Assembly: GCA_964435715.1 (NCBI GenBank)
Contig: CAYTAI010000001.1
Coordinates: forward strand, 48,556-87,499
Origin: an uncultured Verrucomicrobiota bacterium
GTDB taxonomy: Bacteria; Verrucomicrobiota; Verrucomicrobiia; JAWXBN01
Reading direction: 5' to 3'
DNA length: 38,944 bases
The position numbers were made by a program, and so were the translations under genes. Below, piece after piece: positions 1 to 38,944 of the stretch. Each line of letters begins with the position of its first letter. Position 1 is the stretch's first letter. The notes beneath the pieces were generated by a model that saw nothing but the letters and a program-made list of their open reading frames with translations, was not told the origin of the DNA and made no database searches.

Positions 1-2
1 AA

Positions 3-596
3 GACCCGGAGCTGCTGAAAATGGGAGGTGTGCGCCGTGACCTGACCGTGCTTTTTGCCGATGTGAAAGGATTCACCGGTTTGTGCGAGAAAATGCCCCC
101 GGAAGTCGTCGTGCCGGTTTTAAATGAGCTTCTGGATCATGTCACCCCGGTGATTTTCAAACACGATGGCACCCTTGATAAATATATCGGGGATGCGATC
201 ATGGCTTTTTGGGGCGCGCCACAAGAGCAAGCGGATCACGCTCTCCGGGCTGTCAAAGCGGCTCTGGACATGCAACAAGCCATCAGCCAGCTCCAATCCT
301 CCTGGGAGGAACGCGGGTTCCCGGGATTGAGCATGGGCATTGGGATCAATACCGGTCCGATGGTCGTGGGAAATATGGGCTCATCGGATGTGGTCTCTTA
401 CACCGTGATCGGGGATGCGGTCAATCTGGGTGCGCGCATTGAAACGCTGACCAGGCAATATCACGCGGATATTATCATCGGTGAAGAGACCTGGCATCAA
501 GTCAAAGATGCCGTGGAGACCGAGTTTCTGGGGGAAGCCACCGGCAAAGGCAAGACCACATCCGTCCCGATTTACAAGGTCATTAAACTGAAATAA
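3..596 (+). CDS. Class III adenylate/guanylate cyclase catalytic domain protein (5' partial, continues upstream of the window)
   Basis: The frame is open from base 3. The translation has cyclase homology domain hallmarks (LTVLFADVKGFT, DKYIGDAIMAFWGAP, GIGINTGPMVVGNMG, YTVIGDAVNLGARIE). TAA stop at 594-596. Confidence 0.85.
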   Translation, partial: DPELLKMGGVRRDLTVLFADVKGFTGLCEKMPPEVVVPVLNELLDHVTPVIFKHDGTLDKYIGDAIMAFWGAPQEQADHALRAVKAALDMQQAISQLQSSWEERGFPGLSMGIGINTGPMVVGNMGSSDVVSYTVIGDAVNLGARIETLTRQYHADIIIGEETWHQVKDAVETEFLGEATGKGKTTSVPIYKVIKLK

Positions 597-667
597 GCTG
601 TTGCCTTGACCCCCTGCAACAGTTAGAAATCAAATCTTTTCCAAACGAAAAAACAAGGGAACTCTCC

Positions 668-1966
668 GTGAAAGAAACCGGGATAGGAATAATCGGGCTG
701 GGTGTCGTCGGTCAAGGTGTCTTCAAGCACCTTCACCGGAACGCCCCCCTTTTGTCCGAACGAACCGGTTCCCGCCTCTCGGTCAAAAAAGTTTTTGCCC
801 GCAATCGCAAGAAAAAGAGGGATGTCACCATCGCCCCGGCTCTGTGGGCCGCCAATTGGCAATCTGTCGTCGATGATCCCGCGGTGCAAATTGTTGTCGA
901 GCTCGTGGGCGGGACGACCGTCGCGCGGCAAATTGTTTCGACAGCACTCAAAAAAGGTAAAACCGTGGTCACCGCAAATAAAGCATTGTTGGCAGAGCAC
1001 GGGAACGAGCTTTTTGCGCTGTCGGCGAAATACAAGGCACCCTTGTTTTATGAGGCCAGTGTCGCGGGAGGCATTCCCATCATCAAAGCATTGAATGAAG
1101 GGCTGGTGGCAAATCGTGTCCTGAGCCTGCACGGGATCGTCAATGGCACTTGCAATTACATTCTCTCAAGCATGACCCAGAGCGGAGCCGGTTTCGAGAC
1201 AGCACTGGCAGAGGCCCAGAAGCTCGGCTTTGCCGAAGCCGACCCCACCCTTGATATTGACGGATGGGATGCCGCACACAAGACCTGCATTCTCGCCTCA
1301 TTGGCATATGGATTTTGGGTGAATCCCAAACAAATGTATGTCGAGGGGATTCGCCGCATCAGTGCCCAAGACATTTGTTATGCCCGCCAGCTGGGTTATG
1401 TGATCAAATTGCTCGGCATCATCCGCGCCGACGGGAAAAACGATGTCGAGATACGGGTGCATCCGGCATTGGTGCCCAAAGAGCATGTGCTCGCCCAGGT
1501 CAATGGATCCTTCAATGCCATTTGTGTCCGCGGGGACGTCGTCGGTGACACTTTGTTTTATGGGCGCGGCGCGGGCCAGGATCCCACAGCCAGCGCGGTC
1601 ATCGGTGATATCGCCGAGGCGGCGGGATATCTCACGACGAATAAACAAGTCCGCTCTTTCTGTGCCCACAAGCTATACGGCAAAGTCAAAAAAATCGACG
1701 ACACGGTCAACCGCTATTACTTGCGGCTGAGTGTGCTGGATAAACCCGGTGTGCTCGCGCAAATTGCGCGGATTCTGAGCAAACACAAAATCGGCATCTC
1801 ATCGGTGATCCAGCCCGAGAGCGACGAGGAGGGGGAGCATGTCCCGCTCGTGCTTTTGATTCATGATTCCCTCGAGCGCAATTTGCGCGCGGCACTCAAA
1901 CAAATCGACAAACTCTCCACGGTCAAAGCTCCCACGCGCCTGATCCGGATTGAAACTTTTGAATAA
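668..1966 (+). CDS. hom: Homoserine dehydrogenase
   Basis: 432 aa with a GTG start. N-terminal NAD-binding GIIGLGVVGQGV, a central homoserine dehydrogenase core (NGTCNYILS, EADPTLDIDGWDAAHK) and a C-terminal ACT-like region. Sits directly upstream of thrC and lysC. Confidence 0.92.
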   Translation: MKETGIGIIGLGVVGQGVFKHLHRNAPLLSERTGSRLSVKKVFARNRKKKRDVTIAPALWAANWQSVVDDPAVQIVVELVGGTTVARQIVSTALKKGKTVVTANKALLAEHGNELFALSAKYKAPLFYEASVAGGIPIIKALNEGLVANRVLSLHGIVNGTCNYILSSMTQSGAGFETALAEAQKLGFAEADPTLDIDGWDAAHKTCILASLAYGFWVNPKQMYVEGIRRISAQDICYARQLGYVIKLLGIIRADGKNDVEIRVHPALVPKEHVLAQVNGSFNAICVRGDVVGDTLFYGRGAGQDPTASAVIGDIAEAAGYLTTNKQVRSFCAHKLYGKVKKIDDTVNRYYLRLSVLDKPGVLAQIARILSKHKIGISSVIQPESDEEGEHVPLVLLIHDSLERNLRAALKQIDKLSTVKAPTRLIRIETFE

Positions 1967-1967
1967 C

Positions 1968-3022
1968 ATGTCCACGCCTTCCCACTACGCAGGACTCATC
2001 CGCCGTTACCGCCGTTTTCTGCCCGTGACGGACAAGACCCCTGTCGTCACCTTGCATGAAGGGAATACCCCCCTCGTCGCTGTCGACCGTTTTGTCAAAG
2101 CCATCGGCGGGAAATTCAAGCTCTACCTCAAATATGAAGGGCTCAATCCCACTTGCTCTTGACGATGGCCATTTCCAAGGCGGCGGAGGAAGGCGCAAAA
2201 GTCGTCATTTGTGCCAGCACCGGAAATACCTCGGCCTCGGCGGCGGCTTATGCGGCACGCGCGGGGATGAAAGCCGTCGTGCTCCTGCCCGCAGGAAAAA
2301 TCGCCCTCGGCAAGCTCGCCCAGGCCATGATGTATGGAGCGCAGATTATATCCATCGACGGGAATTTTGATGAGGCTCTCAATCTTGTGCGTGAGATCGG
2401 CGCCCTCGGCGGGGTAGCAGTGGTCAATTCCATTAACCCCGTCCGGATCGAAGGGCAAAAAACGGCTTCCTTTGAAATCGTCGATGACCTCGGGGACGCT
2501 CCTGACTGTCATTTCCTGCCCGTTGGCAATGCCGGAAATATCACCGCCTATTGGAAGGGCTTTCAAGAATACCACGCCGCCGGCCTTGCGCGCAAATTGC
2601 CCCGGATGTGCGGCTGGCAAGCCGCGGGTGCCGCACCGATTGTCCTCGGTCACGTCGTGGATCATCCGCACACGGTCGCCACCGCGATCCGGATTGGCAA
2701 CCCCGCCAGTTGGAAAGGAGCCTCTGCCGCCGCACGGGACTCGGGTGGTTTCATCGACTTGGTCACTGACGAGGAAATCCTCTCTGCATACAAGCTCCTC
2801 GCCTGCACAGAAGGCATTTTTGTGGAGCCCGCCTGCGCCGCTCCGCTGGCAGGATTGATGAAAAAATTAAAGGCCGACGCGCAATTTGCCCGGGAGAGTG
2901 TGATCACCGCCACAATGACCGGGCACGGTCTCAAAGATCCCGACTCCGCCATCGGTGCCAGCGGACATCCGATCACGGTGCCTGCGACCAAAGACGCCGT
3001 TCTCAAGGCGATTGGAATCTAG
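1968..3022 (+). pseudogene. thrC: Threonine synthase disrupted by a frameshifting deletion that removes the PLP-lysine motif
   Basis: The N-terminal piece (1968..2162) ends in EGLNPT-CS-stop. The C-terminal piece (2162 onward, other frame) starts TMAISKAAEEG..CASTGNTSASAAAYAARAG and is otherwise a full-length ThrC. The conserved GSFKDRGM block (24 nt) is represented by only 8 nt (2154-2161). Confidence 0.8.
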
Positions 3023-3032
3023 GGAAAAATTT

Positions 3033-4265
3033 ATGGCTTTGATTGTTCAAAAATACGGCGGGACAAGCGTCGCAAATCCTGAGAGGATTCGCAATGTCGC
3101 CGCCCGTGTCAAAAAATGGCAGGAGCAAGGCCACAAAATCGTCGTCGTGGTCTCTGCCATGAGCGGTGTCACCGACAACTTGATCAAGCTCGCCCGGGAC
3201 GTGTCGGATCACCCGAGCGAACGCGAGATGGATGTCTTGCTGGCGACGGGAGAGCAAACCACCATCGCGCTCACAGCGATGGCTTTGCATTCCCTCGGTG
3301 TCAAAGCCGTTTCACTGACCGGGGCACAGGCGGGAATCGTGACCGATGGCATCCACAGCAAGGCAAAGATTCAGAATATCACTCCGAAAAAAGTCCATGC
3401 CCATCTCGACAGCGGCGAGGTCGTCATTGTCGCGGGATTCCAAGGGGAAAATCACGACGGTCATATCACGACCCTCGGACGAGGCGGCTCGGACTTGACC
3501 GCCATTGCGCTGGCGGCTGCACTCAAAGCGGATCTTTGCCAGATTTACACGGATGTGGACGGGGTTTATACTTGCGACCCGCGGATTGTTAAAGGCGCGC
3601 GAAAAATTCATGAGATTTCTTATGATGAAATGCTCGAGATGGCGAGTCTCGGCAGTAAAGTCATGCAATCCCGCTCGGTGGAGTTTGCTAAAAAATTCGG
3701 GGTGGTATTCGAGGTGCGCACGAGCCTGGGCGAGCAAGAAGGCACAATCATCAAAGAGGAGACAAAAAATATGGAAGATGTCGTCATTCGCGGTGTGTCC
3801 GTCGATAAAAATCAAATCAAATTGTCCGTGGAAAATCTTCCTGACGTCCCCGGAATTGCCGCCAAGCTTTTCCGCCTGTTGTCGGACTCCAATGTCAATG
3901 TGGACATGATCGTGCAGAACAACAGCCGGCTCAGCGACAAAAATACCGACCTGACATTCACGGTTTCCAAAGAGGACGAGGCGCGCGCGACCAAGGCGAT
4001 CGAGGCTTTTGTCCATGACCACAAAGCTCATTCCTCCGAGGTGCGTCTCGGTCAGAAACACGAGGCCGCCAAGGTGTCTGTCGTCGGTGTGGGAATGCGC
4101 TCGCACTCCGGGGTCGCGGCGACAATGTTTGAGGCACTCGCCCAGGAAAAAATCAATATCCAGCTCATCAGCACCTCCGAGATCAAAATCTCCGTCATCA
4201 TCGACCTCGCCGACGCCGACCGCGCTGCCAATATCATTCACGACAAATTCGGTTTGGCAAAGTAG
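3033..4265 (+). CDS. lysC: Aspartate kinase (with C-terminal ACT domains)
   Basis: Starts MALIVQKYGGTSV at the ATG at 3033. The track ORF start at 2955 overlaps thrC and is unlikely. Motifs SAMSGVTD, GRGGSDLTA and tandem ACT regions. TAG stop. Confidence 0.92.
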   Translation: MALIVQKYGGTSVANPERIRNVAARVKKWQEQGHKIVVVVSAMSGVTDNLIKLARDVSDHPSEREMDVLLATGEQTTIALTAMALHSLGVKAVSLTGAQAGIVTDGIHSKAKIQNITPKKVHAHLDSGEVVIVAGFQGENHDGHITTLGRGGSDLTAIALAAALKADLCQIYTDVDGVYTCDPRIVKGARKIHEISYDEMLEMASLGSKVMQSRSVEFAKKFGVVFEVRTSLGEQEGTIIKEETKNMEDVVIRGVSVDKNQIKLSVENLPDVPGIAAKLFRLLSDSNVNVDMIVQNNSRLSDKNTDLTFTVSKEDEARATKAIEAFVHDHKAHSSEVRLGQKHEAAKVSVVGVGMRSHSGVAATMFEALAQEKINIQLISTSEIKISVIIDLADADRAANIIHDKFGLAK

Positions 4266-4354
4266 TCGTTGGTCCCCCCACGAATTCCGGGTCTCGAAAA
4301 CGGGTCGATAGCAAATCCGAGCTTATGTCATTTCGAGGGTGAAAATATTTTTTA

Positions 4355-4873
4355 TCAGCCAATCGAGCCATCAAGGAGACCGATGAAAAGCGGGTCATTT
4401 TTCAGCGGGGTGAAATCGGGGTCTTGGGCGGCGAGGGCGCGGCAATTTGCGTGGAGCTTGACGGCTTTTTCGAGAAGAAACAATGCGTGTCCGGTATTCC
4501 CAAGCTGGGTTTCGTAACAGGCGAGGTTGTACAAAATCAGCCATTCCTTTGGAAAGCGTATTGCCCCCTTGCGGAGGATGTCCCGTGCTTCGTTGATATT
4601 CCGGGCACGGCGTGTGGCGTAGGCTGAGAGGATGAACCACGCGCTGCGACCCGAGCAATTTGTCTCATGAGCGAGAAGGAGTTCTGCCGCCCGCGCAAAT
4701 TGCTCCAGAGAATTGAGAATGCCCGCCCGCATCAGGATGGCGTCCGGATGTGCGCGGTCGGCTTCCGCCAAAGAATCCAGCTCGATCAAGGCATCGTCGT
4801 CCATGCCGAGGGAGTGGTAACCGCTGGCGCGTTCAATGGCTTTCAGGCTTTCAGCTGACACGACAGGATTCAT
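4355..4873 (-). CDS. Hypothetical helical-repeat (TPR-like) protein
   Basis: I chose the internal ATG at 4873 (MNPVVSAESL). The longer ORF to 4984 would overlap the upstream thioesterase gene. All-helical repeat character (LILYNLACYETQLGNTGHALFLLEKAVKL). Confidence 0.55.
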   Translation of the reverse strand: MNPVVSAESLKAIERASGYHSLGMDDDALIELDSLAEADRAHPDAILMRAGILNSLEQFARAAELLLAHETNCSGRSAWFILSAYATRRARNINEARDILRKGAIRFPKEWLILYNLACYETQLGNTGHALFLLEKAVKLHANCRALAAQDPDFTPLKNDPLFIGLLDGSIG

Positions 4874-4896
4874 AATGAAAAACACGGGGGCAAAAG

Positions 4897-5301
4897 TTAT
4901 TTGGAAAAAAACTCCGCCCATTCTTTCGGGGCGGGTTGCACCTTGCCCTCGGGCATCTTGAGCAGGGCGAGGGTTTGATGGCAATGGATGAGTTTCTTGC
5001 CGTCCCTGGGACGGATGATCTCCGTGGTGACATGAAACCGCACACGATCCACTCCCGTGAGGGTCGAGACAATATCGAGAGTTTCCCCGAGACGGGCGGG
5101 TTTGAGATAGTCAATCTCCGTCCTCACGACCACGGCAAAAAGATTTTGCGCGGCGCAGGTTTTGATGTCGTGACCCAGTTGCGCGGCGAGTTTTGTGCGG
5201 GCATACTCGATAAAGCGCAGGTAGGCGATATTGTGAACCACCCCGCCCGCGTCGGTGTCGTAGAACATCACCTCGATTTTGCCGGTGTAGACCGTTTTCA
5301 T
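4897..5301 (-). CDS. Acyl-CoA thioesterase, 4HBT/YbgC hotdog family
   Basis: From MKTVYTGKIEVMFYDTDAGGVVHNIAYLRFIEYAR, the typical 4HBT catalytic Asp region. The ATG at 5301 overlaps the UDG stop by 4 nt (ATGA). Confidence 0.8.
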   Translation of the reverse strand: MKTVYTGKIEVMFYDTDAGGVVHNIAYLRFIEYARTKLAAQLGHDIKTCAAQNLFAVVVRTEIDYLKPARLGETLDIVSTLTGVDRVRFHVTTEIIRPRDGKKLIHCHQTLALLKMPEGKVQPAPKEWAEFFSK

Positions 5302-6236
5302 GATTGGATGGCGTTTAAAAAATAATTTTGCTGTTTTTCGGAGACGGGCATCCCGAGTTTCATCATCACGGCGATGAGATCCTCCCATGCTTTGCGTTTT
5401 TCGGTGAGACCGGAGGGACCGGCTTTGCGGAGCAAATAGCTCGGATGATAGGTTGGCATGACGGGGATTCCGCGGAAATCGAGCCATTTTCCGCGCAATT
5501 TGCCAATGCCGGTATCCAGACTCAAGAGTCCGCGGACAGCGGATGAGCCGAGAGCGACAAGGACTTTGGGCCGGATGATGTCGATTTGAGAAATGATGTA
5601 GGGGCGGCAGTTGTTGATTTCATCCGGTGTGGGCGGGCGATTCCCGGTCGAGCCTGATGGCATGTCGGGGCGGCACTTGAGGATATTGCCGATGTAAATA
5701 TCATTACGGTCGAGCCTCATCGCCTGGATCATTTTGGTGAGCAATTGTCCGGCGCGCCCGACGAAGGGTTCCCCCTGGACATCTTCTTCAGCTCCGGGAG
5801 CCTCTCCGACAAACATGAGATCGGCATGGATGGTGCCTGTGCCAAAAACAACTTGTGTCCGTGTGCGTGCCAGATGCGGACAGATTTGGCAGGCGATTAC
5901 CCGTTCCTGCAATTTTTTGAATTCACTTTCTTTGTCCTCCGCGGAGAGCGGTGGACCGAAAGAAATTGCCGGAACAGGAGTTGTGGTTGGCGCAGGATCC
6001 GGCGCGGGCGCGGGTTTCTGGGATATCGATTTGCGTGGAGCAATTTGCCCCGGGAGTGTGGGCGTGTCGGGAGCGTGTCGGGGCGTGGGTTGCGGGGGCG
6101 GGGAGCCGGGAGCAACCGGGCGGGCGAGGGCGAGCAATTCCTCACGGGAAGCCTCAATGTGGGTGACTCCGTCGCTTTTGAGTTGATGAAGATAGCCGAT
6201 GACGGCGTCCAGTCCGTCTGTAAATGCAGTGCTCAT
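5298..6236 (-). CDS. Uracil-DNA glycosylase, family 4, with a Pro-rich N-terminal extension
   Basis: C-terminal domain has CxxCxL...VFGTG...MFVGEAPGAEED..GEPFVGRAGQLL...NILKCRP...HPSYLLR, the family 4 UDG signature. There is a 4-nt overlap with rluD. Confidence 0.85.
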   Translation of the reverse strand: MSTAFTDGLDAVIGYLHQLKSDGVTHIEASREELLALARPVAPGSPPPQPTPRHAPDTPTLPGQIAPRKSISQKPAPAPDPAPTTTPVPAISFGPPLSAEDKESEFKKLQERVIACQICPHLARTRTQVVFGTGTIHADLMFVGEAPGAEEDVQGEPFVGRAGQLLTKMIQAMRLDRNDIYIGNILKCRPDMPSGSTGNRPPTPDEINNCRPYIISQIDIIRPKVLVALGSSAVRGLLSLDTGIGKLRGKWLDFRGIPVMPTYHPSYLLRKAGPSGLTEKRKAWEDLIAVMMKLGMPVSEKQQNYFLNAIQS

Positions 6237-7150
6237 GTCAATTGATTGAGTATAGTCAGAAAATCTTCCGGCAGGGGAGCGATAAATTCAAGCTTTCTGC
6301 CCGTGCGGGGATGAGCGAAAGCCAGTTTAAAGGCATGGAGCATTTGCCGGTCAGGATTTGCCTGGGGATTATTGAGTTTGGCTTTGCCATAAATGCGATC
6401 ACCGAGGACGGGATAGGATTTGCTCGAGAGATGCACGCGGATTTGATGGGTTCGTCCTGTCGAGATGTGGCACTCCACATACGAGTAGTGTGTGAGCCTT
6501 TTGAGCACGGTGACGTGTGTGAGTGCCGGGCGGCCGCCGGCCGGGACAATCGCCATTTTCTGGCGGTTCTGCGGATGCCGCCCGATGGGCAGGTCGATGT
6601 CGAATCGGTCTGGTTGTACGCGTCCCCAGACCAGGACGCGGTAAATTTTTTCAAGGCTGCGGGACTGGAAGGCGCGGACGAGTTTCTGGTGGGTGAAATC
6701 ATTTTTTGCAACGACCAGGCAGCCGCTGGTGTCTTTATCGAGACGATGAACGATGCCGGGGCGCTCCACCCCGCCGATGCCGGAGAGCGATTTGCCACAG
6801 TGCGCGAGCAGGGCATTGACGAGGGTGTGCTCCCAGTTGCCCGCGCCGGGGTGTACAACCATGCCGGCGGCTTTATTCACGACAATCAGGTCGGAGTCTT
6901 CATAGAGGATTTCGAGGGGAATGGCTTCCGCTGCAATGGCGAGGGGTTTGGGGTCGGGGATTTTGGCGGTGATATGGTCGCCCACCGAGAGCATTTGACT
7001 GGAGAGGCAGGCTTTGCCATTGAGTGTCACGAGCCCTTGTTTGACACATTTTTGGAGGAAGGAGCGTGAATGAGGAATATGTGCCGGCAGAAAAAGATCC
7101 ATCCGGCAACCCCCTTTGCCGGGCTCGACAGTGATTTCATATATTTTCAC
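6233..7150 (-). CDS. rluD: RluA-family 23S rRNA pseudouridine synthase (RluD-like, with S4 domain)
   Basis: GTG start. N-terminal S4-like segment (RMDLFL...LQKCVKQGLVTLNG), catalytic HRLDKDTSG motif and GRTHQIRVH. Confidence 0.88.
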   Translation of the reverse strand: MKIYEITVEPGKGGCRMDLFLPAHIPHSRSFLQKCVKQGLVTLNGKACLSSQMLSVGDHITAKIPDPKPLAIAAEAIPLEILYEDSDLIVVNKAAGMVVHPGAGNWEHTLVNALLAHCGKSLSGIGGVERPGIVHRLDKDTSGCLVVAKNDFTHQKLVRAFQSRSLEKIYRVLVWGRVQPDRFDIDLPIGRHPQNRQKMAIVPAGGRPALTHVTVLKRLTHYSYVECHISTGRTHQIRVHLSSKSYPVLGDRIYGKAKLNNPQANPDRQMLHAFKLAFAHPRTGRKLEFIAPLPEDFLTILNQLT

Positions 7151-7205
7151 AAGGGGGAAAATACAGGATTGTACGACCGGCAGGCAATGGTAATATCCTT
7201 TTCCA

Positions 7206-9020
7206 ATGGCTCAAGTCGTCAATGAACTTAATTGCATCCACTGCAATACACTCCTTTCCGTCGAAGGAATCGAACCGCTCTCCCGTGTAGCGTGTCCGGT
7301 TTGTGCCCATGAGAACCTGGTGCCGCTGATCGTTGCCAATTACCGGATTGTCTCCATGATCGGAACGGGCGGGCAGGGAACTGTTTATCGCGCCCATGAC
7401 ACTTCATTAAACCGCGTGGTGGCTGTGAAACTCCTGAAGGCGGAGCTTGCCTCCGACCAGCAATTCATTACGAATTTCGCCCGTGAAGCCCGCGCTGTGG
7501 CGATGGTGACGCATCCGTATGTGGTGCAGATATATTCTTTTGGCGAGGACGAGGGGCAATATTACCTCGCCATGGAGCTCATGGAGCAGGGGAATCTCGA
7601 TGATAGAATTGAAAAGGAAGTCAAACTCCCCGAGGTCGAGGTCCTGCAAATCGGCGCGCAAATTGCCGCAGGTCTCCAGGCGGCCTTTGAGAAAGGATTG
7701 ATCCACCGGGACATCAAACCCGGAAATATTCTTTTTGATGATCATATGCAGGCGAAGCTCGTGGATTTCGGCCTTGCCACCGTCGAAGGAGCGAATGCCA
7801 ATCAGGAAATCTGGGGCACGCCTTATTACATATCGCCGGAGAAACTCAGCGGCGGGCATGAGGATTTCCGCAGTGACATCTACAGTCTGGGAGCGACACT
7901 TTTTCATGCGATTGCCGGGCGTCCGCCATTTGAGGGGGAAGATGCCACCGAAATTGTCGCCAAACACATGCAATCCCACGCCGTTTCGCTTCAAGCTTTT
8001 GCCCCGCATGTGGCGGATGAGACGGCTTATGTGATTAATAAAATGCTCAATAAAAATCCGTATGAGCGTTATGCGAGTTATGACGAGCTGCTCCAGCATT
8101 TGAATTACGCGCGCGAACAAATCGAAGCCCGCTTTCAGAATCCGCAAGCAGCCCAAAAACAAACCTTCAAAATGGAGGAGGAGCCGGACAAAAACCCGCT
8201 GATTCTTTGGGGTGTTATCGGGATGCTGGCGGTTGTCATCGGGTTAATTGTTTTTGTCGGGCTGAATTATGAAATGCTTTTTGGCCTCGAAACAAAAAAA
8301 GAGACCGCCAAAGCTGTTGTCACGGAGAAGTCAAAGTTATCTTTGGAACAACAGGACATGTGGAACAAGGGAAATCAATTCCTTTCAACCGGGCAATTTG
8401 CCGAGGCACTCGAAGAGTATACCCGGCTTCAAGAGCAACTTCCGGTCGATGCTCAAAACCCTGTTTCTCAATGGCTCCCTCTTCAAATCATGGCGGCTTA
8501 TTATGGGGCGGGAGATTTACCCAAAATCAACGAAATGATTGTGACATTCAAAGCGGGCAATGAAATCGCCCTGCCGGCAAAAATCTCGCCTGATAAATTG
8601 ACGCAAGAAATAATCAAGGCCGTCACGACACGCCGCCCGGCCAATGACGAGAATAATTGGATTTCACAGCAAAGCAGGGATGTCTCCCGCATGGCGTCAT
8701 TTTACCTCGCGATGAAAGCCCTCTCCCTTTCAAATTATGACCGGGCAGTGGAGCTTTTTAAGCGGTCCCAGAGTATCGCGGTGACGGAAGGCTGGATGAG
8801 ACAAACGGGTGATTTCGGAAAAAAATTTGAAGATGATTACAATTTATACAAATCCTTGGATCAAAAAATCAAGGCCGTCACTGATGAGGAACAAGCTAAA
8901 AGTGTCATCGCAGAAATTTCCACCGCCATGACCGCGATCCGGTTCCCCGTCTTTTTGGAATCATTGCGCGCCTCTGAGTATGATTTAAAAACAAGATTCG
9001 AGCAACCGGCTACCCCTTGA
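7206..9020 (+). CDS. Serine/threonine protein kinase with N-terminal zinc-ribbon, one TM helix and a helical C-terminal domain
   Basis: CxxC...CPVC at the N-terminus. Hanks kinase motifs GTGGQGTVY, VAVK, HRDIKPGNIL, DFG and GTPYYISPE. A hydrophobic helix (ILWGVIGMLAVVIGLIVFVGL) is followed by about 250 aa of helical/TPR-like sequence. Confidence 0.9.
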   Translation: MAQVVNELNCIHCNTLLSVEGIEPLSRVACPVCAHENLVPLIVANYRIVSMIGTGGQGTVYRAHDTSLNRVVAVKLLKAELASDQQFITNFAREARAVAMVTHPYVVQIYSFGEDEGQYYLAMELMEQGNLDDRIEKEVKLPEVEVLQIGAQIAAGLQAAFEKGLIHRDIKPGNILFDDHMQAKLVDFGLATVEGANANQEIWGTPYYISPEKLSGGHEDFRSDIYSLGATLFHAIAGRPPFEGEDATEIVAKHMQSHAVSLQAFAPHVADETAYVINKMLNKNPYERYASYDELLQHLNYAREQIEARFQNPQAAQKQTFKMEEEPDKNPLILWGVIGMLAVVIGLIVFVGLNYEMLFGLETKKETAKAVVTEKSKLSLEQQDMWNKGNQFLSTGQFAEALEEYTRLQEQLPVDAQNPVSQWLPLQIMAAYYGAGDLPKINEMIVTFKAGNEIALPAKISPDKLTQEIIKAVTTRRPANDENNWISQQSRDVSRMASFYLAMKALSLSNYDRAVELFKRSQSIAVTEGWMRQTGDFGKKFEDDYNLYKSLDQKIKAVTDEEQAKSVIAEISTAMTAIRFPVFLESLRASEYDLKTRFEQPATP

Positions 9021-9467
9021 ATGGATATGAAGGGATTTTCAAGGGTGATATTTGTTTTTTTTGCGAGCCTTCTGGCGGGCAGTTCGATTTTCATGAGTTT
9101 TGTCGTTGCACCCGTGGCTTTCAGGCGGTTTCCCAAAGAGCTGGCCGGTGATATCACGGGGGCGCTTTTTCCCGCTTATTTTGCGGTGCAAATTGCTTCA
9201 TCGTTATTGTTGATCATTTCATTACTCCCCTTTTTTATCCGGGGACATAAAAGTCATATTACTTCGGTGATTTTTGCAGGAGTCATCCTCTTTTCCGCGA
9301 GTTTGAATTTATTTGCTGTTCTCCCTCAAGCACGGGAATACCGTGGAAATGAAAAGTACCGGGAGGAATTCCGCAGGGAACACTCCAAAAGCATGATATT
9401 GAATCTCGCGGCTGTTCTTGCTTCGGCGGGAATTATTGTGCTCATCCCGCGCTCCTTAAATGGATGA
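9021..9467 (+). CDS. DUF4149-like small membrane protein
   Basis: The ATG directly abuts the kinase TGA stop. About 4 hydrophobic helices. The N-terminal pattern (AGSSIFMSFVVAPVAFRRFPKELAGDITGALFPAYF) resembles DUF4149 family members. Confidence 0.65.
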   Translation: MDMKGFSRVIFVFFASLLAGSSIFMSFVVAPVAFRRFPKELAGDITGALFPAYFAVQIASSLLLIISLLPFFIRGHKSHITSVIFAGVILFSASLNLFAVLPQAREYRGNEKYREEFRREHSKSMILNLAAVLASAGIIVLIPRSLNG

Positions 9468-9477
9468 GACTGCTTTT

Positions 9478-10026
9478 TTAACTGTTTTGGACGAGGGGAT
9501 GTGTGAATCGGGCGGTGACGTTTTTTGTCTCAATCTCAACCTCCGTCGGTCTGCCTAGGAATTCGAAAAGGATAGCCACACGGTCTTTGGCGGGAATCAA
9601 CCGCGAAACCAGTGCCCGGCAATTCTTGAATGTTCCTGCGGTAATGGTGATTTCTTCACCCACCTGCAAAACATGCTCGACGTCTTTGATCTGATAGTCG
9701 CCGGTGTGAGTCCTCAACTCATCAATCACAGGAGCCGGGACGGTAGCGTACTTTCCGCCAAACTGGACGAGACCGGAAACGGCATGCCCGCTCCGAACGA
9801 GGGAAAGAAGAGGCGCGGGATCAAACTGTGCAAAGATATATCCGGGAAAAAGCGCCTCCACAAAAACCCGTGCCCCGCGCGTGGTGGCTTTACGATAGCG
9901 GATCCGCGGCGCAAAGACATCCACTCCCTCAAGGGTATTCAGGAAACCCGCAGCAATGTGCTCATGCTTATTCTGGGTTCTCAGACAGAACCAAGGCAAG
10001 TCATGATTGTGATTAAAAGCGACCAT
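9478..10026 (-). CDS. NusG-family specialised paralog (NGN + KOW; RfaH/UpxY-like transcription antiterminator)
   Basis: NGN-like N-terminus (WFCLRTQNKHEH...VDVFAPRIRY...EALFPGYIFAQFD) and a KOW-like C-terminus (VGEEITITAGTFKNCRALV...RVAILFEFLGRPTEVEI). Only 182 aa and not in a ribosomal/secE context. Confidence 0.7.
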   Translation of the reverse strand: MVAFNHNHDLPWFCLRTQNKHEHIAAGFLNTLEGVDVFAPRIRYRKATTRGARVFVEALFPGYIFAQFDPAPLLSLVRSGHAVSGLVQFGGKYATVPAPVIDELRTHTGDYQIKDVEHVLQVGEEITITAGTFKNCRALVSRLIPAKDRVAILFEFLGRPTEVEIETKNVTARFTHPLVQNS

Positions 10027-10032
10027 GTTATT

Positions 10033-10554
10033 TCAGACTTTTAAAAATTTTAAAACCCACGGCATGAGTTTTCCCGCCCGGATGTGCCACCCTTTGAGGC
10101 GGAGCACTTTATCGTGATAAAACTTTCTTTCAACGGGAGGGACTTCTTTGACGAGTTGATCGAGCCGGGCGAGCTTGGGTTCGGCTCCTTCGACATGGGG
10201 CTGGAGTTGTTCCTTCAAAAATCCGGCGACGAGTTTTTTAAGCTCCGTCTCGGCGGTGTAATGGTCGCGGCGGTCGCCGGGCGCATAAACGATGCGGGCC
10301 GCCCCGATATTGCGGAGTTCCTTCAGCCCTTGGCTGGTGGCCCCTTTGCTGAGCGCCAGCCGGTCCATGATGACATCCATCGGCAAAGGATTCTTGGAAA
10401 TGTAGAGCAGACCGTAGATTTCCCCCAGGGATTTCGGCAGGGCGGCGACTTGCGCGAGGCGCACAAACACCTCGATGACCTCCCGCTCAATGTCATTGAG
10501 CGGTTGACTCAACCGTTCGACATTTGTCTCACGTGCTCGAACCAATGCGGCCAT
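10033..10554 (-). CDS. Winged-helix transcriptional regulator, GbsR/MarR-like
   Basis: I chose the internal ATG at 10554 (MAALVRARE). The longer ORF to 10956 overlaps the upstream beta-CASP gene. wHTH segment: PKSLGEIYGLLYISKNPLPMDVIMDRLALSKGATSQGLKELRNIGA. Confidence 0.65.
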   Translation of the reverse strand: MAALVRARETNVERLSQPLNDIEREVIEVFVRLAQVAALPKSLGEIYGLLYISKNPLPMDVIMDRLALSKGATSQGLKELRNIGAARIVYAPGDRRDHYTAETELKKLVAGFLKEQLQPHVEGAEPKLARLDQLVKEVPPVERKFYHDKVLRLKGWHIRAGKLMPWVLKFLKV

Positions 10555-10582
10555 GGATTCAAGGCTAACAAAATATTCGATT

Positions 10583-10602
10583 TGTTCAATAAAAAATGAA
10601 CA
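10583..10602. promoter_or_regulatory. Palindrome TGTTCA-N8-TGAACA upstream of the HTH regulator gene (candidate operator)
   Basis: Read directly: tgttca (10583-88), an 8-nt A-rich spacer, tgaaca (10597-602). Flanked by aatattc/gaatatt, in the AT-rich 85-nt gap 29-48 nt upstream of the 10554 start. Confidence 0.3.
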
Positions 10603-10639
10603 GAATATTTTGACCCGGTTCGGGGGGCGGCGGCGGCGA

Positions 10640-12007
10640 TCAGATTTCCAAGCGGTTTGCGCCGTCGGGGAGATCCGCATCCAGCCCCCGGGCGCGGAGG
10701 GTGTCCCGGAGCCATTCCAGCGCGGGGGTGTCGCCATGAACCAGGAGCGTTTTGCGCGGACGCAGGGCCGTGGCGAGTGCGACCAGATCATCCCGCAGGG
10801 CATGCGCGGTAAAGTCGAATTTCTCCACGCGACAGCGAATTTCACGGGGGGCGGAGTCATTTTCCCCCAGCACAACGGGAGCCCCCCCCTCCACAGCGGA
10901 CAAAATGCGGCCTCCGGGTGTGTCCGGGTCCACGTAGCCCACAAAAAGAATCGCATTGGACGGGTCGCTGAGAAAATGTCCCGCCGCTGTGTAAGCCGGG
11001 GTCATCTCGGTGAGCATTCCCGCCGAAATCGCAAAAATCGTCGGCACATCCGTGCGCCACCATTTCGACCCGTCGCGGGGAATGACCTGTGGACAGAAAT
11101 CCTCGAAGATGGAGAATCCCTCCATCCGGCGCGTGTCATGTTCCCGGTAGAGATCATAAACCAGGGAGATTTGTTTGCCCATGCCGCCGATCATGACGGG
11201 GTAATCGGGCAATTTGCCCGAGTCCATGAGGTTTTTCAGCATCGCGAGAGTCTCCTGCTGTTTGCCCAGCGCGAAACAGGGCAGGAGCACATTGCCACCG
11301 CGCTCCAGCACGGCATTGAGGGTCTGTGCAAACCGTTCGATCTCGGCCTCGCGATAGCCTGCGCCCCCGGCGGCGGTCAGTCCGCGGGTGCCCTCGATGA
11401 TGAGCAAATCCAGGGGCCCCAGCCCCGACAATTCGGCTTTGCGCATCAGGGACTGGTCGGAGAGATTGATGTCCCCGGTGTAGAGGGCGCGTTCATGCCC
11501 GGAGTCAAAAAGAAACGAGGCCGACCCGAGCACATGCCCGGCATTCAATGGGGTCACCTCAATGTCCGTGCCGCCGGAACGGGCCGCAAGATCGAAGGGG
11601 CGGGTGAACCGGTGTGGCCTCCAGCTTTTTTCCTGACGGTCCACCTCCCGGTGAGTGAAAAGCGGGTAATCCGGATGGCCCGTGCGCTCTTTTTCCTTGG
11701 CCATGATGTTGCAGGAATTGTGCAGCATGATCGAGGCCAGCTCCACGGAGGGTTCGGTCATGTGAATCTCCGCCGAAGGAAAAGCCCTTTGGGCCACGGG
11801 CAGGGAACCCAGGTGATCCATGTGGCAATGACTCATCAGAATGTGATCCACCCCATCCGCGTCGGGAATGTCCAGACGGGGCAAGGACGCCCGCCCCTCT
11901 TTTTTCGGGTTCATTCCGCAGTCGAGCAGGATTTTGACCCCCTCCATTTCGAGAAGGTAGCAATTTGCCCCGATTTCATTGCCGCCGGTGAGATTGGTGA
12001 ATTGCAT
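10640..12007 (-). CDS. MBL-fold metallo-hydrolase of the beta-CASP (RNA-processing, CPSF/RNase J-like) type
   Basis: 455 aa. HCHMDHLGSLP metallo-beta-lactamase motif, followed by a beta-CASP-like middle region and a C-terminal HGD motif (LLVHGDTPAL). Confidence 0.8.
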   Translation of the reverse strand: MQFTNLTGGNEIGANCYLLEMEGVKILLDCGMNPKKEGRASLPRLDIPDADGVDHILMSHCHMDHLGSLPVAQRAFPSAEIHMTEPSVELASIMLHNSCNIMAKEKERTGHPDYPLFTHREVDRQEKSWRPHRFTRPFDLAARSGGTDIEVTPLNAGHVLGSASFLFDSGHERALYTGDINLSDQSLMRKAELSGLGPLDLLIIEGTRGLTAAGGAGYREAEIERFAQTLNAVLERGGNVLLPCFALGKQQETLAMLKNLMDSGKLPDYPVMIGGMGKQISLVYDLYREHDTRRMEGFSIFEDFCPQVIPRDGSKWWRTDVPTIFAISAGMLTEMTPAYTAAGHFLSDPSNAILFVGYVDPDTPGGRILSAVEGGAPVVLGENDSAPREIRCRVEKFDFTAHALRDDLVALATALRPRKTLLVHGDTPALEWLRDTLRARGLDADLPDGANRLEI

Positions 12008-12010
12008 TCG

Positions 12011-12391
12011 TCAGGGCTTCTGAATGATCTCGACCTCGTAACCCTCGGGCGCGTCGATAAAGGCGAAAATGGTGCCGCTGGAGGATTGTGTCGGGCCGTC
12101 GGAAAAGGAGTAACCCTTTGCCTTGATCTCCTGCTCGAATGCGGCGATGTCGTCGACATTAAAGGCCAAATGGGTGAGGTCGGGCTGAACCTGCACCGGG
12201 CCGCTGGCGGGGTAATGACAGATTTCGATGAGCTCCTCGCTCTGGGGCGCTTTCAGGAAGCAGAGCTCCGAACCTCGGGGGGATTTGTGGCGGTGGGTTT
12301 CGATCAGTCCGAGGGCGTCCTTGTAAAAGCTCACGGTTTTTTCGAGGTCATTGACGCGGTAACGGGTGTGGTTGAGTTTTGTCACAGGCAT
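12011..12391 (-). CDS. VOC family protein / glyoxalase I-like
   Basis: 126 aa. NHTRYRVNDLEKTVSFYKDALGL ... HLAFNVDDI ... IDAPEGYEVEI, typical of lactoylglutathione lyase-type VOC folds. There is a 3-nt gap to the downstream gene. Confidence 0.8.
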   Translation of the reverse strand: MPVTKLNHTRYRVNDLEKTVSFYKDALGLIETHRHKSPRGSELCFLKAPQSEELIEICHYPASGPVQVQPDLTHLAFNVDDIAAFEQEIKAKGYSFSDGPTQSSSGTIFAFIDAPEGYEVEIIQKP

Positions 12392-12418
12392 GGGGATTTG
12401 CTCCTTCAGGATGTTTTT

Positions 12419-12775
12419 TCAAAGTTCTTCAAGTGGAAAACGCGCCCCCTCACGGGCGATTTTGCCACCCCAAGAGAGAACCTTTGCCTTGGCGCCAGCC
12501 ATTTCGGCCTTTTCGATATTGCCGTCCTTATTATAAGCCAGCGACAGCGTGGTCCAAGTCACTTGTGTGTCCGGGTCGAGATGAACCGCCATTTTGGCGG
12601 CCTCCACCGCCTCTTTCGGGCGGTTGGTTTTCAGACAGGCCATCGCGAGAGCCTGCCATCCGTCGATGAATTCGGGATTCGCCTCCACAGCCTGACGATA
12701 AAGCGCGAGCGCGCCCTCCAGATTTCCCAGAGCCACCTCGCTATTGGCCTCGTCGTAAAGTTCTTCGGCAGTCAT
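12419..12775 (-). CDS. TPR repeat protein
   Basis: I chose the ATG at 12775 (MTAEELYDEANSEVALGNLEGALALYRQAVEANPEF...). The N-terminal extension of the track ORF (to 13111) runs through a repeat element. There are three canonical TPR units. Confidence 0.75.
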   Translation of the reverse strand: MTAEELYDEANSEVALGNLEGALALYRQAVEANPEFIDGWQALAMACLKTNRPKEAVEAAKMAVHLDPDTQVTWTTLSLAYNKDGNIEKAEMAGAKAKVLSWGGKIAREGARFPLEEL

Positions 12776-12845
12776 CACGTTCCGCGCAATTTGCCACGGT
12801 TCGTCCCCGGTGTCGAATGCTAAAAATCGCGGGGAAAAACCCCAC

Positions 12846-13099
12846 AGAAAAAGTTTAACCACAGATTCACGCAGATGATCACAGATTTTTTTGGGGAGGG
12901 AAGTATCTCCGAGGTGTCCGTTTTTTCCATTGGAGGGATCGTGCTTCTGCACGTCCCATTTTTTCTGCAATGGATTGGGGAGTGCGACCAGCTTGTCCCG
13001 AATCATCGGCTTCGGGATATACATTTTTCTGCTCTGCCAACTGCCTACTATGAACTGATAACCCGCGCTTTCAGCGCGTTTGTCCCCGCCCGAGGAACC
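12846..13099. repeat. Left arm of a long inverted repeat (about 250 bp, imperfect; perfect 105-bp core 12989..13093; perfect 20-bp outer block 12859..12878)
   Basis: Manual alignment with the reverse complement of 14945..15185. The core is 105/105 identical. The outer block ccacagattcacgcagatga is 20/20 identical. The intervening segments are diverged. Confidence 0.9.
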
Positions 13100-13190
13100 A
13101 TCTCCAATCACGCGCTGGCGTGGTTAACTTTATTCAGAATTCTGACTCAGGGAGATTGCCGGAGACTCTGGCGGATCATTGAATCCTGTG

Positions 13191-13529
13191 CTATCTGATT
13201 TCAAGAATCAAGGCAACCCCTCGGCAAATCTCGTCCAGTTCGTCTTGATTAAGGGTTTGGATTCTGGACTTGAGCCTGTGTTTGGCAACGGCACGAATCT
13301 GATCGATGACAGCGACAGCCGGATTCCCTTGGCAAGTGACAGGTATGGTGATGGGAGGGTGTGGTTTGGCTGCCGTTGAAAGCGGCACCACGACGACAGT
13401 TTGACGAAGCTCGTTGAGTGTATTGTGGGAGAGGATCACACAGGGTCGGGTTTTCTTGATTTCCGACCCCTGCGTGGGATCAAGACTGACCCACCAGATG
13501 TCTCCACGCTTCACCGGCGGTCGAGTCAT
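13191..13529 (-). CDS. mazF: Type II toxin, MazF/PemK family endoribonuclease
   Basis: 112 aa. KRGDIWWVSLDPTQGSEIKKTRPCVILS...VVVPLST...DQIRAV, the PemK/MazF signature. There is a 4-nt overlap with the upstream small gene. Confidence 0.88.
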   Translation of the reverse strand: MTRPPVKRGDIWWVSLDPTQGSEIKKTRPCVILSHNTLNELRQTVVVVPLSTAAKPHPPITIPVTCQGNPAVAVIDQIRAVAKHRLKSRIQTLNQDELDEICRGVALILEIR

Positions 13530-13744
13530 TCAATCACTCCGTCGTCAAACGCTTGCCATGCATTGATTTCACCCTGCAGTGCCTTGTCCCGATTGGCCGA
13601 ACGGCAGGCCGCCGCCAGCGAACTGTCGCGCTCAGAGAGTTCATCCTCAATGAGGCGTGTGACAAGACGAGAGCGTTGCCGTGCAGGGATAGCGGCTTGA
13701 AACCGGTGAGCCACCGCGTCAGGGATGGATAAGGTCATTCGCAT
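13526..13744 (-). CDS. Type II antitoxin (RHH/MazE-like) partner of MazF
   Basis: About 72 aa from the ATG at 13744 (MRMTLSIPDAVAHRF...; alternative ATG at 13738). Small, acidic C-terminus, and overlaps the toxin start (ATGA). Confidence 0.7.
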   Translation of the reverse strand: MRMTLSIPDAVAHRFQAAIPARQRSRLVTRLIEDELSERDSSLAAACRSANRDKALQGEINAWQAFDDGVIE

Positions 13745-13894
13745 AACGTAATAATACGATTTATGACTTATGCAGTCAAAGGTTTTTTGGAGAGAGCGAG
13801 TCCCGCCCGAGGAACCTTTCACCCCTGCGCTCCCGCGCCTGACTTTCATTCTGTATTCCCCGTCCTCCACAACCTTGGCGACGAAGGATGAATT

Positions 13895-13950
13895 CTGCCT
13901 ACTTTCAACTGATAACTCGGGCCCCCTCTCGCGCGTTCATCCATTTTTCA
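13895..13950. repeat. Degenerate third partial copy of the island-1 repeat (same orientation as the left arm)
   Basis: ctgcctactttcaactgataactcggg...cgcgcgtt aligns with ctgcctactatgaactgataacccgcg...agcgcgtt of the left arm. Confidence 0.6.
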
Positions 13951-14383
13951 AAATTGACCATAATCAGCGGATATGCTTTTATTCCGACCATGCCCCTTTC
14001 CTCACCGGAAACCAACTTTCCACATTCATTTTTTAGTCATCTTACTCCATTTCCCTTACAACTAATTTCCTATCAACCATCAACGACGATTCCCTCTTTT
14101 CTGGATAGGCAGAAAAATCGGCAGATAGACAGAATGTTTTTCGTCTAATACATGTTCGATAATATTTTGCGATTATGGCATGCAGGATACTGAATATTCA
14201 CTTTTGTGAGGATGGCGATGTAAAATACAACTTTAGTCGGATGCACGGCCGCATGCTGCTCCACCGTTATTTGATTGAGTGGCCATCTGAAAAAGTAGTA
14301 TGTCCTCGCCAAAAATCCTTTCGTTATCATAATTTTAGAACATCTATCACGAAAGATAATTTCGTGCTCCTTAGTGGGATAGT

Positions 14384-14713
14384 GTGCTGGAAGACGAAAC
14401 CAATATCGAACGCAATTTTTATTACTACAAAAAGGATTTTTTAACTAGAGTCAAAGGCGAACCACATTTGTGGCAATATAGAGAACAAGTTAAGATTAAA
14501 CCAAACTTTTATCTTCGTCTGCATACGCCTTTTGATCGCATCAATGCGCTTAGTCAGCGATCAAGCGCTACTTTCCTGTCAGAATCGGGAAAAATAAGTA
14601 GATATCGCCCAAGAGAACTCGCAAACATACAATTTGCAGAAGAACCAGGAATACTCTCTATTGATTGGACGCTTGAAACATTGTATGAGCCAAACAAATG
14701 GGTTGTAAAATAA
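14384..14713 (+). CDS. Hypothetical protein in an AT-rich segment (no recognisable family)
   Basis: 109-aa ORF with a GTG start, in markedly AT-rich DNA (about 13.95-14.87 kb). A hairpin (14727..14756) follows the stop. It may be the 3' part of a frameshifted gene together with ORF 14175..14444. Confidence 0.3.
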   Translation: MLEDETNIERNFYYYKKDFLTRVKGEPHLWQYREQVKIKPNFYLRLHTPFDRINALSQRSSATFLSESGKISRYRPRELANIQFAEEPGILSIDWTLETLYEPNKWVVK

Positions 14714-14944
14714 ATCGAACAAGCGGATGGACTCAACCGCTACAGCGGTGAGTCATCCTTGACGTTATGTGTCAGGGATCGGATTGCGATTTGAGAATTG
14801 AAGATAGAGAAAAGCGGAAGAAGTAGGGCGGAAATTTCTCATCTAAGATTTCAAATGTCTGATGAAAATCAGGAGCAAATTGTTTTTCTAAACGGGGAAA
14901 GCGGTAGTGAGATTAGGCGCGAAAGCGAGATGGTGTAGATTCCA

Positions 14945-15185
14945 TCGGGCGGGGACAAACGCGCTGAAAGCGCGGGTTATCAGTTCATAGTAGGCAGTTG
15001 GCAGAGCAGAAAAATGTATATCCCGAAGCCGATGATTCGGGACAAGCTGCGTGCGCTCCCCAATCCTTTGCAAACGTCGCCGAGAAAAAAAGCGGTTCGT
15101 GCTCTGGCAGATGGGTATAGAGAACTGATTCTCACATTTTCATAATCTGCGTTCATCTGCGTGAATCTGTGGATAAAAACTTTTG
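14945..15185. repeat. Right arm of the long inverted repeat (perfect core 14945..15049; outer block 15153..15172)
   Basis: Reverse complement of the left arm. See feature 12846..13099. Confidence 0.9.
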
Positions 15186-15191
15186 AGGATA

Positions 15192-15992
15192 CTAAAGAAA
15201 CCCAGTGACCCAACCGGCTAGGCCGCAGGCGAGGAGGACGGGGAGGACGGGGGCTTGGAATTTCTGGAGGGCGGTGAAAGCGGCGGCGCAGAGGATGATC
15301 GCGAACCAGTCAATTCCGGTTTTCACCGGAAAAAATGTGGGGATCATGAATTTCAGTGCCAGGGAAAGAATGACCCCCGCGACGGCGGCGGTGATCGCGG
15401 ACATGGCACCGGAGATTTTTTTGTGATTCTGGAGACGTTCGATATAGGGCGCGCCCAGAAATATCCAGAGGTAACTCGGCACAAAAGTGACCCAAGTCGT
15501 GATGAATGCGCCGCAAATGGCGGCCTGTGCCGGAGTTAATGTGCCGGGGTGATTCCATGCGGAAACAAACCCAATGAATTGCAGCACCATGACCAATGGG
15601 CCGGGAATCGTTTGGGACAGGGCCAGCCCGTGCAACATTTGCTCCGGCTCGAGCCATTGCCAGTTTGTAATCGTCTGTTGCTCGACATAGGGCAGAACCG
15701 CATAAGCCCCGCCGAATGTGACCATCGCCGCCTTGCTAAAAAAAATGCCTTCCTGGAAAATGACACTTTCCAAGCCCAGAATTATCCCCGCCAACAGAAC
15801 GGGTAGAAACCAAATTGCCAGACAGACGACAATCACTTTGACCGAACGAATCAGGTCTTTGCGTCCGATGGGGGTGGTCACAGGAGATTTTTCGTGGGGA
15901 AGCGCGTGATCCTGTGGCATTTTGAATTGTCCGGGTGCGAACACGCCCACAATCGCGACGGCAATCAAAATCAGAGGATAAGGAATATTCAA
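15192..15992 (-). CDS. chrA: Chromate transporter (CHR family), C-terminal portion downstream of an in-frame TGA
   Basis: 266 aa. Second CHR repeat motif TFGGAYAVLPYVEQQ and multiple TM helices. The reading frame is continuous with 16011..16478 apart from one TGA at 16011-16013. Confidence 0.8.
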   Translation of the reverse strand: MNIPYPLILIAVAIVGVFAPGQFKMPQDHALPHEKSPVTTPIGRKDLIRSVKVIVVCLAIWFLPVLLAGIILGLESVIFQEGIFFSKAAMVTFGGAYAVLPYVEQQTITNWQWLEPEQMLHGLALSQTIPGPLVMVLQFIGFVSAWNHPGTLTPAQAAICGAFITTWVTFVPSYLWIFLGAPYIERLQNHKKISGAMSAITAAVAGVILSLALKFMIPTFFPVKTGIDWFAIILCAAAFTALQKFQAPVLPVLLACGLAGWVTGFL

Positions 15993-16010
15993 AAAAAAGA
16001 GTCCGGCAAA

Positions 16011-16478
16011 TCAGCCCGCGCAAACCCCCCAAGCGACTTTGCTGCGGAGTGCTTTTTGTGAGATTTTCAAGACTGCGCCGATGATGATGGCGAGCACTGC
16101 GGGCTTGAGTCCGTAAAGAATGGATTGCACCGTATCGGTCTGACCATGACTCATGTAAAGAAAGCTCAAGAGCAAAAGCAGGAGGGCGGCGGGGAGAAAG
16201 AAAAAAAGTCCCGCCACGATCCCGCCCCAAGTGCGGTGCAGAATCCAGCCGATGTAAACGGCGAGTTGCTGCGCCTCCGGGCCGGGTAAAAGCATGCAGT
16301 AATTCAGCGCATTCAAAAACCGGGACTCGCTGATCCACTTTTTCTTTTCGACGAGTTCGCGGTGCATGATGGCAATTTGCCCGGCGGGCCCGCCAAAATT
16401 GATGAATCCCAGTTTCAGCCAAAAGAGAAAAGCCTCCCGGAAGGAGGGAGGCTTGGGCGTGACGGTTTCATCAGTCAT
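16011..16478 (-). CDS. chrA: Chromate transporter (CHR family), N-terminal portion ending at an in-frame TGA
   Basis: 155 aa. First CHR repeat motif GFINFGGPAGQIAIMHRELVEKKKWISE..F..ALNYCMLLPGPEA. Confidence 0.8.
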   Translation of the reverse strand: MTDETVTPKPPSFREAFLFWLKLGFINFGGPAGQIAIMHRELVEKKKWISESRFLNALNYCMLLPGPEAQQLAVYIGWILHRTWGGIVAGLFFFLPAALLLLLLSFLYMSHGQTDTVQSILYGLKPAVLAIIIGAVLKISQKALRSKVAWGVCAG

Positions 16479-16524
16479 GTCATGCGGATGCTAACGTGAC
16501 GCCCCGTCATGCCAAGCAAGAAAA

Positions 16525-17655
16525 TCAGGCGGTGGCGGGAGTGTTTTCCAGCGCGGCGGTGGCTTCACCCTGAAGAATGGAATCATCGACCCGGTCACCA
16601 TTGCTGCCAGGCAGGGTGGGAATGAAAACATAGTTCGGGTCGGCATTCTGACGAAGCTGGATCGCGACCATTTCTTTCCACGTCGCCCACAGGCCTTTGG
16701 TGGCGGGGGGCAGATCGTGTTCGAGCACTTTGCGGAGCTTGGGCAGATTGTAGAAGGGCACTCCGGGATACATGTGATGCTCGATGTGATACTGCATGTT
16801 CCAATAAAGGAACGCCGGGAGCCAGGAACAGGTGTAGGTGCGGCAGCACAGGCGGAAATCCGGGGTGTTCGGCGAAAGTCCAAAATGCTGGGGAAACCCA
16901 CAGAGGAATCCCAGCCACGCGCAATAAATGGTTCCAAAATTAAAAACGATGATGAGGAACCAATTCCCCGTGGCGATAAAAATCGCCGCCAGCAGCGCGT
17001 GACCGATCAACTGGAACCGTGCCCAGTTCGCATACTCACGCCGGAGTTTTTTGTCCTCCTCGGGCAGAATGAATTGCGCCCAGTCCCCGTCCACGATTCC
17101 GCGGGCGCGCCGGAGTGTGCCCTTGATGACGTAATAGGGGGTTTTAATGTCCATGGCGAGCAGGCTCACCCAAAAACGCCAGTTTCGATAATCAATGTAT
17201 TGGGGCAGGACAACCTCGCCGTCGTAGTCTTTGTGCACGGTGACCTGATGGTGTTTGACGTGGCTCGGGCGGAACCACACCGGGTCGCTCCAGCTGATGA
17301 AGGAATACACCTTCAGAAAAAACTCATTCCAGAATTTCGACTTGAAAGGTGTCTTGTGGCAAAGCTCGTGCACCGGTCCGCCCAGCCCCATGAAGGAACC
17401 GAAAGTGCCGTGGACAAAAAGTGCGAGCAGCAGGAGAGGAACCGCCCACATCCAGTTGGCCGCGGAGATATTCAGGAATGCCGCATAGGCGAGCAGTCCC
17501 GTGGTGATAAAAAGCCCGAGCTGCAAACCCACTTGCACGAAGCCGTGCCAGTTGTCCTGTTTCATGAGTTCGCTCATGACTTTTTTGTCAACCTTGGTGC
17601 GATACCAGTTGATCTTCGCGTTTTTTTGGAATTTGGGTTGTTCGGTGGTTGTCAT
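16525..17655 (-). CDS. Membrane fatty acid desaturase family protein (three His boxes)
   Basis: 376 aa. His boxes HELCH, HVKHH and HIEHHMYPGVPFYNL, with hydrophobic helices between them. Confidence 0.85.
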   Translation of the reverse strand: MTTTEQPKFQKNAKINWYRTKVDKKVMSELMKQDNWHGFVQVGLQLGLFITTGLLAYAAFLNISAANWMWAVPLLLLALFVHGTFGSFMGLGGPVHELCHKTPFKSKFWNEFFLKVYSFISWSDPVWFRPSHVKHHQVTVHKDYDGEVVLPQYIDYRNWRFWVSLLAMDIKTPYYVIKGTLRRARGIVDGDWAQFILPEEDKKLRREYANWARFQLIGHALLAAIFIATGNWFLIIVFNFGTIYCAWLGFLCGFPQHFGLSPNTPDFRLCCRTYTCSWLPAFLYWNMQYHIEHHMYPGVPFYNLPKLRKVLEHDLPPATKGLWATWKEMVAIQLRQNADPNYVFIPTLPGSNGDRVDDSILQGEATAALENTPATA

Positions 17656-17728
17656 AGTTGTGTGTGTTTTGGTGAGAGTGTTATGTCTCGTTTTTATTGA
17701 AAACTGTTGCCTTTCAGGCGGATCAAAA

Positions 17729-18697
17729 TCATTCCACCGCCGAGTGGACGGTGGCTCTTGAATTGGATGCCATCAATGTTTCCTCAAGTTTCTTTTTCTT
17801 TTCTTCGACAGCTTTGCTTGTGCGGAGCCAGACATTTTTGGACTCTTCCTGATAGCCCTTCCATTCGTAAGGGTCGATTCCCGCGACAGGAATGACGCTG
17901 CGGGTGTCGGCATTGGCGGCGGATTCCCCTTCCTTCACACCCCACGGAAGGAGAGACCAGGCATTCATATAATGGCTCACGAGCACGCGCCGATAGATCT
18001 GGCTGCGATTTTTGCGGCTGCGATGAAGGAGGTAACCGTTGAAAAACACGACCGATCCTGCTTTGACCTCGACGGGGATTTCTTTGGACTCATCGAACCC
18101 GTAACTCTCCGGCGCAAAATCGAACTCATCCGGATTGTCATGCGCCCGTTGGGGAAACATGTAACCAGAGCGGTGACTGCCCGGCACCACCCACAGGCAG
18201 CCATTGTCGATGGTGGCGTCGTCGATCGCGATCCAAGCCCCGCAGAGTGAGCGGTCACGGGTGGGAATATACACTTCGTCCTGATGCCAAGCCTGACCTT
18301 GGAATCCAGGGGGTTTGACAAAAAGCATGGACTGCATGCATTTGACGCTGCCGTCCCAGTGCGGGAGATGCGCCCCGACGATCTGGCTCAAAATCCCGCA
18401 GACCATCGGATGACAGGCGTATTTGCGCATCACATCACTGATGTAATGCGGTTGATGAATGCACAAAATACTCTCCAACGCGTCTTGGTCTGTGAAACTC
18501 TCCGGAAGCGGCTTGAGATTTTCGCAGGGATATTCCCCTCGCGCGATTTTCACCGTGTCTTTTTTGAGTTCGTCCAGTTCCGCCGGAGAAATGACCCCGG
18601 GCATGATGAGATAACCCTCATCCACAAAAAATTTGATTTGTTCCGCGCTCAAGGGTTTGGGCACGTCAATTCGATTTGAGGGATTTTCCAGAGTCAT
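17729..18697 (-). CDS. Phytanoyl-CoA dioxygenase (PhyH) family Fe(II)/2-oxoglutarate oxygenase
   Basis: 322 aa. FVDEGYLIMPGV N-terminus, WHQDEVYIP (HxD facial triad), a later H in VVFFNGYLLHRS and a following R. Confidence 0.8.
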   Translation of the reverse strand: MTLENPSNRIDVPKPLSAEQIKFFVDEGYLIMPGVISPAELDELKKDTVKIARGEYPCENLKPLPESFTDQDALESILCIHQPHYISDVMRKYACHPMVCGILSQIVGAHLPHWDGSVKCMQSMLFVKPPGFQGQAWHQDEVYIPTRDRSLCGAWIAIDDATIDNGCLWVVPGSHRSGYMFPQRAHDNPDEFDFAPESYGFDESKEIPVEVKAGSVVFFNGYLLHRSRKNRSQIYRRVLVSHYMNAWSLLPWGVKEGESAANADTRSVIPVAGIDPYEWKGYQEESKNVWLRTSKAVEEKKKKLEETLMASNSRATVHSAVE

Positions 18698-18785
18698 AAT
18701 TATTTTTTAAGGGTGATATAAGATATAATCAGATTTGCATTTTGAAATAGCCATTTTCTTCAAAAAAATATATAAAAGTATCATC

Positions 18786-19685
18786 ATGGCATCCCAAAAA
18801 CATATCCAAACGCTTCGGAATGAAGGTCTCGAAGTCAATGGAGGCGGCATCGCCCTCTACCAGCCGGGCGATGTCTTCGGCCCGCACGAATTTCGTTTTC
18901 ATGAATTTGTCTGGATTATGGAAGGCGATGTGGAGTGGGAAGTCGATGGACAAAAGCAAAAAACACCACCGGGGAGCCTGTGCCTGATGACTCCGGGAAC
19001 GGTGCAGACTTTTTTCTGGGACAAAAATCACCCGAGCCGACATGCCTACTTTCTGTTTTCATTCGGGAAGAACCGCGAGCGTTATCCATCGGACAAATTG
19101 CTCCCGCGCTCGCGCATGATGGGAGACGACGACATTTACCAGCCGCTTTTCCGCCATATCCTTTGGCTGTTGGGATCGGGGCACCAGAATTCGCCCCAGA
19201 TGACAGCGGCGGTGCATTGTCTCTTGGAGACATTCATCTCCGGTGACGCAAATGCGGCGGAGGATGTGGGGGAACGTTACCCGGAGGCGATTCTTTTGGC
19301 ATTGCGATTCGCCCGCCGCAAATGGGATGAGGGAACCCTGCATTTGCCGTCCCTGGATGAGCTGGCCCGTCATGCGGGTGTGTCACGGGCGCAACTCTAC
19401 CGGCATTTCATGTCGAGCTTTGGCATGGGACCGCTCACGGCGATTCGATTTGTCCGGTTGGAGGAGGCATCCCTGCGACTGGCAAGGAATGCGGGCAATA
19501 TCAAACAAATTGCCGAAGCGACTGGATTCTCCAGCGCCTACCATTTCTCGAAGGTCTTTAAGGATGCCTACGGGATTTCACCCAAGGAATTCCGCATTCG
19601 GGTTCAATCCGGTCGCGCAATACGCCCGCTACCAAAGCTCCTTCAGGTTCGTCAGATCAAACGCATGATCATGGAGGCGGCTTAA
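18786..19685 (+). CDS. AraC family transcriptional regulator (cupin-like N-terminal domain + HTH)
   Basis: I chose the ATG at 18786. C-terminal AraC HTH (LDELARHAGVSRAQLYRHF...IKQIAEATGFSSAYHFSKVFKDAYGISPKEFR). Divergent from the PhyH gene. Confidence 0.85.
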   Translation: MASQKHIQTLRNEGLEVNGGGIALYQPGDVFGPHEFRFHEFVWIMEGDVEWEVDGQKQKTPPGSLCLMTPGTVQTFFWDKNHPSRHAYFLFSFGKNRERYPSDKLLPRSRMMGDDDIYQPLFRHILWLLGSGHQNSPQMTAAVHCLLETFISGDANAAEDVGERYPEAILLALRFARRKWDEGTLHLPSLDELARHAGVSRAQLYRHFMSSFGMGPLTAIRFVRLEEASLRLARNAGNIKQIAEATGFSSAYHFSKVFKDAYGISPKEFRIRVQSGRAIRPLPKLLQVRQIKRMIMEAA

Positions 19686-21178
19686 ACCTCCCGGACCACG
19701 CGCTCCGCCTTGGACACTTTTTTGAACCGGTCCAGCGCGATTTGCCTCTCGCGGTCATGCTCGACGATTGGAGCGGGATAATCACGGCCCACCACGCAAT
19801 TTGCCGCAGCGGCTTCCAGCGGCGGGGTGTCCCACGGACAATGAATATGTTTGTCGGGCAATTTGCGCAGCTCGGGACAGTATTGCCGGACAAATTGCCC
19901 ATCGGGATCCCAGGTTTGCCCTTGGGACACGGGGTTAAAAATCCGGAAATACGGCTGTCCATCGGCCCCGGTGCTCGCGCTCCACTGCCACCCTCCGAGA
20001 TTTTGGCTCAAGTCGTAATCGAGCAATTTCCGCGCAAAATAGCGTTCCCCGGCCTTCCAATGAATGTGCAGGTCTTTGGTCAGGAAACTCGCCACAATCA
20101 TGCGGAGCCGATTGTGCATGTAGCCGGTCTGGTTGAGCTGGCGCATGGCGGCGTCCACGATGGGGTAACCCGTCTGGCCCTCGCACCATGCGGCAAACCT
20201 CTGCGCCGCCACCTCATCCCGCCCGGGATCGTCCCATTCGACGGACTCGAATTCCTCTCGGAAAGCGCGGGTTTGCGTGCGCGGAAAAAAGTGCAGCACG
20301 GCGTTGTAAAACTCCCGCCAGACGAGTTCATCCGCCCACTTGCGCGCCCCGGCGGAGTTCCGCGCGAGCGCGGCAGTGAAAAGTTCCCGAATCGACAATG
20401 TGCCGAAGCGCAGATGAACGGACAAATGGCTCACGCCGTTTTTGGCGGGCCAATTCCGCAATTCCCCATAGCCGTCAATGCGCTGGAAAAACTCATCGCG
20501 CAATTTGCGTGCGGTGCTGGCGCCGCCGGGGTAGAGCAATTTGCACGGCTCGAACCCGATGTCCCGCACGCTGCCGAAAGGGTCGCTGGGCGGGAGCAAT
20601 TTGCGCGGGGCCAGTTGCGCGGCGTATTTGTCCACAGTGGGGTAGGGCTTCAGGAAAAAGGATTTGTTCTCGCCGAGTTTCGCATACCAGGCATTTTTAT
20701 AGGGCGTGTAAACCCGCTGCGGAGTCCCCGCCTTTGTCAGCACCTCGTCCTTCTCGAAAATGACATGGTCTTTGCAGGTGTGGAATTCGATTCCTCGTTC
20801 CGCGCAAATAGCGTGAATGACGCGGTCACGCTCAATGCGGCGGGGTTCGTAATCATGCCCGGCATGGACGGAGAGCAATTTTCCCTGCCGCGCAATTTGC
20901 TCCAGCAACTCCGGAAAAACCTCGTTGACCGCGCCGTAACGCACGACCAGTCCGCTGCCCAGCGCCTTGAATTCATCCTCCATTTCCTGCACGGACTGGC
21001 GGATGAACTCCACCCTCCGGTCGTCGCGGTCATGCAATTTGTCCAGAATCTCGCGGTCGAAACAAAAGAAGCCCAGGCAATTTGCGCCGGAGCGCGCCGC
21101 CCCGCGCAGGGCATGGTAAAACGCGGCATTGTCATGCAGGCGCAAATCGCGCCGGAACCAACACAGGGTGAAATTCAT
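19682..21178 (-). CDS. Deoxyribodipyrimidine photolyase / cryptochrome family protein
   Basis: 498 aa. N-terminal WFRRDLRLHDNAAF and a FAD-binding C-terminal domain (WREFY, GYMHNRLRMIVASFL, DYDLSQNLGGWQW). Its stop overlaps the convergent AraC stop. Confidence 0.9.
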   Translation of the reverse strand: MNFTLCWFRRDLRLHDNAAFYHALRGAARSGANCLGFFCFDREILDKLHDRDDRRVEFIRQSVQEMEDEFKALGSGLVVRYGAVNEVFPELLEQIARQGKLLSVHAGHDYEPRRIERDRVIHAICAERGIEFHTCKDHVIFEKDEVLTKAGTPQRVYTPYKNAWYAKLGENKSFFLKPYPTVDKYAAQLAPRKLLPPSDPFGSVRDIGFEPCKLLYPGGASTARKLRDEFFQRIDGYGELRNWPAKNGVSHLSVHLRFGTLSIRELFTAALARNSAGARKWADELVWREFYNAVLHFFPRTQTRAFREEFESVEWDDPGRDEVAAQRFAAWCEGQTGYPIVDAAMRQLNQTGYMHNRLRMIVASFLTKDLHIHWKAGERYFARKLLDYDLSQNLGGWQWSASTGADGQPYFRIFNPVSQGQTWDPDGQFVRQYCPELRKLPDKHIHCPWDTPPLEAAAANCVVGRDYPAPIVEHDRERQIALDRFKKVSKAERVVREV

Positions 21179-21205
21179 ACGGACTCTTATGCTAACGCCA
21201 TGTGT

Positions 21206-22927
21206 CTATTTTTGCAAATGACTCGCGGGCAAATAGTATTCATCCCGGATTTTGAAGATGAGAATGTCCGGGGCGGGGGACTCCGTGACCTTTTCATACC
21301 ACGGGCTGTGATTCATCGCCTCCAGCAGTGCCGGACTGATGAGATTTAATCCTCTGGGTAAACCATCTGGAATGGATTCGGCAGGAACTGTGATGAAATA
21401 GACTGGGCGTTTGGCTTTAATCTCGCCGACCAATTTGCGCAAATCAGATTCCCCGAAATTATAGGAAAAGATTTGGGTGTCTTGATTACGAACCGTTTTA
21501 TTTTTCATCATGTAATAGGACAAGGTGTTCCGGCTCAGGGTGGGAACGGAACATCCCGCCATGATCCAGCGATTCGCGCTCTCGGGGCGTGCAGCGGTTT
21601 GTTCAATCGTCTCAGTGATTTGCCGAGAGCGTGTGTCGTCCCGGTCGAGTCGCCAGAGGTATTCGGAGAGCCCCGGAGAGTTGGGTAAAAATCCGAGAGC
21701 ATGGGCGTGGACAAAAATGTATTGAAAAGAAAAGAGGGTGAAGACGCAAATAATGAGGACGCGGTTATTGAGCAGGGAGAGGATGCCTGCGAGGAAAAAG
21801 ACAAAAAATGGCAGGAGAGGAGTCAGGAATCGGCTTATCTCATTGGCTTGTGAGGAATGAATGATTAAAGCCAAGAGAAAAGAGGCGGTGCAAACTAGAC
21901 AGAGTGGAAGTCCGGGCAAATTGTGGGAAATTTTTTGTCTCGCCGTTTTTTTCCTAAAAAATTCGCGGACACTTTTCCATTGGAGAAACGCAAAAATAAG
22001 AATGAGCAGGAAAACAGCAAGAAAGGCGGAGGCAGTAAAATAACTTTCTATGATTGAGCTGAGCCAGAATTTTATTTTTTCCGAAAAAGGAGATGCGGAA
22101 CCGTAGATCGCACCGGATTGGCTCTGAGCATTGATTTTGATGAAAAGCCAGAGCAAATCAAAATTTTTGACAAGCCACATCAAAGCGGCTATTCCTCCGA
22201 AAATCGTGAATCCCATCGCGGCAAGATCGATCCGGCGCAATTTGCCCCGCGACCATTGATCAGGATTTTTATGGAGCCGCCGGACGGTATGGATTGCGAT
22301 GTATGAGACGGGAATCAAGGCGTAAAGCGGAAAAGTCACTTTCATCAGGCATCCCCAGATAAAGGCAGCGGCCGTGTGCCAGAAGATTGCGCGGAGCGGC
22401 CATTGATCGAGTCTGCTGATGATCAAGAGCAACCAGCAAATGGCCATCATTTGAGGGGCTTCGACCAGGAATTGCTGATTCATGCCGGAAAAAAGCGGAG
22501 CAGCCGCGAGAGCCAGTGGACAAAACCAGGCGAGTCCATTTTTCCCTGGAAAAACTGAGCGTGCCGTCAAAAAAACCAGAATCAGTGAGAGAATCGAAAT
22601 CAGGACGATCAAGGTTAAAAAAATGCTGTCGTGAAATCCGGACAAATCCCCAAGAGGTGTGGCAAATTGCGCGAGCCAGGGCAGTCCGGGGGTTTTGAGC
22701 CGGAGCGTGAGCATCATGGCATCCCACCAGTCCAATGGATTGATTGTTAAATATTTCCAAAGCCAGACCGAGTAATATCCGTATTCCGCCTGATCCCAAG
22801 GCCAGACACGTTTATCGAGCCAGACCCAGAGCAGGGATGGAAGCATCAGTCCGATACAAAAAAACGCCCCGGCTTTTTCCTTGGATAATACGCGGGAAAG
22901 AAAGGGCGAAGTAATCATTTTTTTCAA
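21206..22927 (-). CDS. Polytopic membrane protein, putative GT-C type glycosyltransferase (ArnT/PMT-like)
   Basis: 573 aa with more than 10 hydrophobic helices. An acidic first-loop segment (LDKRVWPWDQAEYG) and a soluble C-terminal domain give a GT-C-like architecture. TTG at 22927 or ATG at 22918 as the start. Confidence 0.5.
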   Translation of the reverse strand: MKKMITSPFLSRVLSKEKAGAFFCIGLMLPSLLWVWLDKRVWPWDQAEYGYYSVWLWKYLTINPLDWWDAMMLTLRLKTPGLPWLAQFATPLGDLSGFHDSIFLTLIVLISILSLILVFLTARSVFPGKNGLAWFCPLALAAAPLFSGMNQQFLVEAPQMMAICWLLLIISRLDQWPLRAIFWHTAAAFIWGCLMKVTFPLYALIPVSYIAIHTVRRLHKNPDQWSRGKLRRIDLAAMGFTIFGGIAALMWLVKNFDLLWLFIKINAQSQSGAIYGSASPFSEKIKFWLSSIIESYFTASAFLAVFLLILIFAFLQWKSVREFFRKKTARQKISHNLPGLPLCLVCTASFLLALIIHSSQANEISRFLTPLLPFFVFFLAGILSLLNNRVLIICVFTLFSFQYIFVHAHALGFLPNSPGLSEYLWRLDRDDTRSRQITETIEQTAARPESANRWIMAGCSVPTLSRNTLSYYMMKNKTVRNQDTQIFSYNFGESDLRKLVGEIKAKRPVYFITVPAESIPDGLPRGLNLISPALLEAMNHSPWYEKVTESPAPDILIFKIRDEYYLPASHLQK

Positions 22928-22933
22928 AATGCC

Positions 22934-24820
22934 TTAAGTATATCCGATGAATGAAGAATACACTTTGGGCGGGATATCGAGGAGTTTGTAATCTGTCGAG
23001 GAGACGAACATCAGGACTTGCTCGCCCTTGCCGATGGTGTTGCCTTGTTCATCGAGAATCTGGTGCTCCATCGTGACAAATTTCCGGTTGAATCCGGAGA
23101 CCCGGATTTTGACAAAAACTTTCATGAATTCATTCGTCTCCCGGACGAACTTGTGTTTGAACTCACGGGTCAAAATGTAAAAGTCCGTTGTCTTGATATC
23201 GAAATCCGGCATGGCGTGGGCAAAGAAAAGCTCCCGGGTCTTGCCCACCCAGATGGCGTAGTAGGCAAAGTAGACATTGCCCACAGAATTCGTGTCCGAG
23301 TAAGTGGTGGTGAATGTGTAGCAGAACCATTTCCCGTCGAAGAATGTCGATGAGCCCGGGGTGCCGACAGGAGTGACTTCACCCGTGTTGACCGGTGCGG
23401 AGGGAGTCAGGGTCTGGGTGGCGAGGGTGGCGACTTCTTTCGAGACATTCTCGCGGAACTCGACGAGTTTGTCTTTCATTTCATCGAGGGGGATCATCCG
23501 GTTTTTCACCACCAGAATCAATGCCACTGCCAAAGGCAGAGCCGCCCCGACAATCATCAGCCAAGCATGCCTCTGGCCGCTAAAGTATCCGAGGGCAAAA
23601 ACGGCAATCGAGATCAATCCCACGGAGATCAGCGGCATCAACGGGGATTTTGAATAATGACAATTTCCATAGCTGTCCGCAAAAAAGACGACGGCAAACC
23701 CGACAAAAAAAGTCGCGTAGAGCACCATGAAATATTCCAGGCTGAAGGGGGGGATGTCAGGCAGGAGATTCGGTGCGACTGCGGTGGTGACCCCGGCGAT
23801 TCCGGCGACCAGAGCGAGGGGAATGGGGGAGATAAAAAGATTTTTCGGCAGGAAATTCAAAAGGATATTCTGGCTGGTCTTTATATTCTCGGACAAATAC
23901 CATTTAGTCGCTAGATAAGCACTGTCCAGGGTCGAGATAATCGCCAGAGCGATGAATCCAAGATAACACCACAGCCCGAAGGCGAGAATGCCCTGGGAGT
24001 TGTGCACAAAATAATTTGTAATCACGGCTTTTCCGTCAATGATTTCACCGGATAATGGCGGGGAAAAGGAGAGTCCGAGCTGGGCTTTGACCCAGAGAGC
24101 GAGAAGACCGTGCAAGACGATCAGCCCGAAAAAGATGATTCCCCCGCCGATGTAACATTTGAATATGGAGCCGCCTTCGCGGTGAATCTGGATCGCCCGT
24201 TGCCATTGCTGGATATCCATCCACGGCCCGGCGATCAATCCGATGATGATCGGGATCAGGTAACTGACAAAGAAAAACGAGCCCACAGGCTTGAGACCCT
24301 CGGAAAATCCCGGATCGCGAAAAGACGCTGACTCGGGCATGACACGGAAAAAGTAGATGGCTCCCAGCAAAAGGATGATCACCAGCAAATAGATGCCGTG
24401 AATGTATTTCAGACCGGAGATATTGAACTCATCACCGACCCAGAGCGCGATGCCCAGGAAAAGGATGGCGACCACGATCAAGGACAGTTGCACCGGCAAA
24501 ATCGCATATTTGAGCAGGGCAAAAACGCAGAGGGCGACTGCGACGACTTGATAAAAAAGAAAGATGCCCCGGAATTTTTTCGATTGGGAAATAAAATGAT
24601 CATTCAATTTTGCGGTGGAACCCTCCCGTTTGGCAATGCGCTGGGTGTAATACCCGAAAAGGATCAGTCCCAGTGAATTGGGAATGACAAAGCCCAGCAA
24701 TCCCCAGAGCCCGAAAAGGATGCTGATTTGCACCGAAAAGAAGAGTCCCAATCCCCACAACCAGGACAAGGCAATCGATGACGACCATAAAAATCCATTA
24801 AAACGATTCATAAACTCCAT
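22934..24820 (-). CDS. Fusion protein: multi-pass transporter-like membrane domain plus C-terminal 4HBT hotdog thioesterase domain
   Basis: 628 aa. About 470 aa of TM helices contain GPWMDIQQWQRA, reminiscent of the solute:sodium symporter DQxxxQR motif. The last ~140 aa carry the hotdog thioesterase pattern YSDTNSVGNVYFAYYAIWVGKTRELFF. Confidence 0.6.
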   Translation of the reverse strand: MEFMNRFNGFLWSSSIALSWLWGLGLFFSVQISILFGLWGLLGFVIPNSLGLILFGYYTQRIAKREGSTAKLNDHFISQSKKFRGIFLFYQVVAVALCVFALLKYAILPVQLSLIVVAILFLGIALWVGDEFNISGLKYIHGIYLLVIILLLGAIYFFRVMPESASFRDPGFSEGLKPVGSFFFVSYLIPIIIGLIAGPWMDIQQWQRAIQIHREGGSIFKCYIGGGIIFFGLIVLHGLLALWVKAQLGLSFSPPLSGEIIDGKAVITNYFVHNSQGILAFGLWCYLGFIALAIISTLDSAYLATKWYLSENIKTSQNILLNFLPKNLFISPIPLALVAGIAGVTTAVAPNLLPDIPPFSLEYFMVLYATFFVGFAVVFFADSYGNCHYSKSPLMPLISVGLISIAVFALGYFSGQRHAWLMIVGAALPLAVALILVVKNRMIPLDEMKDKLVEFRENVSKEVATLATQTLTPSAPVNTGEVTPVGTPGSSTFFDGKWFCYTFTTTYSDTNSVGNVYFAYYAIWVGKTRELFFAHAMPDFDIKTTDFYILTREFKHKFVRETNEFMKVFVKIRVSGFNRKFVTMEHQILDEQGNTIGKGEQVLMFVSSTDYKLLDIPPKVYSSFIGYT

Positions 24821-24893
24821 GCATCATTCCCAACCCTTGATTTTCTGTCAACATGCTTTCCATCTCGCGCGCAATTTGCTTTGATCAGGATTG

Positions 24894-25823
24894 ATGAAAG
24901 CCGAGAGCAAAATTTTTGTCGCCGGGCATAAAGGCTTGGTCGGGAGCGCGCTGGTGCGCGTGCTCAAATCCTCGGGCTGCAGCAACTTGCTCCTGCGGGA
25001 CCGGAGCCAGCTTGATTTGTTGGATCAAAGGGCGGTTCTTTCTTTTTTTGAGAAGGAAAAACCTTCCTGCGTTTTTCTGGCCGCCGCCAAAGTCGGGGGC
25101 ATCCATGCCAATAGCACTTACCCAGCGGATTTCATTTACCAGAATCTCCAAGTCCAGTGCAATGTCATTGAGTCCGCCCGCCAAGTCGGCGTGGACAAAT
25201 TGCTTTTTCTGGGAAGCTCATGCATCTACCCGCGCAATCCCGGGATTCCCATCAGGGAAGAGGAGCTGCTTGCCGGACCATTGGAACCGACCAATCAATG
25301 GTATGCCGTGGCCAAAATCGCGGGTCTGAAAATGTGCCAGGCGTACTGGCAACAGTATGGATGCAAGTTCCTGAGTGTGATGCCCACCAATCTCTATGGA
25401 CCGGCGGACAACTATGATTTGCAGAATTCCCATGTGCTCCCCGCCATGATTCGCCGTTTTCATGAGGCGAAAGTTTCCGGAAAAGATGTGGTTGTCCTGT
25501 GGGGCAGCGGTTCGCCGAAACGGGAATTCCTATACAGCGAGGACCTTGCCCGCGCTTGCTTGACGGTGATGGACAAACATGATTCACCGGAGATTGTGAA
25601 TATCGGGTGTGGCGAGGATATGACCATCAAAGAGCTGGCGGAAACCGTGTCCTCCGTGGTCGGTTTCTCCGGTCGCTTGGAATGGGACGCATCAAAACCC
25701 GACGGCACCCCGCGCAAATTGCTCGATAGCTCGAAAATCTTTTCCCTCGGCTGGAAGCCGCAAGTCTCCCTGCGTGACGGCATCGCACTGGCCTATGAGG
25801 ATTTCTTAAAAAATGTCCATTAG
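24894..25823 (+). CDS. fcl: GDP-L-fucose synthase
   Basis: About 309 aa. KIFVAGHKGLVGSA Rossmann motif, AAKVGGI, YPADFIYQNL, SSCIYP, YAVAKIAG and a WKP...L..G C-terminus, the typical Fcl/WcaG pattern. Confidence 0.9.
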   Translation: MKAESKIFVAGHKGLVGSALVRVLKSSGCSNLLLRDRSQLDLLDQRAVLSFFEKEKPSCVFLAAAKVGGIHANSTYPADFIYQNLQVQCNVIESARQVGVDKLLFLGSSCIYPRNPGIPIREEELLAGPLEPTNQWYAVAKIAGLKMCQAYWQQYGCKFLSVMPTNLYGPADNYDLQNSHVLPAMIRRFHEAKVSGKDVVVLWGSGSPKREFLYSEDLARACLTVMDKHDSPEIVNIGCGEDMTIKELAETVSSVVGFSGRLEWDASKPDGTPRKLLDSSKIFSLGWKPQVSLRDGIALAYEDFLKNVH

Positions 25824-25833
25824 GAAGCTCTCG

Positions 25834-26865
25834 TTAACTTTTCGCCGTCCATGCGATCAGGAGGGCGTTGATCGTGAGCAAAAGTGTCAGGCAGATGGCA
25901 AAACCGCGGTGATCAAGGCGGCTGGAGGCCTCCGGGCGGCCACGGCGTTGGAAACGGTAGGAAAAAATCGCGCAAATCGCCGCGATCAAAATGAAGACGA
26001 TGGTCACAAAATGAATTTTGTCCACCAGTGTGTGCAGCTCCCGGTGCCCGAGAAAATTCTCCACAATCCGCAGATTGATGACTGTGGCCAGGAGTGAACC
26101 CGCCAGCACACCCATTCGTCCGCTGAAAACTGTCGGTTGATCCGGCTTCATAAAAAAGGACAGCAACCCGATGCAACTGGCCGCATAGGCGCCCATCACC
26201 AGAAAGACAAAGACCATCAGCCCCTCGCGCTGGAGGGTGATCTCGGCGATGACCGAGTCGTAGTGCGCGTTTTTGTCATCATGGGCCGGGTTGCCGAAAT
26301 TTGTCGGATACCGCCTCTCGGCCTGGATCACGCGGAATCCGGTGATTTTCCAGCCACGAATGCGGATGTCGGGATTAATGGAGGAATTCTCCGTGTCCAC
26401 TTCATACGCCAAATCCCGTTTGTCATTGTGCCCTTCCTCCAGGATGATCCGAACCACATGGCGGTCGAAGGGAAATGACAGGATATTCCAGTCGTGCCGC
26501 AGAACCGCCTGAAAAAACCTTTCACTCCACAGGCGGGAGCCGTTTTTTCGTTTGCCTCCCAAAACCTCGTGTTTGACAACGCTCTTGGCATTTTCTAAGT
26601 GAAGCGTTTGCAGTGGGGCAAGCTGCCCGTTGTCATAAACCGTCCACACCCAGAAGTCGGCATTAAAACTGTCCCCCGGCAGGTTGATGTCATGCAGCGA
26701 CGAGATGTAAATGCCGATTTTGACCTGGTCGGCGGGCGGCCTTTCATCAAGCGAAGGGGTGGCATTCGCAAAATGCGGGAGCGCCATTGCAAAGAGACAG
26801 GCCGCCGTCATCCGGCCTTTTGCAATCAGACGGTGAAAACGGTGAGGATAATTTGCTCCGGACAT
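25834..26865 (-). CDS. Pentameric ligand-gated ion channel (Cys-loop superfamily) homolog
   Basis: A signal-like segment (MTAACLFAMALPHFANA; alternative start 26811). A beta-rich extracellular domain with VKIGIYISSLHDINLPGDSFNADFWVWTVY and FPFDRHVVRIILE (the FPFDxQ-type loop), then four TM helices in the M1-M2-M3...M4 arrangement. Confidence 0.6.
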   Translation of the reverse strand: MSGANYPHRFHRLIAKGRMTAACLFAMALPHFANATPSLDERPPADQVKIGIYISSLHDINLPGDSFNADFWVWTVYDNGQLAPLQTLHLENAKSVVKHEVLGGKRKNGSRLWSERFFQAVLRHDWNILSFPFDRHVVRIILEEGHNDKRDLAYEVDTENSSINPDIRIRGWKITGFRVIQAERRYPTNFGNPAHDDKNAHYDSVIAEITLQREGLMVFVFLVMGAYAASCIGLLSFFMKPDQPTVFSGRMGVLAGSLLATVINLRIVENFLGHRELHTLVDKIHFVTIVFILIAAICAIFSYRFQRRGRPEASSRLDHRGFAICLTLLLTINALLIAWTAKS

Positions 26866-27069
26866 GCGCTGAGACGATAACGGATGCCCCGCAAATTTCA
26901 ATTTTCTTCTGCGGGATTGAACCGCGAATGACGCGGGTTGGGGGAGCACACTCGGTCCCCGCGTTTTCCAGAGGACTTCCCCGCTCGAAGGAAAAGGCAC
27001 GGAGAAAAAGTGGGACGATCAGGAGATCATCCCTCCATTGGATGATTGCAGGGGCGTTGCCCGTTCCAT

Positions 27070-27101
27070 AAAAAAAGCCCGCGCAATTTGCGCGGGCTTT
27101 T
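27070..27101 (-). terminator. Rho-independent terminator (hairpin built around a GCAATTTGC copy) downstream of 27130..28020
   Basis: gcccgcgcaa-t-ttgcgcgggc is a perfect 10-bp-arm hairpin (27077..27097). It is followed on the minus strand by a 7-U tract (A-run 27070-27076), and a short T-run sits on the plus side. Confidence 0.8.
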
Positions 27102-27129
27102 GGAAGTCCTTGCAGAGACGTTTTTACTC

Positions 27130-28020
27130 TTACTTCAGCTTGCCCGTTTTGAAGGCGGTCAGGTGTTTTTTCCAGAGCGTCTCGGTTTCCTTGCGGAGGA
27201 GGCAGGCGTCTTTCCACACATCGGGGAAGGTCGTCAGGCCATAGGAACTGCAACGCGGGCCGAATTCCGGACAGACATAAAGGGTCGCCCCGGCTTTGGC
27301 GCGCGGGCCTTTGAACCATTCCGCCAGCAGATCGCCGACGAATTCCACATAGGCGGCCCCCTCAGGGCAGATTTTGCCTTTGCCATTGGTCAGGGGAACC
27401 TGGCAATGGTGCCCATTGAAAGGACGCAGGTGAAGCTGGCGCGCATTTTGCGTGAGGTCGAGGCGTTCGACGAGCAAACGGTTTTTGTAAGGGGGATAGA
27501 TGTGTTTGACCACGGCGAAGTGGGAGAAGTCGAAGCACATCTGGATTTTTTTGCCTGTTTTTTGCTGGTAGAGCCTCGCGATCTCGTAGGTTTTTTCCGG
27601 GGTTTCCGTGCAAGTGTCGCGGTGGACTTCCAGATCGATTTTGTCCGCGATGCCCAGCTTTGCGGCGTAATCCATCATTGCCAGCCAGACTTTGACCGCG
27701 TCCTTGGGCAGGGTGTCATGGTCGCACATTTGCACATTGACGCGGGAGGGGTTGCATTTTGCGGCGGCATCGAGACGGTCCTTGTAGATTTTGATGTTCG
27801 AGTCGATGTAAACCACCAGTTCCATCTTGTATTTTTTCGCGAGGGGAACAAACAATGCGGGGTCAGCCCAGACACCCATTGCGTCGAAGCCGGCTTTCTT
27901 GGCCTGTTTGAATTTTTCCTCGGGGCTCCACTCTTTTTTGGGATTTTCAATGTCAGGCTGGTGGGTGAGCGTCCACATGCCGGCAAATTGCTTCAGGGCG
28001 GGGATTTTGGGGGTTGCCAT
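27130..28020 (-). CDS. Sugar phosphate isomerase/epimerase-like (xylose isomerase-like TIM barrel) protein
   Basis: 296 aa with an alternating beta/alpha character (KKAGFDAMGVWAD, MELVVYIDS, VNVQMCDHD, IDLEVHRDT, FDFSHF), consistent with the AP endonuclease 2/xylose isomerase-like fold. The assignment is tentative. Confidence 0.45.
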   Translation of the reverse strand: MATPKIPALKQFAGMWTLTHQPDIENPKKEWSPEEKFKQAKKAGFDAMGVWADPALFVPLAKKYKMELVVYIDSNIKIYKDRLDAAAKCNPSRVNVQMCDHDTLPKDAVKVWLAMMDYAAKLGIADKIDLEVHRDTCTETPEKTYEIARLYQQKTGKKIQMCFDFSHFAVVKHIYPPYKNRLLVERLDLTQNARQLHLRPFNGHHCQVPLTNGKGKICPEGAAYVEFVGDLLAEWFKGPRAKAGATLYVCPEFGPRCSSYGLTTFPDVWKDACLLRKETETLWKKHLTAFKTGKLK

Positions 28021-28049
28021 AATTTTTCTTTCGGGGGTTGGTTGTTTGG

Positions 28050-28086
28050 AAAAAAAATCAACCCCGGCCGATTTGCTCCGGGGTTG
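28050..28086 (-). terminator. Rho-independent terminator downstream of 28096..29352
   Basis: caaccccgg/ccggggttg is a perfect 9-bp stem (28059..28086). It is followed on the minus strand by an 8-U tract (A-run 28050-28057). Confidence 0.8.
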
Positions 28087-28095
28087 AACGGGTCA

Positions 28096-29352
28096 TTATT
28101 TTTTGTGGAGAGTGCGGCCTTTGAAGGTCAGCTCGGCCACGCCTGATTTGTCGAGGTCACCGATACCGAGGGCGACCATTTTGTCAAATTGTGCTTTGGA
28201 GGCGGCGGCTAGCGGGAGGGCGAGTTTTGCCTCTTTGGCGAGAGCCAGGGCAATGCCGGAATCCTTCGCGGCGTGTTCGCCGGAGAAGAAACAGCTATGG
28301 TCACGGTTCTGCATGTCCTCGCCGTCGGTGACGAGCACCCGGGAATTTGCCCCCGTCTGGCTGAAGACCTCGCGCACCATGGTCAGGTCGAGCTTCATCG
28401 CGTCAGCCAGTCCGAGACCCTCGGCGAGTCCGGCGGTGTTGATATTCATCACCATGTTGACCAGTGCTTTGACTTTTGCGGCGTCCCCGGCCTTGCCGAC
28501 GAAACGGCAGATGATGCTCATGGCGTTGAGCAGGGGCAGCACCTGATCAAAAACCTTTTTGTCACCGCCGCACATCAGATAGAGAGTGCCATTGCGGGCT
28601 TGTGTAATGGACGAGGCCATGCAGGCTTCGAGGGTTTTGGCTCCCGCTTTGGCGGCGGCTTTCTCGACTTGCAGATGAATCGCCGGGGACAGCGTCGCGC
28701 AATTGACGAAGATGCGGCCCTTGGCGCCCTTGAGCAAATTGTCTCCGCTCTTGAGGAAAATGTCTTTCATCGCCTGGTCATTGGTCACCACAGTGACAAT
28801 GATGTCGGCGGCGGCGGTGACTTCGGAGAGTTTCTCCGGCGCGGCGCAGCCGAGTTCTTTCGCCAGAGCCTTGGCACCGGCGCGATGAACGTCGTAAACG
28901 GCGGTGACATTGAAGCCGAGGTCATGGAGACGGCGGGCCATATTCGCCCCCATGCGTCCGACACCGACGAATGCCACGCGGGCGGGCAGGAAACGTTGCT
29001 CTTCAAAATCAATCACATCGACCATGCGCGTGATGGATTTGACGCCTTTAACCGTGCCGGGATAGGCGAGCACGGCATCATTAAATGCCTTGATGTCGGC
29101 GGCCTTGGCTTTGGAGTTTTTCTTCACCCACTTTTCAATCGCGGCATCATCAGGCAGGGATTTGACGGCATTCAAGAAAGCGTTTTTATTGAGTTTCGCC
29201 GCTTTGAGGAACATCCCATCGTAACCACCGCCGAAATTTTTCTGATAATCTTTGGGGAGGTTGCCGCCGAGAAAAAGACGGGCTTTGTCGATGAAACGCG
29301 GCAAATGCAGATAGCCGCCGAGGGTTTCTTTCGGACTGCGTGGGTAACTCAT
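28096..29352 (-). CDS. Fusion: DUF5069-like N-terminal domain plus NAD(P)-dependent 3-hydroxyisobutyrate/6-phosphogluconate dehydrogenase-like oxidoreductase
   Basis: 418 aa. The N-terminus (PRSPKETLGGYLHLPRFIDKARL...LPKDYQKNFG) resembles DUF5069. From about aa 125, VAFVGVGRMGANMARRL Rossmann and HIBADH-type core. Confidence 0.7.
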   Translation of the reverse strand: MSYPRSPKETLGGYLHLPRFIDKARLFLGGNLPKDYQKNFGGGYDGMFLKAAKLNKNAFLNAVKSLPDDAAIEKWVKKNSKAKAADIKAFNDAVLAYPGTVKGVKSITRMVDVIDFEEQRFLPARVAFVGVGRMGANMARRLHDLGFNVTAVYDVHRAGAKALAKELGCAAPEKLSEVTAAADIIVTVVTNDQAMKDIFLKSGDNLLKGAKGRIFVNCATLSPAIHLQVEKAAAKAGAKTLEACMASSITQARNGTLYLMCGGDKKVFDQVLPLLNAMSIICRFVGKAGDAAKVKALVNMVMNINTAGLAEGLGLADAMKLDLTMVREVFSQTGANSRVLVTDGEDMQNRDHSCFFSGEHAAKDSGIALALAKEAKLALPLAAASKAQFDKMVALGIGDLDKSGVAELTFKGRTLHKK

Positions 29353-29401
29353 AGGGATATTTTTTACTCCTGTATTTTGTGTTTTGATTTTAAAAATGAT
29401 T

Positions 29402-30253
29402 TTATGGTCTGAAACGCGCGGCGAAAAAAGGATTATGCGCCTTCTCTTCTCCGACTGTCGTCAATGGACCATGACCGGAGCATAAAACAGTATTATCCGG
29501 CAAAGTCAAAATTTTGCGGAGGTTGTTCTCCAATGCATCCTCGAAACTCACCATGCCGCCCCCCATGCTTCCCGCAAAGATCGAGTCGCCGACAAAGGCA
29601 AATGTCCGTGCGGGGCTGAGGCCTTCGACGACATAAGTAATGCCCCCGGCGGAATGCCCCCACGTCTCAAGAGCCGTGATCCGGAACCGCGCAATTTGCC
29701 ACGAGTCCCCTTCTTTCACCGTGGCTTGAACTCCCTCGACGGGCTCACGCTCGCCGATGAATGCACGGGTGCAACCGGTTTTGTGCATGAGCCGGTCGAG
29801 CTCCAAAATGTGATCGCCGTGTGAATGGGTCAGCAGAATCGTGTGCAGCGTGAGTTTGTTTTTTTCAATCGTCTCCAGCATCGCGTCACAGTCGGTGCCT
29901 GTGTCGAATGTCACGGCCAAGCGGCTGTCCGCGTCCCAGATGAGATAGGAATTCACCACGATCCCATTTTTGTAGGGCGTCGAATATATTTCAAACCCCT
30001 GCGGAATCGGCGCTTCGCCCGGATGCCATTTGCCCAAGGCGCTGTCGACGAGCGTGTCGGCGTCCAGCCCCGCAATTTGCGCGAGCTTGCACAGGGCGGG
30101 TTCGTCGCCCGCTCGGAAATGCCCGTCTTTGAGCTTGGTCACATCGGCCCAGTTCACCCCCGCTTTTTTGGCGGCCTCCTCGTACCCGAGGCCGCATCCG
30201 CGAATGGCTTTGGAGAGGATGTCGGAGTAAAGGTCTTCAAGAGGGATCATCAT
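29402..30253 (-). CDS. MBL-fold metallo-hydrolase (glyoxalase II-like) with a small N-terminal helical domain
   Basis: I chose the ATG at 30253 (MMIPLEDLY). LLTHSHGDHI metal motif and later GHSAGG and CSGHG. Confidence 0.75.
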   Translation of the reverse strand: MMIPLEDLYSDILSKAIRGCGLGYEEAAKKAGVNWADVTKLKDGHFRAGDEPALCKLAQIAGLDADTLVDSALGKWHPGEAPIPQGFEIYSTPYKNGIVVNSYLIWDADSRLAVTFDTGTDCDAMLETIEKNKLTLHTILLTHSHGDHILELDRLMHKTGCTRAFIGEREPVEGVQATVKEGDSWQIARFRITALETWGHSAGGITYVVEGLSPARTFAFVGDSIFAGSMGGGMVSFEDALENNLRKILTLPDNTVLCSGHGPLTTVGEEKAHNPFFAARFRP

Positions 30254-30336
30254 GCGGACACTGACTAAACCTTTTTCAGCCACGAGATGCAACTTGTTTT
30301 CGCTGAGGGAAGGGGTTATAGACTTCGAACACAACG

Positions 30337-31536
30337 ATGTCTCCCTCCTCCCTGCCATACTCGATTGAGTTCATCATTCTGATCGCTGCCGTGCTATTGA
30401 TTCTCGGTATATTTGCCAATAACATTTCGGGGAAATTCGGCGTGCCCGCACTTTTGGTCTCCCTGGCCATTGGAATGGCCGCCGGTTCGGACGGTCCGGG
30501 GGGCATCTGGTTCGATGACCCGTGGGAAGCGCAATTCATCGGCACGGTCGCCCTCGCCACCATTCTCTTTTCGGGCGGACTGGAGACACGGTGGACAGAG
30601 ATCAAACCCCTGCTGTTCAAAGGAATCGCACTGTCCACTGTGGGGGTTCTCATCACCGCAATGGTCGTCGCAGCGGCGTGTTATTGGATTTTCGGCGCGG
30701 AGCTCAAGCTCGCCTTGCTCGTCGGAGCCATCGTCTCCAGCACCGACGCGGCAGCGGTTTTTTCCGTGATGAATGCCGCCAAGGTCAAGCTCAAGGGGGC
30801 ACTCAAACCCTTGCTTGAGTTTGAAAGCGGGAGCAATGATCCGATGGCGATCATGCTCGTCATCGGCGTGATCGAGTGGATCAGCAATCCCGGTGTGAGC
30901 GTGGCGGCATTTGTCCTGATTTTTTTGAAGCAACTGGGCTTGGGCCTGATCTTTGGTCTGGTGCTGGGCAAATTGCTCGTCCGGTTTCTCCACGAGATGA
31001 AATTCGACTTTTCCGCGTTGTATCCGGTACTGACGGTTGCGGCGGTCTTTTTCATCTACGGATTCACCGCGAGTCTGGGGGGGAGCGGGTTTTTGGCTGT
31101 TTATATCGTGGGGATACTGGTTGGGAATAGCCGGTTTTATATGAAAGAAGAGGTGAAATCTTTTACCGATGCGTTGTCCTGGCTGATGCAGATTTTCATG
31201 TTCCTGATTTTGGGACTCCTGGTTTATCCGTCGCAACTGGTGGATGTCATGTGGCAGGGTCTCCTGTTGGCGGTGATCCTCATTGTGGTGGCGCGCCCGC
31301 TGGCGGTTTTTGCCTCCATGCTTTTCTGCGGGACAAAGGCCAATGAAAAACTTTTCATCTCGTGGGTGGGCCTGCGCGGAGCCGTGCCGATTGTGCTGGC
31401 GACCTATCCCCTGTTGGCGGGTGTCCCCTATGCCGAGACGATTTTTAATATCGTCTTTTTCATGGTGCTCGTCTCCGTCCTCCTCCAAGGCACCACCATC
31501 CCGCTCATGGCTCGCCTCTGCAAAGTCAGCCAGTAA
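30337..31536 (+). CDS. Cation:proton antiporter, CPA1 family (NhaP2/CvrA-like K+/H+ antiporter, membrane domain only)
   Basis: 399 aa with about 11-12 TM helices. FGVPALLVSLAIGMAAGSDG, ILFSGGLET and ESGSNDPMA are typical of NhaP-type exchangers. Confidence 0.85.
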   Translation: MSPSSLPYSIEFIILIAAVLLILGIFANNISGKFGVPALLVSLAIGMAAGSDGPGGIWFDDPWEAQFIGTVALATILFSGGLETRWTEIKPLLFKGIALSTVGVLITAMVVAAACYWIFGAELKLALLVGAIVSSTDAAAVFSVMNAAKVKLKGALKPLLEFESGSNDPMAIMLVIGVIEWISNPGVSVAAFVLIFLKQLGLGLIFGLVLGKLLVRFLHEMKFDFSALYPVLTVAAVFFIYGFTASLGGSGFLAVYIVGILVGNSRFYMKEEVKSFTDALSWLMQIFMFLILGLLVYPSQLVDVMWQGLLLAVILIVVARPLAVFASMLFCGTKANEKLFISWVGLRGAVPIVLATYPLLAGVPYAETIFNIVFFMVLVSVLLQGTTIPLMARLCKVSQ

Positions 31537-31552
31537 AAATCTAATATGAGGA

Positions 31553-32379
31553 TTAGCCACAAAAAAGCACAGAAACCACATAGGGGAAGGAACCGCGCTC
31601 GCCCCGATTCATCGGGGGATAGCTATGGTTCATCCCAGTGAATGTTTCTCGCAAAGTCCGCGAAGGAACGCAAAAGGAACAGAATCAAACCTCTGTGAAT
31701 GTGGAAAATCGTCGGAATGATCGCGATGGCAATACCAGTATGCTTAGTAGGATGACAAATTAGCACAGTAGATTATTTGGAGTACTCATATGAAATTATT
31801 ATTTTTATTGATCGTGTTTAAGACTTTTATTTTGGTTTCGTATTCACAGGAAAATATTTTGAATCTTAACACGGCAAACCTGAAATTAGAAGGATTTGAC
31901 GTTTCTGCTTCTTACGATCAGTCATTTACATCAATGATTTTATCAAATGAAGAGAATCATATTGCTATCATTTTTTATCCAAGAAAATTATTTCCGAAAT
32001 CAGAATATATAACTATTGGATTTTCAACAAAAGAATATAGCGGGATGATTGAAAGAAATTCACTTTTGGAAAATGCAGTATTGGATATTCTGAATAGTAT
32101 CTACGAGAATGAATCGTCTGCTAAAGAAAAAGAATTAATAACCAAGGCTATAAAAGTCATTGAAGGCCGTCTGTATGAAGATTTCGAATCAGAATTTTGG
32201 TTGAGAGGAAGAAAGCCAATCAATAAAGAATTAAATATTCCTAGTGATATGAGACTGTAAATAAATCCTGTCTAACCCAAGGTCATATTCTCGACGGAAA
32301 TCTAGTGAATGTTTCCCGCGCAGGAACGCGAAGGGAACAGTAATAAACTTTTGTGAATCTTGAGCCTTTTTGTGGCTAA
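31553..32379. mobile_element. AT-rich 0.83-kb insertion bounded by 13-nt perfect terminal inverted repeats (TTAGCCACAAAAA), carrying one ORF and a pair of ~65-nt direct repeats
   Basis: TIRs at 31553..31565 and 32367..32379 (reverse complement). Direct repeats at 31637..31704 and 32304..32362 (about 75 % identical by eye). There is a sharp GC drop in between. No transposase is present. Confidence 0.45.
31790..32260 (+). CDS. Hypothetical secreted/exported protein (AT-rich cargo ORF)
   Basis: 156 aa. GGAG lies 7 nt upstream of the ATG. Hydrophobic N-terminal signal-like segment MKLLFLLIVFKTFILVSYSQ. Roughly 30 % GC by eye, against the mid-50s of the surroundings. No family recognised. Confidence 0.6.
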   Translation: MKLLFLLIVFKTFILVSYSQENILNLNTANLKLEGFDVSASYDQSFTSMILSNEENHIAIIFYPRKLFPKSEYITIGFSTKEYSGMIERNSLLENAVLDILNSIYENESSAKEKELITKAIKVIEGRLYEDFESEFWLRGRKPINKELNIPSDMRL

Positions 32380-32385
32380 CTCTGC

Positions 32386-32404
32386 TCATCTGCGTGAATC
32401 TGTG
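32386..32404. repeat. Third copy (19/20) of the border motif TCATCTGCGTGAATCTGTGG
   Basis: tcatctgcgtgaatctgtg was read directly. It matches 15153..15172 and the reverse complement of 12859..12878. Confidence 0.85.
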
Positions 32405-32438
32405 AAATCTGTGGATAATTCAGTGATGCTTGAAGGAG

Positions 32439-33254
32439 CTACACGATGCGGGTGGGGGCGGTGTAAATATTAAAAGTCTGTTCGCGCAGGAAGCCAATGA
32501 GGGTTTGGCCGCTGTCGTGGGCGAGGGCTACCGCGAGGCTCGACGGGCCGGAGACAGCGGCGATGACGGGGATTCCCGCCGCGAGAGCTTTTTGCACGAT
32601 CTCGAAGGAGGTTCGTCCGCTGACAAAAAGAATGTGGTCGTGGAGCGGGAGCAATTGGCGAGCGGCGGCGTAACCGATGATTTTGTCCACGGCATTGTGC
32701 CGTCCGACATCCTCGCGCAGCGCGAGCAATTTGCCCGTGAAATCAAAAAGCCCGGCGGCGTGGAGGGAGCCGGTTCGCTCGAAAACCTCCTGCGCCGCGC
32801 GCAATTTGCCCGGCAGGGAGCAGATGATCCCCCGCGCAATTTGCGCGGGGCGCGGCGGCACCGGCGGGAAGTGGGCGTGAACCCCCTCGATCGACGCCTT
32901 GCCACAAATGCCGCAGCTTGAGGAGGCGTAGAAATTCCGGCGCAATTTGTCCGGGTCGAAGTGCGTGCCGGGCGTGAGAAAAACATTCAGGATATTGCGC
33001 GTGTGCGCCGCCTCGCCCTGTTGGCAATACTCAATCTGGGCAATTTGCGCGGGTGAGGTGATCAGACCCTCGGTCAGGAGAAAGCCGGTCGCCAGCTCCC
33101 CGTCATGCCCCGGGGTGCGCATGGTCACCGCGACGCTGTGGCCTTTGACACGAATCTCCAACGGCTCCTCCACGGAGAGGATATCGCTCTCGACGGTGGC
33201 GGGAAGCTCCCCTTCGATACGAGTCTTGGAGCAATTTGCGATGCCGATGGTCAT
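32439..33254 (-). CDS. fdhD: Formate dehydrogenase accessory sulfurtransferase FdhD
   Basis: 271 aa. EEPLEIRV, MRTPGHDGELATGFLLTEG, SSCGICGK, GLHAAGLF, VGRHNAVDK and SGR.SFE are FdhD hallmarks. Confidence 0.9.
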   Translation of the reverse strand: MTIGIANCSKTRIEGELPATVESDILSVEEPLEIRVKGHSVAVTMRTPGHDGELATGFLLTEGLITSPAQIAQIEYCQQGEAAHTRNILNVFLTPGTHFDPDKLRRNFYASSSCGICGKASIEGVHAHFPPVPPRPAQIARGIICSLPGKLRAAQEVFERTGSLHAAGLFDFTGKLLALREDVGRHNAVDKIIGYAAARQLLPLHDHILFVSGRTSFEIVQKALAAGIPVIAAVSGPSSLAVALAHDSGQTLIGFLREQTFNIYTAPTRIV

Positions 33255-33312
33255 GGGACTGAATTATAAACAAGAAGTCGAAGAGATGACCACGCAGAAG
33301 TTTTTAATTGAA

Positions 33313-33420
33313 TCTGGAGGGTGGAGATCGGCATGATCCCAAACACCACCTGTCGACCCACCAAGCCCAGGCACGGTCTCGTGGGAACTCGACCCTCCAT
33401 TGGATTCCGGGCGCAGAAAA
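33313..33420. repeat. Self-complementary ~100-nt element, left copy (between fdhD and the HD-domain gene)
   Basis: It aligns with the reverse complement of 34207..34297. In the best block (33375..33420 versus 34207..34251) about 40 of 46 positions match. Internal pairing ggagggtggag / ctcgaccctcc. Confidence 0.8.
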
Positions 33421-33437
33421 AATTTTCTTAATCAGTA

Positions 33438-34124
33438 TTACAATATTCCACCGCGCAATTTGCTCCGGAAGACGAGTTCGAAGAGGTCTTTTTTTCTTTC
33501 GACAGCCGAGATCTCGGCTTCGGGATGTTGTTTGGCATCAATCAAAAGGAGGCTTTGTTTCGGTTCAAAAAGGAGGCGGACGGAACGAACGATCTGGAGG
33601 TGGGTGCGGTCGAGGGCATCGCCGAGGCGGAGGAAGGCGGCGAGGATTTCCACGGTTTTTTTGTCAGCGGGGGACAGGGGATGAAAGTGGGGATGGGCCT
33701 CGCTGGGCAAGGCTTTGCGATGGTAACGGGCGACATTGGCGATAATGGCTTTTTCGCGGGCAGAAAAAGATTTCCACGTGGTTTCGAGAATGAATTGCTG
33801 GGAGTATTTGTGGTGTTTCGACCCGTCGGGTGTGATGGCCCAGCCCGTATCGTGGAGCAGGGCAGCGGCGACAAGCCAGAGATTCTCCTCCTCCCCGTAG
33901 CCGTGCAAATGGGCGGCTTGTTTGAAAAGGGAACCGGCGAGTCGAGCAACTTGCGCGACGTGCTCCGGCTCTTCCTCAATGGTGAGCATTACGGTGAGAA
34001 CCTCGTCGAGCCGGGGGCGGTGAATATCGCTGATGTCCAACGAGGCGGAGAACTCTTCCCATCCGCGGGAGGGGGAGGATGCTTGGGGGTGTGAACCATT
34101 CATGTCTGGATTCGTATCACTCAT
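33438..34124 (-). CDS. HD domain-containing protein (Ppx/GppA C-terminal HD-like)
   Basis: 228 aa. ALLHDTGW (HD motif), helical, with ARYHRK and LRLGDALD as in the HD domains attached to exopolyphosphatase-like proteins. Confidence 0.7.
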   Translation of the reverse strand: MSDTNPDMNGSHPQASSPSRGWEEFSASLDISDIHRPRLDEVLTVMLTIEEEPEHVAQVARLAGSLFKQAAHLHGYGEEENLWLVAAALLHDTGWAITPDGSKHHKYSQQFILETTWKSFSAREKAIIANVARYHRKALPSEAHPHFHPLSPADKKTVEILAAFLRLGDALDRTHLQIVRSVRLLFEPKQSLLLIDAKQHPEAEISAVERKKDLFELVFRSKLRGGIL

Positions 34125-34206
34125 GGATGGTTTTTGTTTCCGCCCGCAAACTTTTTTTCGGGGATAGGGGGTGCTTTTAATAATTATGAATTAAAAGAGA
34201 TATATA

Positions 34207-34297
34207 TTTTCTGCGCGTGAACCCGATGGAGGGTCGAGTTCCTACGAGACCATGGTTTATTCCGAGGTGGCGTCACAGGAGTTCCGCCCTCCAAAGG
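34207..34297. repeat. Self-complementary ~100-nt element, right copy (inverted; between the HD-domain gene and ndk)
   Basis: See 33313..33420. Confidence 0.8.
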
Positions 34298-34335
34298 ATG
34301 AAAGAGTTTATCGAGATTCTCCTTCATAAATAATA

Positions 34336-34755
34336 CTAGTAAGCAAAAATCTCACCGTCGCGGAAGAAACGTTTCAGCTCGACCCGGGCATTCTCAACGG
34401 AGTCGGAGGCGTGAACGATATTTTTCATGACATTGACACCGAAATCACCGCGGATGGTTCCCTTGTCGGCTTTGGTCGAGTCGGTGGGACCGACGAGGAC
34501 GCGGATTTTCTCCACAGCATTTTCCCCTTCGAGAGCGAGAGCGACCACGGGAAAAGAGCTCATGAAACCGACGATTTCGGGGAAGAAAGGTTTGGTGGCG
34601 AGATGTCCATAGTGTTCGGTCAGGATTTTGTCATCAAGCCGGATCATTTTGAGTCCGCGGACGGTGAAGCCGTTTGCCTCAAAACGTTTGATGACTTCGC
34701 CGATGAGCTTTTTTTCGACGCAATCGGGTTTCAGCAGAATAAGAGATTTTTCCAT
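34336..34755 (-). CDS. ndk: Nucleoside diphosphate kinase
   Basis: I chose the ATG at 34755 (MEKSLILLKPDCV...). Motifs GLKM, PFF, GPTD, TIRGDFG and NIVHASDS (active-site His). Confidence 0.92.
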   Translation of the reverse strand: MEKSLILLKPDCVEKKLIGEVIKRFEANGFTVRGLKMIRLDDKILTEHYGHLATKPFFPEIVGFMSSFPVVALALEGENAVEKIRVLVGPTDSTKADKGTIRGDFGVNVMKNIVHASDSVENARVELKRFFRDGEIFAY

Positions 34756-35116
34756 GCGGCAACCGTGTCGCTGAAATACGCCACGCGAAAATAAATAAGC
34801 AATCCGCAGAAAGGAGCAATGATTATTTTGACTGCAAAAGAGAGTTGTATTTTTGGTTCTCGGCATGATTGCTCGTGGCAAAAGTCCCTTTGCGGGCGGT
34901 TTTGACGCCCGGACATGATGATAATCAACTACAAGAAAAGAGTTTATATCAATCGACGGGATGGCTTTGGATCGGCAGGTGTGGGCAATTTGCGCGGGAC
35001 AATAGCTTTGCGGGGATGCTGTCACAGGATGTTTTCAGAGAGAATTTAAAAAAGGGTTTGACGCAAATTGCGGCACTCAATAGATTGCCCGCCTCACTGC
35101 TAAGAAATTTTGCAAC

Positions 35117-36124
35117 TTGATGAATGGGGCAGTGAATGGATTTATCACGGAATTGATTATGACTTTTTTAGCGGATCTGACACAACACGCACCGACGGTT
35201 TTCAAGCTTCAACAGTTTGGAGGCATCACGATTACCAATGCTATGGTCTATACATGGGTGATCGGGTTGGTCATTCTCCTGATTTTACGTTTGTCCACCC
35301 ACAAGATGCAAGAAATCCCAAGCGGTTTGCAAAACGGGGTCGAGGCGGTCATTGAAGGAATCCAGAATTTTTTAAACTCCATACTCGACCCGAAAGTGAC
35401 GAACTGGGCATTGCCCGTGCTGGCTTCTTTCTTCATTTTCATCTTCATTTCCAATATCATGGGTCTTTTCCCCGGTGTCGGCAGCATCGTGATTAAATCG
35501 CCGGATGCACATGCGGAGAATGCCGTCGAATATCATACCATTGAGGAGGAGTTTAGTGCCGGGCTGGTGGGGGAAGTGGAAAAAACGGAGAAAAAGGAAG
35601 CAACGTTTTTCAAGAGCTGGCCGCTGTATGTGTCCTCATACAATCAGGATTATGTCCCTCTTTTCCGTCCTCCGACAGCGGATGCGAATATGACAATCGC
35701 GATGGCTTTGGTTTTTTTCATCATGAATCTCTATTGGGCAATCAAATATAACGGATTTGTCGGCTTTTTGAACCATATGTTCGGTCCCAAAGGCGGGCTC
35801 AAAGGTGTGCTTTTGGTGGTGCTGGTGCCGATCTTTCTGGTGGTCGGGGTTATCGAGATGATTTCGATTGTGATTCGTCCGGTGGCATTGTCCATGCGTC
35901 TTTACGGGAATATTTACGGGGGAGAGAGCGTGATGACGATCATGCTGGGCATGTTGCCCTTTGGTCTGGCGGCGATTCCCTTTTATTTTCTGGAGTTTAT
36001 CGTTGCCACGGTGCAAGCCCTGGTCTTTACGATTTTGTGTGTGGCATTCACCGCGACATTGTGTTCGCACTCCGATGACCACGGTCATGAGGAAAAACAC
36101 GAGGGTGAATCCGGGACGCACTAG
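35117..36124 (+). CDS. atpB: F0F1 ATP synthase subunit a (with an enlarged hydrophilic loop)
   Basis: Possible starts are TTG 35117, ATG 35120 or ATG 35159. LFRPPTADANMTIAMAL, SMRLYGNIYGGE (essential Arg) and FVATVQALVFTIL. Confidence 0.88.
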   Translation: MMNGAVNGFITELIMTFLADLTQHAPTVFKLQQFGGITITNAMVYTWVIGLVILLILRLSTHKMQEIPSGLQNGVEAVIEGIQNFLNSILDPKVTNWALPVLASFFIFIFISNIMGLFPGVGSIVIKSPDAHAENAVEYHTIEEEFSAGLVGEVEKTEKKEATFFKSWPLYVSSYNQDYVPLFRPPTADANMTIAMALVFFIMNLYWAIKYNGFVGFLNHMFGPKGGLKGVLLVVLVPIFLVVGVIEMISIVIRPVALSMRLYGNIYGGESVMTIMLGMLPFGLAAIPFYFLEFIVATVQALVFTILCVAFTATLCSHSDDHGHEEKHEGESGTH

Positions 36125-36236
36125 GGAAAAAAGAATTTTGTCCTTTTGATGACCATGCCAACGCGTGTGGGTCGGGACGAAAAAAAACTGGAAGTAACAA
36201 AAAACGAAATCATTAAAAAAATAACAGGATAAGATT

Positions 36237-36467
36237 ATGATGAACATGTTTCTGGCAGAATCAGCAATCAGCGGTGGACAACTCGCAATCGGTTTGATCG
36301 CGGCAGCAGCGGCCATCGCCGTGGGAATGATCGGTTCCAAAGGCGTCGAAGCCATCGGGCGCAATCCCGGGGCATTCGGCAACGTATTGGTCTTTGGTCT
36401 TTTGGGCATGGCGTTCGCTGAAGGTTTGGCGATCTTGGCTTATTTCGTCGTGAATTTCGCCAAGTAA
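36237..36467 (+). CDS. atpE: F0F1 ATP synthase subunit c
   Basis: 76 aa helical hairpin. GIGRNPG-type loop (AIGRNPGA) and a carboxylate-bearing second helix (LLGMAFAEGLAILAYFV). Confidence 0.9.
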   Translation: MMNMFLAESAISGGQLAIGLIAAAAAIAVGMIGSKGVEAIGRNPGAFGNVLVFGLLGMAFAEGLAILAYFVVNFAK

Positions 36468-36527
36468 TTGATCCTTCACACAGTCAAAGAAGTCTTTTAT
36501 TTGCAATAACGGAAAGGACGGTCATTC

Positions 36528-37028
36528 ATGGAAGTATTAATGAACACACTCGGAATCAGCTGGGACAAGTTGATCGGACAGATCATCGGTTTCGGCATTG
36601 TCCTTTTCGTCTTGCAGAAATTCGGATTCAAACCCGTATTGGCGATGCTCGCCCAGCGTCGTGAAAAGATCGCGGAAGGAATCGCCAATGCGGACAAAAT
36701 GAAGATCGAGCTGGCTCACGCCCAGGCTAAAGCGCAGGAAATCATTGATCAGGCTGAAAAGCAGGCTCAAAAACATATCGAGGAAGCGCGCGAGGCGGCG
36801 ACCCGCATTTTGAATGAGCAGACACAGAAAGCCATCGCACAAGCGGAGGCGATCATCAAGCAGGCGCATGAAGCCACCGCGCTGGACCGCGACCGCATGC
36901 AAGCGGAACTGAAAAAGGAAATCGGGCGTTTGGTTGTTGAAACGACCGCCAAGGTGCTTTCCAAAACTCTGGATGATCACGACCGCAAACGTTTGAATGA
37001 AGAAACGGTCAAACATTTAATCGCATAA
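36528..37028 (+). CDS. atpF: F0F1 ATP synthase subunit b
   Basis: 166 aa. N-terminal TM helix (LIGQIIGFGIVLFVLQKFGF), then a long charged coiled-coil (AEKQAQKHIEEAREAA...). Operon position between c and delta. Confidence 0.85.
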   Translation: MEVLMNTLGISWDKLIGQIIGFGIVLFVLQKFGFKPVLAMLAQRREKIAEGIANADKMKIELAHAQAKAQEIIDQAEKQAQKHIEEAREAATRILNEQTQKAIAQAEAIIKQAHEATALDRDRMQAELKKEIGRLVVETTAKVLSKTLDDHDRKRLNEETVKHLIA

Positions 37029-37061
37029 ACCGTTTTTTTTTGATTTCAAGGATATTTCCCT

Positions 37062-37454
37062 ATGAAAAACACCCGCCAAGCACTCAAGGAAGCCAGGAAA
37101 TTCGTGCGCGCCTGCACGACCGGTGGAGCATTGGACGAGGTGCGGGCTCTGAATATCGTCAAAGCATTGATCGAAAAAAAACCGGCGGGTTACCGGCAGA
37201 TGGTTAATGCCTTTACCCGCCTTTTGCGTTTGGAAATACACAAGCGCAGTGTGCTGGTCGAGTCGGCGGGCGCCTTGGACGCCGCGACCACGGCTGCAAT
37301 CAAGTCGGCAGTGGAAAAAACCCACGGCCAAGGACTGTCTTTTGAATCCAGAGCACATCCGGCATTGCTTGCCGGTGTGAAAATCCGGGCGGGCAGCGAC
37401 ATCTATGATGGTTCGGTCGCCGGACGTTTGGAGCAACTTAAAGAAGCCTTTTAA
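37062..37454 (+). CDS. atpH: F0F1 ATP synthase subunit delta (short form)
   Basis: 130 aa. The C-terminus [26 protein letters not shown] matches the OSCP/delta signature. Operon position between b and alpha. Confidence 0.75.
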
Positions 37455-37483
37455 TCGCAAAATCAATCCCCGAGGAAAACAAG

Positions 37484-38944
37484 ATGAGCACCCTTTTACA
37501 GGATATCGAAACACAAATCGCCGGTTTAAAAACCGCTGTCACCCGCCAAAATGTCGGCACCGTCCGTGAGATCGGTGACGGCGTCGCCAAGATCGAGGGT
37601 CTGGGCGATTGTATGATGAATGAAATGGTGGAGTTCGAAGGCGGAACAATCGGTCTGGCACTCAACCTCGAAGACTCGCAGGTCGGTGCGGTGGTCATCG
37701 GTGAATACACGCACATTAAAGAAGGTTCCGAAGTCAAAACCACAGGCAAATTGCTCCAGGTGCCCGTCGGCAAAGGATTGCTCGGCCGCGTGGTGGATGC
37801 CCTTGGCCGTCCGATTGACGGAAAGGGACCGATTAAAAGTGATGTATCCTATCCGGTTGAAAAAATCGCTGCGGGGATCATCAAACGCAAAGGCGTCAAT
37901 CAACCGGTCCAAACCGGCATCATGGCTGTGGACGCGATGATCCCGATCGGCCGCGGACAACGTGAGCTCATCATCGGTGACCGTGCGACGGGCAAGACCA
38001 CTGTCGCAATCGACACGATCATTAATAATGCGAATATCAACCGCCAGAACAAGGATAATCCGAATTTCCGTCCCATCTACTCGATCTACGTCGCTGTTGG
38101 CCAGAAAAGCTCCAACATTGCCCGTGTCATCGGCATTTTGGAAGAAAAAGGTGCCCTGGAATATACCATCCTCGTGGTCGCCAGCGCGGCGGACTCGGCG
38201 ACAAACCAGTATCTCGCCCCGTTCTCCGGTTGTGCGTTGGGTGAATGGTTCATGGACAATGGCATGGATGCCTTGATTATTTTTGATGATTTGTCAAAGC
38301 ATGCCGCGGCTTACCGCCAGATTTCGCTTTTGCTGAAACGCCCTTCCGGTCGTGAAGCGTATCCCGGTGACGTTTTTTATCTGCACTCCCGGCTGCTCGA
38401 GCGTTCAGCCCGTTTGAATGAGAAAAACGGGAACGGTTCCCTGACAGCCCTGCCGATTATTGAAACTCAAGCCGGTGACGTGTCCGCTTACATTCCGACC
38501 AATGTCATTTCAATCACTGACGGTCAGATTTATCTCGAAACCGATCTTTTCTACCAGGGTGTCCGCCCGGCGATCAATGTGGGTCTGTCCGTCTCCCGTG
38601 TGGGTTCCGCCGCGCAGATTAAAGCGATCAAACAAGTTGCCGGAAAAATCAAAGGTGAGCTGGCGCAATTCCGTGAGCTCGCCGCATTTGCACAATTTGG
38701 CAGCGATCTGGACGCGGCGACCAAAGCGAAACTGGACCGCGGTTCGCGTATTGTCGAGCTTTTCAAGCAGAACCAATACAATCCTTTTCCTGTCGAGCTG
38801 CAGTCCGCTGTCCTGTGGACGATTCAAAACGGTCAAATGGATGATGTGGCTGTCGACAAAATCAAGGATTTCCAGACAAAACTCATTGATTTCCTGCAGA
38901 CACGCAAACCGGCGATTTTGGATGCGATCCGCAAAGAGCAAGCC
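37484..38944 (+). CDS. atpA: F0F1 ATP synthase subunit alpha (3' partial, runs off the window end; absent from the supplied ORF track)
   Basis: My own translation from the ATG at 37484 is open for 487 codons to the last base. Motifs [18 protein letters not shown] (Walker A), [32 protein letters not shown] and ITDGQIYLE. Confidence 0.93.

Follow-up and report, generated by a model that had tools for sequence, protein, structure and literature searches.

GCAAWTTGC, an overabundant odd palindrome in the DNA of an uncultured Verrucomicrobiota lineage

Iterated words in bacteria and the word of the window

In enterobacteria, CCWGG, an odd palindrome centred on W like the word described here, GCAAWTTGC, is read by the Dcm methyltransferase and by the very-short-patch repair nuclease Vsr, biasing substitutions toward the site; its excess is mild and its deamination product CTWGG is depleted, whereas GCAAWTTGC is in about 40-fold excess and its transition one-offs are enriched. 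In Campylobacter, RAATTY and CtsM provide methylation-dependent discrimination of self DNA in transformation, the word being short and not hyper-abundant beyond composition. HIP1 (GCGATCGC) and the alternate HIPs of cyanobacteria (Elhai 2015, PMC4390886; Xu et al. 2018, PMC5861425) are, like GCAAWTTGC, short palindromes, with a HIP1 density of about one per kb (PMC4390886) and a conservation not accounted for by codons or peptides (PMC5861425); two preprints link HIP1 to methylation-dependent transformation (bioRxiv 10.1101/2024.09.10.611283, 10.64898/2026.06.24.733823). The DUS of Neisseriaceae and the USS of Pasteurellaceae are asymmetric words of 9–12 nt that share with GCAAWTTGC a density of about one per kb, the invasion of genes and alteration of proteins, build-up by point mutation and occasional use in terminator hairpins, although about half of their copies lie in terminators (bioRxiv 10.1101/2025.10.24.684340). 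Related lineages carry DUS dialects (PMC3630211).

The stretch of DNA analysed here (the window) comprises 38,944 nt of an uncultured Verrucomicrobiota bacterium (GCA_964435715.1, CAYTAI010000001.1, positions 48,556 to 87,499), and the host of the word is an uncultured lineage of this phylum. GCAAWTTGC, a 9-base odd palindrome with a W centre, has 40 exact copies in the window, about one per kb, and each of the 40 coordinates in the original prediction matches it exactly; HIP1 has 0 copies in the window. The overabundance is confirmed as real: dinucleotide shuffles of the window contain 1.31 sites on average (maximum 5), Markov models of orders 0–4 predict 0.28–1.49, and no family of 7- to 13-mers in the window outnumbers the word with its sub- and super-words. 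A maximal-order Markov model, originally proposed as the decisive check, gives an observed/expected ratio of 40/39.0 = 1.02, formally the value named as refuting; it is uninformative because the 7- and 8-mers feeding the model are almost all motif copies, and the test is thus ill-posed.

The half-sites are strictly spaced, with 42 copies of GCAA-Nx-TTGC at x = 1 and 0–2 at every other x. Position -2 is G in 30 of the 40 copies (p about 1e-9) and position +2 is C in 27 (2e-8), so that the fuller form of the word is a 13-bp dyad, G-S-GCAA-W-TTGC-S-C. The flanks are indeed G/C-rich, as had been noted, but the contiguous extension of the palindrome described with them is found in only 10 of 40 copies; this complementarity of the ±1 pair (25%) is no more than chance, which disfavours selection for hairpins. 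One-mismatch sites, of which at least a dozen had been anticipated, number 38 in the window. One-off variants pile up at the first and last base, the end transitions GCAAWTTGT and ACAAWTTGC occurring 30 times versus 3.9 expected, and CAAWTTG, the inner part, is scarcely enriched where it stands outside the 9-mer (19 versus about 13). One-offs of HIP1 show the same end-base pattern (PMC4390886).

Placement in genes and pressure on the DNA

The copies are listed below with window coordinates, codon phase, encoded peptide and state in the loci of relatives (L numbers).

1759..1767, hom, phase 2, AQIA; motif in same column of L086, GCAAGTTGC in L081
1878..1886, hom, phase 1, RNLR; window only, relatives GCCATTTGC
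2592..2600, thrC, phase 1, RKLP; common to L085 and L086
2881..2889, thrC, phase 2, AQFA; in all four clade species
4442..4450, TPR gene (4355-4984, minus strand), phase 0, ANC
4695..4703, same TPR gene, phase 2, EQFA
5495..5503, family-4 uracil-DNA glycosylase gene, phase 1, GKLR
6040..6048, uracil-DNA glycosylase gene, phase 2, GQIA
7658..7666, Ser/Thr kinase gene, phase 2, AQIA
8393..8401, Ser/Thr kinase gene, phase 2, GQFA
9188..9196, DUF4149 gene, phase 2, VQIA
11209..11217, beta-CASP metallo-beta-lactamase gene, phase 1, GKLP; also in L333
11960..11968, beta-CASP gene, phase 0, ANC; also in L333 and L334
12786..12794, TPR ORF 12419-13111 (minus strand), phase 2, WQIA; also in L333 and L334
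16372..16380, chrA, phase 2, GQIA; also in L333 and L334
19796..19804, photolyase gene, phase 0, ANC; window, L333, L334 and L336
19858..19866, photolyase gene, phase 1, RKLP; window, L333, L334 and L336
20500..20508, photolyase gene, phase 1, RKLR; also in L333 and L334, L335 column GCAAAATGC
20536..20544, photolyase gene, phase 1, CKLL; ACAAATTGC in L334
20596..20604, photolyase gene, phase 1, RKLL; window and L333 only
20892..20900, photolyase gene, phase 2, EQIA; window and L333 only, GCAACTTGC in L336
21077..21085, photolyase gene, phase 0, ANC; also in L333 and L334, lost in L336 via an end transition (GCAAATTGT)
22237..22245, PMT_2 glycosyltransferase gene, phase 1, GKLR; GTAAATTGC in L334
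22662..22670, PMT_2 gene, phase 2, AQFA; GCAATTTGT in L334
24871..24879, intergenic, between divergent genes; also in L334
25714..25722, epimerase (fcl-like) gene, phase 1, RKLL; also in L334
27068..27106, bidirectional intrinsic-terminator hairpin AAAAAAAGCCCGCGCAATTTGCGCGGGCTTTT (-25.6 kcal/mol, z -4.3), its tip formed by motif copy 27083-27091; conserved in L333 apart from a flip of the centre base
27983..27991, gene 27130-28020 (minus strand), phase 2, KQFA; also in L333
29691..29699, metallo-beta-lactamase-fold gene, phase 2, WQIA; also in L333
30072..30080, metallo-beta-lactamase-fold gene, phase 2, AQIA; also in L333
30968..30976, Na+/H+ exchanger gene, phase 1, GKLL; no copy in L333 (GCAAGCGGC)
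32726..32734, fdhD, phase 1, GKLL; also in L333
32801..32809, fdhD, phase 1, GKLR; also in L333
32836..32844, fdhD, phase 2, AQIA; in L333 with the alignment offset by 1 nt
33040..33048, fdhD, phase 2, AQIA; also in L333
33231..33239, fdhD, phase 0, ANC
33455..33463, HD-domain gene, phase 1, SKLR
34985..34993, ndk ORF, 5' extension; the true start probably lies downstream of the copy
35063..35071, intergenic, ndk-atpB gap
37746..37754, atpA, phase 1, GKLL

The copies are spread randomly through coding DNA at 0.6–1 per kb, in proportion to the coding share, with a Poisson-like spacing in the window that includes six pairs less than 100 bp apart. Among the sites originally called intergenic, 24871 and 35063 are so placed, whereas 12786 is not clearly intergenic, as it lies inside a TPR gene also called in L333, and the same is probably true of 34985, which falls in the 5'-extended part of the ndk ORF. 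Only one of the 40 copies is in a terminator, terminator-like sites in the window are at chance level, and so is the hairpin potential of all copies but that one; Rfam holds no family matching the motif element. Copy numbers for the photolyase gene of four species are 7, 7, 6 and 3 (P = 0.01 for the window).

Within genes, where 37 of the 40 copies lie, all three codon phases are used (5, 15 and 17 copies) and ten distinct peptide contexts are found, among them the AQIA, GQIA, RKLP, RKLL, GKLL and ANC correctly read in the original prediction. Synonymous-codon shuffles of the window retain on average 3.9 and at most 10 genic copies, and codon-order shuffles 0.64, versus the 37 observed. Peptides compatible with the motif are encoded as GCAAWTTGC in 37 of 50 cases in the window, versus 3.2 expected from codon usage, and in 29 of 42 cases in the relatives, versus 2.8 expected; in the outgroup this holds for 0 of 4. 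Such peptides are themselves about 5-fold enriched in the window (50 versus 10.5 expected; 42 versus 12.9 in the relatives), and therefore the pressure acts on the DNA and reshapes proteins. The earlier proposal that DNA, rather than a protein motif, is under constraint is strongly supported by these counts and shuffles, the three phases and the intergenic copies. The word belongs to the DNA duplex rather than to proteins, RNA hairpins or mobile insertions; its copies prevail over codon usage and alter the encoded amino acids. The plus-strand excess of GCAATTTGC in the window (29:11) is an effect of gene orientation: on the coding strand the centre base is A in 31 of 37 genic copies, and in the relatives the ratio is 18:11, the same as that of the NNAAWTTNN control.

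Conservation and turnover in related genomes

The comparative data comprise about 164 kb from 5 genomes. Four related species, represented by independent assemblies (JGI, ENA/Logan and NCBI), carry the word at 0.56–1.07 per kb (124 sites in 164 kb), and the pooled non-redundant clade has 101 sites in 143 kb versus 2.4 expected. The outgroups have one copy in 63 kb, and betaproteobacterial loci 18 copies in 1.33 Mb (0.014 per kb). GCAAWTTGC also turns up in some viral and metagenomic contigs, where it forms coding repeats for coiled coils (EQIA), tandem repeats or operator-like clusters.

Orthologous sites are kept 4–7 times more often than other 9-mers: 20 of 35 (57%) versus a background of 7.8%, and 9 of 15 and 9 of 14 (60% and 64%) versus 15.8%; a further comparison gives 19 of 22 (86%) versus 58.6% (p = 0.005). 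Selection on each site and continuing drive are not distinguishable in this retention. The ortholog comparison originally suggested thus finds the word both preserved (57–64% versus 8–16%) and created by lineage-specific point substitutions. No indels occur at motif sites in the ortholog alignments, where turnover is by substitution; the alignments indicate that copies arise in place through point substitutions and that new ones keep appearing in each species. The sister MAG L335 is devoid of GCAAWTTGC and has instead six copies of GCAAAATGC in 11 kb versus 0.2 expected, a non-palindromic word differing by one base, which may represent a "dialect". The window and L333 share a mosaic identity of 80–96%, suggesting recombination, and pilin-like N_methyl genes are present in L085.

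A putative dimeric reader and its alternatives

The parallel drawn in the original prediction with both HIP1 and DUS/USS holds phenomenologically, and in its details the word is closer to HIP1, because it is palindromic, spreads in proportion to coding DNA, has its one-offs at the end bases and has a single terminator copy among its 40. As with HIP1, it occupies coding DNA in all frames for reasons other than codon usage or peptides, its orthologous sites are conserved above control words, it is lineage-restricted, and its inner core alone is not enriched. It differs from HIP1 in its occurrence in Verrucomicrobiota, odd length, W centre, AT-rich core and additional conserved -2/+2 positions.

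From the strict spacing and the symmetric G and C at -2 and +2 we infer a reader protein that is sequence-specific and two-fold symmetric (dimeric). Our tentative reading is that GCAAWTTGC is a HIP1-like highly iterated palindrome recognised by such a protein, with drive or selection keeping it in place. By analogy with HIP1, the reader would most likely be a methyltransferase-type "self-marking" activity, whose mark would bias mismatch repair, the chances of homologous DNA in recombination or transformation, or both; substitutions creating the word would then be preferentially fixed and those destroying it preferentially lost, amounting to molecular drive, possibly with selection. The end-transition one-offs could reflect decay at an outer, possibly methylated, cytosine, or weaker constraint there. 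Against a methyltransferase, the AT-rich core and the length of 9–13 bp are unusual for Type II sites. Neither the 39-kb window nor the gene lists of the relatives' loci include a methyltransferase, Vsr-like nuclease or competence gene, and the cognate methyltransferase, competence gene or binding protein originally envisaged has no counterpart tied to the word in these loci. The repair-ratchet model of Elhai, which predicts saturation and hence rather even spacing, is disfavoured by the Poisson-like spacing and the six close pairs.

It is possible, though we consider it doubtful, that the word is an uptake sequence of the DUS/USS type, bound by a surface DNA receptor of a competence pilus, which would favour the uptake of DNA from the same species, and spread by recombination as molecular drive without methylation. 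Known uptake sequences are asymmetric, whereas the strict dyad points to a dimeric reader; the terminator share of 1/40 contrasts with about half, no receptor was found, and competence is not known in Verrucomicrobiota. This explanation would nevertheless accommodate the density of about one per kb in all frames, the protein distortion, the clade restriction, the copy topping a terminator hairpin, the mosaic identity and the pilin-like genes; the photolyase copies echo a reported bias of DUS to genome-maintenance genes, and the six copies of GCAAAATGC resemble DUS dialects (PMC3630211).

A binding-site array for an abundant nucleoid-associated or chromosome-organising protein, with sites selected for chromosome structure or segregation, is unlikely, even though a 13-bp dyad of strict spacing is typical of dimeric DNA-binding proteins and orthologous sites are kept above background. 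Known specific sites of this kind (parS, matS, Noc, SlmA) number tens per genome, not about one per kb; the placement of GCAAWTTGC is random, not regular, and its fast lineage-specific turnover within the photolyase gene fits drive better. The periodicity of HIP1 has, on the other side, been read as a signal of chromosome architecture (PMC5861425). More unlikely still is a functionless by-product, with no reader, of a sequence-specific mutation or repair bias such as quasi-palindrome template switching or context-dependent polymerase error. Origin by substitution and Poisson-like placement agree with it, and Elhai pointed out that the over-representation of HIPs could be epiphenomenal (PMC4390886), but template switching would perfect any quasi-palindrome and not one word, the ±1 flanks have not become complementary, the specificity reaches 13 bp, and a sister lineage has apparently switched to a non-palindromic word. 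That the word is no DNA signal at all is highly improbable, the coding, tandem and operator-like repeats of some viral and metagenomic contigs notwithstanding: a repeated protein motif, codon bias, a REP/MITE-type small mobile element, an RNA hairpin element and an assembly artefact are together ruled out by the three phases, ten peptide contexts and intergenic copies, the protein-keeping shuffles (3.9 versus 37), the lack of indels at sites in the ortholog alignments, the chance-level hairpin potential bar the one terminator copy, the Rfam result and the independent assemblies.

The supposition that the word was undescribed agrees with full-text searches, which returned no paper using either GCAAWTTGC or CAAWTTG as a motif of genomic DNA. 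With GCAAWTTGC, a small group of uncultured Verrucomicrobiota adds a new case, from a further phylum, to the rare "genome watermark" words, among them HIP1 of cyanobacteria and those of Neisseria and Haemophilus. Like RAATTY with CtsM, and HIP1 in Synechococcus PCC 7002 as presented in a preprint (bioRxiv 10.1101/2024.09.10.611283), the word is palindromic and AT-centred, and it may be a methylated "self" tag; if so, this would unite the methylation and the transformation readings of GCAAWTTGC.

Abundance and architecture of GCAAWTTGC

A pattern search of the window returned the same 40 exact copies of the 9-nt odd palindrome GCAAWTTGC, with the same coordinates, as had been counted in the original prediction, together with 38 sites carrying one mismatch, where at least a dozen such 8/9 variants had been claimed. 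The expectation for 38.9 kb is only 0.3–1.5 copies; Markov models of order 0–4 predict 0.28–1.49 sites, and dinucleotide-preserving shuffles of the window yield a mean of 1.3 copies and a maximum of 5. The commonest 7-, 8-, 9-, 10-, 11-, 12-, and 13-mers of the window are the word itself and its nested sub- and super-words. The maximal-order Markov observed/expected ratio, named beforehand as the refuting check, is 40/39.0 = 1.02 in the window; this value is not evidence against the excess, because the 8-mers and 7-mers on which the model relies consist of motif copies. The excess is about 40-fold in both the window and the clade of verrucomicrobial species that carry the word, whose pooled non-redundant DNA (143 kb) has the exact word 101 times where 2.4 copies are expected. 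The HIP1 word of cyanobacteria and the DUS and USS uptake words are absent from the window or at chance level in it, with 0 copies of HIP1 (GCGATCGC) in the window and 0 in L333, its closely similar relative.

According to a gene map built from codon statistics and Pfam/NCBIfam hits, 37 of the 40 copies lie in genes, coding DNA making up about 88% of the window. The claim that the word is read in every frame holds, with 5, 15, and 17 copies in codon phases 0, 1, and 2, and the individual reading-frame examples all agree with the map. The resulting peptides are A-N-C, x-K-L-x or x-N-L-x, and x-Q-I-A or x-Q-F-A. An excess of GCAATTTGC on the + strand of the window (29:11) tracks gene orientation, the centre base on the coding strand being A in 31 of 37 copies, whereas in the relatives the centre-base ratio is 18:11, the same as that of the NNAAWTTNN control. 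A transcription-linked signal was therefore dropped as a reading of this asymmetry, and the word is treated as symmetric, since the skew follows the gene strand and the relatives match the control.

The half-sites GCAA-Nx-TTGC occur 42 times at x = 1 and 0–2 times at each other spacing from 0 to 12, and the inverse arrangement TTGC-Nx-GCAA is found in the window at background level only. The flanks are indeed G/C-rich, as had been proposed, but they extend the palindrome no more often than by chance, the ±1 pair being complementary in just 25% of the copies. Position −2 is G in 30 of 40 copies (p about 1e-9) and position +2 is C in 27 of 40 (p about 2e-8). Because these two positions are conserved while ±1 complementarity stays at chance, the unit of the word is a 13-bp dyad, G-S-GCAA-W-TTGC-S-C, which resembles a dimeric protein's footprint more than a selected hairpin; selection for a hairpin or cruciform was rejected on the same chance-level flanks.

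The spacing between copies is exponential (CV 0.99, KS p = 0.92, variance/mean about 0.9) over 39 kb, a length in which periods of tens of kb are invisible, and clustering or local periodicity of the copies in the window was accordingly dropped. Seven copies fall in the photolyase gene (simulated P = 0.01) and five in fdhD. The sole structural copy, at 27083, forms the tip of a strong bidirectional terminator hairpin; generic terminator-like sites in the window are at chance level, and the stems listed for them include no motif copy. The presence of a mazF gene in the window raised the possibility of a MazF target site, which was discarded, as both the dyad symmetry and the copies between genes indicate duplex DNA. 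Fis-, PurR-, and other operator-like readings were dropped, as their spacing is different and transcription-factor sites are not known to reach 1/kb within genes.

A pressure on DNA that changes proteins

Peptides compatible with the motif are encoded as the word in 37 of 50 cases in the window genes, against 3.2 expected from codon usage, and the compatible peptides are themselves about 5-fold in excess (50 against 10.5 expected from amino-acid composition). Synonymous-codon shuffles within genes give 3.9 copies, with a maximum of 10 in 500, and codon-order shuffles 0.64, compared with the 37 observed. Three relatives present the same picture, with 29 of 42 peptides encoded as the word (2.8 expected) and 42 compatible peptides against 12.9; this distortion of codons and peptides was absent from the one outgroup in which it was looked for. 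Ortholog alignments reveal the route, for example the change of Q-V-A to Q-I-A. Both the shuffles and the peptide counts agree with the earlier claim that the constraint acts on the nucleic acid and not on a protein motif, and the pressure on DNA is so strong that it overrides codon usage and changes proteins. A protein motif, codon bias, a mobile element, an RNA element, and an artefact were all rejected as explanations, an assembly artefact because the word is present in independent assemblies from three sources.

Distribution and history of the sites

Homoserine dehydrogenase (Hom) places the window in uncultured Verrucomicrobiota, its named hits being Verrucomicrobiota or Chthoniobacter-like at 56–67% identity. 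Relatives, designated here by L-numbers for the fetched stretches, were gathered via exact-protein look-ups.

Sources of the compared DNA, with exact GCAAWTTGC sites and densities for members of the clade
Window; 40 sites in 38.9 kb; 1.03/kb
L333; NCBI GCA_030285465.1, labelled Oscillatoria laete-virens NRMC-F 0139; 23 in 21.6 kb; 1.07/kb
L085 and L334; ERR1739697 / ENA ERZ926291; 26 in 42.8 kb; 0.61/kb
L081, L336, L337, and L226; JGI 3300009084 and Ga01631xx samples; 25 in 44.5 kb; 0.56/kb
L086; SRR23918614; 10 in 16.6 kb; 0.60/kb
L335 (outgroup); JANRIZ010000127.1, 1–11280, from MAG GCA_033764445.1 'Verrucomicrobiae bacterium'; photolyase 69% identical

The word is the top 9-mer in nearly all clade sets, whereas the outgroups L087 (Hom 67%), L330 and L332 (Hom 60%), and L335 (photolyase 69%) contain one copy in 63 kb. 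A photolyase search of genome contigs led only to betaproteobacterial relatives of about 50% identity, and these loci, used as a negative control, carry 18 copies in 1.33 Mb (0.014/kb). Viral and metagenome collections were scanned for paired motifs; the matches listed were mostly coiled-coil EQIA coding repeats, 7-nt and 21–24-nt tandem repeats, and operator-like clusters, with L226 and L264 the only contigs of the dispersed type among them; in the first 120 viral stretches listed, dispersed copies were seen in no phage. Three IMG/VR stretches (L122:3317–4264, L143:3277–5566, and L124:5783–6424) have two or three clustered TAGCAAWTTGCTA-type palindromes spaced by about 25 bp, which look like operator or iteron arrays of a phage DNA-binding protein, unrelated to the dispersed word.

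L333 is 98% identical to the window in the amino-acid sequence of the photolyase and syntenic with it at 80–96% nucleotide identity. Its contig (JASVEK010000061.1, 52 kb, 23 motif copies, 0 HIP1, syntenic with the window) is probably the DNA of a heterotrophic associate from a non-axenic cyanobacterial culture, mislabelled as cyanobacterial. Several further features of the window were noted.

Other features of the window
1950–2162 and 2153–3022: thrC, threonine synthase broken into two frames at about 2150–2165; relative to L086, 16 bp encoding the S-F-K-D-R PLP-lysine segment are missing
9478–10026: RfaH/LoaP-like NusG paralogue adjoining a beta-CASP ribonuclease-like gene, the pair being kept in L333 and L336
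9790–33173: mosaic identity with L333, 96% in photolyase-AraC-PhyH, 95% in the TPR-to-NusG block, 87–90% elsewhere, and 80% in the adjacent desaturase
12966–15072: 1.8-kb AT-rich segment with a MazF/PemK toxin gene (13191–13529) and small ORFs, not present in L333
12966–13120 and 14918–15072: 155-nt inverted repeats, 88% complementary, flanking that segment
15192–16478: chrA as two ORFs (15192–15992 and 16011–16478), one 429-aa gene in L333 and L334
19682–21178: photolyase gene, like its orthologs in L333, L334, and L336 the most motif-dense gene in each species; its nearest relatives beyond the clade, at 50–54% identity only, come from betaproteobacteria
21.2–28.0 kb: about 7 kb beside the photolyase gene, DNA that L333 is without at that place

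The break in thrC represents either a pseudogene or an assembly error. The MazF/PemK segment looks like a recent insertion; it has no motif copy against about 2 expected, a gap that is not significant alone and that agrees with foreign DNA without the word. The mosaic identity suggests recombination between the lineages.

For the block from L21 to lysC, 20 of 35 ordered comparisons (57%) find a motif site identical in a second member of the clade, compared with 7.8% for all other 9-mers. The window and L333 have 19 of 22 sites in common (86%, background 58.6%, p = 0.005), and the window and L334 have 9 of 15 and 9 of 14 (60–64%, background 15.8%). Sites that are not shared usually differ by 1–3 substitutions and never by an insertion. 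The photolyase gene of four species contains 7, 7, 6, and 3 copies over 10 alignment columns, with lineage-private gains, and the terminator copy at 27083 retained the word across the window and L333 despite an exchange of A and T at its centre. The word is thus kept and, at the same time, formed anew again and again, the pattern that a balance of mutation with drive or selection would produce. The strain contigs L081–L084 are 99.9% identical, with too few SNPs for polymorphism analysis.

Among sites one base away from the word in the 143 kb of clade DNA, transitions at the two end positions show the strongest enrichment, with 19 copies of ACAAATTGC and 11 of GCAAATTGT (1.9 expected for each), together 30 against 3.9 expected. 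A C or G at the centre (GCAACTTGC and GCAAGTTGC, reverse complements of each other) is found at five sites in total against about 0.8, roughly 6-fold, and enrichment at the remaining positions reaches about 4-fold at most. Where it stands apart from the 9-mer, the core CAAWTTG shows hardly any enrichment (19 against about 13).

The 11.3 kb of L335, a sister verrucomicrobial MAG, contain no GCAAWTTGC; their top 9-mer is GCAAAATGC/GCATTTTGC, with 6 dispersed copies against 0.2 expected, located in five genes, three codon phases, and both orientations, and with C at +2 in five of six. One of these copies occupies the photolyase column that holds GCAAATTGC in the window, L333, and L334. For calibration, an equally exceptional 9-mer turns up in about 9% of control 11-kb windows, and the probability that such a 9-mer would differ from the motif by one substitution is about 1e-5 to 1e-3 in order of magnitude. 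GCAAAATGC in L335 may be a 'dialect' of the word.

Comparison with known words and possible readers

The word is a feature at the DNA level, is clade-specific and dyad-symmetric, arises from point substitutions, is placed at random at 0.6–1/kb, and is retained above background. To our knowledge, very few hyper-abundant genomic words have been described (USS, DUS, HIP1, and Chi). Full-text searches, degenerate forms included, found no use of GCAAWTTGC as a genomic motif, in line with the original prediction that it had not been described. It shares with HIP1 a short palindrome in many-fold excess at about 1 per kb, its location in genes in all frames unexplained by codon usage or peptide motifs, and the conservation of orthologous sites above control words. 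A further likeness lies in the one-offs, biased to the first and last nucleotide, with an inner core not enriched alone. Elhai described both of these features in HIP1 and took them as an argument for a methyltransferase recognizing the inner core and for a G-meC-dependent repair process by which HIP1 sites are ratcheted to about 1 per kb (PMC4390886). The differences are the sequence, which is not GCGATCGC, and the host, a member of Verrucomicrobiota and not a cyanobacterium, the HIP1 literature searched being cyanobacterial (PMC4390886, PMC5861425). Kilobase-scale periodicity is a further trait of HIP (PMC5861425); the 39 kb of the window show the local spacing of the word, which is exponential. 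By analogy, we class it as a hyper-abundant genomic word closest to HIP1, outside the HIP1 sequence family itself.

Other known systems differ more. Chi is asymmetric and skewed in orientation with replication, whereas the word is self-complementary apart from its W centre, and its centre-base skew follows the gene strand, not the window strand. REP and MITE elements are intergenic and inserted as units, in contrast to a word that is genic in 37 of 40 copies and whose orthologs differ by substitution. Targets of restriction-modification are usually avoided in the host, whereas this word is about 40-fold in excess. Deamination-type one-off variants, depleted in the Dcm/Vsr case, are enriched here.

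A putative dimeric sequence-specific protein would read the word, and a bias in repair, recombination, or uptake would maintain it. A HIP1-like, methylation-linked self-mark is tentatively ranked first, because the word is palindromic, its end one-offs match, and its copies are in genes and not in terminators; the gene map and Pfam/NCBIfam hits of the window, like the gene lists of the fetched loci, include no methyltransferase, Vsr-like nuclease, or competence gene. An uptake sequence recognized by a pilus receptor, ranked second, appears doubtful. Like DUS and USS, the word has 9–12 nt, occurs about once per kb in both orientations, and lies in genes as well as between them; uptake is also favoured by the one copy in a terminator, by the enrichment in the photolyase gene, by the mosaic pattern of identity to L333, and by the possible dialect of L335 (GCAAAATGC, 6 copies in 11.3 kb), DUS and USS having lineage dialects. 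However, its dyad symmetry speaks against it, as does the near absence of copies from terminators, since about half of DUS and USS lie in terminators or inverted pairs (bioRxiv 10.1101/2025.10.24.684340, a preprint covering Neisseriaceae and Pasteurellaceae only) and here just copy 27083 does so. An array of sites for a nucleoid protein is improbable, and a mutational by-product without any reader protein is the least probable of these explanations.

Whether selection or molecular drive sustains hyper-abundant words, and which protein reads HIP1-type palindromes, is a question decades old. An independent case in another phylum constitutes a natural experiment in which several species cover a range of divergences, sites can be seen to come and go, and the dialect may have switched; gene profiles compared across the phylogeny with the presence or dialect of the word could reveal which protein reads it. 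The word is also a sharp marker of the lineage's DNA, as it flags the verrucomicrobial contig in the Oscillatoria laete-virens assembly, and could guide DNA design for genetic manipulation of Verrucomicrobiota. As a conjecture that we consider somewhat unlikely, a genome-wide 'self' word system might have originated independently for a third time, in these uncultured Verrucomicrobiota; a co-evolving reader protein would then have moved, between sister lineages, from recognizing the palindrome GCAAWTTGC to recognizing the asymmetric GCAAAATGC. If this were true, comparison of a handful of MAGs could identify the reader and settle how HIP- and USS-like words arise.
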